In this document: piece by piece, positions 1 to 64,000 of the stretch
Layout: every line of letters starts with the position of its first letter
Position numbering within the stretch: the stretch's first letter is position 1
IMG/VR virus record: IMGVR_UViG_3300032116_000001
Span: 314,849 to 378,848 of that record
Length of the DNA stretch: 64,000 bases
Direction: 5' to 3' (one strand)
The notes under the pieces: generated by a model
What the model was told of the DNA's origin: nothing
Database searches by the model: none
Seen by the model: only the letters and a program-made list of their open reading frames with translations
Program-made: the position numbers and the translations under genes

Positions 1-9
1 TTATCGAGC

Positions 10-86
10 GGCCCGCTCGTCTACGTTGGCTAGGACTCCGCGTTTTCAGCGCGGCAAACAGAGATCGACACTCTGGCGGGTCACCA
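10..86 (+). tRNA. tRNA-Glu(TTC)
   Basis: Acceptor GGCCCGC/GCGGGTC plus ACCA; anticodon arm CCGCG-TTTTCAG-CGCGG; T arm CAGAG-ATCGACA-CTCTG (atypical A54). Confidence 0.9.
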
Positions 87-158
87 TTTTTAATCAGATT
101 TCATAAAATCGCTAATTTTTTGTGATTCTGATCGTATTATAGATAACAGAACATTTTC

Positions 159-234
159 GGGGCCATAGCTCAGTTGGGAGAGCACCTGCTTTGCAAGCAG
201 GGGGTCGAGAGTTCGAGTCTCTCTGGCTCCACCA
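159..234 (+). tRNA. tRNA-Ala(TGC)
   Basis: GGGGCCA...TGGCTCCACCA, canonical D and T arms, anticodon loop TTTGCAA. Confidence 0.97.
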
Positions 235-342
235 CGAACGGTTCTAAGGTAGGACATTAAATATTGATGCGGGGCGAACGGACAATAAAAAGTCAATGTG
301 CCAACCAAACCATGGAAGTCTGATGGCATCAATGAAAAAAAT

Positions 343-419
343 CGGGGATTAGCTCAGTTTGGTGGAGCGGGCGCTTTGGGAGCGTCAGGTCGCAGGTTCG
401 AGTCCTGTATCCCCGACCA
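343..419 (+). tRNA. tRNA-Pro(TGG)
   Basis: CGGGGAT...ATCCCCGACCA, loop TTTGGGA, GGTTCGAGTCC. Confidence 0.95.
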
Positions 420-468
420 TTTTTCAAAAAATCTTTGTTCATATTATATTTATTGTACAAAAAACAAT

Positions 469-1230
469 ATGAACAAAAAGACATCTATAATATGGACTGA
501 ATCCAAAGAAAATTTTCAACTTCGAGTTAATAATTGCACGAGCATTGCGGGCATAATACGCAGCTTTGGCCTTTCTATAAGTGGTGCTCAACATAGCCGA
601 ATCAAACAGCGCATTGCTCAGGATTGTATAGATATTTCTCATATTCCTTTGGGTATCGGAGCAAGTAAAGGCTGCAAGAGATTAAATAAGCGAATTCCTT
701 TGGAAGAATATTTATCAAATAATCGGCCCATTCAATCACACGATTTAAAAAAACGATTGTTAAGAGAAAATATTTTTGTTTATGAGTGTAGTGAATGCAA
801 ATTAGGATCATTATGGAATGGCAAGCCGATTTCATTACAGCTTGATCATATTAATGGCAATAATTGTGATAACAGATTGGTTAATCTTCGAATTTTGTGT
901 CCAAATTGTCACTCTCAAACTCCAACATTTAGCGGAAAACACAAAGCGAAGAAGTGTTTGGATTGTGGTGGTAAAATTAGCAGGCCTACATCTACAAGAT
1001 GTAAAAAATGCCATATACACAACAATCGATCACAGCCACCAAAGCCTTCTAAGTACATAAAATTTGGATTAGAAAAAGAAGAACTTGAGATGATAATATG
1101 GAAAAAGCCAACTTGTCAAATTGCAAAAGAATTTGGTGTTTCAGACAAAGCTGTTGAAAAAAGATGTAAAAAGCTAGGAGTTTCTAAGCCTCCAAGAGGT
1201 TATTGGAGAAAGCTGGAAACCGCAAAATAA
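469..1230 (+). CDS. HNH homing-type endonuclease with Zn fingers and C-terminal HTH
   Basis: CSEC...LQLDHING...DNRLVNLRILCPNCHS, CLDC/CKKC, IAKEFGVSDKAV; start moved to ATG 469 because the ORF-track extension runs through tRNA-Pro. Confidence 0.88.
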   Translation: MNKKTSIIWTESKENFQLRVNNCTSIAGIIRSFGLSISGAQHSRIKQRIAQDCIDISHIPLGIGASKGCKRLNKRIPLEEYLSNNRPIQSHDLKKRLLRENIFVYECSECKLGSLWNGKPISLQLDHINGNNCDNRLVNLRILCPNCHSQTPTFSGKHKAKKCLDCGGKISRPTSTRCKKCHIHNNRSQPPKPSKYIKFGLEKEELEMIIWKKPTCQIAKEFGVSDKAVEKRCKKLGVSKPPRGYWRKLETAK

Positions 1231-1236
1231 AAATGT

Positions 1237-1311
1237 GGGCGTGTGACGCAATGGTAGCGTGGGTGCATTACAGGCATCAAGTTGCAGGTTCGAATCCTGT
1301 CATGCCCACCA
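1237..1311 (+). tRNA. tRNA-Val(TAC)
   Basis: GGGCGTG/CATGCCC-ACCA, anticodon arm GGTGC-ATTACAG-GCATC. Confidence 0.9.
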
Positions 1312-1403
1312 CCGATTAGTATAATTTTAAATAACCGAAAAGGTTTAGAACAGTAGCATCCAGGTAATTTCAGTTCAGGGCTCTGCTGCTGTTCTAAAAA
1401 CGC

Positions 1404-1478
1404 GGGCGGTTAGCTCAGTGGTAGAGCACTACATTGACATTGTAGGGGTCACAGGTTCGAAACCTGTACCGCCCACCA
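1404..1478 (+). tRNA. tRNA-Val(GAC)
   Basis: GGGCGGT...ACCGCCCACCA, CTACA-TTGACAT-TGTAG. Confidence 0.96.
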
Positions 1479-1495
1479 AAATATTTTGTTTAAAT

Positions 1496-1573
1496 CTGGG
1501 CGTAGTTCAGTTTGGTTAGAATGCTACTCTGGGAGAGTAGAGGTCATTGGTTCAAATCCAATCGCTCAGACCA
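1496..1573 (+). tRNA. tRNA-Pro(GGG)
   Basis: CTGGGCG...CGCTCAGACCA, CTACT-CTGGGAG-AGTAG. Confidence 0.94.
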
Positions 1574-1636
1574 TTTTTACACATTGAAACAAAATTCAAA
1601 CGGTATGCGTATAATAAATATACAAACAATTTGATT

Positions 1637-1718
1637 GCTTGACGGAAGTTTTGCGGATGAAACGCTGGGCCGATGCATACCCCCAGAGATCGCAGGTTCG
1701 AATCCTGCCTGTCTTGCA
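1637..1718 (+). ncRNA. degenerate fMet-like tRNA element
   Basis: Perfect T arm GCAGG-TTCGAAT-CCTGC; CTGGG...CCCAG stem with an over-long loop; broken acceptor; no CCA. Confidence 0.5.
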
Positions 1719-1721
1719 ATC

Positions 1722-1778
1722 GGGACCGAAGGTCAGACTTCTGCATCAGTCATTGGTTCAACTCCGATAGGTCCCACA
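1722..1778 (+). ncRNA. D-armless tRNA-like RNA
   Basis: GGGACC/GGTCCC acceptor, T arm ATTGG-TTCAACT-CCGAT, GACT...AGTC arm with GCA in the loop, only 57 nt. Confidence 0.5.
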
Positions 1779-1862
1779 AGTTTCTCGTACATTGCGGTCT
1801 GAGATGACCGCCCCGATCATAAAATAAAACAATCAATGGAAAGCGACTATCACTATACCATT

Positions 1863-1954
1863 GGGTGATGACTCCCCTGCATGTCTGTAAAACATGTGCC
1901 GCATCAGAACGTGGGGAAATATGGCGAGAGGTGAAATTCCTCCATCACCCACCA
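1863..1954 (+). ncRNA. non-canonical tRNA-Tyr(GTA)-like RNA
   Basis: GGGTGAT/ATCACCC-ACCA; CATGT-CTGTAAA-ACATG anticodon arm; no normal D arm; T loop TGAAATT. Confidence 0.6.
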
Positions 1955-1999
1955 CGACATTCAATGCGAAGGCATTAACGACCATAACAGATAAAGCAA

Positions 2000-2084
2000 G
2001 GGAGTATCGCATAGAGGCAATTGCGGGAGACTGTAAATCTCCTCTGGAAACAGTTCGTAGGTTCGAGTCCTGCTGCTCCCACCA
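2000..2084 (+). tRNA. tRNA-Tyr(GTA)
   Basis: GGGAGTA...TGCTCCCACCA, GGAGA-CTGTAAA-TCTCC, long variable arm. Confidence 0.96.
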
Positions 2085-2290
2085 AAATTATAAACTATTA
2101 TGAAAAATACAAATATTACGATTCGCATGCTTTAGTAAACTTCCTTAACGGAAGCTTCAGGAGCTTGCGAATTGAAACACAACCGATCATATCGTCGTCA
2201 CCAATCCGAAAAGATTAAGAAAAAAATTCGTCGTCGCATTCAAGTGTCGATGAACATGCTTGATATCTTTGAGGATATGGGTTGTAAACT

Positions 2291-3615
2291 GTTCTGAAAA
2301 ATCTACTAATTTCTAAAAAATTCTCAAATCATGCAGGAATACTTAGGGTATGTCCTTTAATAAACTAATGTGATTGCAGTAGAAAGACATCATATTAAAG
2401 CAACGAAAGATTTACTCAGGCTGACAAGCCTGAGTAAAGAACTCTATAATAGATGCAATTTCTTAATGAGACAAGCATGGTTTAAGAAAGAAAGACTGCC
2501 AGATATTAGCATTCTTATTAAAGAAACTCAACATTTGAATTGTTTCAAGAATCTACATAATACAAAAACTGCAAAACAAACAATCCGTCAAGTATTGACG
2601 GATTGGAGTAACTATAGAAAGGCACTTACTGCCTACGGCAGAGATAAATCTAAATTCTTAGGATGTCCTAAGCCTCCTCACTATAAAAAGAAACTATCTC
2701 AAGTGATTTTCTATAATGAAACAATTAAAGGAGGACAGAGCGGAAAGCCAAAGGCTTTCCTTACTCCAACAAATAATTGCTTCAGTATTAAATCAGATAA
2801 ACAGTACAAACAAGTAGTAGTTACTCCAAAAACTTTTGGTTTTATGATAGAAGTTCAATATGAACTTCCTAATATCCCAAAGCCGAAAACTAAGAAAAAC
2901 AATTTTTGTTGCATTGACATAGGATTGAATAATCTAGCAACGATAACTTCAGATAAGCATAGTCCAATACTTATCAACGGTCGTATAGTTAAATCATTCA
3001 ATCAACAATACAACAAGAACGTCAGTAAGAAATCATCTCGAAAGAGATATTTTAGACTGGAAAATTACTTCCATCATGTCAGTAAAATCATTGTGGAAAA
3101 TTGTGTTAAACACAATCTAGGAACTATTGTCATTGGCAAAAATGATGGATGGAAAACAGGGATGAAACTTGGAAAGAAAACAAATCAGAATTTCTGTTCT
3201 GTTCCCTTCTGTAATTTATTTCAGAAGATTCAGTACAAGGCTAACGCATTGGGAATTGATGTTATCTTTACTGAAGAATCCTACACAAGTCAAGCATCAT
3301 TTCTGGATAGGGATGAAATCCCTGTCTGGAAGAAAGGAAGGCAGAATGAATATGAGTTCTCTGGAACTCGTATTAAAAGAGGCTTGTATCGCAGTGCCGA
3401 AGGCACTCTGCTTAATGCAGATGCAAATGGCAGTGCAAACATTGGACGAAAAGTATTCCCAAACGACGCCTTCGGCGTTGAATGGGATAGGAGCGTTGCC
3501 GAAACGCCAGTTGTCGTTAATCCATTAAGACAAGTGTGCGCAGCCTAACGGCTGCGAGCAACACACTTAGCTGATTAAGACATAAACTTGTAGATTTTTG
3601 TAGATTTACAGGAAC
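2291..3615 (+). mobile_element. tnpB-only IS200/605-IS607-type element (ends approximate)
   Basis: Imperfect inverted ends GTTCTGAAAAATCTAC (2291) and GTAGATTTACAGGAAC (3615); hairpin CGCAGCC-TAAC-GGCTGCG at the tnpB 3' end; no tnpA. Confidence 0.55.
2370..3548 (+). CDS. tnpB: RNA-guided endonuclease TnpB
   Basis: CIDIGLNNLA (RuvC-I), IVIGKNDGWK...NQNF, EESYTSQAS, RIKRGLY, NADANGSANI. Confidence 0.9.
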   Translation: MIAVERHHIKATKDLLRLTSLSKELYNRCNFLMRQAWFKKERLPDISILIKETQHLNCFKNLHNTKTAKQTIRQVLTDWSNYRKALTAYGRDKSKFLGCPKPPHYKKKLSQVIFYNETIKGGQSGKPKAFLTPTNNCFSIKSDKQYKQVVVTPKTFGFMIEVQYELPNIPKPKTKKNNFCCIDIGLNNLATITSDKHSPILINGRIVKSFNQQYNKNVSKKSSRKRYFRLENYFHHVSKIIVENCVKHNLGTIVIGKNDGWKTGMKLGKKTNQNFCSVPFCNLFQKIQYKANALGIDVIFTEESYTSQASFLDRDEIPVWKKGRQNEYEFSGTRIKRGLYRSAEGTLLNADANGSANIGRKVFPNDAFGVEWDRSVAETPVVVNPLRQVCAA

Positions 3616-3928
3616 GGTTATACGTGGGTCAACAAGGCCTACAGAGACAAAGTTGTTAGAAATCATTATAAAAATGAAGGCAAAACAACGATATTAGGCT
3701 CTAAATGTCTTTGCGATTATTGCGAGTCAAACAGAACTATTCGCCAACAACAGGCTTTAGAAAAAGCACTTGATGAATGTGGTGAATATTTTAAAAATGG
3801 TGTTTATAATGAGGATCACAATCATGATGCTTACGGGCACCGAAAACACAATCGTGGCCGTAAGCATGAAAATCGCTTTTACGGCATGGTGGATGAAAGA
3901 TTCCACTAAGGACGAGGTATAGAAAACT

Positions 3929-4141
3929 ATGAAAACATATCTAGTAACATTAAAACCTGCGCCCAATGATCACAAGATTGGTCGTGCGCAGCTCTCGGCT
4001 ACTCTTGACAAAATGGGAATATCCCATAACATAAAAGAATTTTGGTACTTTGGAAGACACAGGGCTGTCATTGAGATGCATCCCTCTTCTGCCAAAAAAG
4101 TTGAAAGTAGCGGCTTGGCCGAAAGTGTATGCTTTGCTTAA
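3929..4141 (+). CDS. hypothetical protein
   Basis: 70 aa ORF with GAGG upstream. Confidence 0.5.
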   Translation: MKTYLVTLKPAPNDHKIGRAQLSATLDKMGISHNIKEFWYFGRHRAVIEMHPSSAKKVESSGLAESVCFA

Positions 4142-4145
4142 TTGC

Positions 4146-4175
4146 AACTTTTTGCTTTCGGTTAACGTAATATAA
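4146..4175 (+). promoter_or_regulatory. recurrent promoter motif AACTTTT-N13-CGTA
   Basis: Same motif and spacing at 9066, 9774, 11906, 23952 (+) and 62308-62331, 57705-57728 (-), always intergenic and upstream of a gene or tRNA. Confidence 0.7.
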
Positions 4176-4455
4176 ATGTTGTCCGATCAGATCGTGGAAA
4201 CACGATGGATGCTCAGTTGGCTGATTGTAGACTGGGACTTGAAGCGCAACAAGCAACTAATGGTCAAAAACGGTGTAATAAACCATATTGCGCAATATCC
4301 GTGACAGTTCGGAGAGACGAACAACCAGATTTACCAGGGCACACGCTAGGGAAAGATTTGGGGAATAGAGGCTCTCCGTTAGGGAGGGATGCTCACCGCG
4401 CTCCCCGTGCGGACCATGAAGAATGGATAGGCCCAAGCGCCTCATAATTGGTAAA

Positions 4456-4538
4456 GCCCCGTTACCTCGAAGACAGCGATGTTGTTGAGGAGCTTACTGA
4501 TAATACAGCACCTGGAGAATGACCAGGACGGGGCACCA
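4456..4538 (+). ncRNA. non-canonical tRNA-Ile(GAT)-like RNA
   Basis: GCCCCGT/ACGGGGC-ACCA; loop CTGATAA in a bulged stem; T arm CCTGG-AGAATGA-CCAGG; oversized D-region hairpin. Confidence 0.55.
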
Positions 4539-4543
4539 ATTTT

Positions 4544-4612
4544 GCCGTTCGTAGCTCAGAGGCAGAGCGCCAGTGCACAGGGAGACGTGGTTCGAATCCG
4601 CCGACGGCACCA
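4544..4612 (+). ncRNA. tRNA-like RNA with truncated anticodon arm
   Basis: Normal D arm (GCTC-AGAGGCA-GAGC), GGTTCGAATCC and ACCA end, anticodon arm about 5 nt short, 69 nt. Confidence 0.6.
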
Positions 4613-4650
4613 GTTTTAAACATTTAAACCTATTTATTCGAAAAGCCATT

Positions 4651-5310
4651 ATGAAAAAGTTCAAACAATTTGATGTTTTGGTGTCTGACACTATTGAGAA
4701 GGTTCTTGCTCAAATTGGATCACAAACAATCTTGGTGACTTCAGTAAAGGGCGATGTTGTTTCAGTTAAGGGCAATTCTTTAAGACTTCGAACATTTAAA
4801 GAAACGGGAGTGATGTGCCCACTCTGCGAAGCGCAGGCAACACATTGGGTATTGACTTACACAAGTGAGGATAAGGCTCATTTAAATTTAATGGGGCCTG
4901 ACGGGTTGTTATTCACACACGATCACGTAACTCCGCTAAACCAAGGCGGACAAGACAATCTTGCAAACTCACACACTATGTGCTTTGATTGTAATTACTT
5001 TCTTGGGGATAAGTCGCATTTTTATGGCGAGGCGTCCCAGAACATTAAATTATTGCTTGAAACAACAAGAGTGGTCTATAATAGTGAAAATCAGGCCTGG
5101 CGCGTGAGTGTCAACAAGATGGGGCACACGGCGAGGCGACCCAAGAGGCTATATTCGGATTTTTATAGTTTTGGCGAGGCTTTTAAGTTTGCTAAAGACC
5201 TTGTTGATAACCCAAGAATAGATGAATTTATTGGACCTGTAATGTTGCGGCCAGAGCATACCCTTCGTGTTACTGCGCTTGAAGATTGGCTTAAAAATAA
5301 TTCAATTTAA
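4651..5310 (+). CDS. HNH endonuclease family protein
   Basis: CPLC...THDHVTPLNQGGQDNLANSHTMCFDCN; start at ATG 4651, downstream of the tRNA-like RNA. Confidence 0.8.
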   Translation: MKKFKQFDVLVSDTIEKVLAQIGSQTILVTSVKGDVVSVKGNSLRLRTFKETGVMCPLCEAQATHWVLTYTSEDKAHLNLMGPDGLLFTHDHVTPLNQGGQDNLANSHTMCFDCNYFLGDKSHFYGEASQNIKLLLETTRVVYNSENQAWRVSVNKMGHTARRPKRLYSDFYSFGEAFKFAKDLVDNPRIDEFIGPVMLRPEHTLRVTALEDWLKNNSI

Positions 5311-5368
5311 ATATATACGCAATCATTTAGAGGGCGTGGTGCTATCGTAATTGAATTCAAAAGGTGTC

Positions 5369-7564
5369 ATGGGCGCAAACTACGTACCTTCTCAAATCAC
5401 AGATATCAATGGGCTCAATGCAGCTTTAAAAGCTGGCTCATGGAGTGTTATTTCTAATAACCCGATTCGTCCGTCTGCTAGAATTTCCTCATCTTCTTTT
5501 TTTACAGAAACAGGAAGAATTGAAGTTGTCCCTCCGTTTGATATAGTCGCTGTAAGACTTGTGTATGCTAACTGGTATACGGGCGGCACTGGAGAAACCC
5601 CGAACACAAACCCAATCTGCATCACCGCTACTGTTCAACCAAGAGTCACCACGGTCAATGAAGTCGCTGGCGATCCAACAATTCCTGTTACCTTTGGTGG
5701 CAAGAGTTATATTTGGCTGGGCCGTGGCAAAATTGCCATTTCTGACCCCGTTTATATAGGGGTTCCAGCTGGTCAAAGATTTTATGTTAAATCATCTCCC
5801 AACAATGCCCTCCCTGCTGCTCCCCCTGCCCCCACAGTAAACGTTAGTGGCTCAGGGAGTGCCTTTTCCTCAGGCAATACTTGTCATTTTTCTATAACTT
5901 ATGTTTATCCTGATGGAATTGAAAGTCTTGCGTCGGCAACAACTTCTGCTTCCATTGCAAGTTCGGGTCAGAACTTTGTAGTAACCTCGCCAACTGCCGT
6001 TGCTGGCGCTATTGGCTATCGTGTTTGGATGAGTTATGTTGGTGCCACAACTCCTCAATATGATGCAGGGTCAGGTACGGTTCCATTTGGAACAAACTTC
6101 ACTGTAACTCGCGGCTTGCCGAGTGCCACGGCACAAAACATTGAGCAGGTAGAGGGTGGTGGTCCATCTTATTACCCAGTCGGAAGTGGTGTTTTAGGCG
6201 GCACAGGTGCTGGTAGCGCTAATAATGGAGAAGGATTTACTAATGGTGTAAACTGGACCCCCGACGGCAGAGCTGTTACAGCTCAAGGAGCTGGAAATAA
6301 ATTTGGCCCCACCGCGGTCTTGGCCATTGCTGCAGATGGTGAACTGAAGAAGAGCGTGGGCCTTATCGGTGATTCAATCATGTCAGCCGCTGGCGATAAT
6401 GGATTTGGCTGGCAGCGCGGCGGATTTATAGTAAGGGCAATAACAGGACAATTAAGCAGAGCTTATGATGCAAATATTGTTCCAAATTTTGGACATGTCA
6501 TGGTTGCGCAGGGGAGCGAATCCGCATCACAATTTGCAGGACCCGCAGGAATGAAGCGCACACAGTTAGCGTCACTTTGTACTACGGTTGTTTCCAATTA
6601 TGGCACTAATGATCTTTCTAATGGATCGGCGCAGGTTTGCGGTAATATTTGGATTATTGGTAAGCGATTTACTGATCAGGGAAAGAAATTCATACAAACC
6701 ACTTTGGACCCAAGAACTTCTCAGTCTCCTGCTAACGGATGGCAAACCATATCGGGGCAAACCGTGACCGCAGTATCTGAAGGCGCAAGAAGAGCTATCA
6801 ATAATTGGATTATTTCAAACACGGGACAAACCGTGATTACAAATGAGGCCCCCTTTAGAATTTATGCGGGCAGCCAAGGACCAGGTTATAATTTTTATGG
6901 TGGCAGTACAGGAACTATTGTTTCCTTTGCGACATCTCATCCATTTATCCAAGGCACCGAAAGTGTTACTGTAAATGGTGCCGAACAGGCCTTTACTTCA
7001 AACTATACATACTATCAAACCTTTACGGTAAATGGAATAAATTATGCAAGTGGTATCACCTTTACATCGGCTCCTGCTGATGGATCAGATGTACGAATAA
7101 CTTTCACTAAAATGGCTGGTTTATGTCATTCTGGCAATGGATTAAGTGGTTTGGCCGATCACTGGGATACAGCATCTGCTGTTGAGGTTGATGCGAACGG
7201 TAATAATCTTTTAAATGGAGGTTGGGTCAAGCCCTTGACGACAATTCATGTTCCGTCAAGAAACGTCACGGCAGCGACATCAACAGTTATTACAGACTCA
7301 ACTCAATCTTGGACCCAAGATCAATGGAGAGGATATTGCATGATGATTACGGCAGACTCTTCCACCCCTGCGGCAGTTGGGCAGGTAAGATGCATTCAGT
7401 TTAACTCAGCAACGCAGTTAACAACTAATACATCATTTTCTCCCGCGCCGTCCGCAAGTGCTCAATATGCAATCATATCAACAAATATGACAGACGGAAC
7501 ACATGTTAGCACAGAGGGGCATATTGCGAAAGCCCAAGTTGTTGATTTGACAAAAATTATGTAA
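5369..7564 (+). CDS. SGNH/GDSL-hydrolase-domain putative virion or tail protein
   Basis: IGDSI, NYGTNDL and DGTH blocks embedded in G/T/S-rich beta-type sequence. Confidence 0.65.
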   Translation: MGANYVPSQITDINGLNAALKAGSWSVISNNPIRPSARISSSSFFTETGRIEVVPPFDIVAVRLVYANWYTGGTGETPNTNPICITATVQPRVTTVNEVAGDPTIPVTFGGKSYIWLGRGKIAISDPVYIGVPAGQRFYVKSSPNNALPAAPPAPTVNVSGSGSAFSSGNTCHFSITYVYPDGIESLASATTSASIASSGQNFVVTSPTAVAGAIGYRVWMSYVGATTPQYDAGSGTVPFGTNFTVTRGLPSATAQNIEQVEGGGPSYYPVGSGVLGGTGAGSANNGEGFTNGVNWTPDGRAVTAQGAGNKFGPTAVLAIAADGELKKSVGLIGDSIMSAAGDNGFGWQRGGFIVRAITGQLSRAYDANIVPNFGHVMVAQGSESASQFAGPAGMKRTQLASLCTTVVSNYGTNDLSNGSAQVCGNIWIIGKRFTDQGKKFIQTTLDPRTSQSPANGWQTISGQTVTAVSEGARRAINNWIISNTGQTVITNEAPFRIYAGSQGPGYNFYGGSTGTIVSFATSHPFIQGTESVTVNGAEQAFTSNYTYYQTFTVNGINYASGITFTSAPADGSDVRITFTKMAGLCHSGNGLSGLADHWDTASAVEVDANGNNLLNGGWVKPLTTIHVPSRNVTAATSTVITDSTQSWTQDQWRGYCMMITADSSTPAAVGQVRCIQFNSATQLTTNTSFSPAPSASAQYAIISTNMTDGTHVSTEGHIAKAQVVDLTKIM

Positions 7565-7570
7565 AATATT

Positions 7571-8437
7571 ATGCCTACTTTTAACTACCCAATATCAGCA
7601 TCTCTGGGATCATCTAAATCAGGCCTAACCCCCAATGTAGGCTTCAGGGTTGTTTCCGCTGATGATGTCGTTAGAATTTCAAGAACAACATCTGGTGTTG
7701 AAGAAATCCTTGACGCATTGGGTAATGCCACAACAGGGATATACAAAGCTGTAATAACTTTGAATTCTGATTGGGGATTAGTTAGAATTATATGGGATGT
7801 TGATGACCTTGATGGCGTTGTCGCTGAAGAAGTAGTCAACACCGCCGCGCCATCAAACCTTTCATCCTATAACTATCAACAGCCATTAGTCGTTAGTTTT
7901 GGTTCTGCTTTTTCTGGTCTTGAAACTTTTGTTAGCTATCAAGTGATTAGTGCTGACGGCACGGTCAGAATATCAAGGACGAATTCTGGTGTTATAGAAA
8001 GAACCGACTGGGATGGGGCAGAAAGCACGGGTGTGTATGAAGTTACGGCCACGTTCAATAGGGCATGGGGTGCTGTGCTGGTGGTTTGGGACATCACGGA
8101 TGTTGAAAATGTTGCCGCAGTTGAGACCATCCTGGCTTCATCAGTTCGACCAAAACCAATTGACTCCGCTGCGGCACCTGGGGCTATTTGGGCGAACCCA
8201 TATACAACAAATGTTCTGGGTAATTTTTACAGTGCGTGGGATCAATTGTGCGCTGAAGTTGATTTTATGAAAGCTTCCTTAGATGACCCAAGTCTCACGG
8301 ACAATCAAAAAAATTATTTTGTTCAAATGTATTCGCCCAGGATAGAAAATGTTAAAAATATGTTTGTGAAAAGTTTTAAAATACTTCAAGATACAAATCC
8401 GCAAATACCACTTTCTAAAGATCAAGAATTATCTTAA
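7571..8437 (+). CDS. putative structural protein with two internal ~95 aa repeats
   Basis: SADDVVRISRTTSGV..TGIY..DWG..IWD repeated as SADGTVRISRTNSGV..TGVY..AWG..VWD. Confidence 0.6.
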   Translation: MPTFNYPISASLGSSKSGLTPNVGFRVVSADDVVRISRTTSGVEEILDALGNATTGIYKAVITLNSDWGLVRIIWDVDDLDGVVAEEVVNTAAPSNLSSYNYQQPLVVSFGSAFSGLETFVSYQVISADGTVRISRTNSGVIERTDWDGAESTGVYEVTATFNRAWGAVLVVWDITDVENVAAVETILASSVRPKPIDSAAAPGAIWANPYTTNVLGNFYSAWDQLCAEVDFMKASLDDPSLTDNQKNYFVQMYSPRIENVKNMFVKSFKILQDTNPQIPLSKDQELS

Positions 8438-8451
8438 TTACAAGGAAAACT

Positions 8452-8763
8452 ATGAATATCAAATCTAAAGATCAATTTACAAACTTAATTGAAAAAGTTT
8501 CTTACGAAAAACCAGTGCTGTTTGATTTTTATGCTGAATGGTGTGGTCCTTGCAAAGCGCTTTCTCCGATCATTGACATAATCGGAGAAGAACTTGGTGA
8601 TAATGCGGCGATTTTCAAAATTGATGTAGACGAATTTTATGAAATCGCGGATAGCCTTGGCATTCGGGGTATGCCCACCATCATTATTTATCGCAATGGT
8701 GGAATCCAACATCAAGTAAGCGGCTTAATTTCAAAAGACAAAATATTGGAGATGTTAAAATAA
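8452..8763 (+). CDS. trxA: thioredoxin
   Basis: FYAEWCGPCK active site, IRGMPT. Confidence 0.95.
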   Translation: MNIKSKDQFTNLIEKVSYEKPVLFDFYAEWCGPCKALSPIIDIIGEELGDNAAIFKIDVDEFYEIADSLGIRGMPTIIIYRNGGIQHQVSGLISKDKILEMLK

Positions 8764-9056
8764 TGCATATTTTAGATGATCTTGTTTTGGACACTGGGGT
8801 CACTGTATCACACCATGAAGCCAAAGAAGTAAGATTTGAAATGGGCACGGGGTCAATTAATGTGATCGTTGATAGCTGGCTTAATACCACGACACGGCAA
8901 GAAGAAAGACCATCTGTAATTTCAAGAATGTTATCTTTGGATTTCAACCCTCAAGACGTAGCTGATATGATTTATAATGCTGATGGGAACATAGCCCTGG
9001 CAGTCTACAATGCGCTTTTGATTGTGTATTTTGAGAATGGAACTTTGATTTTGTGA
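8763..9056 (+). CDS. hypothetical protein
   Basis: 97 aa ORF coupled to trxA (TAATG). Confidence 0.6.
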   Translation: MHILDDLVLDTGVTVSHHEAKEVRFEMGTGSINVIVDSWLNTTTRQEERPSVISRMLSLDFNPQDVADMIYNADGNIALAVYNALLIVYFENGTLIL

Positions 9057-9099
9057 AAATATAAAAACTTTTGCGTCTTCGCATTCGTATTATAATAAG

Positions 9100-9426
9100 A
9101 TGAAAAACCTGACAACATACAAAGAGGCTGTAGAAGAGGCTAATAAATTAAACGCTGAGTCCAAAAAATATTGGGAAGGTATTTCGTTTTGGGATATGCA
9201 CAAAAAGCGCAAAGAGGACCCATCGGCACCTTTTGAGGTATACCATGTACAGCAAGGCTTATATACTGCAAATGAAATTTGCGGCGATGTTTATTTGTCG
9301 ATCCCAGGTGCTCTAGCTGGAGATTCAAGAATCAGAAATGAAGACGGCACGCTTTATGTTGTGACCGAAGAAGAAAAGAATGAAAAAATTTGGTCTATTA
9401 TGGGAGATAATTATTCCGATTGGTAA
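9100..9426 (+). CDS. hypothetical protein
   Basis: ORF directly after the promoter motif at 9066. Confidence 0.65.
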   Translation: MKNLTTYKEAVEEANKLNAESKKYWEGISFWDMHKKRKEDPSAPFEVYHVQQGLYTANEICGDVYLSIPGALAGDSRIRNEDGTLYVVTEEEKNEKIWSIMGDNYSDW

Positions 9427-9460
9427 TCATTGTCTTTTGATTGTATAAGAAAAATCAACC

Positions 9461-9757
9461 ATGTCAGACCTTTATTCCATTGCCGTCGTCGGCCCTATGC
9501 TTGAATCAGAAATGTTTGATTTTCTTGAAAGTTCGGGTTTTAATAAGCGAGTTCATCAGTATATTTTGCATTATTGGGAACGTTTCACAAAGGATTTGAC
9601 GCCTGAACAATTAGACGAAGTTCGGGAATGGTGGGGGCCAGGATGGCCAGCACATTATCCCAGGGAAGTTCGAGGCTTGAGACAAGATTTCTATGACACC
9701 GCAAGCAAAGAGGCTCGGCAGGCAATCAGTTCTCTTATATCTTATGGATTGGGCTAA
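9461..9757 (+). CDS. hypothetical protein
   Basis: 98 aa ORF filling the intergenic space. Confidence 0.6.
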   Translation: MSDLYSIAVVGPMLESEMFDFLESSGFNKRVHQYILHYWERFTKDLTPEQLDEVREWWGPGWPAHYPREVRGLRQDFYDTASKEARQAISSLISYGLG

Positions 9758-9881
9758 AAAAATAAAAATCTGCAACTTTTATAATAAAAAAGGCGTATTA
9801 CATATAAGCCCGAACAAATTAGTGGCTTATAAGAGTTAACGAAATGAGCGACGATCACCATCACAGCACAAAACTTCATAT

Positions 9882-9956
9882 GGCGTCCGTAGCTCAATGG
9901 CAGAGCACCTGACTGTGGCTCAGGAAGCGCGGGTTCGATCCCCGTCGGACGCCCCA
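9882..9956 (+). tRNA. tRNA-His(GTG)
   Basis: G-1 plus GCGTCCG/CGGACGC-C-CCA, CCTGA-CTGTGGC-TCAGG. Confidence 0.96.
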
Positions 9957-9965
9957 AAAATCAAA

Positions 9966-10765
9966 ATGAGTATTAAAATTTATGATGGCTTTTTAATTAA
10001 GGCCAGTTCTTTACAAGAAATTACATCAATGCTAAAAGATTTCAAGTCGGAAGCTTTAGTATATGCCAAGAAAAAGGCTCAACAATACATAGCGAAAAAT
10101 GTTTTTCACGGCATTGATGAACATTTATTCATGCAAAAAGATGGCTCGCCTCCGTCGTATTCAGATTTTGTCTTGCAAACAGTTGAAAAATTAAATTTGC
10201 AAGAATCCACAAATTCACGCAACCCAAGCATTGATTATTCATTCCATATTTCTGTAGCTCCTTTGGATGAATCAAATTGTCTTGCAATCCCATTTTTTGA
10301 ACATTGTCACGATTACTCTGAATTGCTTGCTTCTATGCCTTGGCACATACCATATGGATACTGGAACAATACAGACCCCCCCCCGATGACATTGATCAAG
10401 ATGAATGGGACACCAGGCTTCAAAATTGGACTAAAATCTTGAGTCCTGAATGGGTTCCCTCAGAAACTATGTTTTCATTCACGATTGTCCCCGATAATTT
10501 CATTTTGTCCGCATGCCGATCCAGTCAAGAGCTTGTGCCTCATGCCCCATCAGATGAAGAAAGAATCGAGCACTTGTTATTTTTGGCGGTGGTAGACAAA
10601 GCAAGGGAACAATATATAAAAGAATATGCAAACTTTTATGAATTTCTCTGCTTTTTTGTTAAAGAATATTCTCCAGGCGGAACATTTTGGGAAATGAGAC
10701 AAGGTTTTCATGAAAGCGTCACAAATTATGTGTGCAGCCATCCTGTTGCTGAATTGGAAATTTAA
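9966..10765 (+). pseudogene. hypothetical protein split by a frameshift in a C9 run
   Basis: One frame reads ...YGYWNNTDPP and the other continues PDDIDQDEWDTR across C9 at 10376-10384. Confidence 0.7.
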
Positions 10766-10803
10766 TATATAACTTTTGTTTCATTAACCAATTTAATAGT
10801 ATC

Positions 10804-11901
10804 ATGATGCAACTTTTTGATACATCCATAGAACACATCCCGCATAGAATAGCACTAACTGGAGGCCCTCTCGCGGGCAAATCAACAGTTATGGAATTTC
10901 TTAGGCAAAATTATAGCCACAAAGCTGAATTTATGACCGAAGTTGCAAGTATGCTGCTTTCCAATGGGTATCCTCAACCAGGAAGAGATATTGATTATTC
11001 CGAATCGTGGCTTGATTATATCAATAAAGTTATTTTGCCTACACAATTAAACATGGAAAATGGCCATCTTCACGCGGCGCAAGCAAAAAAGAAACCAGTT
11101 ATTTTCTTTGATAGAGGGCTGCTTGACCCAGCTGCGTTTATGGACGGGGGCAAGCGGGTTCTTGTGGAAAAATATGGCCTAAACCTCGAAGCCCTTCATC
11201 ATAGGTACAGCATGGTAATCCATATTGAGTCACTTGCCTGCATAAATCCTGATGCGTATAATCAGCTTCAAGGCACTAATCCGTCTAGATACGATACGGC
11301 AGAAACTGCCATTCAAAGAGACAAAGCTCTTATAGAAGCATGGAAAGATCACCCAAATTGGCACTTTGTTAGTGCGGAGGGAGGTATTGATGCTGTTCTT
11401 CAGCGAGTTATTGACTTACTCGCTCCGATCTTGGACGTAGAAATTGAGCGGAAATGGATTGTCACTTCCGAGGCAGCCTCATTTATTGCTGAATTACCAT
11501 CCGAAAAAGTTAAGCAATACTATTTAAGACTGCCTCGCGAACAAACTGAATTGCGGTTAAGAAAGATTGGTGATAAACATTTTATTACAGCCAAAAGTGG
11601 CAAGGGCTTTAAAAGAACTGAATGGGAACAATTAATTCCGTCACATGTTTTTGACTTTTTGGTTGTCCCTAGCATGCCGCACATTTCAAAAACTCGTCAT
11701 TACATGTGGCATGATGACCACAAATTAGAAATTGATGTTTATGATCGGCCAGAGGGATTAATTACGATTGAATGTGAATTTAACAGTGAACATGATGCTA
11801 ATAAATTTAAACTACCAGATGTTTTCCATGGTTGTTCAAAAGATGTAACAGATGTCCTCGAATACAAAAACTATTATCTGGCGATGGCTAATAGCCCCTA
11901 G
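10804..11901 (+). CDS. AAA (NadR/Ttd14-like) ATPase-CYTH fusion
   Basis: TGGPLAGKST, FFDRG; C-terminal EIERKW, LRLRK, EIDVY, IECEF. Confidence 0.8.
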   Translation: MMQLFDTSIEHIPHRIALTGGPLAGKSTVMEFLRQNYSHKAEFMTEVASMLLSNGYPQPGRDIDYSESWLDYINKVILPTQLNMENGHLHAAQAKKKPVIFFDRGLLDPAAFMDGGKRVLVEKYGLNLEALHHRYSMVIHIESLACINPDAYNQLQGTNPSRYDTAETAIQRDKALIEAWKDHPNWHFVSAEGGIDAVLQRVIDLLAPILDVEIERKWIVTSEAASFIAELPSEKVKQYYLRLPREQTELRLRKIGDKHFITAKSGKGFKRTEWEQLIPSHVFDFLVVPSMPHISKTRHYMWHDDHKLEIDVYDRPEGLITIECEFNSEHDANKFKLPDVFHGCSKDVTDVLEYKNYYLAMANSP

Positions 11902-11942
11902 TAGCAACTTTACTTTGATTCAAACCGTATTAAAGTAAAGTT

Positions 11943-12332
11943 ATGTTATTTGTAGCGTTGATACCAATTGTTATTTCTGCAGTGTTATTTATTGTTGCCC
12001 TGTTTAAGATTTACCACCCGATTTATAAGAATATTGATCATGCCATTGGTTGCATTGTTTTTGGCGCGGCAATTGGATTTATGTCCATTTTGTTTCCCGC
12101 CCGTAGTCAATGGACAGAAGTCAAAAATTTCAATGTTGTTCGTGGGGAAAAATTTGTAGTTGTTGAAATTGAAAATGAAAGAAAAATTTACACAAATTTA
12201 ATGGTTGTGAATGGAATAGATGACGTTAAAACAATCTATGTTTTAAGAACGGTAAATATATGGAATTCAATGGCAGTAGAAAATTGGTATTTTGAAAAAG
12301 ATGTCAATGCTTTGATCGAGGAGGCAGAATGA
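11943..12332 (+). CDS. hypothetical membrane protein
   Basis: Two N-terminal hydrophobic segments; promoter motif at 11906. Confidence 0.65.
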   Translation: MLFVALIPIVISAVLFIVALFKIYHPIYKNIDHAIGCIVFGAAIGFMSILFPARSQWTEVKNFNVVRGEKFVVVEIENERKIYTNLMVVNGIDDVKTIYVLRTVNIWNSMAVENWYFEKDVNALIEEAE

Positions 12333-13216
12333 AGCTTATTTCTAACGTTGACCGCTCTGTTAATTTTGTTGAAGAGTCTTTACAGGGCTTTCTAGAAAGC
12401 CGATATGTTCGCAAGACAAGAGATTATTTCATTTGTTATCTATCATCGGCTTCTGCGTGCAACCTTGGTTGCCGTATGTGTCACCTCACGGCGACCAAGC
12501 AAACGAAAACAACATATACCCTTCCTGTAGATTATTTAAATCAGGCAAGCAAGGTTCTTAAACACTATCAGCAAGATGGAGAAAAAGCCGATTATATACA
12601 CTATAATTTCATGGCTCGGGGAGAGGCCATGGCGAATCCTTACATGCTCAGTGAGGCTGATTCAATTTTGTATGATCTTGGCAAATTGGCAACATCATTT
12701 CAGCCCGATCTTGGAGTTAAATTTAACATATCCACGATCATGCCCAAATCACTTGATCGTCCGTTAAAACAAGTTTTCCGCGTGGTGCATCCCACGATTT
12801 ATTATTCACTTTATTCTGTTCGAGAAGATTTTCGCAAGAAATGGTTACCGCAAGCGATGCCAATCGACAAGGCTTTATCCATGTTGAAAGAATATCAAGA
12901 CTTCTCTAAGAAAAAAATAAAAATTCATCATTGCTTCATTGCTGGTGAGAATGATAGCGAGGCTGATGTAGAAAGTATGCTATACGCACTAGAGAGACAT
13001 AATCTAGACGTTGAGTTTAATCTCGTGCGTTATAATCCATATTCTGAGGTTCAAGGAGCAGAATCGTCAGATGAAGTGATCACAAGAAATATACAGATGA
13101 TTGATTCAGCTTTGCGAGGAAAAGTTCAAATAATTCCAAGAGTTGGCCCTGATGTTCATGCGTCTTGTGGCACTTTTTATGAATCAGAAAAGAATGAAAC
13201 TTTCCGTTCAGTATAA
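12329..13216 (+). CDS. RlmN/Cfr-like radical SAM RNA methyltransferase
   Basis: CYLSSASACNLGCRMC (CxxxCxxC with upstream Cys), FMARGE, FNLVRYNP, ASCG. Confidence 0.85.
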   Translation: MKLISNVDRSVNFVEESLQGFLESRYVRKTRDYFICYLSSASACNLGCRMCHLTATKQTKTTYTLPVDYLNQASKVLKHYQQDGEKADYIHYNFMARGEAMANPYMLSEADSILYDLGKLATSFQPDLGVKFNISTIMPKSLDRPLKQVFRVVHPTIYYSLYSVREDFRKKWLPQAMPIDKALSMLKEYQDFSKKKIKIHHCFIAGENDSEADVESMLYALERHNLDVEFNLVRYNPYSEVQGAESSDEVITRNIQMIDSALRGKVQIIPRVGPDVHASCGTFYESEKNETFRSV

Positions 13217-13231
13217 AATTCTTTGAAATAC

Positions 13232-14338
13232 TTAAACAGGAGTTAATTCATCCCATAATTTCCAATAAGGTCCAAATGGGATATATGGCTTAAAATCAAA
13301 CATAAACTGGCGAAGTTCTCTCCAAAGCATCCAGAATTCATTGGCTTTTTCCGCAGACCATTTATTTTCGTAATCTAAGATATCATTAAGGGCCTGATTA
13401 TATTCCTTGTTGAGTGGGTGCTTTGTGTCAAAAATATATTTATTTCCGTGTGCTTCGGCCTTCGCCTGCCACATTTGATTGAAATCATTACTTCTTGTCA
13501 TTTGCATGATTGCTGATTCGCGTAAATCTTCCATCGCTGCATCTATTTCTGATATTTTTTGTGCAAATGGCTCCACAGATGAACTTCCGCCAAGATAATC
13601 ATCTCGTATCACTTTGAAAGTAGGTATGATTCTTTGCAAAAAGTAGCGTTGCATTTCTTCAGCGGCAAATGCAATACCCTGAGAATGATCCAGCTGGTGA
13701 CCGTGAAATTCTCTGAAATTTTCTCTCTTCTCATGAGGATTGATAACGGGGTCTTCTTGGGGAGGCGGTGGGTCCCAGGTTTTGACTTTGATTGCATGAA
13801 TTCCATAAGGAGTCAGGTCTAATTCTTCCCCATTGGCAAAGGCTTTGCCCATCGCCTCTAAGGCCTGATCTAATCTAACGTCTCTGTTAAGTTCATTCAA
13901 ATCGTAATCATCTTGCTCCGAAGAAGATGCTTTCCGTTTACCAAAATTATTGTTTAAAACACTTAGGTCAACAATTTCCATAGTTGAGCCATCGGGGTCA
14001 GTTGTAATAATACCATCATAGCCATCTGCGATCAGAGCATTTGAAAGCTCTAAGCCAGTTTTATTATATCGGTCACGAAGTACTTGCTTCCAATTGTCTT
14101 TATCACTATACCCGCCTTGGCCCCAAGGAATGATTAAGGGATTGGTAAATTCAATTTCTCCGTGCTCCCAGCCCTCAACAGGAGAAGTGCCTTCCTCGAT
14201 CTTTGTTACATATTTCCCATGTGGCTCAATATCTTGGCCATATGTATCTTTAAAATCAGGTGCGCTAATAGGATTCCGCTGGTACCTAATTTTGTAAGTA
14301 TCTTTCTTTTGCTCTGACTGTGCCTTTTTATACCACAT
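13232..14338 (-). CDS. MWY-tagged protein, ART-PolyVal-like N-terminal domain
   Basis: Starts MWYKKAQ; NPL...ADGYDGII...EIVDL pattern. Confidence 0.6.
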   Translation of the reverse strand: MWYKKAQSEQKKDTYKIRYQRNPISAPDFKDTYGQDIEPHGKYVTKIEEGTSPVEGWEHGEIEFTNPLIIPWGQGGYSDKDNWKQVLRDRYNKTGLELSNALIADGYDGIITTDPDGSTMEIVDLSVLNNNFGKRKASSSEQDDYDLNELNRDVRLDQALEAMGKAFANGEELDLTPYGIHAIKVKTWDPPPPQEDPVINPHEKRENFREFHGHQLDHSQGIAFAAEEMQRYFLQRIIPTFKVIRDDYLGGSSSVEPFAQKISEIDAAMEDLRESAIMQMTRSNDFNQMWQAKAEAHGNKYIFDTKHPLNKEYNQALNDILDYENKWSAEKANEFWMLWRELRQFMFDFKPYIPFGPYWKLWDELTPV

Positions 14339-14341
14339 GTG

Positions 14342-16909
14342 TTATCCTCCTTCGTATTTGTAATATGGATTTGCAGGTCTCCGACGAACACTGACTTCTT
14401 CAGAAGAATCTGGCCCTATGCTTTCTCTAAGCACCTTGCCAGTTTCTATGTCATCAATAGAAACTGGCCCAATGTATTTTCGGGGATTGTGAGACTCAAT
14501 GTAAAACTGCATTCTCTCAGCATCATCACCATAGGCATCATACAATCCTCTTGCTATTTCTTGAAGTGATGCTTTGTTCAGGTTATATGTTTCGACATGC
14601 TTGCCCTGCACCCGATGCCAACCAAAATTTTTAAGGGCGTATGTTCTGGGATCGCGAAAACCATCCCAGTCTTTATCCATTTGTTCACGCGCTTCTTTGG
14701 GGTCTAATTTAGGGTTTTGTTTGAGTTTTTTCCAAAGCAAGTATTCATACAGGTCTGCATCTTCATGGGCGTTTTCAATCGCATCTCCATTTCCATTGTG
14801 AATACTTGTTAAATGCTGATTATAATCATCTAAGTCCCTAATATTATTTCTGAAAATATCATACGCATGCTCCCTTGTTATTGGCCACTCAGAATGATTT
14901 TCTATGTCAAAGCCAAGTCTATTGAGCATTTCCTCTTCGGCCAACATTTCATGATTAATATCGCCAACATCACCGTCTGCATAAACAGCCTCGCCGTCTT
15001 TTAGCCACCATTCGTTAGCTGTGCGTTGCATTGACGTCACTCTTGTCATCAACTGATCTGCCATGCGATACATACCCTTCTTATCACATGCGCTTGATAA
15101 AATCAACATTGATTGAATCTGATTGTAAAGGCTCCTCGGGATTTTATTTGCTTGGCGCAATTGTTTTCTTTTCGAATATTTCCATGTGCCATCGAATTTT
15201 TGATCAAACTTTGGATCATTCATATCCTGATCGCTTAAATCGTCAACGTGCGTAAATAATTTGGGGTAATCAGCAGAATTGATTTTCTTTATTTCAAGCA
15301 GTATTGGCAGTTGTTGGTATCCAGTTAATTCTTCAAACAAAGACATATATTCGTCATCTATAGACTCGCCCAACTGTGATTGGATTTCCATATCCAAGCC
15401 GTATGGAAGTGTACTGGTGATATATTGTTGATGTTCGGGGTTTGAATAAAGCTCAGCGGTGTTAATTCGATATTCTTTTTTATATTCATCAATACTTTTA
15501 ATCGAATTATCATAAAGTGTTTTTACATTTGAAGTGTTCATCCACCAATATATCCCACGTTCTTTATTGCTCTTGCTTTCCCAATCAGCAAAGTTTAATG
15601 CAAAGGGTTTGTGAATTTCATCTGGGTTTGCTATCATAGCAGACATATTTGCAATGTCAGATTTCATAGCAACTTCGATCATGGTTTTTGCAACGACATC
15701 CATGTTATTTGTGTACTTTATGTTTGTTGGCACTTGCTTTCGGGTTGTGGGGTCCCATTGCACATCAGTCAAGGCCTCGGAAACATTTTCGTATATTGTC
15801 TCAATGTCATTGTGTCTTATGTCTTTTTCAACTTGTTTATAAGGGATTCCATAATCATCATCTACAACATCCTCGTCGTAATGAGCCCCGTAAGCGCTAT
15901 CATATATTCCTGCCACAATAGATTCAATTTCCTTGCTACTACCCCAATCAATTTCTTCTTCAAAGGGGCTTTGGCTCGACCATTCTGCGTCACCTAGATC
16001 ACCGAACCACTCAGAAATTCGCTCCCGATCTTTTGAATCAGGGGTTTTATTACCAAATCCCTTAATCTGTAGGATTGTATTGGTTTTTCCGTCCATTTCT
16101 ATTGTTACGTGCGGCTTGTTGTCTGGGCTTCTGAGTGAAAATATTCTAATATCTCCTCTTTCTACTTGATAACAATAAGAACCAACGCAGTGAGACATTT
16201 GATTGCCCTCTACAGCTAGGTCATTCTTATTTGTCACCATGGTCATAAACCATCCGTCTTCCCATTGATACACTACACGCTCGTCAATAATTTCTCCATT
16301 TTCGTCTCTTTTTAATGGCGTGTAAATTTTACCTTCACCTTTACCAGCTATCATCTGATGCCAATCGTTTGATTTCTCAAGTGCTTGAGAGAGGTTATAG
16401 CTCGTGATGTCTAGCCGTGGTGTTTCAATTTTTTGATTACGATACCAGTCGTATATTTCCCCAAAAAGATTGTTGAAATTTTCATACACACCTTGACTAT
16501 TCAAATTAGTAAACAATCTGTAAACGTATCCGCCATTTTCATCGGGCTCTAATCTTAACTTTCTTAATTGAGTTAAGGCCCATTTTTGAAACAAATCATC
16601 GTATCTAGCCACGAGTTGTAATTCCATCGGAGTCCACGATGTTGCTTTGGACTGGGGTACAAAAACAGATTGTTCAAGTGTATTCCAATCGAGGCTTGGG
16701 TCTTGGTTCAATCTGTTGACATAAATGGGCAGCTTGTCTTGTGGTAAATGCTTTAAATTTTCAATCACATCTGCTTTTGTTCCGCGAGCTTGCAAGTTGT
16801 CAATTAATTCTTGCAGACCAGCCACAATAACACGACCAAGCCTCATAGGCTTTGCGTCAGATGTTTTGTTTGCGCCAAGGACGCGAGAAAATTTAAAACT
16901 ATGCTTCAT
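14342..16909 (-). CDS. large multidomain protein with PcfJ-like domain
   Basis: DLAVEGNQMSHCVGSYC...IFSLR...PHVTIE; internal helical tag LSSACDKKGMYRMADQL. Confidence 0.7.
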   Translation of the reverse strand: MKHSFKFSRVLGANKTSDAKPMRLGRVIVAGLQELIDNLQARGTKADVIENLKHLPQDKLPIYVNRLNQDPSLDWNTLEQSVFVPQSKATSWTPMELQLVARYDDLFQKWALTQLRKLRLEPDENGGYVYRLFTNLNSQGVYENFNNLFGEIYDWYRNQKIETPRLDITSYNLSQALEKSNDWHQMIAGKGEGKIYTPLKRDENGEIIDERVVYQWEDGWFMTMVTNKNDLAVEGNQMSHCVGSYCYQVERGDIRIFSLRSPDNKPHVTIEMDGKTNTILQIKGFGNKTPDSKDRERISEWFGDLGDAEWSSQSPFEEEIDWGSSKEIESIVAGIYDSAYGAHYDEDVVDDDYGIPYKQVEKDIRHNDIETIYENVSEALTDVQWDPTTRKQVPTNIKYTNNMDVVAKTMIEVAMKSDIANMSAMIANPDEIHKPFALNFADWESKSNKERGIYWWMNTSNVKTLYDNSIKSIDEYKKEYRINTAELYSNPEHQQYITSTLPYGLDMEIQSQLGESIDDEYMSLFEELTGYQQLPILLEIKKINSADYPKLFTHVDDLSDQDMNDPKFDQKFDGTWKYSKRKQLRQANKIPRSLYNQIQSMLILSSACDKKGMYRMADQLMTRVTSMQRTANEWWLKDGEAVYADGDVGDINHEMLAEEEMLNRLGFDIENHSEWPITREHAYDIFRNNIRDLDDYNQHLTSIHNGNGDAIENAHEDADLYEYLLWKKLKQNPKLDPKEAREQMDKDWDGFRDPRTYALKNFGWHRVQGKHVETYNLNKASLQEIARGLYDAYGDDAERMQFYIESHNPRKYIGPVSIDDIETGKVLRESIGPDSSEEVSVRRRPANPYYKYEGG

Positions 16910-17883
16910 GAGATATTCGATTTGCCCCCAGCTTTATCTGTGTATGTTGTGGTTTTTGGCTTCTTTCCATCGCCAGGCTCACGTTCCTTTCGCGATTTTT
17001 GCTTCATGCGCTCTTTGCGCTCCTTGTCAGACAGGCTTTTGGCTTTATTAGCGGGTGTGCAAACGGGCTTTTTGCCTTTGCTACTATCACTTCTGCCGCA
17101 TTCTTCGTAGCCACCATCTTTTTTTGGTCGCCGTACATCCACCCACTTTTCGTTCTTAAACCAATCGTCTAAACCACCGTGGTTTTTGGCATATTTGTTG
17201 GTTATTAAATCTATAGCATCCGCAAGGTGGTGTTTGCCATAGCAATCGGCTGCCTGCGCAGTTTTTGCTAATTCATCTGACACGAAAGTGACATCATCGT
17301 TGTCGTCGTCATCGCCGTACCATTCCGTGCGTCGTTTTGCAGCCTTGTCAAAAGCGCCAAGACAATCACTTAAATATTCAGCTAATATAAAATCAGGCGT
17401 ATCACTGTTGTTTTCTAGAGAAAATGAATTAATTAGGCTTTCAAGTTCTTTTCGGAAGGATTTATGATCGTTAGCTTCTTTAATGTCGTCGTCTGATTCC
17501 TGATCCCACTCTGATTGTGGTACTAAATTGATAATTTGAAATCCGACATCTGGCAATTCAAATGCAATGTGATTAGCGTCAATAGCTGCAGGAGCGTTCA
17601 TTGCTTCATCAGGCATAGAATCAATAAATTCACCGATAGTGATCCATTCTTTTGAATCCCAATTTCCTTTCGGGTCTACGCGATAAAGATTTGAGTCATA
17701 ATTGTTTAAAGCGTCTTCCAAGGTCATTTCGGACTCTATGACATCTTTGTGTTCCAAAAGTGATTTATTTTCTTTGGCAACACGAATAAACACATCATGA
17801 AGAGATGATGCTTCATGATGTAAACCAAGCCCTTCAATCAAAGACGCAGTTTGATGAATTTTTGCAAGCAAATTTTGATTCAT
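16906..17883 (-). CDS. phage protein with two helical tags and a basic C-terminal module
   Basis: TASLIEGLGLHHEASSLHDVFIRVAK; GGLDDWFKNEKWVDV...CGR...PVCTP. Confidence 0.7.
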   Translation of the reverse strand: MNQNLLAKIHQTASLIEGLGLHHEASSLHDVFIRVAKENKSLLEHKDVIESEMTLEDALNNYDSNLYRVDPKGNWDSKEWITIGEFIDSMPDEAMNAPAAIDANHIAFELPDVGFQIINLVPQSEWDQESDDDIKEANDHKSFRKELESLINSFSLENNSDTPDFILAEYLSDCLGAFDKAAKRRTEWYGDDDDNDDVTFVSDELAKTAQAADCYGKHHLADAIDLITNKYAKNHGGLDDWFKNEKWVDVRRPKKDGGYEECGRSDSSKGKKPVCTPANKAKSLSDKERKERMKQKSRKEREPGDGKKPKTTTYTDKAGGKSNIS

Positions 17884-17884
17884 T

Positions 17885-18451
17885 TTATTTACCCGTCATG
17901 TCCCCGACTGTTTTGCCTGCTTCCCACATTCGGCAAGACCAATATCTTGCCTTTGTCTTTGGGCCAGGATTATCACAATTATGTCGGGCGCGGAAGTTCT
18001 TTCGGCGCTCAGGATTGTCTCTTTTAATATCAGTCGTTGGATCGCCGAAATTAACTTTTTTAACCTTATCACCATCTTTGACATAGACAGAGAATTTTTT
18101 AGGCCCATCTGGGGTGCGAAAAGGCTTGTTTAGTGGTTTGTTGGACTTTGCCTGAGCTTCTCTTTGTGGAGATTTTTCCAATTTGATAATTTTATCAAAA
18201 TAACCAATGTCAATAAGCCGAGGGTCATCAATGTATTTTTCCACCGCATCATTAAACTCGGCTCTTGCTTCATAGTGTAGTGTTTCCACGTTTTCTTCAA
18301 AATCAAGCTCTTCTAACTCTTTTGAAGATGACCTTTGATTAGTTGTGTTGACATTTGCTATCCGACTCAAAACATCAGTAAGGATATCAGCTTCTTCGTG
18401 CAGGCCTAGTTTGTCCAATTCGTGTGCCACTTGAGCAATCTTTTTCAGCAT
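17885..18451 (-). CDS. helical-tag phage protein
   Basis: Start MLKKIAQVAHELDKLGLHEEADIL (ATG 18451); C-terminal VNFGDP...RRKNFRARHNC...ARYWSC module. Confidence 0.75.
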   Translation of the reverse strand: MLKKIAQVAHELDKLGLHEEADILTDVLSRIANVNTTNQRSSSKELEELDFEENVETLHYEARAEFNDAVEKYIDDPRLIDIGYFDKIIKLEKSPQREAQAKSNKPLNKPFRTPDGPKKFSVYVKDGDKVKKVNFGDPTTDIKRDNPERRKNFRARHNCDNPGPKTKARYWSCRMWEAGKTVGDMTGK

Positions 18452-18452
18452 A

Positions 18453-19019
18453 TTAGTCCTCTTTTTTCCACTTACCGCCCTTAGCCTTGTATCGCTTACT
18501 TGCAGCCCCGAGTGCATAAGCTGATGGCCAGACGTCGTATTTGTCCTTGGCCCAATTTTTGCAGCTTTCCCAAAGCTCAGGATTAGTGGGGATATTTTCT
18601 TTTTCTTTAGTCTTGGCAACTCGAATAAAAACTTCATGCATTTGTGATGCTTCAGCTGTCATACCCCGATCCTCAAGCTCTTCAGTGATTTGAGAAATCT
18701 TTGTAAGGACGCTGGCCACAGCACTAGTTGTAATGTTTTCTTCATCTTCTTCGTCGTCGCTCTGCAGGTTGTCTTCAAGTTCAAAATAACGTCTTAAAAT
18801 TAACAATTCTTTTCTTAACTGATCTATTTCTTCGGGATCGTAGATTCCGCGATCAAGCCCCTGTAAACACTGATCGACTTCCATCATTCCTTCCCAGGGA
18901 TAATGTGCCACACCTGTTGACGCAAAAGAGTACAATGCAGAACCTTGACCGCCATGCCAATCACTTGCAATGCGGCGAAGTTCCCCGATGCTATATCCAC
19001 TAATATCAATTTCACCCAT
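18453..19019 (-). CDS. helical-tag phage protein
   Basis: DWHGGQGSALY domain, ITEELEDRGMTAEASQM tag, WPSAYA...YKAKGGKWK module. Confidence 0.75.
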   Translation of the reverse strand: MGEIDISGYSIGELRRIASDWHGGQGSALYSFASTGVAHYPWEGMMEVDQCLQGLDRGIYDPEEIDQLRKELLILRRYFELEDNLQSDDEEDEENITTSAVASVLTKISQITEELEDRGMTAEASQMHEVFIRVAKTKEKENIPTNPELWESCKNWAKDKYDVWPSAYALGAASKRYKAKGGKWKKED

Positions 19020-19224
19020 GATAATTCTTTTTTACACTCTTTGAATCTCTTTCCCTGTTTTGTCGATGCTCATTGTAGGTTCAATTTCATTTAAAAAAAA
19101 CTTTTTTTGAAAAAAGACAAAAAAGCTGCAACATTTTCTTTGGCCAATCGTTATAAGTAGTGTAAGACGAATTGAAAAGAGCCAAAACGATCTGAAAAGC
19201 AAATTGAAAATTTTATAGAGGTTT

Positions 19225-19800
19225 GAGAAAAGCTGCGACGGCACGGAAAGACGTGCGAGAGCAGATGGTAGAAATGAGCTAGGTTTGCATCTCCCCGATA
19301 GAGGAAACTCATTTCATCTGGTAACCAATCCAGATCGTAGCTTTTCTCGGCGGCATGGCGTCGATAGATATCGCACTGCAAAGTGCAGAAAGAGATCAGG
19401 CCACTTCACGGTCTCTCGCCTTTCTTAAGAAAGGTCAACCATGCAAGCCCAGCACCTGTGAGCTTCAGGCCCAAAACCTGGAGATATGGTGGAAGATGGA
19501 GGGAGAAGAGTCAGCGTTATCGAGGCAACCGTGTAGATAACAGTTTGATCGCCGTTGCAAGCGGCAATGCCCACGCAAGCCATCGACATCTAAGGAGCGA
19601 AGGGTAGTTATATTTGTCCGAGGTTTAAGCAGCCAAGGGCTATATAGCACGATGAAAGGCGAGGCGGAGAAGATGGACTTCAATGCCGTATTAGTCTTGA
19701 AATCGCGTTGAGTAACCTAGCAGGGTGAAAGACATGAGGCGTGTCATATTTTGTATTGTAAAGCAATATGAAGTGGCTGGACGCGCACGTCTCGCGTGAA
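19225..19800 (+). ncRNA. probable GOLLD-type large structured RNA
   Basis: No credible ORF; many hairpins with GCAA loops; 3' block TTGAGTAACC..GCAGGGTGAAAGACATGAGGCGTG..TTGTATT..ATATGAAG..GCACGTCTC resembles the GOLLD 3' domain as I recall it; tRNA-adjacent context. Confidence 0.6.
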
Positions 19801-19803
19801 GTT

Positions 19804-19874
19804 GCAAACATAGCTGAATGGTACAGCACTGTTATCTGAACAGTAGATTATTGGTTCAAGTCCAATTGTTTATT
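19804..19874 (+). pseudogene. degenerate tRNA (TCT, Arg-like)
   Basis: TAGCTGAATGGTACAGC D arm, ACTGT-TATCTGA-ACAGT, GGTTCAAGTCC; A at position 33, acceptor mismatch, no CCA. Confidence 0.6.
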
Positions 19875-19915
19875 AAAAATGCAAAAGTCGCGTCCTGTGT
19901 TAATTGAAAGCAGCG

Positions 19916-20459
19916 TATTTCCTGAGTGTGGGACAGTCAGGAGCATCGAAGATGGCAAGTCTAAGATGTATCGTAGGATTCAAGACGTAGTATCTTAGCG
20001 GATATTCACGGCAGTAAAATGTCGGCGGCAAGAAGATCACGTAGAAGATTAACATTAAACTGGAAAAGCCACCAGTATAAAAAGGCCGCTGTGTGAAGGT
20101 ACTGCTGGCAACAGTAGTGGACAATTAGGCAAAGCACATCGCAAGTGTGCTGTACTCCTAAAAAGCCGTCACAAATCAGTTTTTAGTCTACAAATTGAAA
20201 CTCCCACATTAAATTTTAATGACTAACATTTTGTTAGTTGAATCCTAAATGAGTCCCAATCCAACAGGGGTTCTTGGTCAGATTTAAGTTCTGCTGGGAG
20301 ACTCATACGATGTAATCCTCGGAACCGATGCTCTGGGACATTGAATGAAAGTTCAATAGTCATATGATCGCCGAGGCGAGAAGAAAAGAAGTTTTGGCTT
20401 TCTTCTTTAAAAAAGCCAATTAGATTTGCGCTCGAATCAACCAAGGACGCTTGGGAATA
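19916..20459 (+). ncRNA. candidate second large structured RNA (~545 nt)
   Basis: 13 bp closing helix 19916-19929 with 20447-20459; internal GNRA hairpins; no credible ORF. Confidence 0.5.
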
Positions 20460-20461
20460 TC

Positions 20462-20547
20462 GTCAACTACCACACGCACAAGGCGTGTGGCTTGCTACAA
20501 GCTCAGCCTTCGGCTGAGCGAACAATAGGGAGGTTGACTGCTCCCCT
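20462..20547 (-). ncRNA. TnpB omega-RNA scaffold / IS right end
   Basis: GTCAAC...GTTGAC closing pair with hairpins GCTCAGCC-GAA-GGCTGAGC and CCACACGC..GCGTGTGG overlapping the tnpB stop. Confidence 0.75.
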
Positions 20548-21584
20548 AAAGAACCTATATTCTTACTGGCATTAAAGTCTGCATTCTCCGTGTGTCCGCA
20601 GGACATGCAGAGAAACACAGTTTGACTTTTTCTATTGGCTTTTTCACAATATCCGCACTCACTACACGTCGCAGACGTGTAGTGAGCAGGAACAATAGCT
20701 AAAGGAACTCCATAGAGTTCAGCTTTGTAAGTAATGTAGCTTCTGAGTTGGGCGAATGCCCAACTCATTCTTTGACTTCTATTCACTCGCCTGACCGTTA
20801 CTCTTTTGTTGATATGCGTTAGCTCTTCGAGAGCCAACGCATATCCGAGTGCCTTTGCTTTTGTTACTAAAAGTTTTGAAATGACGTGATTTGTGTCTTT
20901 TCTAAATCTGGATTCTTTTTGTCCACATTTCTTGATTCTTCTTTTTGCAGAGCGTGTTCCACGCTTCTGCAATCTTTGTCGATGAGAGTGATATTGTTTT
21001 CTTTTCTTCTCGATGTGTTCTCCCGAGAACACATCTCCTAAAGAACTTACAGCGATTTGTTTCACTCCTAAGTCTATTCCTATAACGTCTTTGGCGTTAT
21101 AGGCTGATTCTGTTGGAATTTCTAAAGTACAAAGAAGATAGAACTTGCCATTTTGATAAACTAAATCAACTTGCCCCTTTCTATATTTGAAGCGTTCTTT
21201 GTCGTATATTTGGATTGGGATATTGATTCTTCCATCATTAGTCCAGATATTAACTAAATCAGTTCCTTTAAAAGTGATTACTCTGTCGTCGTAGACGACA
21301 GCAGAAGTCTTTTTGAAGTAATTTGGATTTTTGCTTCTTTTCTTTTTATATGTAGCGGTAACCACATCAATAGCCCTTATTATTAATTGAGAAGAGAAGC
21401 TTGGATGCGTTTCACGCATCCCATGATATGCATTTCTTTGCAATTGAACTTTATTATAAGTTTCTGTTGAATGAGCTATTGTTGAAAGCTCATTACAAAC
21501 ATCATTGAAAGTATTCATAGTGCGCAGAAGCGCACTATGATGAATCTCATTTGTATTGAGTTTCACTTTCAGAGTGATATTCAC
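20463..21584 (-). CDS. tnpB: RNA-guided endonuclease TnpB (IS200/IS605, tnpB-only)
   Basis: GIDLG, ALEEL and NADFNA catalytic triad; CSECG/CMSCG Zn finger. Confidence 0.95.
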   Translation of the reverse strand: MNITLKVKLNTNEIHHSALLRTMNTFNDVCNELSTIAHSTETYNKVQLQRNAYHGMRETHPSFSSQLIIRAIDVVTATYKKKRSKNPNYFKKTSAVVYDDRVITFKGTDLVNIWTNDGRINIPIQIYDKERFKYRKGQVDLVYQNGKFYLLCTLEIPTESAYNAKDVIGIDLGVKQIAVSSLGDVFSGEHIEKKRKQYHSHRQRLQKRGTRSAKRRIKKCGQKESRFRKDTNHVISKLLVTKAKALGYALALEELTHINKRVTVRRVNRSQRMSWAFAQLRSYITYKAELYGVPLAIVPAHYTSATCSECGYCEKANRKSQTVFLCMSCGHTENADFNASKNIGSLGEQSTSLLFAQPKAELVASHTPCACGS

Positions 21585-21738
21585 ATTATGTGTTTATGTG
21601 TAATGCGTTCTAACACCTTCGTGATTTTCAATTATTTTTACATATTATCGTAAATTCGATTCCTCCTATAAAATTGTCGTCTTGGCGCAGACGTTAAACG
21701 CGCCTTTTCTGTTTTAAAAATTGTACAAGGAAAGTGTA

Positions 21739-22524
21739 ATGAGATTAAAAACGAAACAAGAAATTTCAAAGATGTTTATCACTGGGGCCATTTTAGCCGA
21801 TGCCCTTAAAATCATGAAAGAGTCAGTGGTGCCAGGTATCACAACCTTGGAAATTGATTCTATAGGAGAATCGTATGTTAAGAGTTGTGGTGCAGTGGCC
21901 GCATTAAAGGGATTTAAGCCCCGATTTTCCGATCATGTTTACCAGCATGCAACTTGTATTTCAGTTAATAATCAAATTATTCACGCCCCGCCCTCCGACT
22001 ATACGATAAAAAAGGGGGATATTGTAACCTTGGACATGGCTATATCTAAAGCTTATTGGTATGCCGATGCGGCTATCACTATCGTAGTAGAAGACAATGA
22101 CAGTGATGAATACAAAGAGTCAAAAATACTATCTGAATATACACACTTGGCACTTTTGTCAACGATTGAAAAAATTATGTCAGGAGACATAAAAAAAACA
22201 AGCGACATTGGAAAGCATATTCAGAAAATGGCCGATAAAAAAAACTTCGGCGTGGTATCTGCGGCTTGCGGTCACTCGATAGGTCAAGAATTACATGAGC
22301 TAGGAATACAGATTCTTAATTCTTATGAAGAAGGAGATTCGGGGGTAAATATTGTGCCAGGAATGACATTCTGTATAGAACCTATTTTTACAATGGGATC
22401 GGGTGATATTACGAAAGACAAGCTTGATCCTTGGACGATATATACTTCTGATGGCTCTCATTCGGCTCACTGGGAACACACCGTGGCAATTACAGAAAAT
22501 GGCCCCTTAATATTGACATTATGA
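21739..22524 (+). CDS. map: methionine aminopeptidase, type I
   Basis: SVNNQIIH, LDM, YAD, GHSIG, LHE, IEP, EHT metal ligands all present. Confidence 0.93.
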   Translation: MRLKTKQEISKMFITGAILADALKIMKESVVPGITTLEIDSIGESYVKSCGAVAALKGFKPRFSDHVYQHATCISVNNQIIHAPPSDYTIKKGDIVTLDMAISKAYWYADAAITIVVEDNDSDEYKESKILSEYTHLALLSTIEKIMSGDIKKTSDIGKHIQKMADKKNFGVVSAACGHSIGQELHELGIQILNSYEEGDSGVNIVPGMTFCIEPIFTMGSGDITKDKLDPWTIYTSDGSHSAHWEHTVAITENGPLILTL

Positions 22525-22659
22525 AACCAAAGATTAGACAATCCGTAATTTGCGCTCATGTATGCTTCGATTTTGCGATAGATAGCGGGAAAGCCCACGG
22601 CTTCAAATTTCTCCTTAAAAAATCCCCCATTTTTGAGATTCCATTAGCATATAAAAGTT

Positions 22660-23463
22660 ATGCTAAAACAAAAACAAACTTATAGCAGCAAGTCTGTCGT
22701 CCACGTTGAATCCGAACTAGAGATTGTGCCTTTGGGACATCTTGATTTGCATGCATACCGACTGGTTCAAAATTCAATCATTGATTCACAGGGCGATTAT
22801 ATTATTAGAGTTGACATACCCAAGTCTTCAACTACCGAAGGCATTGCTCATCTGTCGGATATTGAAAAATTTATCAACTCAGGAGAAGGTTATTCGACTA
22901 AATCAAATATTGATGGAAGAATTGATTCAAGTTATTGGGCCTTTTTGCCTATGTCTGAAAGAAAAAGTGTGTTTAACTATGATAACTTTAGGCAGGCTGT
23001 GGTTGATAATCCATTTACTGCTTTTACGGGTGGCAAAGTAAGTAAAGATGATCTAGTAACGTATAGTGGTGGGTATTTTTTTGATATTAACCTGAAACCG
23101 TTGCCACAACCAATTGTTTTGGATGCAAGCGGTATGTATACTGAACGTTTTTACGACTTAGAAAAACTTATCAACATCCTTGGAAAAAGAAAAGATATTA
23201 AGTTTTATGATATAATGGGCAGAGAAATTGCGCATGCCGATGAAGATGCTATCTTTTACTCTGACGGAGAAGATACTATTTTTGCGCACTGGCACCCATC
23301 GGCCAGTGACATGGAGTTGATTTGGGAAGAGTGTTGCCTGATCTTGCCGCCTAAGGAAGGCAAGAAACAAATTGACACCACTCCGTATTTCAGAATGCAT
23401 GAAGCGATTTTGAATCGTGATTTGCTAGGCCTTCGGCGCAAAGGCGCTCGTTGGAGCCTGTAA
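22660..23463 (+). CDS. hypothetical protein
   Basis: 267 aa ORF. Confidence 0.7.
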   Translation: MLKQKQTYSSKSVVHVESELEIVPLGHLDLHAYRLVQNSIIDSQGDYIIRVDIPKSSTTEGIAHLSDIEKFINSGEGYSTKSNIDGRIDSSYWAFLPMSERKSVFNYDNFRQAVVDNPFTAFTGGKVSKDDLVTYSGGYFFDINLKPLPQPIVLDASGMYTERFYDLEKLINILGKRKDIKFYDIMGREIAHADEDAIFYSDGEDTIFAHWHPSASDMELIWEECCLILPPKEGKKQIDTTPYFRMHEAILNRDLLGLRRKGARWSL

Positions 23464-23530
23464 TTAAAAAGATAGCATTTGTACGACAAAATTAAAAGTT
23501 ATACAAATGCTATCGCAGTATAATAACTCT

Positions 23531-23944
23531 ATGCGATCATTTTTATTCACTCTAGTCATTGGTCTTTCAAGTTTGTCTTTTTCACAAAATTCGTTTTTAC
23601 CAAAAGACAAACTTGAAATGAATTATTCTTTCCAGTCCAGAGAGGGGCTTTCTATCACATGGAACAGTGTGCATCCTCTTGGCGCAGATATATGGGAGGC
23701 ACCAAGCCAATACAGATTTAGATCGGATTATGGCTTTGGCTTCGGTGGCGGAAGACTGTCAATGTTCTTTGAGGATTCTGGCTCCAATTACTCCTGGAAT
23801 GATCGTCAAAACTTTGGGTTTACTTATGGTTTTGGGTCGGTTAATACCAAGTTGGAAATCCAATTTTTTCGCAGAGAGCGCTCGGGAGCCTTTTCACGCG
23901 AAAATGGCACGGACATAAAAATTAATTTTTCAACAAAATTCTAA
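23531..23944 (+). CDS. secreted, putative outer-membrane beta-strand protein
   Basis: Signal peptide MRSFLFTLVIGLSSLSFSQ, aromatic/Gly-rich amphipathic strands, terminal IKINFSTKF. Confidence 0.55.
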   Translation: MRSFLFTLVIGLSSLSFSQNSFLPKDKLEMNYSFQSREGLSITWNSVHPLGADIWEAPSQYRFRSDYGFGFGGGRLSMFFEDSGSNYSWNDRQNFGFTYGFGSVNTKLEIQFFRRERSGAFSRENGTDIKINFSTKF

Positions 23945-24146
23945 AACAAGAAACTTTTTGAGATTTTCATTCGTATTAAAGATACGGCTACGATCATCCT
24001 TCCTTCTAAAAATTATCGGCTTGCCGCCAGGCGAGCTACTCCATAGAAAACTAGGGTGATTAATTTCCGTAAAATATATTGGCTATGGTGGAGCTTCCTT
24101 CTAAAAATTCATTGGTAGATAATCAGCTCCACCGCTTTCCAAAATC

Positions 24147-26240
24147 ATGAATAACTCAATTTATATCCGAAGACGGAACAAGATTTGTGTTCCGTATGTT
24201 GCTCAAAGTGATTCTGTCACCAACGTTGCACATGTTGCATCTATTGTCAAAAATGTAGAGACCCTTGGTTATACATTCTCGAAGAATCTTTTTGAGGCTC
24301 TTCAGGGATTGTCCCTAAAGCAGCTGTCTGATTTCTATGACAACTTTATGCCGATCTTTCGATATGCTCGTGGAGCACATCGTGATTACAATCCGATGTA
24401 TCCCAATTTCCCCGATCAAGTAATGGAAGCGAGCGAAGCAGAGCTTTTTATCAATGCAATGATACATTATTGGTCTTCAGGGACCATCATGCCCGAATAC
24501 AGAAAGAAAGAGCGGCTTCCCATTGCCGAAGACTCAAATCTTACGGTAATTGATTTGGGAAACGAAGAAGAATTCAAGTCATTGTTTGCTCAAATTTTAG
24601 GTTCCAATACGTCACTGTCGGCTCAGGATAAGGAAGACATTGATTGGTATCTTAGATATTACGGACTGGATATTGACATGATGCCTTCTGAAATTCCTCA
24701 GAAGGAAAATCGCGCTTACGTTGCAAACTTGATCATGTTTTTGGTCGAATCTCCTGATGTTGCCACAGAATATTTGTTTAGATATTTTAGTACTCCCACG
24801 GATGTATTAAGATTGGCAGTAGCAATGTCCAATGGTGATGTTTCTTTGGCTAAGGCTTGCAAATTTAGAAATTTCAAGCGATCAGAGAGGGCTCTTTTAT
24901 TGTCATTGCTTTCAAGGACAGTACATCCCGTTGAGGACATGCTAAAGTGGAAGAATCGTTGGATTCGCCTTGGCGAAAAACTTCACGTTGGCGAATATGC
25001 AGACAGATTCCCCAAGGCCTATGAAGCTTTTAGAATTCTTCGCAACAATGAAAAAGTAGAAACATTTAATAGTGTGGTTGAAAAGTCATTGCTTGATCGG
25101 GACATTAGCACAGCCGTAAGAAAGTTGGTTAAGCGACCTGGAGAACTTGCCCGCCGATTAGACCACTTGGTGAGAATTTCAACATTTGATCAGCGTGTGG
25201 AAATCGTGTCTGCGTTTTCTAGTGTTGTTGAGCAAATATCAACTCCCGTTCTTTTGCAAGTGCGACAGCACTTTGCTTCAAGAAACAATGAATCTAAGCT
25301 TCGTGTTTTCTTCCCTAAGGGAAATGTAGCAAAAGCAAAGATGATTGACAATGATCTCCCTGTCATTTCTGAAGCGATTTGTTTTGCATTTGTAAGAACT
25401 TGCGAAGAAGCTCTGTCACAAAGATTTTCCGCAATGCCGTCGCTCGGAAATGTTTATGTGGATGAAGGCTTAAAGAATTATTTGCTTCCGTTTTCTCAAC
25501 GATCAGCATCGAAGGCTTTAAAAACTCTTGTTCGCGGTAGCAAAGTTGATTTGGAAAGCAACAAGGACACATTGAGATTCTTTGTTTGGTGGATAAACGG
25601 CAATGGCCGCACGGACATTGACTTATCGGCTTCGACATTCGACAAGGATTTTAACTACATTGATGTTTTGTCTTACTACAATTTGCGAGGATTGGGTGGT
25701 TGTCATAGCGGGGATATCGTTGACGCTCCCGATGGAGCCAGTGAGTTTATAGACATTTCTTTGTCTAAGATTGCTGAGTCTGGTGCGCGATATATTGTTA
25801 TGACTCTCAATGTGTATAGGGGCGAAAATTTCGTCGAACTTCCTGAGTGCTTTGCTGGCTGGATGCTGCGCGAAAGTCCTCAGTCGGGGGAAATTTTTGA
25901 ACCCAAGACTGTTCAGAACAGGTTTGATATCACCGCTGACATGCGCATTGCTGTGCCGCTGATCATCGACGTGGTTGAAAGACAAGTTATTTGGTGCGAT
26001 TTGTCATTAAAGCATAATAACTTCTCGGCCAATCATGTTGAGGGCAATAAGAGGGGCATTAATGCAACATTGCAGTCAATGACTAGCCTAAACAAGCCCA
26101 ATATGTATGATCTGCTTAGAATTCATGCGTCTGCTAGAGGCGTGATCGTTGACTCGCCTGAAGAGGCCGATGTCGTTTTCTCTGTGGAAAATGACACCCC
26201 TCAAATGCTTGAAACTATCGCATCGGAGTACATGGCATGA
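24147..26240 (+). CDS. TerD-domain stress-response protein with a long helical N-terminus
   Basis: RPGELARRLDHL; C-terminal FFVWW..DIDLSA..HSGDIVDAP.GASEFIDI..ELPECFAGW. Confidence 0.8.
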   Translation: MNNSIYIRRRNKICVPYVAQSDSVTNVAHVASIVKNVETLGYTFSKNLFEALQGLSLKQLSDFYDNFMPIFRYARGAHRDYNPMYPNFPDQVMEASEAELFINAMIHYWSSGTIMPEYRKKERLPIAEDSNLTVIDLGNEEEFKSLFAQILGSNTSLSAQDKEDIDWYLRYYGLDIDMMPSEIPQKENRAYVANLIMFLVESPDVATEYLFRYFSTPTDVLRLAVAMSNGDVSLAKACKFRNFKRSERALLLSLLSRTVHPVEDMLKWKNRWIRLGEKLHVGEYADRFPKAYEAFRILRNNEKVETFNSVVEKSLLDRDISTAVRKLVKRPGELARRLDHLVRISTFDQRVEIVSAFSSVVEQISTPVLLQVRQHFASRNNESKLRVFFPKGNVAKAKMIDNDLPVISEAICFAFVRTCEEALSQRFSAMPSLGNVYVDEGLKNYLLPFSQRSASKALKTLVRGSKVDLESNKDTLRFFVWWINGNGRTDIDLSASTFDKDFNYIDVLSYYNLRGLGGCHSGDIVDAPDGASEFIDISLSKIAESGARYIVMTLNVYRGENFVELPECFAGWMLRESPQSGEIFEPKTVQNRFDITADMRIAVPLIIDVVERQVIWCDLSLKHNNFSANHVEGNKRGINATLQSMTSLNKPNMYDLLRIHASARGVIVDSPEEADVVFSVENDTPQMLETIASEYMA

Positions 26241-26608
26241 AGTCCAAATACTCTATTGGTGATAGAGTAAAGACAAGATACGATGCCCAGGTGACAAAGG
26301 AAATTATGATTCCTGCGGGGACCATGGGCAAAGTAATTAGGGTTGATAATGTCGATCACAAATGGGGCAAAGTGTATCCCTGCACTAGACGGGGATACAC
26401 CGCCTCTTGGGTTGAATTTGATAGCATTCCAATGTATTTTCTTATGTATAATAGTCAGTTGGAGTGGCTTTCGAGTTCCCCGACTGACGACAGCTACACC
26501 ACAGAAGTTATCGATGGCCATACTGTATTAAAGTTTCCTGACGGGACAGAACTTTGGCACAAAGGCGAAACTCTTTATAACGGACTTGAAGCATTACCCC
26601 CCAATTGA
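26237..26608 (+). CDS. hypothetical protein (SH3/KOW-like N-terminus)
   Basis: YSIGDRVK start, overlapping the previous stop. Confidence 0.55.
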   Translation: MKSKYSIGDRVKTRYDAQVTKEIMIPAGTMGKVIRVDNVDHKWGKVYPCTRRGYTASWVEFDSIPMYFLMYNSQLEWLSSSPTDDSYTTEVIDGHTVLKFPDGTELWHKGETLYNGLEALPPN

Positions 26609-26626
26609 ATTTAAATTGAAGTAAAA

Positions 26627-26947
26627 ATGGCACACGGCAGAGAAGCGTATATTGAGCGGTTAAGGTCTGGCGAAAACGTCAGCTTTAGAGAAAGCGGAAA
26701 TTCTATGACCCCGAAAATCAAACATAGACAAAAATGCACGTATTCACCTGTGCTTAGTCACGATGACATTCAAGTCGGGGATGCAGTGTTTTGCAAAGTT
26801 GGCTCATACTATTACACGCATTTAATTAAGGCCAAAAAGCAAGAAGGCGATGATTATATTTATCAGATTGGCAACAATCATGGAAAAATTAATGGCTGGA
26901 CCACTTTAAACAAGATTTACGGTAAGGTTATCAAAGTTCAAGACTGA
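26627..26947 (+). CDS. S24/S26 peptidase-like small protein
   Basis: SGNSMTPKI, VGDAVF, IYGKVI. Confidence 0.6.
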   Translation: MAHGREAYIERLRSGENVSFRESGNSMTPKIKHRQKCTYSPVLSHDDIQVGDAVFCKVGSYYYTHLIKAKKQEGDDYIYQIGNNHGKINGWTTLNKIYGKVIKVQD

Positions 26948-26983
26948 AAGGGCTGTTTTGCCACCACGCCGAATTCATTTAAT

Positions 26984-27871
26984 GTGTGGTATAGGTCAGC
27001 ATCTGAGTCATTGAACAAATCGCGTTACAATCGCGATTTGTCTTCGATTATGCAAGACACTTTTTTCCACGGCACGGCTGAAAACTTTGAAGGTCCGCTT
27101 AAAGGCGGCGCATATGATAACATTATATGGACAGCAAATAATCCAGCTGTAGCACAAAATTACATTCCAGCTTCAGGAGCGCAATCGGGTTTTTCTCTTG
27201 ACAAATGGGCTGAGGATCACGAGCCATATTCTCACTTTCGATATCATCGGGGCACGGACGTTGCACTTTTGAAACAAATGGGATATGGCTATCCTACTGA
27301 TGAAGAATTATATCCGAATGGTGAGCTTAAAAACTATCGTATAAAAGATCGCCATGCAACACATGGAGAGATGCGGGAATATTTAAGATCGCTGGGATAC
27401 GACCCAGAAGAAGATTTTTGGATTAACACAGAATATGTTGATGGTGACGAGATTGTCCGCCCCAAGAATTACAAAATGCCAGGCAGGCTTTTTATTGGGC
27501 ATCCTCAAAAGCCTTTGAATATTTTTGATACTACTGAGTATTTAGAAGGCGATGAATCTAACCCAGCTTATCACATGCATGATGTTTTTAATCTTATTAA
27601 AGGCAAGGGATATCACGGCGTTAAAATACCAGATTTTGCTCAGTCAAAAAACTGGGGAAATGTGCATCACGAAAGTGTTGGAATTTTCCCCGAATATGTT
27701 GATCATTTAAACTGGGATGTTATACCAGCGGTAAATTTTGACTGGGGAGATAATCTTTTAGGTGTTTATTCGACGCCTGACTGGGATATTCATCATAAGC
27801 AACAGATACTTTCTGCTCATCAAAGTGGCGAAAAAGTTGATCCTCGATTATTAGACTGGGCTCAAAATTAA
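26984..27871 (+). CDS. MWY-tagged protein, ART-PolyVal-like
   Basis: GTG start MWYRSAS; FFHGT..F, IWTANNP.VA.NY, GYHGVKI. Confidence 0.65.
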   Translation: MWYRSASESLNKSRYNRDLSSIMQDTFFHGTAENFEGPLKGGAYDNIIWTANNPAVAQNYIPASGAQSGFSLDKWAEDHEPYSHFRYHRGTDVALLKQMGYGYPTDEELYPNGELKNYRIKDRHATHGEMREYLRSLGYDPEEDFWINTEYVDGDEIVRPKNYKMPGRLFIGHPQKPLNIFDTTEYLEGDESNPAYHMHDVFNLIKGKGYHGVKIPDFAQSKNWGNVHHESVGIFPEYVDHLNWDVIPAVNFDWGDNLLGVYSTPDWDIHHKQQILSAHQSGEKVDPRLLDWAQN

Positions 27872-28671
27872 ACGATTGACTGTCTTTCTGTTTTCTTTTC
27901 CCTTGTTGATTTTAACATTCTCCAGTTCTCTTTAATAAATTGAACAGCTTCTGAATATGTTTTTCCAGCTACTAATTCTCTTCCTGTATAATCCTCAACC
28001 ATCCAGTTACCATAAACTTCTTTTTTCATCGGGAAAATCATTCCCTTGTTTACGCTTGGCCCCCAAACAATAACTTGGGATTGCTGATCACCATGATGAT
28101 CGAAAAGAATTCCTCCGCTATAAAACACAACTGCTTCGTTTCCATACTGCCCTGTAAAAGCAGTGTGCTCAGCGTCATTTGAATCCACTTGAAATGCAAA
28201 ATTATAACCTGGGTCTTCCATGCGGTCTTCCTTCCAGGTTGATAGATGAACTCCCTCAATGTCAGGATGACCATATTTAAATCCTTCATTTTCGATATCT
28301 CTTGCATTTTCCGTGAAATGCACAAGCCAGTCGGGCCTGAGCGCTCTCTGATATTCTAATGAATTATATGCAGGACTTTCGTATGCATTTGAATTATCAT
28401 ATTGGTATCTTTCGCGAGAGTCATTTAAAAAACTAACAAATGCTTTGCGATAATCATCAGGCGCATTGTTCAACCATGTATAGCCTCGTTCATCTGGGTA
28501 ATCTTCCACGTCCTCCATGATGCTTGGGTCTAATCGGTATTCTTCGTGAGAATCCAAAAAATTATCCACAAGAAAGGCATAATCATAAGGATTGGTTCCC
28601 TCTCGTACATAATCTCTCAAATAAGCAAGCTCTGTGCTATATCCCGCTTTTTTGATGCTTCTGTACCACAT
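27868..28671 (-). CDS. MWY-tagged protein, possible ART-like domain
   Basis: MWYRSIKKA; WLVHFT..I..EGF, HLST, QSQVIVW. Confidence 0.55.
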   Translation of the reverse strand: MWYRSIKKAGYSTELAYLRDYVREGTNPYDYAFLVDNFLDSHEEYRLDPSIMEDVEDYPDERGYTWLNNAPDDYRKAFVSFLNDSRERYQYDNSNAYESPAYNSLEYQRALRPDWLVHFTENARDIENEGFKYGHPDIEGVHLSTWKEDRMEDPGYNFAFQVDSNDAEHTAFTGQYGNEAVVFYSGGILFDHHGDQQSQVIVWGPSVNKGMIFPMKKEVYGNWMVEDYTGRELVAGKTYSEAVQFIKENWRMLKSTREKKTERQSIV

Positions 28672-28780
28672 AATGTTTTTTTCTAAGAATGTTTATTTTT
28701 AGCCTATAATTATCTAGGCTGATTCAATTTTTTAATTGAATTTAACATGTTATAAGCTGTTATATCAGCTTGGGTTAATT

Positions 28781-29671
28781 ATGTGGTACAAACTTGCTCA
28801 GTTGGCATCTGTTGACGCTCCAGTTCTTGGAAACCAATCTGGCCCCGCTCATTTAGGAAGCGGCCAGGAAATGCTTATTGAAGCAGGCGGAGATAGTGTT
28901 CAAGAAGTTGTTAGTAATTTTATGAATAGCAGCCAGCCTGTATTCTTTAGAGATTCAAATGGCCAGCAATATCTGATTATTCATGGCTCGCCCGCACAAG
29001 ACGGAGCTATGTATTTTGATGGTGGGGCAGCGGGGTCAATTAGGCATGATGAATTAGGCGATTGGATGCGCACTCAAGGATATGATCCAGGTGCCACGAA
29101 AGTGATAGCATGTCATGGTGGCCAAATTATGACGCTAAACTCACCTGGCATTACCCCTGCCTTCGATTACACTGGTCAACTTGAGATTGCCGCGCCAAAT
29201 GATGGCAGCGGAGATTTCCTTTCAATTAGAGGAGCCTCTGCAAGATACGCGCTTTCCAAGGAGGGACGAGGCAAAGTTGACATAGATGGTATCAAGGTTT
29301 GGATAGAATATCCCAAAGGCTCAACTCGATCAGGCAAGGGCAAGGACGGCAAAGAATGGAGCCGAAAGATGGAGTGTGATTATGGCCGAATCATGGGAAC
29401 AGTAGGGGCTGATGGCGATGCTATTGATATGTTCCTTGGGGGAAATCTTGACGCCGATAAAGTTTTTATCGTAGATCAACTGAATTCTGATGGCGACTTT
29501 GATGAGCATAAATGTGTTATGGGGTGCGACACCTTAAAGCAAGCAAAAGAATTATATCTCTCCAATTATCCAAAAGACTGGAAATGCGGGAAAGTTACAG
29601 AAATGAACATTTCTGAATTTAAGAAGTGGCTTAAAAAAGGAGACAAAAAAGTCCCAGCATCATCGGAGTAA
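28781..29671 (+). CDS. MWY-tagged protein: caspase-fold-like domain plus InPase domain
   Basis: Start MWYKLAQ at ATG 28781; IIHG...VIACH; IEYPKGSTRSG...YGRI.GT.GADGDAIDMF...FDEHKC. Confidence 0.7.
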   Translation: MWYKLAQLASVDAPVLGNQSGPAHLGSGQEMLIEAGGDSVQEVVSNFMNSSQPVFFRDSNGQQYLIIHGSPAQDGAMYFDGGAAGSIRHDELGDWMRTQGYDPGATKVIACHGGQIMTLNSPGITPAFDYTGQLEIAAPNDGSGDFLSIRGASARYALSKEGRGKVDIDGIKVWIEYPKGSTRSGKGKDGKEWSRKMECDYGRIMGTVGADGDAIDMFLGGNLDADKVFIVDQLNSDGDFDEHKCVMGCDTLKQAKELYLSNYPKDWKCGKVTEMNISEFKKWLKKGDKKVPASSE

Positions 29672-29673
29672 TT

Positions 29674-31236
29674 ATGTGGTACAAGCAGGCTCAAAACACC
29701 GTTGAAGAAAATAAAAAGTCCAAGTCTTTTTATTCTCATATGCTTCGCGTCGTTGAAGAAAAAATGGGCTCAAAAATGCCTGCTCAAGACCTTAAAAGAC
29801 TGCTTCAAAAATCTGGCGTCAGTGCCGAAGAAATGAGTTGGGTACACCTTGACGAGTATTTGGAAAACAACCCTATTGTTTTTAAATCAGATTTGATAAA
29901 TAGAATACAGTCAAAGCTGCACAATATTGTAGTTCACGAAATGGATTATGAACAAGAACATGAAGACAATCGTGATACCACATGGGGAACGCAATTTGAT
30001 GATGAAGATTACTTCAAGGGCTATGAAGACTATACTCTGCCCTACGGGGATGATTATAAGGAGTTTTTAATTACAATCGGCGCGAAACCAGAAGATGAGT
30101 TTATTGATTATTTGATGAAGATAAATACTGGTTACGAGCGAATGGGTCGCGAAGCACTAAAGAAAAGCATTGAAGAGCATCCTGGTTCGTGGCGCAATCA
30201 TTGGGGACATTGGAAGCGTTCTTTGGGGGAGGACTTCCCCGATTATGAATCTAGGCACTTCGAGGGTCATAAAAACCCCATAGCTCACATGAGAACGACT
30301 TCAAGAACGTCTAAGGACGGAAAGAAGTCTTTACATATTGAGGAAATACAAAGCGACTGGCACCAGGATGGGCGCAAACATGGATATGATCGGCCAGGAC
30401 GTGCCAAAGATATAATCACAGTGTCGAAGCTGTGGGAGAAGGTTGCTGTTTTTAAATCGGCCACGGAAGAAGAAAAGAAAGAATATGAAGCTGCAAAAAC
30501 AAGGTTAGAAAGAGATCAGTGGCGACCCGACACTGTCCCCCCTGGCCCATATGCGAAAAACTGGCACGAATTGGCGATGAAGCATGCTATTGATATGGCA
30601 GTACGCGGCGGTTATGATCGCGTAACATGGAACACGGGTGATATTAGCCGAAACATATTTGGGCTATCTAATGTTTTAGATAAATTAGAATTAACAAAAG
30701 ATCAAAACGGAAGAATTTATATTCGTGGCTGGATGTCAGATAAAATAAAAGTTAACCAACAAGCTGTCGAGTCAAAAGAGCTTGCAAATTATATAGGCAA
30801 AGACCTGGCAGAGAAATTTTTATCATCGGGGCAAGAATCAATGGTTATTCAGGGTAAAGACTTGGAATATGGCGGCTACGGATTGCAAGCATTTTATGAT
30901 CACATTCTGCCAAGCTTTACTAAAAAATACATTAAAAAATGGAACGGGGACGTTGGCGAGCATGAGGTGAATCAGGGTCAATACATGCACTACATTCAGG
31001 AAAGGCCAGCGCCTGATGGTTCGTGGATTGTCCGTCAATTTAGTCCATCAGGATTAAATGAATCAACTGAATCTTTTCCGTCTTTAGAAGAGGCGAAAAA
31101 GTTTAAGGAAGAGAACAGAGTCAAATCTTGGGCGAAAGTTCACGGATTTGATATTACCCCCGAAATGCGAGAAGATATACAGAATAATGGACAGAGACTT
31201 GCCACATCCATTGTGGCCAGAAGAGTGAAAGGATAA
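29674..31236 (+). CDS. MWY-tagged protein resembling a large polyvalent/ejection-protein domain
   Basis: MWYKQAQ; HF..KNPIAHMR...LHIEEIQSDWHQ.GR..GY; AFYD.ILP. Confidence 0.7.
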   Translation: MWYKQAQNTVEENKKSKSFYSHMLRVVEEKMGSKMPAQDLKRLLQKSGVSAEEMSWVHLDEYLENNPIVFKSDLINRIQSKLHNIVVHEMDYEQEHEDNRDTTWGTQFDDEDYFKGYEDYTLPYGDDYKEFLITIGAKPEDEFIDYLMKINTGYERMGREALKKSIEEHPGSWRNHWGHWKRSLGEDFPDYESRHFEGHKNPIAHMRTTSRTSKDGKKSLHIEEIQSDWHQDGRKHGYDRPGRAKDIITVSKLWEKVAVFKSATEEEKKEYEAAKTRLERDQWRPDTVPPGPYAKNWHELAMKHAIDMAVRGGYDRVTWNTGDISRNIFGLSNVLDKLELTKDQNGRIYIRGWMSDKIKVNQQAVESKELANYIGKDLAEKFLSSGQESMVIQGKDLEYGGYGLQAFYDHILPSFTKKYIKKWNGDVGEHEVNQGQYMHYIQERPAPDGSWIVRQFSPSGLNESTESFPSLEEAKKFKEENRVKSWAKVHGFDITPEMREDIQNNGQRLATSIVARRVKG

Positions 31237-31266
31237 TTGTAATTTTAAACAGAAAAAGAGACTATC

Positions 31267-32013
31267 ATGAATCGTATCGCTGTCATAAAGTCATTAATTG
31301 CGATTGCTAACTCCTTGGAAGATCAGGAATTATCCTCTGAGGCCTCGCGATTAGATGCAGTAATTAGAAAAATCGCCAGCATTGATGATGAAGGGGGCCT
31401 TCAAGGTGATTTTAATATATCCCCTTCCATTATTAATTCTTTAGGCGGCGATAGTGCAATGAATGAGCAAAATTCATCTGCCATGCAGCAAGCCGAGCGA
31501 ATGATTAACGAGGCTGCAGGAGTCCCGTCTATGCGAGAGTTAGCTGTACGATGGAGTGTTTCGCCAGGGTCAGCCCTTTGGATTTATGCTCAAACTGGCG
31601 AAGTAAATGATCTTGTACATCGCAAGGCGCTTTTAAAGGAAATTTCAGAAGCCATTGATAAAAATCATGACCCTCAAGAGGCTATTTTGCTCAATCAATT
31701 TTATAGCTTGATTTTGAAAACACTGCCAGTTGCAATAGGTCAAAACAAAGTTAATGTAAAGTCGGTAAATCATAGTCGCAAACCAAGTGATATTGGGGGA
31801 GAAGATATATTCTTAACTTTCACCACTGAAGATGATCATGTTGGCGGCATACAAATGCATAAATCAGACAAGGGTCAAATTCAATTTGTTGGATCGGGTT
31901 ATTTTAAAGATGGCAAATTTATGTCATGGGGATATAATGCACAAGACAGCAGCCTGCTTGCCAACGCACTTAACTCTTTTCTTATGGAGCAAGAAAGACA
32001 ATCATATAGGTAA
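31267..32013 (+). CDS. helical-tag protein (paralog 1)
   Basis: IANSLEDQELSSEASRLDAVIRKIAS; RWSVSPGSALW. Confidence 0.75.
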   Translation: MNRIAVIKSLIAIANSLEDQELSSEASRLDAVIRKIASIDDEGGLQGDFNISPSIINSLGGDSAMNEQNSSAMQQAERMINEAAGVPSMRELAVRWSVSPGSALWIYAQTGEVNDLVHRKALLKEISEAIDKNHDPQEAILLNQFYSLILKTLPVAIGQNKVNVKSVNHSRKPSDIGGEDIFLTFTTEDDHVGGIQMHKSDKGQIQFVGSGYFKDGKFMSWGYNAQDSSLLANALNSFLMEQERQSYR

Positions 32014-32023
32014 AAAAACAAAC

Positions 32024-32815
32024 ATGGATCGCATAGCTACAATCAAATCTTTAATTAAAATCACAAACGCACTGGAAAAAGGTGGGTTTTATAAAGAGGC
32101 CCAAACTCTTGACTATGTGATTCGTCGTATTGCCAGTATTGAGAACGAAGGAGGGCTTAATGGAGAATATGATATTTCTCGGGCCATTCTTAATGACATA
32201 GAAAACCCTAAGCTTTCCGACGATTTACCAAATTTTGATACTGCAGAAAACATGATCGAAGAATTGCCAGATAGATTCTTGCAGGACAACATATTTGACG
32301 AAGAGGATGAAGAAATTGACCCAGAAGAAAAAGAATTAAGACTTCTGGCAAGTCGATGGAGCACAGGAAAGGAATCCGCTTTACACGGGTTTGCTGTTTC
32401 TGGCATGATCGTAGATTTAGATGATCATGCTAGGGCTCTTGAAGAGATTGATCGAGCGCTGGATTTAAACACTGATCCAGAAGAATATATCAGATTAAGA
32501 GACCTTGAGGCACATTTAATAATGTCTATTCCTCTCATAATCCCATTTATTGGCTATGATAGCATCAAAGACATCAAAATACAACCTCGGAGCACGGAAA
32601 AAGGTCTTGACGTGATGTTTTTCTTTAGAACTGATCGAGGTTTTCGTGGTGTGCTTAATTGCAGCGTTGACCATCAAGAAAATATTATCCCGCGTTTTAC
32701 GGGGCTTGAAGATAACGGTGAATACAAATCAATGCATTATTCCAACGATCAAATTAAACAATTGGCTGAAGCTTTTTTTAGAAGATTACACATTGAAACA
32801 GGGGGAGATATATAA
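32024..32815 (+). CDS. helical-tag protein (paralog 2)
   Basis: ATG 32024 MDRIATIKSLIKITNALEKGGFYKEAQTLDYVIRRIAS; tandem paralog of 31267. Confidence 0.75.
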   Translation: MDRIATIKSLIKITNALEKGGFYKEAQTLDYVIRRIASIENEGGLNGEYDISRAILNDIENPKLSDDLPNFDTAENMIEELPDRFLQDNIFDEEDEEIDPEEKELRLLASRWSTGKESALHGFAVSGMIVDLDDHARALEEIDRALDLNTDPEEYIRLRDLEAHLIMSIPLIIPFIGYDSIKDIKIQPRSTEKGLDVMFFFRTDRGFRGVLNCSVDHQENIIPRFTGLEDNGEYKSMHYSNDQIKQLAEAFFRRLHIETGGDI

Positions 32816-32817
32816 TC

Positions 32818-33183
32818 ATGCAGCTTATTAGCAAAATGCTCACCATGCAATCTCAACTTCGCATTTTTCATTGGCAATCAAAGACTTTTGCACAGCATGA
32901 AGCCTTTGGCAAGGCCTATGAGTCACTTGATGAATTGGTGGATGATTTCATAGAAGTATTTCAAGGGACTAGAGGTGTTGTAAAAACAAAAGGTAAATTC
33001 AATTTGCAACTTTGTAATCTTACCGATTGTGATCCCGTAGAATTGATTAATGAGCACATTGAATTTTTATCCAATGATTTGACAAATTTATTAAATGACA
33101 AAAAAGACACCGATTTGTTAAATTTAAAAGACGAAATGATCGCAGTTTTAAACAAAACCAAGTATTTACTCAGATTAACCTAA
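32818..33183 (+). CDS. ferritin/Dps-like four-helix protein
   Basis: LRIFHWQ...HEAFG.AYE.LD.L.D.FIE; KTKYLL. Confidence 0.75.
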   Translation: MQLISKMLTMQSQLRIFHWQSKTFAQHEAFGKAYESLDELVDDFIEVFQGTRGVVKTKGKFNLQLCNLTDCDPVELINEHIEFLSNDLTNLLNDKKDTDLLNLKDEMIAVLNKTKYLLRLT

Positions 33184-33184
33184 G

Positions 33185-35209
33185 ATGAAATCATTAGCTA
33201 TTTCGCGTGTGCAAACGATGCTAAGAAGTGCATCGAGTTTAGATAAAATTGGCAAGTATGCAAGTGCTGATATTTTATCTAATGCTGCGCATCATATGTT
33301 AAAAAAGATTTCTCAAACAAACATGTCAACAAGAATTCCTGCTGATTCATACATGGAAAAATATATGGATCAATACAAGGATTATTTTGGAGAGCCAACT
33401 ATTGATAAAGATGGTTCTCCAAAATATTATACGGATCAATATGATGATATAGACCATTCTTATGTCTTTGCGCTGAAAAATAACCCAACCGCGATAGATA
33501 ATCTTAGACCAAGTGAATTAAAATACTGGCATAAAAGACAGACGCAGATGCATGATTACGAGCCAGATCATCAAACGTGGGATCATTTAAAGCATTCTTT
33601 TGAAAGAGGAACTCCCGAATATGATCATTATCTTAGGCTTTTGTCTCGCGATCCTGTTTACGAAAATATCAATCCCGATGATTTGATTAATTATGTGAAA
33701 TCACAGCAAGATCAATATAGCCGTGGAGACTGGAGCAATCCAACGGACTGGAATGTTGCTCATTCTCTTCTTCGAGCTGCTAATCACTATTTAATACATG
33801 ATAATTTTGATTATAAAAATTATGTTTCTGACATCGAAAGTCCTTACAATCTTACAAGCCCCTTAAATCAGCAGCAAGTTGATGATCGCCGAGCCCTTAA
33901 TTTAGTAATGGAACGAGATAAACCCATGGTCAAACTGCCTCCTACAGAGGCATACAGACTGGGCGACGGATCATTGATCCATTTTAACATGGGTCGCAGA
34001 GACACTATATTAAGACATTTTACAAAAGATGATGTCGATAAGCCTTACGACGAACTAATTGCGCGAAGCCTGTTAAGCAATGATAAAGACATAGCAAGCG
34101 AAAAGCTCAACAGCATTAAAGAAAAAATGAAAAATATTTATCGGATGACCCCCGAAAACACAGAAAATTATTATCATTATCTGAAAGTTTTCGCTATGTA
34201 TCCTAATTTAATCGGAACATCATTAAAAAACATTGATGAAATCGTATCTAATCTAAATGAAGGGCAAGACGGGTCAAATGACATGGGAAGACTCATGGTT
34301 GTCTTTAATAAAAATTGGCGACAATGGGTGGCTAAATTTAATAATGATGTTCACGAAGCTGCGCAAATCTTGCCAATGGGCAGTACACAGGACTTGCGCG
34401 GACTAGGCGATTTGCTAATGCAGTGGTATGGCAAGGTCAAAACTACAGATTTGTACACAATAGCCTCATATTGGCCAAATCTTACCGCAGAAGATAAATC
34501 ACTTCCTATTGATCAACTAGCTGATCGAGTTCGATATTACAAAGTCAGGCAGCTTTTTAAAGCAGAAAGCATTAATCATCCTTCTTTTGCAATCGAGGCA
34601 GCCAAATGGTGGCAATCTGCCGAGGGCGACGAGGATGATGCATGGCTTAACATTGATGAAGATGATGACACAGAGCCGTTCGATTATGAAAACATTGAAA
34701 AATTGTTTATCGACTCTCAAAATGTACCCCTCCCTGTTTGGGCTTCATACACAGCAAGTATTGGTGGGTTGACTGGAAGATTTTTGCCTCGTTCAGACGT
34801 CCGCGGGTTGTTCCTGGGTCAATACAGCAATTCCTGTCAACATCCCTGGGGAGTTGGAGCAAGTTGCGCAATTCACGGCCAAACCTCGCCGCATGGAGCA
34901 TTTTTTGTTGTTGAAGACCAGAAAGGCAACATCATCGCCCAAAGTTGGGTGTGGGAAGATTATGACGGAGATGTTGTTTTTGATAATGTCGAGGCGCTTG
35001 GCATTGGCGACAGAAGAATGCCAATAGTTCAGTCAATTTATAAAACTGTAGCGGAACAAATGGAAGGCCGTATAGTTCACATAGGAACGGGCGGAAGCGA
35101 CTTGGATTTGGAACCATTTAAAGACACAGACTTTCGACTCGCGCCAAATGATTATTATGGGTATCGAGACTCCACAAGACAAAAAATACTCGCAGACAAC
35201 ACTTATTAA
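33185..35209 (+). CDS. helical-tag protein with a C-terminal putative GNAT-like domain
   Basis: SASSLDKIGKYASADIL...KKISQ; CQH..G.GASCAIHG..AQSWVW..VFDNVE. Confidence 0.65.
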   Translation: MKSLAISRVQTMLRSASSLDKIGKYASADILSNAAHHMLKKISQTNMSTRIPADSYMEKYMDQYKDYFGEPTIDKDGSPKYYTDQYDDIDHSYVFALKNNPTAIDNLRPSELKYWHKRQTQMHDYEPDHQTWDHLKHSFERGTPEYDHYLRLLSRDPVYENINPDDLINYVKSQQDQYSRGDWSNPTDWNVAHSLLRAANHYLIHDNFDYKNYVSDIESPYNLTSPLNQQQVDDRRALNLVMERDKPMVKLPPTEAYRLGDGSLIHFNMGRRDTILRHFTKDDVDKPYDELIARSLLSNDKDIASEKLNSIKEKMKNIYRMTPENTENYYHYLKVFAMYPNLIGTSLKNIDEIVSNLNEGQDGSNDMGRLMVVFNKNWRQWVAKFNNDVHEAAQILPMGSTQDLRGLGDLLMQWYGKVKTTDLYTIASYWPNLTAEDKSLPIDQLADRVRYYKVRQLFKAESINHPSFAIEAAKWWQSAEGDEDDAWLNIDEDDDTEPFDYENIEKLFIDSQNVPLPVWASYTASIGGLTGRFLPRSDVRGLFLGQYSNSCQHPWGVGASCAIHGQTSPHGAFFVVEDQKGNIIAQSWVWEDYDGDVVFDNVEALGIGDRRMPIVQSIYKTVAEQMEGRIVHIGTGGSDLDLEPFKDTDFRLAPNDYYGYRDSTRQKILADNTY

Positions 35210-36675
35210 TTATTCGATGATGTTAGCTGCTTTCTGGCGTCATATAATTCTCTAAATTTTCTAATTTTTTCTCTGACTTGTTGATTATTTATTTTTAATC
35301 CGTTAATCAAAATTGTCAGGAATCTTGCGCGTAAATCGTCACGTTCCCATGATGACATTTTGCGGTCGAGAAGTGAGTCAAACTGGCTTTGCCATTTTTC
35401 CATTTCCTCTTCATACTCATCTTCGTCTTCAAAATTATTCTCTGGCTCCTCTGGCATTAAATAATATATTTCGTCTTTCAATTCTTTTTCTGCCTTGTTT
35501 TTATAATCTTCAAAAAAACTGTCAACCTCATCGTATGAAGTTGTGTAATTCCAATAATATTTATCGAACTTACGCTTTTCGGCTAACTGTTCATCTCTTT
35601 TTGCTAAAATCTTTAGTAAACTATAAGCAGCATCATCAGCATAACGATCTTCTAACTGTCCCCACGTATTTTCAAATTTGTCCAGAGTGTTTTCCACTGC
35701 ATATAATACATCTAATTTAGTGAAATCAGTGTCTTGAGCCAGTCCATATTGATCTATTTCTGCCCCGTATTGATCGATATGATCGGCAACAGATTTCATG
35801 TCAACTCCGTCTAAATTAAATTCTTTTGTAATCAGCGATTCTTCCCATTTTTGCACTGGCAGATTTTCAACCCACTCTTTAATATATGATTGGTAATCTT
35901 CGCTTAGCACACGATTGGAGTGCCCCTTAATTTCAGAAATCTCCCCATATTCGTTCATCCTTATGGTCGCTACTGGATGATTTGTTTCGTCTCTTAGGGA
36001 AAATATTTGGTATTTCCCTTCTTTTACATCATCGCAGTATGTTCCAACGCAGTGATTCATTTTATTTCCCTCCGCTCTAAGATCATTCTCAGATGTGACT
36101 AACTGCATCGTGTACCCATCATCGTAATCGTAAACTACATTTGCGGGACTAATTGGCTCATACATTAATCCAGAACCCTTGCCAGCCATCATTGTGTGCC
36201 ATTCTTCGGACATTTTGACAGCCGAGGCCCAATCATAAGAAGAGAGCTGGAATCTCGATTGTCCTTGGTCATCGAGGGGGTGACGTGCGATTTCGTAATT
36301 ATACCAATCTTTAATCGCATCTGCCTGATTAATAATTTCCAGATTGTCAATGGCATATTTTCTACCATTGGGGTCCAACCTCATTTTCTTTACTTGAATC
36401 AAAAGCCATTTTGCAAATTGTGGAATATTTTGATAGCGCATGTAAAGATTAGATTCAAAATTGCTTTGCTGATTTTGTTCAGTTTTGATATTAGCAAGAT
36501 TTTGAATTTCTTCTATCGTGGCGTTTGGTTTGTTTCTGACAATATTCACATAAATTTTTTGGTGATCGGGGTTCTGATCACCAATCCACGCAATAACATG
36601 ATCGGGAACACCAAGTGACTTTAAATATTCCTCTTGGGTCCCCGATATGCAAACTTTTGCGTATTTATACCACAC
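35206..36675 (-). CDS. MWY-tagged PcfJ-like protein
   Basis: GTG start MWYKYAK; DLRAEGNKMNHCVGTYC...IFSLR...PVATI; paralogous to 14342-16909. Confidence 0.75.
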   Translation of the reverse strand: MWYKYAKVCISGTQEEYLKSLGVPDHVIAWIGDQNPDHQKIYVNIVRNKPNATIEEIQNLANIKTEQNQQSNFESNLYMRYQNIPQFAKWLLIQVKKMRLDPNGRKYAIDNLEIINQADAIKDWYNYEIARHPLDDQGQSRFQLSSYDWASAVKMSEEWHTMMAGKGSGLMYEPISPANVVYDYDDGYTMQLVTSENDLRAEGNKMNHCVGTYCDDVKEGKYQIFSLRDETNHPVATIRMNEYGEISEIKGHSNRVLSEDYQSYIKEWVENLPVQKWEESLITKEFNLDGVDMKSVADHIDQYGAEIDQYGLAQDTDFTKLDVLYAVENTLDKFENTWGQLEDRYADDAAYSLLKILAKRDEQLAEKRKFDKYYWNYTTSYDEVDSFFEDYKNKAEKELKDEIYYLMPEEPENNFEDEDEYEEEMEKWQSQFDSLLDRKMSSWERDDLRARFLTILINGLKINNQQVREKIRKFRELYDARKQLTSSNN

Positions 36676-36709
36676 GTAGTTTATATTAGAAGATCAGACT
36701 GTGTTATTC

Positions 36710-37975
36710 CTATCTTGAATTCAATAACACTCTTATTTCTTGCTGTGCCGCTAAAGTATCTTCAATTTCATACATGCGCGAATTCAACTCACCTGACACA
36801 ACCTCACAATACAATCTGACCTCATCAAGCGCCTGCGTATTTTCTTCCAGCAGGGTGTTTGTGCTATCAATATGATCGTGGCCTCTCTTAATGAGAGCCA
36901 TTGTATTAGACGCTTCATCAAATTTTTGAAGCAAATCAATTTTGCATTCTAGTATTTTTATATATTTAATAGCTTCTTCTTTCTGTTGCTTTAGTTTTTC
37001 ATGTTGTTCCCAAAGTTGCGCAACGGTATTCTCAATTTCTTCTATCTTTGACTGAGCCAGAATTATACTACCAGATGTATTCGCTTCTTGAAGCAAATCC
37101 ATCTTAGATTTTAAAAACTCAACAAAAACTTGTATTCTTTTTGTTTGTCGGTCTTGGGTATTTTGTTGGTCTTGGGTATTTTTATTCTTACGATAATAAA
37201 AATGACCAAGTTGTAAAATGTCATGAGCCTTTTCTTTTTCTTCTTCACTGGCTCCTTCGAACACAACCTGAAAGCCTTTTTTATTCCAGTTATTCAAGGC
37301 TTTGTTGATTGCATCAAGATCATAATCACGGTCATAATCGTTAATATGAGGCCTGTAGCTTCTGGTCGCTGGGTAGTACCTATAATCCACATGGACACTC
37401 CTGGGGTGATTTATCAAAAACTCACATAATATGGTTTGATATAATTCGGATATTAATTTATATTGATTATAGCTAAAACCCTCTGGCAATGATGATTGCT
37501 CTATGTTATTGGGCAAATCGTCGCCGAAAAATGAACACCGCTGGCGATTTTCTAAATTTACACGATTTAAATGATATCGCCAGCATGTAATTTTCTCTTG
37601 ATTATTCAGTCTTGTAGCCAATGTTTTCGCTGTTTCCACAATATTGTCTTCAAATTCCCTTCCCTCTAATTCCCCTAGAAAAATATCTAAGATAATTTGA
37701 TAATTTTGCGGGATTGTTTCCACAAGTTTATTCTTTGCTTTACCAAGACTAGAAATCAGTGAGACTGTTTGCGAACAGGCTTCTTTGGCTTTTGCCTCAA
37801 TATTTTGGGACAACTTAATGATTGCGTTAATGTCAGACATTGCCTGCTCTGTGGGTGACTTTTTGAACATGTCAAAAAATGATTCAGGTTGATCCGATGA
37901 CTGGATAGTAACTCCTGACGACTTGCGTCGAATGCGTGTAAATAATCGGTGAAAGAACAAAATAATTCTTCTCAT
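36710..37975 (-). CDS. hypothetical coiled-coil protein
   Basis: 421 aa, heptad-rich at both ends. Confidence 0.7.
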   Translation of the reverse strand: MRRIILFFHRLFTRIRRKSSGVTIQSSDQPESFFDMFKKSPTEQAMSDINAIIKLSQNIEAKAKEACSQTVSLISSLGKAKNKLVETIPQNYQIILDIFLGELEGREFEDNIVETAKTLATRLNNQEKITCWRYHLNRVNLENRQRCSFFGDDLPNNIEQSSLPEGFSYNQYKLISELYQTILCEFLINHPRSVHVDYRYYPATRSYRPHINDYDRDYDLDAINKALNNWNKKGFQVVFEGASEEEKEKAHDILQLGHFYYRKNKNTQDQQNTQDRQTKRIQVFVEFLKSKMDLLQEANTSGSIILAQSKIEEIENTVAQLWEQHEKLKQQKEEAIKYIKILECKIDLLQKFDEASNTMALIKRGHDHIDSTNTLLEENTQALDEVRLYCEVVSGELNSRMYEIEDTLAAQQEIRVLLNSR

Positions 37976-38003
37976 GTCTATATCTACGATGAATACACGC
38001 AGA

Positions 38004-38606
38004 TTATCGCCTAAACTTAGTCGTCTTTAGTTCTTTATCCGATCTGGCAAATTTAATTCCATCATTCAGTGCTTGAGATAACCTTTTATTCAGCGATGGC
38101 CTTTCTGATTCTATACGAATGCCTTTCTTTTTTGCTTCTCCAACACACATATCAAATCGCGCCTTTGTTTCACGAGCGTCAACAATGGCGTTGTGTTCAT
38201 TATCGCTCATTGATGGGAATTCTTCAATCCCTACAAGTTCTTTGAGTTGCTGAATGTCTCTGCAAAACATTGGCCAAGTATCAGGAAGGTGAATCATCTT
38301 TCCGTAAAGCTGGCAAAGAGCCACCCAGTCATATCCTGAGAAATCAGCCCAGAACTCTGGATGATCGCCAACGAAAGCAATAATATCTTTTGCTATCTGT
38401 GATTTAGTTTTCCATTCAGGTGAGCTTTTCGGGGGTAGTTGATTGATTACGTGCTGCTTTAACCAAGCATCTTTATTGATTTTTTCCCAATTGGCGTCTT
38501 TGACACAGGCATAATATTCACTCCCGTCTTCCCCGATTATAGCAATCGAAATCAAATCAATAGAACTACCATCTTCCAAAAACTCTGTGTCAAAGAAAAA
38601 CTTCAT
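38004..38606 (-). CDS. DEDD 3'-5' exoribonuclease (Rv2179c/RNase AS-like)
   Basis: FFDTEF, LISI, YDWVALCQLYG.M..LP..WPMFCRD, HNAIVDA. Confidence 0.88.
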   Translation of the reverse strand: MKFFFDTEFLEDGSSIDLISIAIIGEDGSEYYACVKDANWEKINKDAWLKQHVINQLPPKSSPEWKTKSQIAKDIIAFVGDHPEFWADFSGYDWVALCQLYGKMIHLPDTWPMFCRDIQQLKELVGIEEFPSMSDNEHNAIVDARETKARFDMCVGEAKKKGIRIESERPSLNKRLSQALNDGIKFARSDKELKTTKFRR

Positions 38607-38618
38607 TGAAAATATCCC

Positions 38619-39470
38619 TTAGGTTAAAACAATCTTCTTTTGATCCACTGTGATTTTCAGGCCCTTGGCCACAGCTACATCGCGCACAAACACCCATCCC
38701 GCGCCCTTCTCGTCGATTTCAGCGATTTGAATTTGAGGTTTAATGTTTCCAGTGCCCCATGTGAGCACGCGACCACGAACCACCAAGGTGCCATTGGGAT
38801 CGATAGCCATAAGAAAATCTCTAGCCCGAACCATCAAGCGACCATCTTTCAATCGCGTGTTCTCAAAAGTCTTCCCATCAGGCAACACGATCACGAAATC
38901 ATTGTCTTCCGTCGTGTCTTCAGGCACAGAAGTATTCATCAGTGCAGCTACACGACTCACAACATCAGCCTTCGTCACTTTGAGGCCAGGACAGGTTTTC
39001 GTTGTCTTAGGATCGTCACGATGGAATTTGATCGTGTCTGCTTCGACACCAAGTGCTTCACACATGATCGCTAACGCAGCCATAGAATTATCTCGTACTT
39101 TTGCCCCACGACCAGTGTCGAAACTTTCCCTATCGTAGTATCCCAACATCTCAACACCCCAGCTGTTACGATTGAAACTCACTGCGTGAACACCACGACG
39201 ATCCATGCGCTGGAACAGGATGATGCCGTCTCCCTGATCGTCCACAAACACGTGTGGCGCACCATTCCAATCCATTGTGTTTTCGTAATAATGCTTCAAA
39301 TTCAGTAAGTGTTGATTGCTGAGGCCATTTGGACGATTGGCCAAATTAGGCTGACCAGTGTGGTGGAGTGTGACAAATCGGGGCTTAAAAGAACCAAAAG
39401 TCAGTGATTTCAAATATGATCTGAACTCTTCGCGAGTCATTCGTTTGCCGATATAAGGAATTGTGCCCAT
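38619..39470 (-). CDS. N-acetylmuramoyl-L-alanine amidase (endolysin-like)
   Basis: TLHHT, GAPH, HA..FN..SWGVEM, FHRDD...KTCPG. Confidence 0.88.
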   Translation of the reverse strand: MGTIPYIGKRMTREEFRSYLKSLTFGSFKPRFVTLHHTGQPNLANRPNGLSNQHLLNLKHYYENTMDWNGAPHVFVDDQGDGIILFQRMDRRGVHAVSFNRNSWGVEMLGYYDRESFDTGRGAKVRDNSMAALAIMCEALGVEADTIKFHRDDPKTTKTCPGLKVTKADVVSRVAALMNTSVPEDTTEDNDFVIVLPDGKTFENTRLKDGRLMVRARDFLMAIDPNGTLVVRGRVLTWGTGNIKPQIQIAEIDEKGAGWVFVRDVAVAKGLKITVDQKKIVLT

Positions 39471-39520
39471 ATTTTAGATTTATTTTTTTATGGACACAAT
39501 TCCTGCTTTGCGATTTTCAA

Positions 39521-40306
39521 CTATCGAAGCGGATTGTGTTTATTTTCTTTGTTATGCCTCATTAAAATGCTTGGCCAAAACGTTTCAGGCGGATATGATA
39601 GAATTTTTTTCTCAATTTTCTTTTTTAGAAAAATCTTGTGAAAATATGCAGTTAAAAACCTCCAGCCATCGGCTCTTATCACCACCAAGCATCTTCGCAT
39701 AGGATCAAAATCCACAATCATAAAACGCTTTTTGTTTGACATTTTGGTTCCAGCCATGACGAAATTATACTTTTCGGGGCTCCATGTGTGAGACAGACAA
39801 GTATAATTAATTGGCAAAAGGTAAAAACCAGTTTTTGACTTAGGAATGCTAATTTTGTAAGGTGGGTTCATTTTCATTTCAGTCTTAAAATATAAATATT
39901 TTGATTCCATTATGATCTTATCATACGTGTTTGCAAAGGTTTGAATGCCTCTGTGAAAAAGCCAACTGAGGCAGAATATACCGTCTGTTCGGGCTGTTAA
40001 GTATTGGAGTTTCTTGGGATCATTTCGGACAATTCTTATTTTCATATCAGTCCCGACTACCTTTGAGCCTTCTATTTTAAGAAACGCAGACGACATGTCC
40101 TGATATTTGAGTTCTGCCATTGCCCAAGGTTTTGTGGGCCAAAATAAATCATATGTCACTTTAACATGCGCTGGTTTAATAGCTAAATTGGGATCGAGTC
40201 CGATCACTTCAGGAGATACTTGATATTTTTTGGGGTCTATCAAAACATTTTCATGTTTAGTGGGCACGAGAGTTATTGTTTTCATTTCCATATTATTAAA
40301 TTCCAA
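39521..40306 (-). CDS. hypothetical protein
   Basis: 261 aa ORF coupled to the upstream GTPase. Confidence 0.65.
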
Positions 40307-41384
40307 GCATTTGTTTGAAGGGATCGTTTTCTTCGGAATAATTATTTTCTTCCCATTTTAACAACTCGCTATCTGTCAAAATACAATTATTCCAGAGTGA
40401 CTCTATTTGTTTTTTGTCTATTCCTATGCCAATGAAAACGATTTGTGACATAGGAGTTTCATTTCCCCATGGCATGCAATACTCGACAACACGCTGGTTA
40501 CCAGCTTGAGCAATGATATATTTGTAATTGGGATTTGAGCTTGTATAAAACCATCCCTTAACGCGCAATGCGCCTTTCCATTCTTTTTTCATGGCTTCTG
40601 CCACTCTTTCAGATTTTAGGGGCATGTTCGTAGAAAAGACAAAACTACTAAAGCCGTATTCATCAATCTCAGATTCATGACCGTTATGAAGTTCTTCCCA
40701 CCAGCCTGGATGTTGTGTTGCTTGATGCATGTTAAACAATTCAGTGTCCAGAATTTCATCAATATTAACTTCTCCATTGGTGGCAGTAATTATCTTTGAT
40801 TTCGGATTCATCTTTTTCACAAAAGACAAAACTTCTTGTTTCTTGTCTTCGCTTACAAGATCGCATTTATTCACAACAATGATGTCTGCAAATTCAATTT
40901 GATCGACAAGCAATTGGCTTAGGGGCTTTTCGGCTCCATCCGCTGCATGATTTTGTTTAAGATTTTCCACGATTGATGAAGCATCAACAACTGTCACCAT
41001 AGCGTCTAGCCGCGCAATATCTCCAAGCACTCTATTGTCGTCAATTGGCATTGCAAATGTATTCGCCACGGGCATAGGTTCGGATATACCCGTGGATTCT
41101 ACGATCAAATAATCATACTTTTCCTCAAGTGCCAATCGGGAAATTTCTTTTAGCAAATCTTGCCTTAAAGTACAACAAATACAACCATTTGTCAACTCAA
41201 CAACATCTTCATCGGCTCTGACAATCTTGCCTTTAATAGACTCAGCATCGATGTTAATTTCAGACATGTCATTAATAATCAAGGCAACTTTATATTTATT
41301 TTGATTACTAAGAATATGATTCAATAAAGTAGTTTTGCCCGCGCCTAAAAAGCCCGACAAAACTGAAACTGGCAATTTATTCAT
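40296..41384 (-). CDS. COG0523 (CobW/YeiR/ZigA-type) metallochaperone GTPase
   Basis: [32 protein letters not shown]. Confidence 0.93.
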
Positions 41385-41389
41385 ATTTT

Positions 41390-42340
41390 TTACTCCATAA
41401 TTAGTCCAAAATCTTGTGGTTTTTGCTTTTTCTTCGGCTTTGGACCATCGGTGATTACAATCGATGTTGCGTGCAATACAGGCCGAACGTATACCATGCC
41501 TCCGACATCAGCCATCACGGCAAAATCAGTTGTGTCTGGCTCACCTTCTGCAGAATCAGTAACTACTTGAACTTTATAGCCATGCTGCACCAAAAGCTTT
41601 TGTGCAGCATACAAAAAGGCCGCATGACTGTTCTCAAATGTAAAAAACTTCCTCAATGCTTCTCTGAAATTTTCCAATTCGTCATTGTTGTTATTATCCT
41701 TAATGCTCCAGTTTTCTGGGTGCAACAACGCTAAATCAAACCGATATGGCGAATCTTTTGCAAGTTGACTAGTTCCACTATTGGGTTCAGTGATTAATGC
41801 ATTCGGCACGCTCTTAACGTAATCTATGATCTGCTTGAGTTCGGGGTCAATTTTATTTCTGTATTCATTCACCATTTTTTCAAGCTTTGAATTAATATCG
41901 TCCCATGATCGTGCTTCAGCTGACTCATCAAGACTGTACAAATCATCGAGTGTTGCAGCCAAGGCCTCGATGAATTCATTGGCCTCCTCTTCGCTGCGAA
42001 GAGTGTTTTCGGGCCACATAGATATTTTAGGAGCAACAATCTGCATTTCGTTTAACGATTTGATATTTAATCTAAAGTATCCCCATGCGGCATGGTCGAT
42101 ATTTAAGAAAATGTCATGGTACAAAGTGTCTCTTTCAGAAAACATATCCTGGGGAACAATCTGAAATGGATGATGCAGTCCAGAATCGCAAAGGCCCAGT
42201 GATAACGTCTTTTGAGATAAATTTTGCGCTAGTTTAACGAGGTCTTGATTGTCTTCCACCCAAACAGCAATTGATGCCATAAGCGCATATTGCTCATTGC
42301 GCTTTACTTTCTTATGAATTATTTTACCGATGTCGCTCAT
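41390..42340 (-). CDS. hypothetical protein
   Basis: Likely start MSDIGKII at 42340, avoiding overlap with the divergent gene. Confidence 0.65.
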
Positions 42341-42452
42341 AGTGAATCTGTTTAATATATTGGCAAAAACCAAATGGATTATACAGAAATAACAATGCGT
42401 GCAAGAAGGACATTGAGTTCGATCCGAATAATATTTGATTTGAGAGTGTCTA

Positions 42453-42989
42453 ATGATCAAACTGTCAGAAATCATTCAGCAATATGAAACAATTGGCGAT
42501 CATAAAACCGCGGACATTCTTGATAATTTTCTATTTAGGCATGCGCGTGCCGTTGCTAATCGTCGCATGGCCCAATATGATCAAAGCGAAGAAATTGATT
42601 GGACCCAGCCCGATGCCTGGAAGCAAACCTTAAAAAATAAACAAACTGAAGCCTCTCCGATTAAAAACGAAGTTCAGCTTGAGTCATTGCCAAAAGACAC
42701 AAGAAGAATGATTGAATTAATGAGATCAGGAAAAGTTCCAGGAGAATTATCGCGAAAAGAGTTTGAAAAAATAGTCAGATCACTGGGATTCGACGTTGCA
42801 GATACAACTAAGCACTTTGCTATATCGCACCCCGATCTGGTCGGGCATCCTATTTTTGAAACAGGCGTGATCGCCTCTCTTAATGATCACGCTCATGGAC
42901 AAAAGGGAAGAATGCATTTTAAAGCAATGGAAGACTTAAAAGATGCAATTAGATATATGCATCCGCATTTTTTCAATAAAAATAAATAA
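42453..42989 (+). CDS. helical-tag protein with a HicA-like RNase domain
   Basis: IQQYETIGDHKTADILDNFL...RRMAQ; SRKEFEKIVRSLGF..KHFAISHPD..DH.H. Confidence 0.6.
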   Translation: MIKLSEIIQQYETIGDHKTADILDNFLFRHARAVANRRMAQYDQSEEIDWTQPDAWKQTLKNKQTEASPIKNEVQLESLPKDTRRMIELMRSGKVPGELSRKEFEKIVRSLGFDVADTTKHFAISHPDLVGHPIFETGVIASLNDHAHGQKGRMHFKAMEDLKDAIRYMHPHFFNKNK

Positions 42990-43014
42990 AGTAAATTGTA
43001 TAATTGTGATCAGA

Positions 43015-43248
43015 ATGGATAAATTCAATCATTTAGTCGGCAAAAAACTTGTAAACGCAAGTGAAGTTACATCACTTGAGGGAAGTCATATTGCACAGCA
43101 AACAGTAGAGCAACTGGCCATTAAAAATGGCCTAAAGTCTGTTAGAATCTGTGTTGACAATGGATTCACTGATATGGAATTTCGCGAAGATAGACTCAAA
43201 GTGACGACCGATGATCGGGGCATTATTAAGCGCGTGGGCGTAGGTTAA
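43015..43248 (+). CDS. peptidase inhibitor I78-like protein
   Basis: LVG...VRI...TDMEFREDRL.V..D..G.I..V..G. Confidence 0.7.
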   Translation: MDKFNHLVGKKLVNASEVTSLEGSHIAQQTVEQLAIKNGLKSVRICVDNGFTDMEFREDRLKVTTDDRGIIKRVGVG

Positions 43249-43505
43249 CTAAGAGCCTTTCTTAAACGATCAGAAATGCTTTCCAAAGCATCATTCCAGC
43301 CCTTATGGTATTCGCTTGAGTTTTCTGATCGCTCTTCCTCGATTATCGCAAGCATTTCTTTAATTGCTTGCGATAATTTTTGATTTTCCTTGTGGATTGT
43401 TTCTGATCGTTTTCCTATAAGAAACATTTCATTCAGCAGTTCTCTTTTTTCTGCTTCGTGATTTTTGATCATTTGTTCTAAATGATTATTTTGCGGTAAG
43501 CTCAT
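43245..43505 (-). CDS. hypothetical coiled-coil protein
   Basis: 86 aa, YHKGWNDAL. Confidence 0.55.
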   Translation of the reverse strand: MSLPQNNHLEQMIKNHEAEKRELLNEMFLIGKRSETIHKENQKLSQAIKEMLAIIEEERSENSSEYHKGWNDALESISDRLRKALS

Positions 43506-43579
43506 CGTTGAACTCCTTCGGGACTAATTTAGCCCTTTGGTATTTTTCTTCAAGTTTAATTGTGTTTTCCTGCATTATT

Positions 43580-44377
43580 TTACTTATCGTGGTTGCCAAT
43601 CCAGTCAGGACATCCTTTCCATCCCTTGTTTTTGTATGTAAGGTGTGGACATGACGGAATGTTATATGGTCTTTCTTCAGATGCAGAAAACTTATTCCAA
43701 TCCTGCGAACTTTGGAGTCCCAGTGATCGAACATAATCCCGAGCAGATTCAAAATCAAGAAACTTTCCTCCTCTTCGCCTAGTTTTTGTACCAAGCCAAT
43801 CACCATAGCCTTCCCATCCTTGGTTCTCATATTTTTTACAAGGCAACCACGGTATGTTATTGGGCTTTTGACCTGATTTGCAATAGGAAAACCATTCTTT
43901 CGCGTTTTTCAATCCCAGTGATCGAGCATAATCGCGAGCAGACTCAAAATCAAGATATTGGCGGTATCGATATGATACTGATTTAGTACCAAGCCAATCA
44001 CCAAGAGAAACCCATCCTTTATCTTTGTAGATAGACCTTGGTGCTGAAGGTATATTACTGGGCCTTTGACCAGATTTAATATAAGCTTCCCATTCTTTTG
44101 CATTTTTCAAATTCAATGACCGAACATAATCGCGAGCAGACTCAAAATCAAGGTATTGACGATTTCTTGGTGATAATCTATTATTTCCTAACCAATCCCC
44201 CCATCCTTTCCATCCTTGATCTTTGTAAACTGTGGTCGGTGAGCTAGGAATATTACAGGGCTTCAGGCCCGATCTGCAATAAGATAGCCAATCTGTGAAA
44301 CTTTTTAAATTCAATGACTGAACATAATCGCGAGCAGACTCAAAATCAAGATACTTGCTTGTTTTAGTAATTGACAT
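43580..44377 (-). CDS. stand-alone protein of four ~66 aa phage-integrase-repeat-like units
   Basis: 4 x (Y/F)LDFESARDY..SL.LK...W...KP.NIP..P...YK..GW....DW.G. Confidence 0.85.
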   Translation of the reverse strand: MSITKTSKYLDFESARDYVQSLNLKSFTDWLSYCRSGLKPCNIPSSPTTVYKDQGWKGWGDWLGNNRLSPRNRQYLDFESARDYVRSLNLKNAKEWEAYIKSGQRPSNIPSAPRSIYKDKGWVSLGDWLGTKSVSYRYRQYLDFESARDYARSLGLKNAKEWFSYCKSGQKPNNIPWLPCKKYENQGWEGYGDWLGTKTRRRGGKFLDFESARDYVRSLGLQSSQDWNKFSASEERPYNIPSCPHLTYKNKGWKGCPDWIGNHDK

Positions 44378-44531
44378 AATTATTATATGATTGTGAAATA
44401 AATAAAAAGGGGATTTTTAAACTACAATCATATCCAAGAAAGCACTTTGTGACAATAATCAATGCGCGAAAAAATTCCCCATTGTTTTAACATACGGAAC
44501 ATGGTACTAGAACAATGGGGAATTTTGAAGA

Positions 44532-45299
44532 TCAATCATCAATCGTTTCATAAGATGATCGAGCGCGAGGTTGATCTTGTGCTTGGGCCTTTTTTACCTC
44601 TTGCCCTCTTTTTGAATCATGCTCTAAGTTACGACGCTTCATGTTAAATTTAAACTTAATTACTTGCAGTCGCGCCCATTCAGTAAGACTTCCAAGAACT
44701 TTAACATCTTGATCAATCATGATATCAATTTTCTTCACCATGAGTGTTTTTGGCATCGCGCCATCAAGGGCTATGAAAACATTTTCGCTGAATTTTTTCA
44801 TATTGGCAAGGCCAACGACGGGATGGTTAAATTTAAGATACGGATCACATTTTACAGTGTAAATTGCTTTAATCCTGCGGTAGCGGGTGCTGCCGAAAAG
44901 CCTTGCGTACCAGGGAACAATCATTTTGTCATAATCAAGGCGAGTGCTGAAATGTATGTTTATAAGTTGATTTTCCCATGCCCCTCTCTTCATGGCGTCC
45001 ATACTCTTGAACGTCACGGCCACTGACTGAATATGTCTATGACTTCGGGGAACTGGTTCAGACGCTGCTGCACCCCACATACCTTGTGTCGCCGTTCTGA
45101 TGGCAACTTCCATGTCTTTAAACGGCTGGTCTTCACTAAGCTCAACTCCAATTTCTGCCCAGTTTTTGCGAATTTCTTTCCAGTGGTCCTCATTGATTGA
45201 CGCAGCGGTCGCATCATGTTGTGAGTTGTTTTGAACGGGAGAAAATTTTATATCTTTCTCCACAGTCTTTTTTGTCCTTTTGTTTTTATTTTTTGACAT
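44532..45299 (-). CDS. hypothetical protein, tandem paralog A
   Basis: MSKNKN...NEDHW..IHF.T.L.YDK...RSSYETIDD. Confidence 0.75.
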   Translation of the reverse strand: MSKNKNKRTKKTVEKDIKFSPVQNNSQHDATAASINEDHWKEIRKNWAEIGVELSEDQPFKDMEVAIRTATQGMWGAAASEPVPRSHRHIQSVAVTFKSMDAMKRGAWENQLINIHFSTRLDYDKMIVPWYARLFGSTRYRRIKAIYTVKCDPYLKFNHPVVGLANMKKFSENVFIALDGAMPKTLMVKKIDIMIDQDVKVLGSLTEWARLQVIKFKFNMKRRNLEHDSKRGQEVKKAQAQDQPRARSSYETIDD

Positions 45300-45376
45300 G
45301 TTTTTACATACCTTTGTTTTTTATGGGCTCGTCAATGCCATTGTTCCACAATAAAATCCATAAGCAATTGTAATTC

Positions 45377-45402
45377 GAAAGCCCCGTATTACAGGGGCTT
45401 TC
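45377..45402. terminator. hairpin GAAAGCCCC/GGGGCTTTC (second copy at 46262-46287)
   Basis: 9 bp perfect stem, duplicated along with the paralog unit. Confidence 0.6.
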
Positions 45403-45417
45403 AGGGATTTCTGAAGA

Positions 45418-46185
45418 TCAATCATCAATCGTTTCATAAGATGATCGAGCATGGAGCTGGTCTGGCGCTCGACCTCTTTTCACATCATGCTCTGCTTTGC
45501 GACGCTTATTGTTAAATTTAAACTTAATTACTTGCATTTTCATCCATTTGGTAAGATTGCCCAAGCCTGTAACATCTTGATCAATTTTGACATTAATCTT
45601 CTTTATAATGAATGTTTTAGGAATCGTGGCACTGATGGCTTTATAAGCATTTTCGTGAATAGTTTTTGCATCAGAATTAATAGTTATAGGATGAAGCAAA
45701 TCAAGATATGGTTCAAATCCCACAGTGTAGACTGCCTTAACACTGCGAAAACGCTTAAAGTTGAAAATCCTTACATGCCACGGCATAATCATTTTATCAT
45801 ATTTAAGCCCAGTGTTAAAGTGTATGTTCATGATTTGTGTCTCCCATTCACCTTTTTTTAAGCCCTTTGGGCTTGTGATTTTGACGTTCACCAATTTTCT
45901 ACCCTGATGGGCTGTTGAGTTGTTTATCATCTGAGTTTGTCTTGTCACGTCCCACAATGGTTCCGCCGCACCGCTAATGGCATTTTTCATGTCTTCAATA
46001 GGCTTGTCCTCGCTAAGTTCAACTCCGTGTTCTGACCAAGACTTACGAAGTGATGACCAGTGTTCCTCATTATGACTTAGCAACATGGGAGTCGCACCGT
46101 GGCGCGAATAGGCTTTAGAAACAGGAATTGTTACCTTATTTTCGACAGATTTTTTTGTCGCTTCGTTATTTTTATTTTTTGACAT
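45418..46185 (-). CDS. hypothetical protein, tandem paralog B
   Basis: MSKNKN (ATG 46185)...RSSYETIDD; flanks near-identical to paralog A. Confidence 0.75.
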   Translation of the reverse strand: MSKNKNNEATKKSVENKVTIPVSKAYSRHGATPMLLSHNEEHWSSLRKSWSEHGVELSEDKPIEDMKNAISGAAEPLWDVTRQTQMINNSTAHQGRKLVNVKITSPKGLKKGEWETQIMNIHFNTGLKYDKMIMPWHVRIFNFKRFRSVKAVYTVGFEPYLDLLHPITINSDAKTIHENAYKAISATIPKTFIIKKINVKIDQDVTGLGNLTKWMKMQVIKFKFNNKRRKAEHDVKRGRAPDQLHARSSYETIDD

Positions 46186-46273
46186 GTTTTTACATCCCTT
46201 TGTTTTTATAGGCTTGCCAATACCATTATTCCACAATAAAATATATAAACGATTGTGATTCGAAAGCCCCGCA

Positions 46274-49200
46274 TTACAGGGGCTTTCTTGCTGTTACATA
46301 AAGGAATTGGTATCTAATTTCCTGTTCTTCGATCACAAATCCAGCTGATTCAATTTCCTGAATCAATTCTGACACACAATCGGACCAGCGATCCTTTGGC
46401 TCTGCGATCATAAGTGTCCCGCCGTTCGCAAGGCAACGATGAGCTTCTGTTAGATACTCTCCAAGATTGCATCCCATGAGCGAAAGCGAGAATACAGCAA
46501 CGTCAATATCGCCGTTCATCAAAGGAATTTTAGATATATCACAAGATACAACGTCTTCATTGATCGCGATATGATCGAAGCTGTGAACTCGATGATTTGG
46601 CAATGCCTTGGCAAGCAAGGCCTCTCCACACCCGAGATCAGCCACTACTAATCGCTGTGACATTTGATTGATTTTCTCAGCAATCTTTTCGTAAGGAATC
46701 TCTTCCCAGTTCTTTCGTTTGTCCCCATAGAGCGTGTGATACAGATACCATTCCGATGGGTCATCTTGAAGCCGCTTGTGTGTTTTTTGTGAATTCGTGA
46801 TGTTCCATCGACGATTCATTTCACTAAAATCACCATGGCGACGTTTTGCTTCTATTTCTACTTCGGGCGGAAGCGGAATGATCAGCATGGAGCGATCAAT
46901 TAGCATAATCTCGTCGTTTTCCAGTCGCTCAACCCACTTATCAAGAGCTTCTTGCGACTTCTTAAGCATCTTAGAAGGATCAGCAAGCTCACCCTTCGCA
47001 ACAGTGCCATCTACGGCACAATCCGCAAGTGTTCGTTTATAGTGGATACGACCAAGGCGAGACTCGTCATAGGACCAGCGCAAAGGCTTAATGCCTCCTT
47101 CCACGAAGCCTTCCACGTAAACCACGGGGATCACAATGTCTACACCTTCATCAGTAAACTTACTGCCCTGGCGATGGATGCGACCAATTAGCTGATGGTA
47201 TTCTGCCGCAGTCCAGGGCAACGATGAAATCACCATTCGGTTGGAGACATGTTGCAATCCATCCACACCCGTAGACACAGGCTTGCTACCAACGAGAACA
47301 TCTACCTTGCCATCGCGGAACAAGTCCACGCCCGTATTGTCTTCACCCGTGAAAATACCAACCTTTAACTTAAGTTTAGCGCGAATCTCGTCAGCAATCA
47401 TTTGTGTGAGTTCTCCCCCACCGACGTAATGCGAATAAACAATCGTACCTTTTTTAATATTGGCCAATAGTGTAGGCATTTTGATTTTGAGCAATGCTCG
47501 TTCCATCGCCACAACATCGCCCTTGGGTACTTTAAGCAAATTATCGATATGATCGGAAGCATCAATTTCAGGATGATGTTCGCGAGGCTGATCCATATAC
47601 GAAGGGCGGTAACGAATGCCATTAATCACCAAGTGGTAATGCAGCCTTAAGGCGTTGTTCACGTTCGACTTGTGCATCAAATCTTTGTATTCATGGCCAG
47701 TTACAAATTCTAGAAGCTTTTTGCCCTCCATCAAATTATTGATCACAGGCGTCGCACTCATGCCTAATACCTTGAGTTCTGGATTATTTTCCTGGGCTTG
47801 AACCCGAAGGGCGCGAAGAATCTGCAATCGCTTCGATTCGTCTTCTGATCGTTGCTTAATGTTATGAATTTCATCGATCACAAGGAAGTCAATACTCGCG
47901 CTTTCCAATAGTTTTCGCACATAATTACTTGAATTTGGCTGTTGGAAAGATTCAAAGTTCAGAATAACATAGTTGTGCTTGTCTCTATCAAAATCTACTG
48001 TATCAAGGTCTTTCGTAAACACAACGCTATCGGGGAATGTGTTCTTGATAACAGATTCCCAGCCGCTTAAAGTAGCGTTCATGGCTACGATCACCGTGAC
48101 ACGAGCATCGATCACGCGACTAGTGAAAACCGCGCTGAGAGTTTTGCCAGCCCCTGTGCCGCTCATATTCAAAACGTAGCTTTGATTTTGCACCAAAACC
48201 GTCGTCAGGCGTTGCATCATATTAGGAAGTGTGATTTCCGTTTGCCCCTTGAGTCTGAATTTATATCCGTCAGGAATGGGAATGTTTTTCGCCTGTTCTA
48301 GCTGTGTCAAAAACTTGTTAACGATGACTTGATAATATTCACCCTTATCGGAATAACTCAGCACTTCCTGAATATCAGGAGCGTTGATGTCTTCCCCGTT
48401 ATTCAGAAAAGCGTTCCACAATCGCTGAGTGCGATTGGCAATCATGAAGCCAATCGCTTCACCGTCGGCCATCGCAGGAATATTTCCCACAAGGTTATCG
48501 GGCGTGGAAAAGTCGCGGCTCTTAAGCGGCTTGATAGGATGATTCGCTGTCAGAGCAGCAATGCCCGTGGCACGAGGGCCATTTGCTTCATCATCGGCTA
48601 CTGTATCAACCACTTGATAATCATCAAAGTCATCAAAATCATCTAATTCTTCATCCGTGATTTCGCCGTTCTCGATGGCATCTTCAGTATCCTTAATAAT
48701 TTCATCTAATATAGCTTGCTTCTCTTCATCTGACTTATTGGAGTCGATGATTTCCTCTAGTCTTTTAATAAGTTTAGAGGCTTTAGATGTGCCTAAAGAT
48801 GCCGCCTTGGCGAGCCCGCTTTGCATTTGTATCAAGTAAAGCTCGCTGGCGTCCAAATACGGAGCAAGAGACTGAATGGATTTCAAGAATCCCAAATATG
48901 ATCGGGAGTTCCAATGGCCCTGATAGCCAAGGAAATCTGACCAAGAAGTCCATCCCCGATCTTTATAGGACTTAGAGGGATCACCAGGAATATCATCGGG
49001 CTTTTGTCCTGATTTACAATAGGGTGACCATTCACCTTGTGACTTCAATCGCAATGATCTAGCATAATCACGAGCATCTTCAAATGGCCTAAAAACACGA
49101 TCTTGAGGGGCGACAGTTCCAGTTCCCAACCAATCACCCATCCCAATCCATCCCTGATCTTTATATGACTGATGAGGAGCGACAGGAATATCATCAGGTT

Positions 49201-50503
49201 TTTGCCCTGATTTACAATAGGATTTCCATTCCTCAAGATTCTTTAATCCCAGTGATCTAGCATAATCACGAGCATCTTCAAACGGCTTGTAAACACGATC
49301 TTGAGAGGCGATAGTTCCCGTTCCTAACCAATCACCATATCCATTCCATCCCTGATCTTTATATGATCTATCGGGATTAGCAGGAATATCATCAGGTTTT
49401 TGTCCCGATTTGTAATAGGATTTCCATTCCTCACGATTCTTCAGCCCCAATGATCTGGCATGATCGCGAGCATCTTCGAATGGCCTAAAAACACGATCTT
49501 GAGGGGCGACAGTTCCAGTTCCTAACCAATCGCCATATCCATTCCATCCCTGATCTTTATAAACGTGATCGGGAGCGGCAGGAATATCATCAGGTTTTTG
49601 CCCTGATTTACAATAGGATTTCCATTCCTCAAGATTCTTTAATCCCAATGATCTGGCATGATCGCGAGCATCTTCAAACGGCCTAAAAACACGATCTTGA
49701 AGGGCGATAGTTCCAGTTCCTAACCAATCGCCATATCCATTCCATCCCTGATCTTTATAAACGTGATCGGGATGGGCAGGAATATCATCAGGTTTTTGTC
49801 CCGATTTACAATAAGAATACCATTCATCACGATTCTTCAATCCCAATGATCTAGTATAATCGCGAGCATTTTCAAACGGCTTGTAAACACGATTAAAACT
49901 GGCGATAGTTCCAGTTCCCAACCAATCACCCATCCCAATCCATCCCTGATCTTTATATGACTGATAGGGAGCGGCAGGAATATCATCAGGTTTTTGTCCC
50001 GATTTACAGTAGGATTCCCATTCACGTAGTGATTTTAATCCCAATGATCTAACCTGATCGCGAGCATTTTCAAACGGCTTGTAAACACGATTAAAACTGG
50101 CGATAGTTCCAGTTCCCAACCAATCACCCCATCCTTTCCATTCCTGATCCTTGTAGGACCTATCGGGATTATAAGGAATATCATCAGGTTTTTGTCCCGA
50201 TTTGCAATATGATTTCCATTCACGTAGTGATTTTAATCCCAATGACCTAGCATGATCGCGAGCATCTTCAAACGGCTTGTAAACACGATCTTTAGGAGCG
50301 ATAGTTCCAGTTCCTAACCAATCACCCCATCCTTTCCATCCCTTATCCTTGTAAGACCTATCGGGAGTAGTAGGAATATCATCAGGTCTTTGTCCCGATT
50401 TGCAATAAGATGACCATTCCTCACGATTCTTCAATCCCAATGATCTAGCGTAATCCCGAGCAGATTTGAAGTCTAAAAATTTTCTTGTTTTAGTAATTGA
50501 CAT
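46274..50503 (-). CDS. 8 x 66 aa repeat + SF2 helicase + RRP8-like SAM methyltransferase
   Basis: GTGAGKT, DEIH, SAT, TGVDGLQ, QLIGRIHR; YHTLY...W..P, DLGCGE, FSLSLMG. Confidence 0.88.
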   Translation of the reverse strand: MSITKTRKFLDFKSARDYARSLGLKNREEWSSYCKSGQRPDDIPTTPDRSYKDKGWKGWGDWLGTGTIAPKDRVYKPFEDARDHARSLGLKSLREWKSYCKSGQKPDDIPYNPDRSYKDQEWKGWGDWLGTGTIASFNRVYKPFENARDQVRSLGLKSLREWESYCKSGQKPDDIPAAPYQSYKDQGWIGMGDWLGTGTIASFNRVYKPFENARDYTRSLGLKNRDEWYSYCKSGQKPDDIPAHPDHVYKDQGWNGYGDWLGTGTIALQDRVFRPFEDARDHARSLGLKNLEEWKSYCKSGQKPDDIPAAPDHVYKDQGWNGYGDWLGTGTVAPQDRVFRPFEDARDHARSLGLKNREEWKSYYKSGQKPDDIPANPDRSYKDQGWNGYGDWLGTGTIASQDRVYKPFEDARDYARSLGLKNLEEWKSYCKSGQKPDDIPVAPHQSYKDQGWIGMGDWLGTGTVAPQDRVFRPFEDARDYARSLRLKSQGEWSPYCKSGQKPDDIPGDPSKSYKDRGWTSWSDFLGYQGHWNSRSYLGFLKSIQSLAPYLDASELYLIQMQSGLAKAASLGTSKASKLIKRLEEIIDSNKSDEEKQAILDEIIKDTEDAIENGEITDEELDDFDDFDDYQVVDTVADDEANGPRATGIAALTANHPIKPLKSRDFSTPDNLVGNIPAMADGEAIGFMIANRTQRLWNAFLNNGEDINAPDIQEVLSYSDKGEYYQVIVNKFLTQLEQAKNIPIPDGYKFRLKGQTEITLPNMMQRLTTVLVQNQSYVLNMSGTGAGKTLSAVFTSRVIDARVTVIVAMNATLSGWESVIKNTFPDSVVFTKDLDTVDFDRDKHNYVILNFESFQQPNSSNYVRKLLESASIDFLVIDEIHNIKQRSEDESKRLQILRALRVQAQENNPELKVLGMSATPVINNLMEGKKLLEFVTGHEYKDLMHKSNVNNALRLHYHLVINGIRYRPSYMDQPREHHPEIDASDHIDNLLKVPKGDVVAMERALLKIKMPTLLANIKKGTIVYSHYVGGGELTQMIADEIRAKLKLKVGIFTGEDNTGVDLFRDGKVDVLVGSKPVSTGVDGLQHVSNRMVISSLPWTAAEYHQLIGRIHRQGSKFTDEGVDIVIPVVYVEGFVEGGIKPLRWSYDESRLGRIHYKRTLADCAVDGTVAKGELADPSKMLKKSQEALDKWVERLENDEIMLIDRSMLIIPLPPEVEIEAKRRHGDFSEMNRRWNITNSQKTHKRLQDDPSEWYLYHTLYGDKRKNWEEIPYEKIAEKINQMSQRLVVADLGCGEALLAKALPNHRVHSFDHIAINEDVVSCDISKIPLMNGDIDVAVFSLSLMGCNLGEYLTEAHRCLANGGTLMIAEPKDRWSDCVSELIQEIESAGFVIEEQEIRYQFLYVTARKPL
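48915..50490 (-). repeat. coding tandem array of 8 x 198 bp units
   Basis: Periodicity 198 (tgtcccga at 50193 and 50391); near-identical blocks between units. Confidence 0.95.
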
Positions 50504-51021
50504 AATTATTATATGATTTTGAAATAAATAAAAAGGGTATTTTTTAATTTTCTAGCAACAGGGCCTCGCCAACGATCCCCGAACAGAATATGAAATTGTT
50601 CAGCGATTATATGGCCTTTCGTTTATATAATGTACATCGTGTTAATATAGATCATTCCCATCAAGGCGGATGATCGCGAGCAAATTATTAATGTGATGTT
50701 TTAAGCCGCGGTAAGATTTTTCATTCTTAATGACTTTATAAAACTGTTTTACTAAGGCCTTCCGCAATCTTCATATCCCGCCGCAATAAACGATATAAAA
50801 TCGGCATTAAACATTACAATTGGTGATCGCCCAAACTCATTAATCCCAAAATGCGTATCAATGTAATGGCCATAAACGCCAGTGAAGAACACGTCTCCGT
50901 GTTCGTTCCAAATTCTGTTGACCAACACGGGAATATCCGACATATACATTGCCTTCTGTCTAATATCTCGATAACTACTGAATTCATAAACACCATAGTG
51001 ATTAAAGACTTCTGTGTAAAT

Positions 51022-51348
51022 TTAAGTATATTTCCAAGCATAAGGATGGGCCTGTATAGTTGACAGCAAGTCTTTTGCAGATTCAGGAGCAGATTCAACT
51101 ACACGCAAGTATCTTTGAGCCTGCACATTGGCCATGTTGTAAACTTCGTCCAATTTAAGTTCCTTATGAACTCGCGGGCAAGAAGTAAAACCCGCTCGCC
51201 AGACTGAGTAATTACCTGATGCCCGAGCCAAACGAACAATCATATCGATTGTTTCGCCCGTGGGGTCTTCTGTGTATTTTTTATACATTTCTTGGACCAT
51301 ATATCCAAGAGTTTGTTCTCTGGTATTAAATTTGTAAAAATCTTTCAT
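51022..51348 (-). CDS. hypothetical protein
   Basis: 108 aa ORF. Confidence 0.6.
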   Translation of the reverse strand: MKDFYKFNTREQTLGYMVQEMYKKYTEDPTGETIDMIVRLARASGNYSVWRAGFTSCPRVHKELKLDEVYNMANVQAQRYLRVVESAPESAKDLLSTIQAHPYAWKYT

Positions 51349-51369
51349 ATCTTATATATCCGATCATTC

Positions 51370-51774
51370 TTAAGAAAACAAATCATCCTCTTCAATAAGA
51401 TCAACAGAACTCGACATCTTATCAGCATCTTCAAAAGACGGCAGTGATCCATTTTCAGCAAAGTATTGTAACACGGGAAGCAATTGGCGCACTTGGTTTT
51501 GAGTTAAATGCATGCTTGTGCTAATTAGAACTTCTTTCGGGATTGGATATGTAACCCATCCGCTTTCGCCCTTGGTATCAATTCCAAGCTTTTTCGCGTC
51601 AGAAGACATGATTTTAGGATCGGGACACGTGATTCCAAGCCAAATTGCATCAAAGCATGCCGCACTGGACTTTTGGATTCTACATTCGCATCCGCACTGA
51701 TCGTGGAACTTCAATCCACCAAAACCACGAACATCATAGGGGGTTTTAAAAAAACTTGATTCATTCATAATCAA
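51370..51774 (-). CDS. hypothetical phage protein
   Basis: F.D.CG..C.IQKSS.A..DAIWLG pattern. Confidence 0.7.
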   Translation of the reverse strand: MIMNESSFFKTPYDVRGFGGLKFHDQCGCECRIQKSSAACFDAIWLGITCPDPKIMSSDAKKLGIDTKGESGWVTYPIPKEVLISTSMHLTQNQVRQLLPVLQYFAENGSLPSFEDADKMSSSVDLIEEDDLFS

Positions 51775-51851
51775 TTGTTTCTACGATAGTGCGAATGCTT
51801 TTGACAGCACTATCGTAGGCCTAAGTGCCTTGATGATTTTTAAGAAACAGC

Positions 51852-52742
51852 CTAATCGGGAAAGTATTCTTCACCGTTTAGATAATAGCGTTTGGTGCCA
51901 TCAGAGTAAAGCACCGCGGGAAGATTATTATCTCGATGTATTCTTCCTTTACGCATCCAAAATCTGGTGCCGCTGCCCATAATAATAGCAGGCTTATCTT
52001 CATCGCGATGGATTTGTCCATTCTGATACCACTTTTGATTTCCGTTGGAATCTATGATCGCGGGCAAATCATTGTCTCGATGAATAACGCCGCTTCTGTA
52101 CCACACTTGTCTTCCGTCCGCGTACAATTCAGCGGGCAAGCTTTCGTCAACTCGGCCTGTTTTTCCATGTTGACACCACTTTTGATAACCATCTAAACAT
52201 ACAATGGCGGGCAAATCATTACCTCGATGAAACTTTCCATGTATGAGCCAAAATTGACTAAAATCTGCCGAAATTACTGCGGGCAAATCATTACCTCGAT
52301 GCCTCACGCCGTCTTTATACCACGCTTGATACCCACTAGCCATTGTTATAGCTGGTTTATCTCCGTCGCGATGAAGCTTTCCGTTTTGAAGCCACTTTTG
52401 GCATCCATTACTGTAAATTATTGCTGGGAGGTCATTGTCTCTGTGTATAAATCCATCTTTAAAATAAATTTGATTCCCGTCGTATTCAATTTTATCCACG
52501 GGAGGCATCAATCTCATTTTTTTCACGCAAATAAAATGCTCATCATCCTCAAGTTGAGAATATCCGTTGTCCCAGTCAATTTCCACAGGAAAAATCCTAT
52601 CCACATCTAAAATCCATGGAGTGGGATGATCCGTAACATAAAACCCTTCTTCCCCCCCAATCTTCATCCCCTGCAACATACTCGCTCCATTTTGCGGGCT
52701 TATTATTTTCGGGTATATAAAGTTTTTTTCCTTCTTCCTCAC
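51852..52742 (-). CDS. protein with 8 x 24 aa MORN-like HRDNDLPA repeats
   Basis: HR(D/G)NDLPA(I/V)...G.Q.WY..G repeated 8 times. Confidence 0.85.
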   Translation of the reverse strand: MRKKEKNFIYPKIISPQNGASMLQGMKIGGEEGFYVTDHPTPWILDVDRIFPVEIDWDNGYSQLEDDEHFICVKKMRLMPPVDKIEYDGNQIYFKDGFIHRDNDLPAIIYSNGCQKWLQNGKLHRDGDKPAITMASGYQAWYKDGVRHRGNDLPAVISADFSQFWLIHGKFHRGNDLPAIVCLDGYQKWCQHGKTGRVDESLPAELYADGRQVWYRSGVIHRDNDLPAIIDSNGNQKWYQNGQIHRDEDKPAIIMGSGTRFWMRKGRIHRDNNLPAVLYSDGTKRYYLNGEEYFPD

Positions 52743-52802
52743 TTAGCGTATGGTTTTGGAACATGACGTAAAATTGTTTGTTTCTAAGTTCGTTCATAAT
52801 AT

Positions 52803-53291
52803 TCACTGTTTTGTTTGTTTTACAGATTCCTTCATATAGTTTTGTTTAGAATAATATCGGCCTTGATGTATCCAAATTTCACCACTTTTGATCATGTAAA
52901 GTATCCACAAGGATAACATATCTTTGTTAACTGTGGGAAAATTGGCGCTCACCGTGTCGTGACAAATCCCCCTGGGCGCGGGCTTCAGCATGTCAAGCAA
53001 AGTCTTTCGAAATTCTTCTTTGGTGAATTCTTGTTCTTTAGAGTCTTGTTTTTCTAATTCTGGCAGAATTTTAAGTTTAACAATATCACCATTTAAAGAC
53101 AATCTTTCCATGTATTTTTTCGCCATAACACGACTAGAAAATCCAAGGATTTCCCCCTCACCATCATTGTCATTGTTTAGTAAAAATTCGCCATCAACCT
53201 TGATGAAATAAATTTCACTCATATCTTTGCATATGTCTTCGCCAATGCTAAGATTCCGTCCATCCCAAGTGATTAAAATTGGTTTTGTCAT
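52803..53291 (-). CDS. hypothetical protein
   Basis: 162 aa, ATGA overlap with the upstream gene. Confidence 0.65.
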   Translation of the reverse strand: MTKPILITWDGRNLSIGEDICKDMSEIYFIKVDGEFLLNNDNDGEGEILGFSSRVMAKKYMERLSLNGDIVKLKILPELEKQDSKEQEFTKEEFRKTLLDMLKPAPRGICHDTVSANFPTVNKDMLSLWILYMIKSGEIWIHQGRYYSKQNYMKESVKQTKQ

Positions 53292-53515
53292 TTTTGCTCC
53301 ATAAAATATTCTTCCACATCCCTGCTTGCGCCATTTGTGTTAATTAATTCGTCAATTTCTTCTTTCCAGTAATTTATCATGTCATTAATAGCGCCACTGT
53401 CCTCGCCACCAGCGACGGCCCAGCCGTCAACATCACGAGACACAGTGTAATATATTAGTTTTTTTGCAAAGCTTTCAACAGTTATGGTGAACCCTCGATG
53501 ATAATACACAGTCAT
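53288..53515 (-). CDS. hypothetical protein
   Basis: 75 aa in a coupled run of genes. Confidence 0.55.
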   Translation of the reverse strand: MTVYYHRGFTITVESFAKKLIYYTVSRDVDGWAVAGGEDSGAINDMINYWKEEIDELINTNGASRDVEEYFMEQK

Positions 53516-53516
53516 T

Positions 53517-53882
53517 TTATGATTTTCTCCGCAATAGATTTTTAGCCGTGCCGCTATTTTCTTTTCCTGGTCTTACCCAGGCAATATCTTCGTCAGAGGC
53601 CAATGTCATAGCTTCGTCCCGATCAGTATCCGATTCATATCCCCCTTTGGTTGGAAAACCAGGGTTGTATCTCGGGGAATCAAACATATGAAATATGGTG
53701 ACTTTTAATCCTGATGCTGATCGAAGAGACCAAAGATAATCAATCGCCATGCGATCAGTTCCTGGGGCATCGCCGATCACAAAATGATCGCCATTTACCA
53801 CAGAACTAAAAATTTTCCCAACATAATGTTTTTCAAATTCTTTCGGAGTAATATCCAAATGACCGCTAATGAATTTGATCAT
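53517..53882 (-). CDS. SLOG-like (YspA/DprA-type) small protein
   Basis: ISGH...FVIGDAPGTD.MA..YL...RDEAM. Confidence 0.6.
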   Translation of the reverse strand: MIKFISGHLDITPKEFEKHYVGKIFSSVVNGDHFVIGDAPGTDRMAIDYLWSLRSASGLKVTIFHMFDSPRYNPGFPTKGGYESDTDRDEAMTLASDEDIAWVRPGKENSGTAKNLLRRKS

Positions 53883-54835
53883 AAAAACACCCCCTTTTCC
53901 AGCGCGGAAAGTTCCCATTCCACATTTGCCCTGGCCGTGCTTTCCATCGTAGGAGTTGCAGCACGACTAGTATAAATCTTTGGACGATCAAGCATGCCCT
54001 CAAGGAAGTTTATTCGTCCCTTTCTATAATCGGGGTCTGATATGTGGCCGTACTCTTTTCTTATAGCGCGAGCATATCTCATATACTTATTTGTTGATGT
54101 TGAAAATACTTCCATATCCGCATCTAAAAGCATGGCAACAACTGGGCTTTCCGTTTTATGATGCTTTGTTGCCATGATGCCACGTTCATGATTTCTTCCA
54201 GGCCAGAGATCAAGAATACTTGGTAATTCGTTTTTATTTAACCCCGCGCCCATTGAATTCACTTGGCGAAAATAATTAATATCATTCATATTTGATAACA
54301 TGAATTCAGCTGAATTTTGCTCATTATTCATATCTCCGATTTGATAACAAATATCGTGATACAAGGCGTCAATCAAAAGCCAAGGATAGTTTATCCCCGA
54401 GTGCTTAAGTAAAAACAAAACAACTTCTCGCATGTGCTTTTCATTGTGCCAAAACCTATGAGGTTCTGAATAACAAGCGCTGATGTTTCTGGCAATTGCT
54501 TCAATGTTTTCTTTGCATACGTATCTATCAAAAACCATATTAAAAACATCGGACGCATTTGGTAAAAGCCAATCAACTTTAGGGTCATTGACGCAAAATG
54601 CTTCAACCTGGCGATATATAGTGTGTCTGAGGCTGAAATTTGCGGGGGATACTTCAGAATAATTCAACCATCTGGATTTAGAAGCTCCAAAACAACTGCA
54701 CCGAACCTTGACCTTTTCTCTCGATTTTCGATTATCGACAATTTCTCCGATATTTAGCGCATATCTATGCCTACTATCGGGATCAGTAAACACGAACGGG
54801 GTGTTTACCGATACTATTTTCTTTACATCCAGCAT
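53879..54835 (-). CDS. HD-superfamily phosphohydrolase
   Basis: YSEPHRFWH..H, LYHD, NEQNSA, LLDAD, EYGH...Y..GR. Confidence 0.8.
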   Translation of the reverse strand: MLDVKKIVSVNTPFVFTDPDSRHRYALNIGEIVDNRKSREKVKVRCSCFGASKSRWLNYSEVSPANFSLRHTIYRQVEAFCVNDPKVDWLLPNASDVFNMVFDRYVCKENIEAIARNISACYSEPHRFWHNEKHMREVVLFLLKHSGINYPWLLIDALYHDICYQIGDMNNEQNSAEFMLSNMNDINYFRQVNSMGAGLNKNELPSILDLWPGRNHERGIMATKHHKTESPVVAMLLDADMEVFSTSTNKYMRYARAIRKEYGHISDPDYRKGRINFLEGMLDRPKIYTSRAATPTMESTARANVEWELSALEKGVFL

Positions 54836-54843
54836 ATTATTCC

Positions 54844-55704
54844 TTAATTGTTATTTTTAAAATCATCAGGCAAAGATTCCATAAGCGGATACGGAAGATT
54901 TTCTACATCCACCCATTCCCATCGATCACACTTGTCTGGCTCTTTGTTTTCCAGAACTCCTCCCGCTAACTTACAAGCAACGTAAAGGGTGATATAATGC
55001 TTTTTAAGATCATGGTATATTGTTTTTGTGTATCCATATCTTCGAGAATTATTATCGGGAATTACTACAAGCCCAGTTTCTTCTAATGTTTCTCTTATAG
55101 CCGTTTCTTCTGGTGTTTCTCCCCACTCCATATGTCCTCCAGGGAACGCCCAGCACCCATCGCCAAGCTTGGATTTTCTCAATCCCATAAGGACTTGTTT
55201 GCGACTATCGTCTTTGAAAATAATTGCACCTACTCCTACAAGCGGGCCTTCGGGGACAATAGTTTTTCCTCCGAAGGCCTCGGAGTCCATAAAGGCATTT
55301 AACAACAAGGAATACACTCGCGAATTGGGTCTTCGCCGCTCGTAAAATTCACGATCATTGCCATTATAGAACTTGGAAATTGCGGCCCCGATCCCAGCCG
55401 ACCTTGAAATGCCAGCCTCACAATGAACTACGATGGTTGTCAATTCAGGCCATAACTTCACGAAATTTACAATTTGACTTGCGTCACTTTCCGTAAACAA
55501 AACCCCGCCCCTATCTGAAGAATAATCCAAGTCATGGAATTGAAGGCTCAAAACATCAAGTCTATTTGGGCATGATCTCAAAGAAACACGCTTGCTACCA
55601 GGATCGGAAACTGAAATAACAATATAGGGATCATTCAACTGAAAATGACTCATGTCATGTCTTGATAAGACGTGAATGTGACGGATGCTTCCGCGAAACA
55701 ACAT
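54844..55704 (-). CDS. CX5R phosphatase-Nudix hydrolase fusion
   Basis: VHCEAGISRS; PGGHMEWGETPEETAIRETLEETGL Nudix box, EPDKC..WEW (NUDT15-like). Confidence 0.88.
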   Translation of the reverse strand: MLFRGSIRHIHVLSRHDMSHFQLNDPYIVISVSDPGSKRVSLRSCPNRLDVLSLQFHDLDYSSDRGGVLFTESDASQIVNFVKLWPELTTIVVHCEAGISRSAGIGAAISKFYNGNDREFYERRRPNSRVYSLLLNAFMDSEAFGGKTIVPEGPLVGVGAIIFKDDSRKQVLMGLRKSKLGDGCWAFPGGHMEWGETPEETAIRETLEETGLVVIPDNNSRRYGYTKTIYHDLKKHYITLYVACKLAGGVLENKEPDKCDRWEWVDVENLPYPLMESLPDDFKNNN

Positions 55705-55739
55705 ATCTGTTCTACGAAAGAAATCAACTATTGTTTCTT

Positions 55740-55988
55740 TTAATATTCCCAGTCCCAGGAAATTTTACTACTCAGCCCGCCAAGATGCAGAACTACAGAT
55801 TTTAAACTAATGATATCGCCGACTTCTAAACACCACGATTTGGGCAAATTAACTCTGATTCTACGCCCCTCATTAATATAGTATCTTCTAGGGCCGAAAA
55901 AATGTTCGACAGTGCATTCTTGATATTTTGCGGCTTCTAACACAACACTGTCCCACAAAACTCTGTTATGAATTTGTTTTACAACCAT
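55740..55988 (-). CDS. hypothetical protein
   Basis: 82 aa ORF downstream of a promoter-like hairpin. Confidence 0.5.
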   Translation of the reverse strand: MVVKQIHNRVLWDSVVLEAAKYQECTVEHFFGPRRYYINEGRRIRVNLPKSWCLEVGDIISLKSVVLHLGGLSSKISWDWEY

Positions 55989-56055
55989 ACGTATAATACG
56001 TTAAAATAGGACGATAGTTAACAAAACTGTCGTCCTATTTTAACGTAAGCAATGT

Positions 56056-56934
56056 TTATTCTTTCAGCGCATCAATTTCGGCCTGAACCTTGGCTTTCTT
56101 TAATGCAAGAAGCTCAAGTTCAAGGCGAATTAGTTCTTCGCGCTCAGACTGAACACGTGGATCAACATCTGTTGATTCTGATACTTCTAAAATCGGCGCA
56201 CTGCGCTTGTCGCCATGCACTATTCTAGCCGCTGTTCTTACAGAAGGCTTGTGCGAGGGCTTTTGCACCACCAATGTTAAGCTGATCGTCGTATATGCGC
56301 TTTCAATTTCCATGGGAATCTCAGAAAACTTTTGATCAGAATGTTCGCCTTCAACGGTGCAGCCAACTTCATACTTTTCAGAAGTAAATTGTTGCGACTT
56401 AGAAGTAGAAGCGCTATAGTAAGAAGCGCATTGAACGCCCCTAAGACTATTGCCAGGATCGTGGCCCCAAGTCATATAGGGCTTGATTCCAATCGGTTCA
56501 CGATAGGGAGGATACCACGGCTCGTGAACAGGCTTGCGCAGATAATCTTGAAGTTTTTTAATTGCTTCATCGATATTGAGTGACCGTTGATAATGCCATC
56601 TCACTTCAATTTTGCCCATACTTTTGTCTGAGCTATTGTTTTTCCCAAATTCAATAGCCTCAGGTGAATCAGTGGAAACAAATTTAAATTTAACAGCCTT
56701 GTCAAGAGGTCTTTCAAGGTCAACATATTTGTTTTTATCTACAACAATTCCGTTCGGAGTAACAAGTTCTCCGTCAATGTAAACAAATGCGACAGCATTG
56801 CGCTCTTTGTTTTTGTTGCGAAGATGGATCGAATATTCTGACCCATCGGGGATGATTACTGAGCCGTTAGAAAGCTCTCTTTGTGCGACATTGCCTACTT
56901 TAATGGCAACAACGAAGTTATTACAGTACACCAT
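56056..56934 (-). CDS. hypothetical phage protein
   Basis: GSEYSIHLRN...VYIDG...LER pattern, coiled-coil tail. Confidence 0.7.
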   Translation of the reverse strand: MVYCNNFVVAIKVGNVAQRELSNGSVIIPDGSEYSIHLRNKNKERNAVAFVYIDGELVTPNGIVVDKNKYVDLERPLDKAVKFKFVSTDSPEAIEFGKNNSSDKSMGKIEVRWHYQRSLNIDEAIKKLQDYLRKPVHEPWYPPYREPIGIKPYMTWGHDPGNSLRGVQCASYYSASTSKSQQFTSEKYEVGCTVEGEHSDQKFSEIPMEIESAYTTISLTLVVQKPSHKPSVRTAARIVHGDKRSAPILEVSESTDVDPRVQSEREELIRLELELLALKKAKVQAEIDALKE

Positions 56935-57166
56935 TTTTCTCCTTTTTCGTCTTTACCCTCATTCAGACCGTTTGACGCTTCAATGGTTTTTAGCATCGAG
57001 GGAAGTGTATTTACGAAATTAAATTCCGCAATTGTATTTATACAACATAATTGTTATTAATCCTTCGCAAATACAATTTTAATACGGCAGTGGAATCATT
57101 ATTGTTCCCGAGTGTTACAAAAAATCCACCCGTTTTTCGGGTGATGTCACCCGCTTTTCGGGTGGA

Positions 57167-57460
57167 TTAAAGTTCTTTTCGCCACTTAACCCAGGCATAT
57201 TTTGGGCCACAGTCTTTTGCATTTCCGTTGGAACCAACGATCATTGTCCTTTCTTTTCTAAGGCTCGCAACTTTTCTTTTTAGTCTAGAAAGACTTAGAA
57301 AAGGCCCCGAATTGAGCACACGTTGTTCAACTGAAAATGCCTTCGCAAAAGACCTTGATGTTTTCATCGACAAATAATATCGGGGCTCATTATTTTTGTA
57401 AGCCTGATAATACCGCTGTTTAGTCATCCTCTTCTTTTTGATTGTTTGATTCCCAAACAT
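57167..57460 (-). CDS. hypothetical basic protein
   Basis: 97 aa ORF. Confidence 0.45.
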   Translation of the reverse strand: MFGNQTIKKKRMTKQRYYQAYKNNEPRYYLSMKTSRSFAKAFSVEQRVLNSGPFLSLSRLKRKVASLRKERTMIVGSNGNAKDCGPKYAWVKWRKEL

Positions 57461-57608
57461 CTACAAAAACTTGGGCTCGACGAAAAGATTCCTTTGCCAA
57501 GGACTTAAGATCGTCATCAGAAAGCGAAGAAGGCTTGTTGCTCATCATCGAAATATAAATCTCAGACGCAATGGCTGCGCAAGAATCTTGTTGCAAACTA
57601 TTATTCAT
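57420..57608 (-). CDS. hypothetical protein
   Basis: Start MNNSLQ at 57608, downstream of the tRNA. Confidence 0.55.
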   Translation of the reverse strand: MNNSLQQDSCAAIASEIYISMMSNKPSSLSDDDLKSLAKESFRRAQVFVDVWESNNQKEEDD

Positions 57609-57621
57609 ATGCTTTTCAAAA

Positions 57622-57696
57622 TGGTGCGGGGGAGGGATTCGAACCCATCGAGACTCCAGGGTATGAACCTGGCATGATACCTCTTCACCACCCCGC
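57622..57696 (-). tRNA. tRNA with CAT anticodon (Met or Ile2 undetermined)
   Basis: GCGGGG...CCCCGCACCA, CCAGG-TTCATAC-CCTGG, GGTTCGAATCC. Confidence 0.88.
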
Positions 57697-57738
57697 ATTT
57701 GTTATACGCTTTGTGTTACACAAAAATTAGCATATGAT

Positions 57739-60486
57739 TTACTTTTTCCATTTTTTAAAATTAAAACTCATCCTTGCTTGATAAAATGGTTCAGTTTCAT
57801 CTCTAAAAATAGCATCATATCCTGGTCTTTTTGTCGGAAAATCTAATTCCATGTTTTTAGGCTCTTCTAGAGTTCTTCCGCCTTGTGGCCCTTGCGACCA
57901 ATTAAAATCGGCATTTGAAATGTGCTGTAGCTCTTGATAATTTAATGGCTCTGCGGTTGGCGCATAAACCTGTGGTATCTCTTCGCCATCTTTTGTGGTT
58001 AATGTTGCGGGCGGTTTCCAGTTGTGATCAGCCACAACATAAGACATATTTTTAAGTTCTCTCGTGATAAAATTCATAATGACCGACTGAATAGAACTGT
58101 CTATTTCAAAGTCATACCCACCGTTAAGTGCTTTAAATTTCATTGCCTTAAGTTTCTTTAACTCATCTTGATGGTTTTCTTTACTGTTGTCCCCGTCTTC
58201 TGAATCAATTTGCTCTACAATTCTTAATTGCTCTTCGTAATACTTGATTTTTTTAATGATGTCAAGAAGAACTTCTCTTCGGCGTTGACGAGCTGATTCC
58301 ATAAGGTGAGACATTACTTTCTGCTTAGCTCGCTCCACCCTTTTATTCGCGGCTTCGATGGGATTTTCAGCATAATTATATGGATATTGTCCGTCATTGA
58401 GTTTTTTGTATTCATTAATTGGATGAATACCGCCCATCGCGGCGTAAGATTCATGCATCATAAACTGTTCTGTTATTTCCTCTAAAACAGCCTCTTTAAC
58501 AATTTCAGTGTCGCGCAGTCGCTCAATTTGTTGCGTAAGAACACTTCGCCATTTTGGCATTTCACCATAGACACGCGCCAAAATTTCAGTGTAAGATGTT
58601 AAATATTGCCTTGATCTGTTCTTACTTTGGTACTCAGGGTTTTCTCGAACAAATTCTCCGCCTGTGGCAAGATAATTTAGCGCATGAGCTATCTCGTGCG
58701 AAACAATTGCGTCCATAACTTCATCACTAGATATGTTAAGTATTTTTAGTATGGGCATGTCTTTGTACTGAGAATTAATTCGATCCTGGCGAACAAAAAT
58801 GGCAGGTATGCGCTTGTTTACGTTTTCATCTTTATTAAAAGATGGAATAAAAACACCAAGAAAATTCAAATCATTAAGATTATCGTACTTCAAGGATTTT
58901 GTTTCTTGAAGTTCATTTTCAAAATCAGAATTAGTGACCGTATACACTTGGATAAAGTTAGCCCAACGCCGCACAATATCGGGGTCTAATCTTAGTGACT
59001 CTCCAATTTTCAGAGCCATGTCTAAATATTTCCCGTTCGCGGCCTCTGATAGGGGCTCATGCACAATCGACCCCTTATTGATGTGCCTCTGCATCAATGA
59101 TGCATTGGCTTCTTCTTTTGCTTTTTTCTCTCTCTCATTTAATGCTCGGCTGGCTTCTTCTAAGGCATTTCTTTCTTGTTCCTCTCGATGTTTTTTTGTG
59201 GCATCTTCAATTTTGGAATAAATTTCATCCGAAACCATAATATAGTCTATTGTTCGGGGATAATCTTTGACAAATTCAATTATGCTTTCCAAAGGCGCAT
59301 AACCAATTTTAACTAAAAATTCATGTACGATACCGTCAGGGTTGTCTTTATATTTCTCCCATAAATCATCAAATATTTTTTTTACAATCGGATTGTTTTT
59401 GATTTTTTCGGCTTCTTCATATTTAATGTTTTGGCCAGGATTATGCCATGTCATTTTGCCAATAAGCTGTTTTAAAACTTGTTTGGCTTGATCGTCGTCA
59501 ATATTTGGGAACGCATCATCTAAAACAAAATCAATATTATCTGAAATTTTGGTGTTGTTTACACTTTTAACGGCCTCTTCTATCGCAAATAATTTATCTT
59601 GCTCGTCTCTCGGATCATTAGTCTTTGTTTCTGCAACAATTTTTGCATATCTCAGATGATCTTTTGTCGGAAGCCCACATGTAAAAATAGTTGTGATCAT
59701 ATCAGAACAAACATCTCGATTATTCCATACAGCATTTATTTTTTCAAAAGGGTGCAAAGAATCGATTAATTCTTTAATGAATTCTTCGTCTGGATTTACT
59801 AATTTTTGACAAGCTTCTTGCACGCCAGTGTCATCGCCATTTACGATTAGAAATCTTCGGTAAAATGGGTATTTTTCAGAAATATAATTAACAATATTTT
59901 CTCTTTGAGGGTCATTTTTTAACTCAGGCTTTGCTTTCCAGTCCATTCCTGACATAATAGCAAATTTTACTTTGGGAGACAAAAATAACCCGAGTTTCTC
60001 AAGGTTCAGAATGTTATTATAGCCGCCGCTTAAAAAGTTAGATAGCCAGTAAGAGTCGTCTGTATCATAGCTAATCATTGGGTTTGAGTACGGCTTGTAA
60101 TATTGATCTAACTCCGACAAGAGGCTGGAAAGCGGAACCAATTCAGCGTATAATGAAAACCTTAAATGTGCATATTTGGGGTTGGATTCGTATAATATTA
60201 TGCAATATTTCAAAAAATTTACACAAGCGTATAGTTCATGCGTAATTGTGTTTCTTACACCAAGTGCATCACTCTCTGCTAATTCTGATCGCCATTGCCT
60301 TAGTTTTTTAGATACTTCGTTTTTAAAATAATGAATAATTGAATCATGTGATGGTAAAAACTCTATTCGCCCTACATATTGATATGGAGCAAGAGTTTCT
60401 TTCACCGTTTCCAAAGGCGCGATACGCCCCTGAAGAACATTATCAGCCCCTGCCACTTTTATGTTTTTAGCAGAACAATACCACAC
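57739..60486 (-). CDS. MWY-tagged large protein with a zincin metallopeptidase motif
   Basis: GTG start MWYCSAKNIKVA; VSHEIAHALN...YL...TEILAR. Confidence 0.75.
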   Translation of the reverse strand: MWYCSAKNIKVAGADNVLQGRIAPLETVKETLAPYQYVGRIEFLPSHDSIIHYFKNEVSKKLRQWRSELAESDALGVRNTITHELYACVNFLKYCIILYESNPKYAHLRFSLYAELVPLSSLLSELDQYYKPYSNPMISYDTDDSYWLSNFLSGGYNNILNLEKLGLFLSPKVKFAIMSGMDWKAKPELKNDPQRENIVNYISEKYPFYRRFLIVNGDDTGVQEACQKLVNPDEEFIKELIDSLHPFEKINAVWNNRDVCSDMITTIFTCGLPTKDHLRYAKIVAETKTNDPRDEQDKLFAIEEAVKSVNNTKISDNIDFVLDDAFPNIDDDQAKQVLKQLIGKMTWHNPGQNIKYEEAEKIKNNPIVKKIFDDLWEKYKDNPDGIVHEFLVKIGYAPLESIIEFVKDYPRTIDYIMVSDEIYSKIEDATKKHREEQERNALEEASRALNEREKKAKEEANASLMQRHINKGSIVHEPLSEAANGKYLDMALKIGESLRLDPDIVRRWANFIQVYTVTNSDFENELQETKSLKYDNLNDLNFLGVFIPSFNKDENVNKRIPAIFVRQDRINSQYKDMPILKILNISSDEVMDAIVSHEIAHALNYLATGGEFVRENPEYQSKNRSRQYLTSYTEILARVYGEMPKWRSVLTQQIERLRDTEIVKEAVLEEITEQFMMHESYAAMGGIHPINEYKKLNDGQYPYNYAENPIEAANKRVERAKQKVMSHLMESARQRRREVLLDIIKKIKYYEEQLRIVEQIDSEDGDNSKENHQDELKKLKAMKFKALNGGYDFEIDSSIQSVIMNFITRELKNMSYVVADHNWKPPATLTTKDGEEIPQVYAPTAEPLNYQELQHISNADFNWSQGPQGGRTLEEPKNMELDFPTKRPGYDAIFRDETEPFYQARMSFNFKKWKK

Positions 60487-60537
60487 AAGTATATTTTACT
60501 TCAAAAAATATTAAAAACCTTGTAAACTAAGTTATTT

Positions 60538-60903
60538 TTATGCCCCCGAGGGCAGGGAAATTGAAGCTGGATTTGCACCCTGATCGTCTGTATATAAATC
60601 ATGCAGAGAAATATAGTACATTCCCAAATTATAATCTGCATAGCCAACGTACTTTCTTTGAAAATACAATTTCACATTAGAGGCATCTACGGTTCTGTAT
60701 TCATCGTAAAAAACTTCGTTTTTCCACTTGTCCTCTAATCGCCATTCCTGATCCTTGGGGATAGATATATGATCGTGACAAATGTGCTCGGGTTCAAACT
60801 CCAAATATGAGCCCCGATCACCATGCACAATTCTTACATAATTGTGTGCAACAAGCAGCCCCGATTTTGTGTAAAAATTAACTCCCATGAGGCTTATTAA
60901 CAA
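60538..60903 (-). CDS. hypothetical phage protein
   Basis: Y.RIVHGDRG.YLEF...KLYFQ...V.YADY. Confidence 0.7.
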   Translation of the reverse strand: MLISLMGVNFYTKSGLLVAHNYVRIVHGDRGSYLEFEPEHICHDHISIPKDQEWRLEDKWKNEVFYDEYRTVDASNVKLYFQRKYVGYADYNLGMYYISLHDLYTDDQGANPASISLPSGA

Positions 60904-61636
60904 ACCTTTTCATTGAATTCAGGACTTCTACAACTTTATCTAAATCAAGAACATCATTCGTTCTTACTCCAGTTTCCATGTCAATCCAAAAGTCATTAAA
61001 ATCTGCGTCTAATTGATAAACTTCCTCAACTTTTTCAACAACGTTTTCTGGTGTTATTCCCCCTGCAAACCCAGGATACAGCCAGCCCGCAGGTGGTGAT
61101 GAAAATGTCCCAGATATACCCCTGCCGCCTGAGGCGTCATGGAGCGCAGTAATCCAGGGCTTTTCGTTAATCTGTTCATTATCACATGAACGACAGCATT
61201 CTTGCAATCCAGTCTGCAAAGCCGCGTGATTAAATGATTTTGTTTGAATGATAGTTTGAATACCCCATTTTGAAGATTCCCGTGTGATTTTAGTAAATGA
61301 CTCAGGTTCAAAATTCGACAGATAAGGAGAAACATTTAATTGTATTCTTTGGAAATTCTGAAATAATTCATGAACTGCGGCGAAAGTGTGCTCGGGTGAA
61401 TTTTTAAACATTCTTTGCGCAAGATTACCGCAAAGATGAACAGATTTGTTGATTTCATATATTGAAAACTCTGACAACCATTTTAGACTTGGATATCGGG
61501 AATCAAGCCCAGTTTTTGTTCTTGACACCAAAACACCCCACTCAACAAATGGAAATTGCTGAGAAATCTTATATAAATCTCGCGAATTTGTGCGGTCGTC
61601 CGCCCCAGTAATAGTGACTAATTTAAGCGTTTTCAT
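60878..61636 (-). CDS. TrpF-like TIM-barrel protein
   Basis: VTITGAD, VEWG, HLCG, LHDASGGRG, FAGG, WIDMETGVRT; start at ATG 61636. Confidence 0.8.
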   Translation of the reverse strand: MKTLKLVTITGADDRTNSRDLYKISQQFPFVEWGVLVSRTKTGLDSRYPSLKWLSEFSIYEINKSVHLCGNLAQRMFKNSPEHTFAAVHELFQNFQRIQLNVSPYLSNFEPESFTKITRESSKWGIQTIIQTKSFNHAALQTGLQECCRSCDNEQINEKPWITALHDASGGRGISGTFSSPPAGWLYPGFAGGITPENVVEKVEEVYQLDADFNDFWIDMETGVRTNDVLDLDKVVEVLNSMKRFVNKPHGS

Positions 61637-62297
61637 TAGAATTCCTTTGTTTGATTTCTTCAACTTGGTCAATAAGCTCTTTTCGCATTTCGCATCTTTG
61701 CTTAGGCCCGCCATAAAATGACAATTCCCATATGATACCATGGAGCACTTGACCAAGTGCATACGTTGCGTCCTTGAATTCGTTCACTTCAGGCGGAATG
61801 CCTGTGGTGCAAGGCTCAATTAATGTTAAGTGCGACCTAAGCCTAATCGGCACGTCAACAAACTCATAAACAGGAGTCAAGCCAAGCGAAATGCCCCCTT
61901 TTGTACTATCATCCCAATCTCCCCATCCGTGAAAATCGGGGAAAATATATCCGCTTAAACTAATCCCGTCTGCATCTTGGTCTTTTTCAAGCTGCCAATA
62001 AAGCTCAAGATATTCGATGTCTTCATTACACTTGGATTTTTCACGCTCGCTCAAACCTTCTGCGACAATTTCTGCACACCAATTCCTTAAAAGATCATTG
62101 TAAAAATTAATGTTTCTATTTATAATCAAAAACAAATCACGAAGCGTAACATCATCATCAAATGTGACAGGCTCAAATAAATATCTGTGTGCCTGATCCG
62201 TTACATCAGTTACAACGTAACCAGGGCTCTTTTTCTTCATATCCCATCGGATGTAATCGACTTTTCCGCCTTTTTTAACTCGCAAGCCTTCTTTCAT
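61623..62297 (-). CDS. hypothetical protein
   Basis: 224 aa after the promoter motif at 62308-62331. Confidence 0.7.
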   Translation of the reverse strand: MKEGLRVKKGGKVDYIRWDMKKKSPGYVVTDVTDQAHRYLFEPVTFDDDVTLRDLFLIINRNINFYNDLLRNWCAEIVAEGLSEREKSKCNEDIEYLELYWQLEKDQDADGISLSGYIFPDFHGWGDWDDSTKGGISLGLTPVYEFVDVPIRLRSHLTLIEPCTTGIPPEVNEFKDATYALGQVLHGIIWELSFYGGPKQRCEMRKELIDQVEEIKQRNSNENA

Positions 62298-62329
62298 TTA
62301 ATTCTTCTACGAAAAGAATGACAGAAAAG

Positions 62330-62698
62330 TTAGCCTGAAACAATTTGATGAATTTTTTCAACAAAATCCAAATTTGGATCAGGATACAAGCTGGACATTT
62401 GATAACACATCCATATTCTCCTTGTCCCCGATTTTAAAATGACATCAAATAAATGAGTGTATTTTAAGAGCCTGACATGATCGGGGAAGTCAGATTCAAA
62501 TTCATTTAACAATCGCTCGCGATTCTGCGAAGCATTATAAAGTTGTGACGGAATATCTCTTCGCTGGTATGCATCACCGTAATTTTCCCCGCGAGCTACG
62601 TCAGAATCCAACGTTTCCACGGTTCGGTCAAGATCATTAAATGTCTTTGCCAAATCGGGGCTGATTGCAACGCGGCGAATAAACTTGCTCATAGCCAA
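62330..62698 (-). CDS. hypothetical protein
   Basis: 122 aa ORF. Confidence 0.55.
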   Translation of the reverse strand: MAMSKFIRRVAISPDLAKTFNDLDRTVETLDSDVARGENYGDAYQRRDIPSQLYNASQNRERLLNEFESDFPDHVRLLKYTHLFDVILKSGTRRIWMCYQMSSLYPDPNLDFVEKIHQIVSG

Positions 62699-62731
62699 TA
62701 AATTCCATGATCGAAAATCATAGCCCTTTAA

Positions 62732-62770
62732 AATTCAAATGGCCGAGATTAATTCTCGGCCATTTGAATT
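62732..62770. terminator. 17 bp perfect hairpin after the RNA ligase gene
   Basis: AATTCAAATGGCCGAGA-TTAAT-TCTCGGCCATTTGAATT. Confidence 0.7.
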
Positions 62771-63998
62771 AAGCAATCTCTTCAGCGTCTACGTAGCTAT
62801 CAGAATCCTTTAGATAGCCTTCTAGCAAACCAAAAGTGATTGACTTGGACTTTAACCAATCAGTGCCATGCTCGCTTTCGTAACGAATCACTACACCTTC
62901 CTGGATGTGCGAAGTATCCAATCGAGAAGGCAACGCATCCATGCCGCTTTCTCCGTCTGTAAGGACAGAAACGCGCTCAGCCAGCTTTTCATAATCGCCA
63001 TCGAAGATAAACGACTCAATCAAAGGCACAGGAGTAAGTCCAAGCTCGCGGCAACGATTCACCATCTGCGGCCACGAAAGGTCCACTGCGTGACCATCTT
63101 CGTTCACCCGAGTGATACGGTAAATGTAAGTCTTGCACTGTCCATCTTCCGCACCATAGCGATACGTAATCGTGTCTCCAAAGCGACTCTTCACAGCCTT
63201 GTCGTTCAATCCAGAAGTGGACTGAGGAGACATGATCGGAGCCCCAGTTTCCGTATAGCCAACAAGCTCACCGTAAATTACCTCACCCTTGTGAAGAGCA
63301 ATTCCACTAGTGGCATGACGACGGAAATCTTCCTTGCCGTAATAACCCTCTGCTCCAGGAGCCCGCTTCTCAAGAACAACGTTTCGGCTTCCATTGAGAT
63401 ACACCCATTCTCGTCGAGTCGTAGGAAGATTGAGCCACTTGGCAACAAACTTCATCAATCCTCGATATTCGATTTCACTTTCTTCGAGAACATGAGAATA
63501 TCTAAAAGAAGTCCCATGAAGCTTTTCAGAAATGTAAATCACCGCGCCCTCAGGAATCATATTCATGCCTCTCTTAAACGGAGTGGTATCAATATGCTTA
63601 GCAAACATAATGTTTTCCTTCTGGCTCTTCTTGCTGTTCGCGGCCTGGGCACGAAGCGTTTCAGGCGTGAAATACTTGTTGCAGATAGGATGTCCATTAA
63701 GATCGCTAAATTCAAACCCTTCGGTGAGGTTTTCCAAATTAGCACCCGTGTAAGCAAGGCTGTCTAGCGGGCACCAATAGCCCTCAGACTTCGCTCCACG
63801 CATCTTCACGGCCTTCACACGACGATGCGGCTCGAAATAACCGCCCGCGGGCTTACCATCAGCGTCCTTTCGGCGAACCAAGTCGTTCGCCGAAGCGAAA
63901 CCTTCAGAAAGCTGTCCCCCAGCCTCAAAAAACACGCCAAGCTGACCGTCTTCAATGTTCTTTCCAACAATCACCTGATAACCCTGGCAAGTCCCCAA
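62769..63998 (-). CDS. ATP-dependent RNA ligase (Rnl2/DRB0094-like), 5' end truncated by the window
   Basis: EKLHGTS (motif I), YGELVG, EGVVIR, LKSKS. Confidence 0.88.
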   Translation of the reverse strand: MGTCQGYQVIVGKNIEDGQLGVFFEAGGQLSEGFASANDLVRRKDADGKPAGGYFEPHRRVKAVKMRGAKSEGYWCPLDSLAYTGANLENLTEGFEFSDLNGHPICNKYFTPETLRAQAANSKKSQKENIMFAKHIDTTPFKRGMNMIPEGAVIYISEKLHGTSFRYSHVLEESEIEYRGLMKFVAKWLNLPTTRREWVYLNGSRNVVLEKRAPGAEGYYGKEDFRRHATSGIALHKGEVIYGELVGYTETGAPIMSPQSTSGLNDKAVKSRFGDTITYRYGAEDGQCKTYIYRITRVNEDGHAVDLSWPQMVNRCRELGLTPVPLIESFIFDGDYEKLAERVSVLTDGESGMDALPSRLDTSHIQEGVVIRYESEHGTDWLKSKSITFGLLEGYLKDSDSYVDAEEIA

Positions 63999-64000
63999 CA

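Follow-up and report, generated by a model that had tools for sequence, protein, structure and literature searches.

The internal proteins of phage T4 are diverse anti-defence proteins which have only a capsid-targeting sequence (CTS) of 10-20 residues in common, by which they enter the scaffolding core (PMC3012670, PMC5694885). A polyvalent protein unites 2-15 domains in one polypeptide (PMC5512222), whereas in the stretch of DNA analyzed here, the last 64 kb of a 379-kb jumbo-phage contig in IMG/VR (hereafter the window), every payload, of one or two modules, has a gene of its own (267-915 aa) and its own tag. The tag is an N-terminal peptide with the consensus M-W-Y-[KR]-x-A-[QK], or M-[NST]-W-Y-[KR]-x-A-Q in sister phages. 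Our analysis leads us to propose, with roughly even confidence, that it may be a clade-specific address label by which stand-alone enzymes are loaded into the capsid for injection with the DNA.

An N-terminal MWY was present on 7/7 of the window ORFs named in the original prediction, with N-termini as it had quoted them and at the coordinates collected in Table 1, and the three GTG starts that it had given (26984, 36675 and 60486) were borne out as well. Public gene calls independently give 489 aa and 915 aa for the latter two, and the start at 26984 is supported by a 51%-identical homolog which aligns from residue 1 and itself starts with MWYRKA. A GGAG-type Shine-Dalgarno sequence is, by our reading, absent from five of the seven genes rather than from the four first counted. 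The DNA pattern DTGTGGTAY occurs at 10 sites on both strands of the window, against 1.72 ± 1.15 expected from 100 dinucleotide-preserving shuffles (shuffle maximum 5), and a long ORF has its first start at 7 of the 10; the remaining three, which are chance occurrences, lie at 17515 (3 codons), 29983 (33 aa) and 52106 (internal to an ORF, with 212 open codons upstream). When calculated from the window's own W and Y frequencies, the probability that at least 7 of its 77 genes start with MWY was about 4e-13, which together with the shuffle control rejects a chance origin of these starts. The seven proteins show no mutual similarity outside the tag, and the sole paralog pair around them involves an untagged gene.

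Table 1. Tagged genes of the window and the neighbours discussed in the text
Feature	Coordinates	Strand	Length (aa)	Start	N-terminus	Assignment
Tagged gene 1	13232..14338	-	368	ATG	MWYKKAQ	
Untagged PcfJ paralog of gene 6	14342..16909	-	855			PcfJ
Gene with second N-terminal motif	16906-17883	-				
Gene with second N-terminal motif	17885-18451	-				
Peptidase gene	21739-22524					Peptidase_M24 (methionine-aminopeptidase-like)
Tagged gene 2	26984..27871	+	295	GTG	MWYRSAS	
Tagged gene 3	27868..28671	-	267	ATG	MWYRSIKKA	no fold assigned
Tagged gene 4	28781..29671	+	296	ATG	MWYKLAQ	C-terminal InPase (PF18823), 9.5e-45
Tagged gene 5	29674..31236	+	520	ATG	MWYKQAQ	domain with IEEIQSDWHQ
Gene with second N-terminal motif	31267-32013	+				
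Gene with second N-terminal motif	32024-32815	+				
DUF5856 gene	32818-33183	+				DUF5856
Gene with second N-terminal motif	33185-35209	+				
Tagged gene 6	35206..36675	-	489	GTG	MWYKYAK	PcfJ (PF14284), 1.7e-14
Tagged gene 7	57739..60486	-	915	GTG	MWYCSAKNIKVA (MWYCSAK)	

In this paralog pair, residues 23-310 of the untagged PcfJ protein align with residues 4-277 of tagged gene 6, and PMRLGRV stands in place of the tagged copy's MWYKYAKV; judged from the alignment, the pair is a natural comparison without and with the tag. A second recurrent N-terminal motif, helical, about 35 aa long and of the type L-x-x-I-A-x-x-L-D-x-x-G-x-x-x-x-A-D-x-L, is found in two minus-strand genes interleaved with the tagged ones and in three plus-strand genes; the latter, with a DUF5856 gene before the last of them, form a block (31267..35209) between tagged genes 5 and 6. 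The 1409-aa helicase-methyltransferase of the window is untagged and of DarB type by domain content; DarB of phage P1 is a packaged protein.

Of the payload resemblances listed in the original prediction, InPase, PcfJ and the IEEIQSDWHQ string in the 29674 protein were confirmed, whereas those to ART-PolyVal and zincin were not. ART-PolyVal (PF18760) gave no Pfam match in any window protein at E up to 5, and the alignment of protein 1 with a PF18760 protein covers only the part outside the ART domain; the zincin assignment is unconfirmed, its basis being a single HEIAH motif (residue 597 of gene 7) and a weak SprT-like match (E=0.1). For window proteins 1, 2, 3, 5 and 7, the same Pfam search (E up to 5) yielded no useful match. 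The tag of gene 7 departs from the motif at position 4. Protein 1 consists of two modules: residues 33-128 correspond to a domain which in other proteins follows ART-PolyVal, residues 135-368 to stand-alone proteins of 235 aa which themselves start with MWYR[KR]A, and the sequence FGKRKASS at the junction looks like a decayed second tag. The gene 2 domain (LFHGT...GGYD...LWTA...AQxYIP) has 376 homolog clusters, some copies lying within 2559-3198 aa proteins of polyvalent size; in its AF2 model (pLDDT 92) residues 1-4 are below 50, and Foldseek against the PDB gave no significant fold, the best hit being a RES-domain toxin (E=0.13). The gene 3 model (pLDDT 77) likewise gave no significant Foldseek match in the PDB, and homologs of this gene start with MWWRT, MNWYKK, MTWYKK, MNWYRK or MNWFQK. 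Close homologs of gene 5 start with MWYR, and about 115 distant ones have a different leader.

Homologs of these modules were found in virion genes. InPase has matches in PHROGs annotated as minor head protein, virion structural protein and DarB-like; the protein-5 domain is encoded in the module for internal virion proteins in Pelagibacter phage HTVC028P and, in MW202675.1, beside the portal gene; and the tagged ART family corresponds to the C-terminus of a 1362-aa protein in Tunturi_5, encoded between connector and tail genes. Payloads of tagged relatives include ART-PolyVal, NUDIX+HAD_SAK_2, M23, AAA_33 and GNAT. By these matches, in other phages the payload families belong to virion modules, and the idea that stand-alone modules here occur fused in polyvalent virion-module proteins elsewhere stands, apart from the ART and zincin assignments in the window.

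The motif scan in related phages that had been suggested as a check revealed a far larger set than was first seen. When the DNA pattern of the tag (MWYKxAQ) was scanned in viral contigs and in cellular genomes, about 45/56 matches in the former fell at ORF starts, compared to about 10/120 in the latter, most of which look spurious (Fisher p about 1e-21). This cellular control rejects a host-encoded signal, and a polyprotein linker was rejected since the viral matches internal to long ORFs are in unrelated proteins, e.g. an integrase and a tail-fibre-like protein. Related phages have a variant longer by one residue, MNWY[KR]; both forms together gave 172 unique tagged ORFs in at least 89 families that were BLAST-distinct after tag removal. 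The tagged ORFs often lie in tandem arrays (six genes in L011, eight in L212/L309, five in L324), and the tag is retained across genomes of 30% to 52% GC. When 11 kb of the window were compared by megablast to 50,697 phage records, no match was obtained. Among cultured phages, tblastn found no homolog of the tagged proteins with a conserved N-terminus and none at all of the 915-aa protein; PcfJ cores were confined to phages of Bacillus and Enterococcus, and matches of the ART and protein-5 families were internal only. The neighbourhood in XacN1 of the homolog of a 697-aa protein held nothing informative. No relevant paper was found by full-text literature searches for MWYK and MNWYK, and an N-terminal tag is mentioned neither in two Iyer/Aravind papers (one of them PMC5512222) nor in the 2024 phage G preprint, so that the tag looks unreported in the literature searched.

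We then considered whether peptide or nucleic acid is conserved. W-Y as a DNA signal only, the outcome that would have spoken against the original prediction, is not what was found: homologs at 35-60% identity retain W-Y-[KR] while the flanking sequence diverges and the codons vary. Among ORFs picked by M-W-Y alone, position 4 is K or R in 17/22 families and position 6 is A in 13/22. Over longer distances synonymous sites differ (TAT or TAC for Tyr; AGA, CGA, AGG or CGT for Arg, so that K changes to R via both Arg codon families; all four GCN for Ala). The alternative that the conserved unit is nucleic acid, namely a translation-initiation or regulatory element at the start codon and/or a recombination homology block with the peptide as its by-product, appears improbable to us. 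Such an element could be bound by a phage translational regulator or could favour initiation without Shine-Dalgarno sequences, and it would agree with the lack of these sequences in most tagged genes, with A/T-rich leaders that often end in TAATT, and with tags at the boundaries of shuffled or fused modules. Within some genomes, moreover, the choice among synonymous codons varies less in the tag than genome-wide usage would lead one to expect (the Asn codon is AAC in 8/8 cases in L309, versus 34% genome-wide, and in 4/4 in L317), indicating that some DNA-level process acts too. However, upstream of the tagged ORFs only A-richness is conserved, all occurrences of the motif are in frame and none was seen in a 5' leader, it persists across the whole GC range, and W-Y-[KR] is kept in sister phages although their extra codon (N, S, T or D) changes the distance between the element and the start codon; tag-mediated recombination is also compatible with a peptide function and not its rival. 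Conservation therefore appears to be mainly at the protein level.

Pfam domains of tagged proteins begin at residues 11-18, AF2 confidence is lowest at the tag, and residues 8-16 after it are polar and variable; close homologs of tagged proteins keep the tag, and distant ones have other N-termini. Supported by these comparisons is a lineage-specific N-terminal add-on to unrelated stand-alone modules, not a part of their fold. In two proteins, a tag or the remnant of one lies inside the chain where modules are fused, in keeping with a split-versus-fused relationship, and the FGKRKASS-type decay of internal tags suggests selection only at the free N-terminus. This decay also bears on the view that the tag is a neutral relic, in which copies of one ancestral 5' end became attached to new gene bodies and now serve no function. 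Tandem arrays and tag codons common within a genome would agree with a relic, but W and Y are invariant over 89 families, in homologs down to about 35% identity and from 30% to 52% GC, with fully diverged adjoining residues, and we regard this view as very improbable. The comparisons among genomes thus demonstrate, at the level of the genes, the presence of the tag, its selection as a peptide, its lineage specificity, its position before complete domains and its marking of module boundaries in fusions.

Many tagged phages have a major capsid protein with 49% identity to the one in Bacillus phage G, and shared genes suggest that the window phage is related to this phage-G-type group. The tag array of L212 is directly adjacent to the capsid gene, to a decoration-like gene and to an 1842-aa protein with a head-maturation-protease domain. 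For arrays of the MNWY type, 16/80 capsid loci carry tags just downstream of the capsid gene; all tagged ORFs of the 80 capsid-centred loci lie 0-8 kb downstream of it and none in the 10 kb upstream. The tag density there is about 0.8 per 10 kb, compared to 1.1 per 10 kb in the window, so the capsid adjacency is suggestive but not an enrichment. It was seen only in MNWY-type relatives: capsid-locus searches found no tag array beside the head module of MWY-type phages, the window contig was absent among the 80 and 79 capsid-gene loci listed, and the first 100 kb of cultured phage G, head genes included, contain no tagged ORF. With a little less than even confidence we propose a broader picture: in a clade of uncultured jumbo phages, many of whose members have phage-G-type capsids, the 6-8-residue N-terminal code W-Y-K/R-x-A-Q would route dozens of interchangeable stand-alone enzymes into the capsid for co-injection, the second helical motif may belong to the same code, and the tags would be joints for the fusion and splitting of polyvalent proteins.

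If the tag is a capsid-loading label, it would dock each protein to the procapsid scaffold, core or inner shell, like the T4 CTS; the docked protein would end up inside the capsid and enter the host together with the DNA on ejection, and the head maturation protease would probably remove the tag afterwards. The T4 prohead protease cleaves after a Glu, and since consensus positions 1-7 of the tag contain no acidic residue, a T4-like site is absent. As cargo one would expect the enzymes that are delivered by other phages within a single giant polyvalent protein: pyrophosphatase, PcfJ, ADP-ribosyltransferase-like modules, NUDIX-HAD, M23 peptidase, polynucleotide-kinase-like ATPase and acetyltransferase. 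The rigid position at residue 2 or 3 would, however, fit recognition of a free N-terminus (processing or degron) as well as docking. A peptide signal other than capsid loading, i.e. a processing site or degron that times effector destruction, a chaperone dock, an export route or a compartment signal, is in our estimate unlikely, though the strongest of the alternatives. The bulky aromatics right after Met agree with it, and the degron version could possibly involve the phage M24 peptidase or a Clp-type unfoldase: a Peptidase_M24 gene is present in the window phage and in a 52%-GC relative (L060 5139-5921), and a ClpX-like gene in one tagged locus (L037 7527-8894), but both are tied to the tag only by co-occurrence in a few loci. 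No recognisable structural gene was found in the 64-kb window, where tRNA, nucleotide and RNA-repair genes, not head genes, are the neighbours of tagged genes, again in agreement with a signal of this kind. On the other hand, the payloads are virion-delivered polyvalent modules with homologs in virion modules, and tag arrays of sister phages abut the head module. Inspection of the tag for Sec, Tat and lipoprotein signal features showed no hydrophobic core of 10 or more residues, twin-arginine motif or lipobox after a basic N-region, and domains of cytoplasmic enzymes begin as early as residues 11-18, so that it is not a classical export signal.

Should the tag prove to be a loading signal, it would open a sequence-only route to the proteins injected by uncultured giant phages, mostly candidate anti-defence and host-takeover enzymes without known function; a simple regular expression would list each phage's injected arsenal, its 'first strike', from metagenomes. 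It would also explain the origin and break-up of polyvalent proteins, and as the shortest known capsid-loading peptide it would provide a minimal portable packaging signal useful for packaging into phage particles in the laboratory. Even with another function, a heptapeptide conserved strictly at the N-terminus of at least 89 unrelated families constitutes an unexplained code for sorting or processing in phage biology.

Among known systems, a loading label of this kind would resemble the cargo-loading peptides of encapsulins, terminal peptides of roughly 10 residues which are enough to bring unrelated enzymes into an HK97-fold shell, except that those peptides are usually C-terminal and serve a cellular nanocompartment with no DNA or ejection. 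The giant phages of phiKZ/SPN3US type are jumbo phages as well, in which many proteins are head-loaded via N-terminal sequences removed by the prohead protease, and one of their ejection proteins has a transmembrane segment after the propeptide, to which a few tagged proteins appear similar; their propeptides, however, are 20 to >100 residues long and conserved mainly between paralogs, with no universal heptapeptide. The repertoire of InPase, ART-PolyVal, PcfJ-type, NUDIX, peptidase, GNAT and kinase modules is that of polyvalent proteins (PMC5512222), and the payloads have homologs inside 1.4-4.6 kaa polyvalent proteins of virion modules. Like the CTS of T4 IPI-III and Alt, the tag is a short N-terminal peptide which is the sole feature common to diverse, fast-evolving proteins of one lineage, it stands directly ahead of the functional domain, and the genes are scattered outside the head operon (PMC3012670, PMC5694885). 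The tag phages differ from T4 in their phage-G-type capsid protein, and packaging and cleavage, which are proven in T4, are predictions for the tag. Set side by side by description, the T4 CTS has 10-20 residues and is removed by gp21, while the tag, with 6-8 residues, is shorter than every documented CTS.

All seven ORFs that had been proposed to share an N-terminal MWY tag, typically M-W-Y-(K/R)-x-A, were found and start with M-W-Y, three of them from GTG as claimed, and their payloads are unrelated, with no mutual similarity among the seven proteins beyond the tag. The nine-base motif DTGTGGTAY was found at 10 sites in the window compared to 1.72 expected (at most 5 in 100 shuffles); seven of these are the first start codons of ORFs of 267–915 aa, and the remaining three are chance occurrences. 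Given the amino-acid frequencies of the window itself, the chance of finding MWY at the start of 7 or more of its 77 genes was estimated as ~4e-13. All three strict MWYKxAQ matches in the source contig (378,848 bp, 40% GC) fall inside the last 64 of 379 kb, indicating that the tagged genes are clustered in a hot spot. Identical copies of proteins of this phage were present on at least 24 contigs of other assemblies, one of 248 kb. For protein 2, the public gene call starts at a later ATG (273 aa), and for protein 4, an InPase, it gives 249 aa in one assembly, both with loss of the tag; since public gene calls often omit the tag, protein databases contain too few tagged N-termini, above all of genes that start with GTG.

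Positions of tagged genes and other features in the window and in related viral loci (L-numbers)
Feature	Locus	Position	Strand
Tagged protein 1	window	13232-14338	-
Tagged protein 2	window	start 26984	+
Tagged protein 3	window	start 28671	-
Tagged protein 4 (InPase)	window	start 28781	+
Tagged protein 5 (IEEIQSDWHQ domain)	window	29674-31236	+
Tagged protein 6 (PcfJ)	window	start 36675	-
Tagged protein 7 (HEIAH motif)	window	start 60486	-
Ten tRNA genes	window	10-2084, 9883, 19804, 57623	
TnpB-type gene (OrfB_IS605 plus Cas12f1-like TNB)	window	2370-3548	+
TnpB-type gene (OrfB_IS605 plus Cas12f1-like TNB)	window	20463-21584	-
Untagged PcfJ paralog	window	14342-16909	
Second helical motif	window	16906-17883	-
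Second helical motif	window	17885-18451	-
Second helical motif	window	31267-32013	+
Second helical motif	window	32024-32815	+
Second helical motif	window	33185-35209	+
Second helical motif	window	42453-42989	+
Second helical motif	L016, L018, L030, L053, L054, L059		
Peptidase_M24, 261 aa	window	21739-22524	+
Peptidase_M24	L060	5139-5921	-
Amidase_2 (endolysin-type), untagged	window	38619-39470	-
265-aa repeat protein	window	43580-44377	-
1409-aa helicase plus Methyltransf_8 protein	window	46274-50503	-
Giant 1.8-kaa protein, upstream of capsid and decoration genes	L212	6174-11702	-
Giant 1.8-kaa protein, upstream of capsid and decoration genes	L277	5174-10681	-
Giant 1.8-kaa protein, split in two, upstream of capsid and decoration genes	L226	2708-8277	-

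The spread of the tag was evaluated by scanning IMG/VR with a DNA pattern encoding M-W-Y-K-x-A-Q, and the same pattern was scanned in 185,579 bacterial and archaeal species genomes as a control. IMG/VR gave 56 matches in 55 stretches, ~45 of them at a real ORF start, spread over many contigs (many of 110–480 kb) and ahead of quite different proteins, whereas only ~10 among the 120 cellular matches listed were ORF-start-like, most being short junk ORFs (Fisher's exact p ~1e-21, with the 120 matches listed as the cellular side), indicating that the tag is a phage feature and not a host feature. Variants with one extra residue (MNWYKK, MTWYKK and MNWYRK) were found via homologs of protein 3, and a scan for M-N-W-Y-K-K gave at least 119 stretches, again with tandem arrays. 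Typical arrays of the two tag types comprise six MWY genes in a row in L011, eight MNWY genes in L212/L309 and five genes in L324. Over all viral loci fetched (~4 Mb), 172 unique ORFs start with M-(x)-W-Y-(K/R) and fall into 89 BLAST-distinct families after removal of the first ten residues, so that the pattern search suggested in the original prediction places the tag far beyond the window.

That the tag is an RNA or DNA element appears rather improbable to us. In a synonymous-site comparison of 30 MWY families, Tyr was coded by TAT or TAC at ~2:1, a ratio that also holds across the genomes, Arg at position 4 by AGA, CGA, AGG and CGT, and Ala at position 6 by all four codons, and no conserved sequence apart from A-richness was observed 5′ of the tagged starts. 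Among ORFs near pattern matches picked for M-W-Y alone, K or R occupied position 4 in 17/22 families and Ala position 6 in 13/22. Relatives spanning 30% to 52% GC retain the tag. Conservation of W-Y only as a DNA signal, the outcome named as fatal to the original prediction, was not what we observed, since homologs of 35–60% identity keep the tag while neighbouring residues are wholly different (P0002 and P0003 for protein 1; P0163, P0165, P0166 and P0180 for protein 2; an alignment of thirteen sequences for protein 3; P0025 and P0027 for protein 5), and remoter homologs are without it (~115/120 for protein 5, ~140/150 for protein 2). Within single genomes, the tag codons were more uniform than predicted by codon usage: Asn of the MNWY tag was AAC in 8/8, 4/4 and 3/3 cases in L309, L317 and L373, respectively, with an AAC share of Asn codons of ~34% genome-wide in L309. 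Recombination that copies the 5′ end, or a constraint on the mRNA, therefore contributes as well, and the 5′ end encoding the tag has probably been propagated or made uniform within a genome by a DNA-level process.

The tag is appended to the payload domain and is not part of it. Pfam domains begin behind it at residues 11 (ART-PolyVal), 12 (AAA_33 kinase) and 18 (NUDIX), AF2 models of proteins 2 and 3 show the lowest confidence at the first 4–10 residues, and the untagged PcfJ paralog in the window can be aligned up to the tag position, where its residues differ. Protein 1 is a fusion: its second half corresponds to MWYR-tagged proteins that occur on their own, with FGKRKASS at the junction. 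In P0156, a C-terminal extension begins with NWYKKAQ. These internal junctions indicate that tags mark module boundaries and degenerate when they lose their N-terminal position. A neutral relic, by comparison with the N-terminal tags kept in the homologs, we consider highly improbable.

Regarding the payloads, of the families named in the original prediction InPase (E = 9.5e-45) and PcfJ (E = 1.7e-14) held, whereas ART-PolyVal and zincin were not confirmed in the window. No Pfam match to ART-PolyVal was obtained among the window proteins at E up to 5; protein 1 aligns with an ART-containing protein outside its ART region, the model of protein 2 has a non-significant resemblance to RES toxin, and the basis for zincin in the window was one HEIAH motif and a SprT-like match at E = 0.1. 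Tagged relatives carry ART-PolyVal, PcfJ, NUDIX + HAD_SAK_2, Peptidase_M23, GNAT and HTH proteins and an AAA_33 polynucleotide-kinase-like ATPase, a set that constitutes the polyvalent-protein repertoire (PMC5512222). In other phages, these modules are found in virion genes. The PHROGs matched by InPase carry the annotations minor head protein, virion structural protein and DarB-like; the protein-5 domain occurs in gp34 of Pelagibacter phage HTVC028P, flanked by annotated internal virion proteins, and in a gene adjoining the portal gene in MW202675.1; and the protein-2 domain lies within proteins of 2559–3198 aa. The tagged ART family recurs in a cultured jumbo phage, Tunturi_5, as the C-terminal part of a 1362-aa protein encoded between connector and tail genes.

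The endolysin-type Amidase_2 gene of the window is untagged, and the M23 peptidase in the MWY-type loci L011 and L052 is tagged and adjoins small membrane proteins. In six MNWYKK loci (L219, L271, L303, L304, L286 and L215), a few tagged proteins have, as judged by eye, a transmembrane-like hydrophobic stretch 20–40 residues past the tag (only one was flagged by a strict automatic filter), recalling an SPN3US ejection protein whose mature form begins with a transmembrane segment.

A second recurrent helical motif of ~35 aa, mostly N-terminal and of the type L-x-x-I-A-x-x-L-D-x-x-G-x-x-x-x-A-D-x-L-x-x-x-A, occurs in otherwise different proteins interleaved with the MWY genes, a few copies being C-terminal. 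A small HMM built from 15 sequences, which are counted in its matches, gave 8 matches in the window, 22 in MWY-type loci, 2 in MNWY-type loci and 0 in 2184 control ORFs from cellular genomes. Remote homologs of proteins 5 (P0031–P0143) and 1 (P0005–P0019), which belong to other phage lineages, have recurrent N-terminal leaders of their own (MSL[IV]GAL.KA.K... ahead of PFYSAVDEAL, and MPTLADIYSAI...). The same modules may thus carry other N-terminal labels in other groups of phages. Repeat units are also shared by the 265-aa and 1409-aa proteins (52–54% identity, faint Pfam INT_rpt match; ~8 copies in the N-terminal 540 residues of the latter), whose genes have ~40 nearly identical upstream bases ending CATATAATAATT before ATG; the 1409-aa protein has DarB-like domain content and no MWY tag.

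In some sister phages the tag is linked to the head module. The L212 array adjoins head genes, namely a 290-aa major head protein (phrog_2522, E = 2e-66), a decoration-like gene and an 1842-aa protein with a head-maturation-protease domain. In the giant 1.8-kaa proteins of L212, L277 and L226, the first ~220 residues match a head maturation protease PHROG and include a zinc-ribbon-like CxxC...C.H insert; no Pfam family matched these proteins. The L212-type capsid protein is present in at least 149 IMG/VR loci, including two MWY-type contigs, and shares 49%, 35% and 30% identity with the major head proteins of Bacillus phage G, LR745208.1 and Tunturi_5, respectively. Tagged ORFs were found in 16 of 80 capsid-centred loci fetched, always on the downstream side of the capsid gene, at 0–8 kb, with none in the 10 kb preceding it; since their density there is not above that of the window, the linkage applies to some genomes and is no general rule. 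The capsid-gene matches did not include the window contig, and phage G has no tagged ORF in its first 100 kb. Several genes are common to the window contig and phages with the phage-G-type capsid, among them that of a 697-aa protein (46% identity), which in L408 follows the capsid gene at a distance of 1 kb.

The most likely model, to which we give about an even chance, is that the tag works like the T4 capsid targeting sequence, so that a tagged protein would be loaded into the capsid. This is suggested by the occurrence of a short, lineage-specific N-terminal peptide on unrelated proteins, by payloads that are virion-delivered elsewhere, and by the proximity of tagged genes to the head genes of sister phages, with a head protease encoded nearby. 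Putative cleavage after (K/R)-x-A would agree with the conservation of Ala and Gln. Less likely, but the foremost alternative, is that the peptide serves another purpose, for example as a degron, in docking to a chaperone or in processing of the N-terminus; in line with this, the window phage encodes an M24 peptidase. This methionine-aminopeptidase-like protein, kept in the 52%-GC relative L060, may be relevant to how the tagged N-terminus is processed, or may just be one of the genes related to translation.

No description of the tag was found in the 8.4 million full texts searched or in key comparative papers. T4 offers the closest precedent: its diverse anti-defence proteins have only an N-terminal peptide of 10–20 residues in common, and this peptide directs them into the scaffolding core before being removed (PMC3012670, PMC5694885). 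The MWY tag likewise is a single short N-terminal peptide ahead of many unrelated proteins, and by its predicted function would be an addition to the known N-terminal signals of the capsid-targeting type.

What the first reader, a model, noticed from the sequence alone, without database searches (positions are those of the whole stretch)
19225..19800. Probable GOLLD-type giant RNA with its own promoter-like upstream region
Seen: 14 bp helix GAGAAAAGCTGCGA/TCGTAGCTTTTCTC (19225-19238 with 19335-19348), GCACT-GCAA-AGTGC, GCCGTT-GCAA-GCGGC, CCTTTCT/AGAAAGG, GAGGCGTG/CACGTCTC, and an AACATTT-N12-CGTTATAAG promoter-like site at 19130. Established: GOLLD RNAs occur in phages near tRNAs and form RNA nanocages. 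The 3' domain match is from memory, not from a search.
Basis: partly seen in the sequence, partly recalled or inferred. Interest (0 to 1): 0.62.

Follow-up and report, generated by a model that had tools for sequence, protein, structure and literature searches.

The report
GOLLD giant RNA in jumbo phage
This is a real, expressed ~980-base GOLLD RNA, a known class of phage RNAs that build RNA-only cages. It sits in a 379-kb freshwater phage, is a divergent copy that standard annotation misses, and has a tRNA-like piece built into it.

Summary
Window 19225-20206 (+) encodes one GOLLD RNA.

- **3' domain:** the Rfam GOLLD model aligns end to end at 19734-20195 (127.9 bits, E 1.4e-34). That is below Rfam's curated cut-off of 150, so default annotation misses it.
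- **5' domain:** A covariance model built here from 34 other GOLLDs matches 19349-19447 (E 1.6e-6). The last third matches weakly at the expected place (19606-19725). The middle (19448-19605) matches nothing. 19223-19350 is an extra 5' stem-junction.
- **Linker:** a degenerate tRNA-Arg(UCU)-like element (19804-19874) lies in the linker, as in some known GOLLDs.
- **Expression:** four freshwater metatranscriptomes from four studies each hold one 100%-identical contig. The contigs start at 19229-19239 and end at 20204-20207, and the flanking genes have no coverage. The RNA is therefore discrete and keeps the tRNA-like insert.
- **Promoter:** A -10-like TATAGA at 19214-19219 fits the RNA's start better.

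By homology it probably assembles into a multimeric nanocage with the linker inside. That is inferred, and its function is unknown. It is a new, divergent member of a known kind.

The parts
19225..20206 (+). The whole GOLLD RNA as seen in RNA libraries (~980 nt)
   Evidence: One 100%-identical contig in each of four freshwater metatranscriptome runs from four studies: 19235-20204, 19229-20207, 19231-20206, 19239-20205. Coverage is zero over 18000-19228 in all four runs; over 20435-22000 it is zero except for trace depth (0.53) in the 20412-20545 bin of X12. In X18 the contig runs into Illumina adapter letters at 20206. The 5' limit of 19225 is inferred from the base of the first helix; the strand comes from the covariance-model matches.
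19214..19219 (+). -10-like hexamer TATAGA, 5-6 nt upstream of the RNA's inferred first base; no -35 partner
   Evidence: Read from the sequence. The sigma-70 scan found no full promoter on the + strand here. This is inference only; the phage may use another promoter type.
19223..19350 (+). Extra 5' stem closed by a 14-16 pair helix, with a branched junction (three inner hairpins in the predicted fold); lies upstream of the conserved 5'-domain start
   Evidence: Predicted fold -53.8 kcal/mol, z -4.1. Helix confirmed. Included in the RNA contigs from 19229 on. No equivalent of this size appears in the 34 canonical GOLLDs (alignments A1/A3).
19349..19447 (+). GOLLD 5' domain, first sub-domain. 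Starts with GGCGG-N4-GCGTC-N3-AGATA. The closing helix pairs 19353-19358 with 19439-19444 and encloses the GCACT-GCAA-AGTGC hairpin and the CCTTTCT/AGAAAGG hairpin
   Evidence: Model R1, built from 34 other GOLLDs, scores 43.9 bits, E 1.6e-6, over the full model with no broken pair. Across six non-seed sequences including this one, 96.5% of cells pair and 13 of 21 pairs show compensatory changes, against 25-49% paired in slid controls.
19448..19605 (+). Middle of the 5' domain, divergent; holds the GCCGTT-GCAA-GCGGC hairpin at 19551
   Evidence: Model R2 of the canonical middle sub-domain finds nothing here: best 2.2 bits, E 1.9 within the interval. No relative is close enough to test covariation.
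19606..19725 (+). Last sub-domain of the 5' domain, weakly recognisable
   Evidence: Model R3 gives its best match of the 98-kb search exactly here: 13.1 bits, E 0.41. The E-value is 0.0013 when only the a-priori interval 19440-19745 is searched.
19734..19795 (+). First hairpin of the conserved 3' domain (P14 in the published numbering), based on GAGGCGTG/CACGTCTC
   Evidence: Rfam GOLLD model positions 1-62, posterior probability near 1.
19804..19874 (+). tRNA-Arg(UCU)-like element inside the variable linker
   Evidence: ARAGORN and Rfam tRNA, 45.1 bits, the lowest tRNA score in the window. It has A at position 33, a C2:A71 mismatch, G1:U72, and no encoded CCA. It is retained in the RNA contigs. 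It resembles the linker tRNAs of GOLLDs L099 and L098 more than any tRNA of its own genome.
19881..20195 (+). 3' domain core (P15-P27): GCAAAAGTC ... GAAAG motif, long-range helix 19897-19905 with 20047-20055 (the Rfam pseudoknot), and last hairpin 20180-20194
   Evidence: Rfam GOLLD model to position 416. In an 8-sequence subfamily alignment that includes the window, 64 pairs are predicted and 50 show compensatory changes, including the long-range helix at columns 22-29/174-181. Coordinates.

Best explanation
Window 19225-20206 (+) is the gene of a GOLLD RNA (Rfam RF02032) carried by a 379-kb freshwater phage. It yields one stable ~980-nt RNA built from five parts: a lineage-specific 5' stem-junction; a GOLLD 5' domain with conserved ends and a replaced middle; the P14 hairpin; a linker holding a degenerate tRNA-Arg(UCU)-like element that stays in the RNA; and the conserved, pseudoknotted 3' domain. 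By homology with the solved GOLLD structures (10-, 12- and 14-mers), it most likely self-assembles without protein into a two-layer, dihedrally symmetric nanocage. The 3' domains would form the rings, the 5' domains the caps, and the linker with its tRNA-like element would point into the cavity. What is shown: family membership, the structure-preserving substitutions, the RNA's extent, and its presence in natural RNA samples. What is inferred: multimer formation, the position of the linker, and any role (caging or storing the tRNA-like element or other cargo during infection).
For: - **3' domain:** the Rfam GOLLD model aligns over all 416 positions at 19734-20195, 127.9 bits, E 1.4e-34 (the same hit in the whole genome has E 3e-36 and is the only copy).
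- **Relatives:** those found here score 126-241 bits with the same model.
- **3' domain covariation:** in a subfamily alignment that includes the window, 50 of 64 pairs have compensatory changes, including the pseudoknot helix.
- **5' sub-domain A:** it matches model R1, built from 34 other GOLLDs, at E 1.6e-6 with all pairs kept, and covariation holds in non-seed sequences.
- **5' sub-domain C:** it gives the top hit at the expected place.
- **Expression:** four metatranscriptomes each give one exact contig, starting at 19229-19239 and ending at 20204-20207, with silent flanks and an adapter junction at 20206. Six RNA runs and 17 studies in all hold the stretch.
- **Context:** a phage genome with 33 tRNAs and a tmRNA.
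- **Literature:** GOLLD has a conserved 3' and a variable 5' domain, lies near tRNA clusters, sometimes has a tRNA in the linker, and forms 10- to 14-mer cages (PMC12286853, PMC12990946).
Against: - The Rfam score is below the curated gathering cut-off (127.9 against 150), and the default scan reports nothing.
- About 11 model pairs are flagged non-canonical, mostly at model positions ~215-300.
- A plain sequence HMM of canonical 3' domains does not find the window.
- The middle 5' sub-domain has no detectable homology.
- No close relative was found, so the 5' stem-junction and the middle have no covariation support.
- Assembled contigs cannot show strand, exact ends or minor processed forms.
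- Multimer formation has not been tested for this sequence, and loops that mediate contacts in the solved structures may differ here.
Confidence: 0.9

Rival explanations
1. A decaying GOLLD relic: a former GOLLD gene that is still transcribed but no longer folds or assembles as the family does.
For: The Rfam score is sub-threshold. The middle 5' sub-domain is unrecognisable. About 11 non-canonical pairs sit in the central 3' region. The embedded tRNA is degenerate. A TnpB element is inserted about 260 nt downstream.
Against: The differences from relatives are mostly compensatory rather than disruptive. Fold z-scores are -4.1 and -4.4. The RNA accumulates as a discrete full-length species in four independent natural RNA samples while neighbouring genes are not seen. 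The exact sequence is held in runs from 17 studies. A variable 5' domain is normal for the family (PMC12286853).
Confidence: 0.05
2. A tRNA-Arg precursor. The long structured flanks would be only leader and trailer of a tRNA transcription unit, and the functional product would be the excised tRNA.
For: A tRNA-like gene lies in the middle. Phage tRNA islands are common, and the window has ten tRNAs. Contigs cannot exclude a processed fraction.
Against: The flanks match GOLLD models on both sides. The RNA contigs run through the tRNA uncut in all four runs. The element has A33, a C2:A71 mismatch and no CCA, while a canonical tRNA-Arg(UCU) with CCA exists elsewhere in the genome. In a mycobacterial GOLLD the embedded pseudo-tRNA was not detectably expressed on its own (PMC6582537).
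Confidence: 0.03
3. A new structured RNA class unrelated to GOLLD, or an RNA belonging to the neighbouring TnpB element.
For: No match at Rfam gathering thresholds. TnpB lies at 20463-21584 on the minus strand.
Against: E 1.4e-34 over the full GOLLD model and an independent 5'-domain model hit. The guide RNA of TnpB would lie on the minus strand just downstream of its stop; a separate low-depth RNA contig at 20247-20434 fits that and is distinct from the GOLLD contig.
Confidence: 0.02

Closest known systems
GOLLD RNA env-38 (marine metagenome; 833 nt; cryo-EM 14-mer, PDB 9MEE; PMC12286853)
   Same: Two-domain plan (variable 5' domain, conserved 3' domain P14-P27), a variable linker after P14, the GCAAAAGUC...GAAAG core with a long-range pseudoknot helix, and a phage setting next to tRNAs.
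   Different: This RNA is about 150 nt longer. It has an extra 124-nt 5' stem-junction, a middle 5' sub-domain with no detectable similarity, a tRNA-like element in the linker, and an extended arm with a GCAA loop near 20126-20160. Its stoichiometry is unknown.
Streptococcus agalactiae GOLLD (700 nt; 12-mer; its 3' domain alone forms 10-mers; PMC12990946)
   Same: It shows that GOLLDs lacking or changing 5' elements (P7, P9, P10, P11a-c, P21b) still assemble, with a different subunit number.
   Different: It is bacterial and prophage-borne and shorter. The window's RNA changes a different set of elements. Which published helices it lacks was not mapped here.
GOLLDs with a tRNA in the linker (Mycolicibacterium tRNA-array GOLLD with tRNA-Phe or a pseudo-tRNA; PMC12990946, PMC6582537); here also L002, L098, L099, L160-L163, L147, L155, L150, L151, L157
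   Same: The tRNA or tRNA-like element sits in the same linker. The anticodon matches L099 (UCU). The embedded elements of the window, L098 and L099 resemble each other.
   Different: tRNA identity varies: Gln in L002 and an odd AUA anticodon in L098. The window's copy is degenerate (A33, acceptor mismatch). Most relatives score above the Rfam cut-off; the window (127.9 bits) and L147 (126.5 bits) do not.
ROOL RNA (Rfam RF03087)
   Same: A phage-associated large RNA near tRNAs that forms RNA-only cages (PMC12286853).
   Different: Its sequence and fold are unrelated. There is no ROOL match in this genome.

Membership tests
GOLLD RNA (Rfam RF02032) | Score at or above Rfam's curated gathering cut-off (150 bits) | tested here: not met
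   127.9 bits; absent from the gathering-threshold scan. The cut-off is a curation choice. One clear relative, L147, also falls below it at 126.5 bits.
GOLLD RNA (Rfam RF02032) | Statistically significant, full-length match to the conserved 3' domain model (sequence plus structure) | tested here: met
   Model positions 1-416 of 416 at 19734-20195, E 1.4e-34; E 3e-36 on the whole genome.
GOLLD RNA (Rfam RF02032) | 3' domain helices, including the long-range pseudoknot helix, kept by compensatory changes | tested here: met
   Eight-sequence subfamily alignment with the window: 64 pairs, 50 with both-side changes; the helix 19897-19905/20047-20055 corresponds to columns 22-29/174-181. About 11 pairs against the Rfam consensus are non-canonical.
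GOLLD RNA (Rfam RF02032) | A 5' domain of the GOLLD type upstream of P14 (the literature describes it as less conserved) | tested here: inconclusive
   First sub-domain met (R1, E 1.6e-6; covariation). Last sub-domain weak but at the right place (R3, E 0.41 globally and 0.0013 in the interval). Middle sub-domain not met (R2).
GOLLD RNA (Rfam RF02032) | Giant size (many members over 800 nt), produced as one RNA | tested here: met
   RNA contigs of 967-998 nt covering 19229-20207.
GOLLD RNA (Rfam RF02032) | Encoded in a phage or prophage, close to tRNA genes; variable linker after P14 that may hold a tRNA | tested here: met
   378,848-bp virus record, CheckV 100% complete; 33 tRNAs and a tmRNA in the genome, ten tRNAs in the window; tRNA-like element at 19804-19874 between P14 and the core.
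GOLLD RNA (Rfam RF02032) | Protein-free assembly into a dihedral 10- to 14-mer nanocage | not testable with these tools
   Known only from cryo-EM of other members (PMC12286853, PMC12990946). The inter-subunit loops were not mapped onto this sequence.

The most novel reading that the evidence does not exclude
The tRNA-like insert may not be a tRNA gene at all. It could be a permanently caged, non-decoding module inherited together with the RNA in this lineage. The assembled cage would then be an unusually stable particle that accumulates in lake communities far above the phage's own mRNAs. It might act as a decoy or sponge for host factors that recognise tRNA shape, such as tRNA-cleaving defence nucleases, processing enzymes or translation factors.
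Probability: 0.12. Interest if true: 0.75.

Novelty: new member of a known kind. Interest (0 to 1): 0.4.

Why it matters
GOLLD is one of very few natural RNAs known to build protein-free cages, and its function is still unknown. This copy adds four useful things.

1. It is a divergent sequence that default Rfam annotation misses. GOLLDs in large environmental phages are therefore probably under-counted.
2. It is a natural variant with an extra 5' stem-junction and a replaced 5' sub-domain. That makes it a test case for how such elements set the number of subunits.
3. It supplies evidence from natural samples. The full-length RNA, with the tRNA-like insert still in it, is a discrete species in freshwater metatranscriptomes while the neighbouring genes are not detected. 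This bears on the published 'inhibited storage' idea for linker tRNAs.
4. The sequence recurs in runs from 17 studies, so material for experiments could be traced.

Tried and rejected
- **Similarity search:** a blastn search (distant mode) of 19020-20462 against 50,697 phage records found no match.
- **Synteny:** a search with the adjacent 188-aa protein found two loci, both with N-terminal similarity only and no GOLLD beside them.
- **Sequence HMM:** a plain HMM of canonical 3' domains found 89 other GOLLDs but not the window. Only structure-aware models see it.
- **Middle sub-domain:** model R2 found nothing in the window.
- **Metagenome scan:** a subfamily-specific pattern gave only two loci (L162, L163), both closer to L161 than to the window. 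No near relative exists in the collections, so the 5' stem-junction and the middle have no covariation test.
- **Genome-collection scans:** one gave 0 hits. The other gave 78 chance hits at tRNA or tmRNA ends; none matched the GOLLD sequence HMM or the window's RNA in nhmmer searches. No host inference was possible.
- **Mixed alignment:** MAFFT plus RNAalifold on a mixed set of 17 3' domains gave a poor consensus. It was replaced by the 8-sequence subfamily alignment.
- **Promoter:** the sigma-70 scan found no promoter upstream on the + strand, and 9-mers of the leader are not a repeated phage motif.
- **Terminator:** no G+C-rich terminator follows the 3' end; only two AT-rich hairpins do, at 20207-20238.
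- **Other checks:** ROOL is absent from the genome. The nearest cultured phages, by one conserved protein, are only 25-38% identical.
- **Rejected readings:** small ORFs of 47-76 aa overlap the region on both strands. They were not pursued, because the covariance-model matches and the RNA data explain the region.

Full report
**Setting.** The window is bases 314849-378848 of a 378,848-bp IMG/VR virus record that CheckV rates as complete. It is a jumbo phage with about 40% G+C. The genome carries 33 tRNA genes and a tmRNA, and ten of the tRNAs lie in the window. The finding sits in a 1.44-kb stretch free of long ORFs, between two minus-strand genes. One is a 188-aa ORF ending at 19019. The other is a TnpB-type gene at 20463-21584.

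**The observation.** All five helices are at the stated coordinates. The first can be extended to 16 pairs, 19223-19238 with 19335-19350. Helices of that length are not rare by themselves: there are 57 register hits in the window against 9-25 in shuffles. The region as a whole, however, is more stable than shuffled sequence, with z -4.1 for 19215-19360 and z -4.4 for 19225-20200.

**Identity, 3' domain.** The default Rfam scan at gathering thresholds reports only tRNAs. With E-value reporting, the GOLLD model RF02032 aligns over all 416 positions at 19734-20195 on the + strand, at 127.9 bits and E 1.4e-34. The curated cut-off is 150 bits. It is the only copy in the genome.

The alignment shows these parts:
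- a variable linker;
- the GCAAAAGUC...GAAAG core;
- the long-range helix that Rfam marks as a pseudoknot, 19897-19905 with 20047-20055;
- the terminal hairpin.

About 11 pairs are non-canonical, mostly at model positions ~215-300.

Relatives collected from IMG/VR and metagenomes score 126-241 bits with the same model. The window is therefore at the low end of a continuous range. In an 8-sequence alignment of the nearest subfamily that includes the window, RNAalifold predicts 64 pairs. Fifty of them have compensatory changes, including the long-range helix.

Rfam does not model the 5' half, so I built models here.
- A motif shared by the window and many GOLLDs (GGCGG-N4-GCGTC-N3-AGATA) retrieved 108 viral loci.
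- Thirty-four non-redundant 5' domains align in 391 columns. The consensus has 85 pairs, 42 with compensatory changes.
- A single model was too long for the tool, so the domain was split into three models.

The three models gave different results:
- **R1, first sub-domain:** matches window 19349-19447 at 43.9 bits, E 1.6e-6, over the full model with no broken pair. Its closing helix differs from the consensus by compensatory changes on both strands.
- **R1, non-seed check:** six non-seed sequences, the window among them, pair in 96.5% of cells, and 13 of 21 pairs covary. Slid controls give 25-49%.
- **R3, last sub-domain:** its best hit of a 98-kb search is at 19606-19725, directly before the 3' domain. 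The score is only 13.1 bits, E 0.41. The E-value is 0.0013 when only the expected interval is searched.
- **R2, middle sub-domain:** finds nothing.

The 5' domain thus has conserved ends and a replaced middle, 19448-19605. It closes a 124-nt branched stem that canonical GOLLDs lack at this size.

**Expression and ends.** Runs from 17 studies hold the stretch at near identity. They are labelled freshwater or 'fungus' metagenomes, and six are RNA libraries.

Four freshwater metatranscriptomes from four studies were laid on 18000-22000. Each gives one contig with no differing letter: 19235-20204, 19229-20207, 19231-20206 and 19239-20205. No run covers 18000-19228, and 20435-22000 is uncovered apart from trace depth in one bin of X12. 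The silent flanks argue against DNA carry-over.

In one run the contig continues into Illumina adapter letters at 20206, as expected at a true molecule end. The contigs pass through the tRNA-like element, so the full-length form keeps it.

Three caveats apply. These are assembled contigs, so strand, exact ends and minor processed forms are not shown. The strand is taken from the model matches.

**Start and stop signals.** A -10-like TATAGA at 19214-19219 lies 5-6 nt before 19225 but has no -35 partner. No sigma-70-type site passed the scan. The start signal is therefore unresolved; it may be a phage-specific promoter or a processed end. No classical terminator follows 20206; two AT-rich hairpins lie at 20207-20238.

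**The linker tRNA.** ARAGORN calls a 71-nt tRNA-Arg(UCU) at 19804-19874. Several features make it look degenerate:
- it has the lowest tRNA score in the window, 45.1 bits;
- it has A rather than U at position 33;
- it has a C2:A71 mismatch next to G1:U72;
- it encodes no CCA.

The genome has a canonical tRNA-Arg(UCU) with CCA at 31084-31159. The embedded element resembles the linker tRNAs of GOLLDs L099 (also UCU) and L098 more than any tRNA of its own genome. It seems to have been inherited with the RNA, not newly captured.

Linker tRNAs occur in many GOLLDs found here, several on contigs of 135-386 kb. They are also documented in the literature. A Mycolicibacterium GOLLD carries a tRNA-Phe, with an 'inhibited storage' proposal (PMC12990946). 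In another mycobacterial GOLLD the embedded pseudo-tRNA was not expressed separately (PMC6582537).

**How it most likely works.** Solved GOLLDs assemble without protein into dihedral cages of 10, 12 or 14 chains. The 3' domains form rings, the 5' domains form caps, and the unresolved linker faces the interior. The subunit number changes with the 5' and P21 elements present (PMC12286853, PMC12990946).

The window's RNA has the 3' domain, P14, the linker and the two ends of the 5' domain, so the same kind of assembly is the best-supported mechanism. Its altered middle and extra 5' stem may change the subunit number. All of this is inference from homology. The biological role of GOLLD remains unknown, beyond its link to phage lytic growth.

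**Comparison and novelty.** This is a GOLLD, not a new class. The points of interest are its sub-threshold divergence, its modified 5' domain, its degenerate caged tRNA-like insert, and the natural-sample evidence for a discrete full-length RNA. I rate it a new member of a known kind with moderate interest.

Noticed in passing
window 20463-21584 (-), with 20247-20434: A TnpB-type gene (Pfam OrfB_IS605 plus the Cas12f1-like TNB domain; 373 aa) lies about 260 nt downstream of the GOLLD 3' end. It is single-copy at the DNA level in this genome. In one metatranscriptome a separate low-depth contig covers 20247-20434, just downstream of its stop. That is where a TnpB guide (omega/re) RNA would be encoded.
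   Followed up: partly
window 20207-20238: Two adjacent AT-rich hairpins (CATTAAA/TTTAATG and ACTAAC/GTTAGT) sit between the GOLLD 3' end and the TnpB-side RNA contig. They could be a weak terminator or the end of the TnpB element.
   Followed up: no
window 2370-3548 (+): A second, unrelated TnpB-like or transposase ORF (PHROG 506) sits directly after the tRNA island at 1-2084.
   Followed up: no
genome G000:C1:294065-294858 (outside the window): The phage encodes a tmRNA (tag AENNFAFAA) and, next to it, two tRNAs with the anticodon CUA, which are amber-suppressor-like (ARAGORN labels them 'Pyl'). ORF coverage under the standard code is already 0.8-0.98 in most 20-kb bins, and reading TAG as sense adds little. 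There is thus no sign of genome-wide TAG recoding.
   Followed up: partly
L161 9259-9705, L162 634-1056, L147 1457-1832: Three phage contigs of the nearest GOLLD subfamily carry alphaproteobacterial-type (permuted) tmRNA genes within about 2 kb of their GOLLD. This hints that those relatives infect Alphaproteobacteria. The window's phage has a one-piece tmRNA instead.
   Followed up: no
L099 3202-3405 (-): There is a sub-threshold match to bacterial RNase P RNA class A (46.4 bits, against a cut-off of 100). It lies inside a 35-tRNA array next to another GOLLD with a linker tRNA-Arg(UCU).
   Followed up: no

What the first reader, a model, noticed from the sequence alone, without database searches (positions are those of the whole stretch)
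46274..50503. Mosaic 8-repeat array fused to an SF2 helicase and an RRP8-like methyltransferase: possible programmable nucleic-acid modifier
Seen: eight 66 aa units with a fixed scaffold and clustered variable sites (after IP: TT, YN, AA, AH, AA, AN, VA, GD; next triplet DRS, DRS, YQS, DHV, DHV, DRS, HQS, SKS; GW[K/I/N]G[W/M/Y]). Blocks are shared between adjacent and non-adjacent units (3 and 7 share QSYKDQGWIGMG, 4 and 5 share PDHVYKDQGWNGY, 2 and 3 share IASFNRVY), which points to repeat shuffling. All helicase motifs are present, and no nuclease motif was recognised. Established: RRP8/NML are m1A rRNA methyltransferases, and the repeat resembles the phage-integrase repeat unit. Inference: the repeats form a TALE/PPR-like reader that directs a translocase-coupled methylase.
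Basis: partly seen in the sequence, partly recalled or inferred. Interest (0 to 1): 0.8.

Follow-up and report, generated by a model that had tools for sequence, protein, structure and literature searches.

The report
Repeat-array, Snf2-like motor, RRP8-type methylase fusion
A huge freshwater phage encodes a 1409-residue protein made of eight swappable 66-residue repeats (probably a DNA-targeting module), an ATP-driven Snf2-like motor and a methyltransferase of the RRP8 rRNA-methylase family; it belongs to a large family that nobody has studied experimentally.

Summary
ORF 46274..50503 (-) encodes eight exact 66-aa units matching Pfam INT_rpt, an acidic helical linker, an SF2 ATPase and an RRP8/Methyltransf_8 domain. 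No nuclease domain was found.

It is not unique. More than 1,100 proteins in at least 219 bacterial species, plus phage contigs, share the ~835-aa core. No paper or curated model describes the family.

The motor is most similar to Snf2-type dsDNA translocases. The methylase superposes on human NML/RRP8 (Z 26.4).

The N-terminal array is an interchangeable cassette:
- Relatives carry 0-12 INT_rpt units, or 4-9 DUF4379 zinc fingers with or without an HTH.
- Cores 98% identical carry arrays only 45-60% identical, and the identity jump falls exactly at the array end.
- INT_rpt arrays also stand where the methylase-TRD part stands in Type ISP-like Mrr-helicase enzymes.
- The arrays are basic (median pI 9.6).

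This supports "a targeting array directs a translocase-coupled methylase". It does not support a TALE/PPR-like solenoid with a two-residue code. The units are separate four-helix mini-domains with no solved structural relative, and variation is spread over at least 13 positions.

Nucleic-acid binding, the methylation substrate and the biological role are untested. The count of eight units rests on one assembly.

The parts
46274..50503 (-). Whole ORF, 1409 aa: INT_rpt array, linker, Snf2-like SF2 ATPase, RRP8-type methyltransferase
48902..50485 (-). Array of eight 66-aa INT_rpt units (aa 7-534). Unit boundaries fall every 198 nt: 50288-50485, 50090-50287, 49892-50089, 49694-49891, 49496-49693, 49298-49495, 49100-49297, 48902-49099
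   Evidence: Exact 66-aa spacing. TRF period 198. Unit HMM scores 81-96 bits each. AF2 shows four helices per unit, pLDDT 93. pI 8.7
48224..48901 (-). Family-conserved helical region with an acidic low-complexity stretch (aa 535-760; DEELDDFDDFDDY at 617-629)
   Evidence: Conserved columns in alignment A3. pI 4.3. The acidic part is disordered in AF2, pLDDT below 50
47009..48223 (-). SF2 ATPase core (aa 761-1165): motif I SGTGAGKT 781-788, motif II VIDEIHN 875-881, motif III plus a Snf2-like block 914-934, motif V 1070-1082, motif VI 1104-1113
   Evidence: Pfam ResIII/DEAD/Helicase_C. Motif positions. Best structural matches are Snf2 remodelers, Z 15.8-19.5
46859..47008 (-). Helical bridge between motor and methylase (aa 1166-1215)
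   Evidence: AF2 secondary structure
46277..46858 (-). RRP8/Methyltransf_8 class I SAM methyltransferase (aa 1216-1409) with intact SAM motifs: VVADLGCGEA 1286-1295, FD 1309-1310, CD 1321-1322, LSLMGCN 1340-1346
   Evidence: Pfam E 7e-44. phmmer to PDB 2zfu E 2e-29. Z 26.4, rmsd 1.9 A. Invariant family columns
50504..50547 (-). Upstream block, near-identical to the block upstream of the stand-alone array gene; it continues into the first 7 codons. Only these two copies occur in the window
   Evidence: family D7
43580..44377 (-). Paralogous stand-alone protein of four INT_rpt units (265 aa, pI 9.5) with the same MSITKT start

Best explanation
The gene encodes a single-polypeptide 'array-motor-methylase' of a widespread, uncharacterised family found in bacteria, their mobile elements and phages.

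Shown:
- The domain composition.
- Intact ATPase and SAM-binding motifs.
- Snf2-like and RRP8-like folds.
- The array is a fast-evolving, recombining, exchangeable cassette on a conserved core.

Inferred:
1. The eight basic INT_rpt mini-domains dock the enzyme on particular DNA sequences. Each unit would contribute a few contacts through exposed residues of helix 2 and the IPxxPxxxY/GWxG loops. This resembles a polydactyl zinc-finger array or the DNA-binding modules of homing endonucleases more than a TALE.
2. The Snf2-like ATPase translocates on or distorts duplex DNA.
3. The RRP8-type domain then methylates a base ring nitrogen that is normally hidden in the duplex (m1A-type chemistry) in DNA, or possibly in nascent RNA.
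4. In the phage this serves a genetic-conflict role, either self-marking/anti-restriction or host takeover.
For: Architecture and motifs.

Family size and spread:
- 1149 hits at 40-51% identity over the core.
- 219 species genomes across cyanobacteria, Chloroflexota, Planctomycetota, Chlamydiota and other phyla.
- Phage contigs.

Methylase: 2zfu E 2e-29 with conserved SAM motifs; Z 26.4 and rmsd 1.9 A.

Motor: the top ~30 non-methylase matches are all Snf2 remodelers in DNA-bound states, Z up to 19.5, against about 15 for XPB, RecQ and UvsW.

Array as a targeting module:
(a) Relatives have DUF4379/DUF723/CapR zinc-finger arrays or an HTH in its place. These are described as DNA-binding modules of phage homing endonucleases (bioRxiv 10.1101/2023.03.23.533998; 10.1101/2020.11.28.402263).
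(b) The N-terminal type changes at least 5 times on the core tree.
(c) Cores 98% identical carry arrays 45-60% identical and of different length, with the identity step exactly at the array end.
(d) 20 of 45 multidomain INT_rpt proteins are Mrr_cat_2 plus helicase. Their first ~625 aa match the nuclease-helicase part of Type ISP/IIG enzymes at E 1e-83 to 1e-90, so the array stands where the methylase-TRD would be.
(e) INT_rpt also occurs with integrases, DUF559/Vsr, GIY-YIG, AP2 and GATA domains.
(f) Arrays are basic: median pI 9.6, and 98% are above 8.

Selection: the scaffold is under strong purifying selection (dN/dS 0.03), while 13 sites run at about 1.

Context: solitary genes in variable, mobile or defence-type regions. 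A methylase-Snf2 dyad is an established theme of phage and plasmid conflict proteins (PMC5512222).
Against: - No binding or methylation was measured here.
- Every characterised PF05148 member methylates rRNA, not DNA (bioRxiv 10.1101/313874).
- The domain lacks the (D/N)PP(Y/F) motif of DNA amino-methylases, and no TRD or base-flipping element was identified.
- The unit fold has no solved relative (Foldseek E above 2; best Z 3.1; no PDB sequence hit), so DNA binding rests only on association.
- INT_rpt also occurs with FGE-sulfatase and other non-DNA domains.
- The window array is only mildly basic (+7).
- The margin between Snf2 and other SF2 families is modest, and Pfam SNF2-rel_dom is below its cut-off (18.4 against 24.9 bits).
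- The 90% clustering of the protein database hides pairs with similar arrays, which exaggerates how often cassettes differ.
- No candidate DNA target repeat was seen in the window.
Confidence: 0.5

Rival explanations
1. RNA-directed enzyme. The RRP8-type domain makes m1A (or a similar mark) in host or phage rRNA or tRNA. The SF2 module acts as an RNA/RNP remodeler and the array binds structured RNA or ribosomal particles. The phage would use it to reprogramme or protect translation.
For: - The only experimentally known activity of the family is rRNA m1A (bioRxiv 10.1101/313874).
- The domain is 33-45% identical to human NML/RRP8 with all SAM motifs.
- The phage carries 10 tRNA genes and an RNA ligase.
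- The closest relative, P0002, lies beside T4-type RNA ligase, PNKP and IF3 genes.
Against: - The motor's best structural matches are dsDNA translocases, not DEAD-box or DEAH RNA helicases.
- In relatives the array position is occupied by modules described as DNA-binding.
- INT_rpt arrays replace the DNA-recognition part of Type ISP-like nuclease-helicases.
- A housekeeping rRNA enzyme would not be expected to carry hypervariable, swappable arrays.
Confidence: 0.2
2. The array is a TALE/PPR-like solenoid in which each repeat reads one nucleotide through a few code residues, so the target could be predicted from the repeat order.
For: - Tandem repeats have a fixed scaffold and clustered variable sites.
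- The window's variable sites coincide with the highest-entropy family positions 21, 22, 25, 40, 42, 43 and 51.
- Repeat number and content change rapidly between relatives.
Against: - Units are 66 aa with four helices and flexible junctions: pLDDT dips at the linkers and pTM is 0.52.
- At least 13 of 66 positions vary here and about 25 vary family-wide.
- Within most arrays the units are only ~53% identical, barely above the between-protein level of 48%. This is unlike the near-identical repeats of TALEs.
- dN/dS of about 1 does not show positive selection.
Confidence: 0.07
3. The array is not a nucleic-acid reader. It would bind a protein or another ligand, for example recruiting the motor-methylase to a host complex such as RNA polymerase, or to a cell structure. 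Its variability would then reflect an arms race with that partner. The methylase might act on a DNA-bound protein.
For: - INT_rpt occurs with FGE-sulfatase and other non-DNA domains, and 86 of the 150 best arrays are array-only proteins.
- No solved DNA-binding fold matches the unit.
- Snf2 relatives such as Mot1 and RapA act on protein-DNA complexes.
Against: - Arrays are consistently basic.
- They are interchangeable with zinc-finger or HTH arrays.
- They are attached to integrases, homing-type nucleases and Type ISP-like nuclease-helicases.
Confidence: 0.13

Closest known systems
DNA methylase - SWI2/SNF2 helicase dyad of phage and plasmid polyvalent proteins (archetype: phage P1 DarB; PMC5512222)
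   Same: [quoted passage not shown]
   Different: DarB-type proteins use an EcoKI/TaqI-like N6-adenine methylase placed N-terminal to the helicase, together with LPD36. Here the methylase is RRP8-type and C-terminal, and there is an N-terminal array of DNA-binding-type modules. Virion packaging is unknown.
Type ISP restriction-modification enzymes (Mrr nuclease - SF2 helicase - methylase - TRD)
   Same: Single-polypeptide logic of recognition module plus motor plus effector. In Mrr-helicase proteins whose first ~625 aa match the nuclease-helicase part of such enzymes, INT_rpt arrays stand where the methylase-TRD part would be.
   Different: The window protein has no nuclease. Its motor shows no BLAST similarity to that helicase. 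Its methylase is not an amino-methylase, and recognition would be by tandem mini-domains rather than a TRD.
Eukaryotic RRP8 / nucleomethylin (PDB 2zfu), the 25S/28S rRNA m1A methyltransferase
   Same: The catalytic domain: Pfam 150.7 bits, 33-45% identity, Z 26.4, rmsd 1.9 A, with the same SAM-binding motifs and conserved MGxN, EAxR and AE residues.
   Different: The eukaryotic proteins have no ATPase and no repeat array. They are nucleolar and their substrate is rRNA.
CapR / DUF723 / DUF4379 zinc-finger arrays of phage homing endonucleases (bioRxiv 10.1101/2023.03.23.533998)
   Same: Tandem, number-variable small modules thought to set the DNA target. They occupy the same N-terminal position in most homologues of this protein.
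   Different: INT_rpt has no cysteine/histidine zinc ligands. It is helical and 66 aa long, and DNA binding has never been tested.
TALE and PPR repeat proteins
   Same: Tandem repeats with variable positions on a fixed scaffold, and evolution by repeat gain, loss and shuffling.
   Different: Those repeats are 34-35 aa two-helix units forming a continuous solenoid with one or two code residues. Here the units are 66-aa four-helix units with many variable positions and uncertain inter-unit packing.

Membership tests
Pfam INT_rpt (PF14882) | Whole-protein HMM score above the gathering cut-off | tested here: met
   34.0 bits against a cut-off of 26.5, E 3.5e-8. Many homologues carry PF14882 in the precomputed annotation. 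The neighbour ORF scores 34.3 bits.
RRP8 / Methyltransf_8 (PF05148) | HMM score above the cut-off, and the fold of the solved member | tested here: met
   150.7 bits against a cut-off of 27. phmmer to 2zfu E 1.9e-29. Foldseek TM 0.84. Z 26.4 and rmsd 1.9 A over 190 residues.
RRP8 / Methyltransf_8 (PF05148) | Intact SAM-binding motifs I-IV | tested here: met
   DLGCGE, FD, CD and LSLMGxN align with the human enzyme and are invariant or nearly so in 120 family members.
RRP8 / Methyltransf_8 (PF05148) | N1-adenine methylation of large-subunit rRNA | not testable with these tools
   This needs biochemistry. Known only for the yeast and human enzymes (bioRxiv 10.1101/313874).
Snf2 family of SF2 ATPases | Pfam SNF2-rel_dom above the cut-off | tested here: not met
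   18.4 bits against a cut-off of 24.9. Several homologues have weak SNF2-rel_dom hits.
Snf2 family of SF2 ATPases | Structural similarity to Snf2 ATPase cores exceeding that to other SF2 families, with helical insertions in the lobes | tested here: inconclusive
   INO80 Z 19.5, Snf2h 18.7 and Mot1 17.6 at rmsd about 3 A over 370-390 residues, against XPB 15.3, RecQ 15.1 and UvsW 15.1. The model has helices after motif III. The block SATPVINNL..E...LL after motif III resembles the Snf2 TGTPxQN..EL..LL block; that comparison is from memory, not from a tool.
TALE / PPR-type programmable repeat readers | Repeats of about 34-35 residues stacked into one continuous alpha-solenoid | tested here: not met
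   66-aa units with four helices each. pLDDT 93 but pTM 0.52, with dips at the junctions. No fold match.
TALE / PPR-type programmable repeat readers | Near-identical repeats that differ at one or two code positions | tested here: not met
   36 of 66 columns vary across the eight units. Among units 2-7 there are 13 scaffold positions plus the linker. About 25 positions exceed 2.5 bits family-wide, and the median within-array identity is 53%.
TALE / PPR-type programmable repeat readers | One repeat binds one nucleotide | not testable with these tools
   This needs binding data or a complex structure.
Type I / III / ISP restriction-modification enzymes | A nuclease domain and an N6A/N4C/C5 DNA methylase with a TRD | tested here: not met
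   There is no nuclease or DNA-methylase Pfam domain. PADLOC gives only weak helicase-region hits. NCBIfam gives none above its cut-off.
DarB-type methylase-helicase dyad (polyvalent proteins) | An EcoKI/TaqI-like adenine methylase N-terminal to a Snf2 ATPase, with LPD36 | tested here: not met
   The methylase is RRP8-type and C-terminal. LPD36 was not searched. The family definition is taken from PMC5512222.

The most novel reading that the evidence does not exclude
INT_rpt arrays would be a previously unrecognised modular DNA-recognition system. Each 66-aa unit would read a few base pairs through exposed residues of helix 2 and the proline-rich loop. Nature would retarget the arrays by unit gain, loss, shuffling and whole-cassette exchange.

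The arrays would guide at least two effector types:
- A Snf2-coupled RRP8-type methylase that writes a non-canonical DNA mark such as m1A.
- Type ISP-like nuclease-helicases.

Together these would form a repeat-programmed, restriction-modification-like layer of phage-host conflict. The prokaryotic/phage methylase family would also be the source of eukaryotic RRP8.
Probability: 0.15. Interest if true: 0.85.

Novelty: new variant of a known kind. Interest (0 to 1): 0.62.

Why it matters
If the array is a sequence reader, this family is a natural, modular way of aiming an ATP-driven motor and a methylase at chosen nucleic-acid sites. Its sister architecture would aim a nuclease in the same way.

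That would give a new scaffold for designed DNA binders. It could also reveal a new base modification in phage-host conflict. RRP8-type chemistry targets a Watson-Crick-face nitrogen, which would be unusual in DNA.

The family also places the closest prokaryotic relatives of the eukaryotic rRNA methylase RRP8 inside mobile conflict genes, which bears on that enzyme's origin.

The family is large (over 1,100 proteins; INT_rpt in about 9,000 sequence clusters), yet it has no experimental literature. Simple assays would therefore be informative.

Tried and rejected
- Nucleotide search of the gene and of 16 kb beside it against INPHARED phages found no match. tblastn found only repeat-level hits in jumbo Xanthomonas and Stenotrophomonas phages.
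- PADLOC and NCBIfam gave no named system or family, only weak helicase-region hits.
- Literature searches for PF14882/INT_rpt, PF05148/Methyltransf_8, and RRP8 with helicase and phage found nothing functional.
- The fold of the repeat unit has no match in the PDB by Foldseek, by VIA-align wide, or by profile-sequence search.
- Read and contig layout meant to compare repeat number across samples failed. Logan contigs of four runs all break in the array, and one 708-nt skip with a 27-nt side is not credible.
- tblastn of 12 window neighbours against the related loci held at that point (L001-L017) found no conserved neighbour. Only the repeat protein hit, and it hit the arrays themselves.
- No DNA repeat families other than the coding repeats were found in the window as candidate binding sites.
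- The shared upstream block is not a general phage promoter motif. It has only two copies.
With the 4-unit protein it returned only the self locus.
- I briefly thought the window wrapped around the IMG/VR contig. Recomputing showed it is simply the last 64,000 bases of the contig, 314849-378848.
- The Pfam TAL_effector hit in a Thermoplasmata homologue has no individual stretch and lies in a zinc-finger array. I treated it as spurious.

Full report
WHAT IS THERE

The minus-strand ORF 46274..50503 is open for 1409 codons. Residues 7-534 are eight units of exactly 66 residues. At the DNA level this is a 198-nt tandem repeat of 7.6 copies, 85% matches and score 1839. Units 2-7 are 77-90% identical in nucleotides. 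Unit 1 is 70-80% identical to them, and the terminal unit 8 is 60-68% identical to all the others.

Pfam finds INT_rpt (PF14882, 34.0 bits, cut-off 26.5), ResIII/DEAD/Helicase_C at aa 768-1113, and Methyltransf_8 (PF05148, 150.7 bits) at aa 1217-1398. It finds no nuclease. The SF2 motifs and the SAM motifs are intact.

WHERE IT COMES FROM

Window 38277-58485 is identical to the stretch of IMG/VR contig IMGVR_UViG_3300032116_000001 (378,848 bp) that was fetched, and by those coordinates the window is the contig's last 64 kb. The window has 10 tRNA genes, an RNA ligase, a NUDIX protein, a phosphohydrolase, CobW, a TnpB-like ORF, PcfJ-like proteins and many ORFs without any family. This is typical of a huge phage.

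The gene's unique part occurs at about 100% identity in freshwater metagenomes (and several labelled fungus metagenomes) of at least 12 studies dated 2017-2025.

THE FAMILY

The ~835-aa part after the array has 1149 database relatives at 40-51% identity. The N-terminal part varies from 0 to 12 INT_rpt units. At least 219 species-level genomes encode the core. They include many cyanobacteria (Pseudanabaena, Phormidium, Microcoleus, Microcystis), Chloroflexota, Planctomycetota, Chlamydiota, Verrucomicrobiota and others. Several viral contigs encode it too.

In bacterial genomes the gene stands alone among toxin-antitoxin genes, transposases and defence-type genes. No conserved partner was found. 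The closest relative (47% identity) lies in a phage contig next to RNA ligase, PNKP, rIIB and IF3 genes. No PADLOC system, NCBIfam model or paper describes the family.

THE METHYLASE

The C-terminal domain matches human nucleomethylin/RRP8 (PDB 2zfu) by sequence (E 1.9e-29) and by predicted structure (TM 0.84; Z 26.4 and rmsd 1.9 A over 190 residues). Motifs DLGCGE, FD, CD and LSLMGxN, and further residues shared with the human enzyme, are invariant in 120 family members.

Membership in the RRP8 family is therefore well founded. The only known activity of that family is m1A in large-subunit rRNA (bioRxiv 10.1101/313874). The substrate here is unknown.

THE MOTOR

The AlphaFold model of aa 469-1409 has pLDDT 80 and was built from a 120-sequence alignment. 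Its best structural matches are Snf2-type ATPases in their DNA-bound states: INO80 Z 19.5, SRCAP, Snf2h, ISW1, Mot1, ALC1, Chd1 and RapA, at rmsd about 3 A over 370-390 residues. XPB, RecQ, UvsW and a DEAD-box protein follow at Z about 15.

The Pfam SNF2 model stays below its cut-off. I therefore call the motor Snf2-like rather than a proven family member.

THE REPEAT UNIT

A four-unit model, built from an alignment of 113 four-unit windows, has pLDDT 93 but pTM 0.52. Each unit has two longer helices (residues 6-15 and 21-29) and two short ones (41-45 and 53-57). Confidence dips at the junctions. This suggests well-defined mini-domains with uncertain mutual arrangement.

No solved structure matches.

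Family-wide, about 20 positions are nearly invariant: F6, A9, R10, L16, L18, W24, W/Y27, P34, I37, P38, P41, Y45, G49, W50 and G54-G58. About 25 positions are highly variable. The most variable are 21, 22, 25 and 26 (one face of helix 2), then 40, 42 and 43 (the proline-rich loop and short helix), and 51. The window's variable sites are a subset of these.

Among units 2-7, dN/dS is 0.03 at 45 scaffold codons and 1.02 at the 13 variable codons. The variable codons were chosen after the fact. This shows a strongly constrained scaffold and unconstrained or diversifying sites, not proven positive selection.

The mosaic pattern is real. The nearest neighbour changes between thirds of the unit, and 218 of 406 site pairs are incompatible. 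The window's array is the most internally homogeneous of 86 arrays: 74% mean identity against a median of 53% and a between-protein level of 48%. It is therefore a recently expanded or homogenised array.

WHY THE ARRAY IS PROBABLY A TARGETING MODULE

1. Most family members that lack INT_rpt carry 4-9 DUF4379 treble-clef zinc fingers in the same place. Some also carry DUF723/CapR modules or a sigma-70-region-4/resolvase-type HTH. These zinc-finger modules are described as the repeated DNA-binding domains of phage homing endonucleases, and CapR is an experimentally shown DNA-binding repressor (bioRxiv 10.1101/2023.03.23.533998; 10.1101/2020.11.28.402263).

2. On a tree of the core, the N-terminal type changes at least five times. 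One INT_rpt form is sister to a zinc-finger form with 98% support.

3. Proteins whose 800-aa cores are 98% identical carry arrays whose best unit-to-unit identity is only 45-60%. The arrays often differ in length as well. Along the alignment, identity jumps from about 0.4 to about 0.95 exactly at the end of the array. This is the pattern of swapped specificity cassettes, as with the target-recognition domains of restriction enzymes.
   - Caveat: the database is clustered at 90% identity, so pairs with similar arrays are hidden.
   - One pair with 90% identical cores has colinear arrays at 75-97% identity, so ordinary co-divergence also occurs.

4. A profile of the unit finds 8,964 sequence clusters, with arrays of up to 17 units.
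   - Of the 150 best, 86 are array-only proteins.
   - Among 45 multidomain proteins, 37 have a helicase C-terminal domain and 20 have an Mrr-type nuclease.
   - The first ~625 residues of the two examined match the nuclease-helicase part of Type ISP/IIG restriction-modification enzymes at E 1e-83 to 1e-90, and in the first of them the array follows about 50 residues after the matched region. The INT_rpt array thus stands where the methylase and target-recognition domain would be.
   - These genes are also solitary and lie on mobile elements.

5. INT_rpt also accompanies tyrosine integrases, DUF559/Vsr, GIY-YIG, AP2 and GATA domains.

6. Arrays are basic, with median pI 9.6. The linker that follows them is strongly acidic.

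HOW IT MOST LIKELY WORKS

This paragraph is inference. The array docks on particular DNA. The Snf2-like ATPase translocates on or distorts the duplex. The RRP8-type domain methylates a base nitrogen that the motor makes accessible, in DNA or possibly in nascent RNA.

The closest system-level analogues are two:
- The methylase-Snf2 dyad of phage and plasmid polyvalent proteins such as P1 DarB, which protects incoming DNA from restriction (PMC5512222).
- Single-chain Type ISP enzymes.

The present family differs in methylase type, domain order and recognition module, and it has no nuclease. An RNA-directed role is the main rival, because every studied RRP8 enzyme acts on rRNA and the phage is rich in translation- and RNA-repair-related genes.

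The general idea that a variable repeat array directs a translocase-coupled methylase is supported by comparative evidence.

The TALE/PPR analogy in the strict sense is not supported. There is no evidence of a solenoid, of a one-repeat-one-base relation, or of a two-residue code.

LIMITS

- Nothing was measured biochemically.
- The count of eight units depends on one assembly.
- The Snf2 assignment and the DNA-binding role are inferences from structure prediction and domain association.

Noticed in passing
window 43580-44377 (-), with upstream 44378-44421: A stand-alone 265-aa protein made of four INT_rpt units (pI 9.5). It begins with the same seven codons (MSITKT.) as the large gene and shares its ~44-nt upstream block. 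This suggests a duplication of the 5' end together with its expression signals.
   Followed up: partly
window 44518-46287: A tandem duplication of an ~886-nt unit. It holds two paralogous genes of unknown function (255 aa at 44532-45299 and 272 aa at 45418-46236). Each is preceded by a conserved block, and a GC-rich hairpin (GAAAGCCCCG...CGGGGCTTTC) lies upstream of each gene's start on the coding strand. They have no Pfam, PHROG, PADLOC or NCBIfam match. They lie between the large gene and the stand-alone array gene.
   Followed up: partly
window 51852-52742 (-): A 296-aa ORF with about eight 24-aa repeats of the type G.Q.W..NG..HRD.DLPA (72-nt DNA period). No family match apart from a weak sub-threshold hit to Pfam DUF834 (E 3e-4, 20.9 bits against a cut-off of 23).
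   Followed up: no
window 1-2100, 9883-9956, 19804-19874, 57623-57697: Ten tRNA genes, seven of them within the first 2.1 kb. T-arm-like sequences at 1686-1719 and 1749-1783 were not called as tRNAs and may be degenerate copies. A TnpB/OrfB_IS605-like ORF (2370-3548) lies directly beside the cluster.
   Followed up: no
window 62769-63998 (-), 54844-55704 (-), 53879-54835 (-), 40296-41384 (-), 14342-16909 (-), 35206-36675 (-): Auxiliary genes typical of huge phages: an RNA ligase, a NUDIX protein with a weak dual-specificity-phosphatase motif, a phosphohydrolase, a CobW-type GTPase and two PcfJ-like proteins.
   Followed up: no
L001 (Pseudanabaena sp., CP101416.1) 6413-8650: INT_rpt units continue upstream of the annotated start of the homologue. 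A repeat fragment also lies on the far side of a DDE transposase gene (6603-7745). The array seems to have been interrupted by an insertion sequence.
   Followed up: no
L018 (Argonema galeatum) 1844-7723; L019 3433-7741: Stand-alone or split RRP8-family methylase genes exist. One lies beside a C5 DNA methylase, a Z1-domain protein and DUF4420, which together look like a defence island. Another overlaps the end of a 1202-aa helicase gene, so it is a split or frameshifted family member.
   Followed up: partly
L097 (Thermoplasmata MAG) 261-2159: The N-terminal DUF4379 zinc-finger array of this homologue gives a whole-protein Pfam TAL_effector hit (E 4e-12) without any individual matching stretch. 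This is probably a repeat-composition artefact.
   Followed up: no
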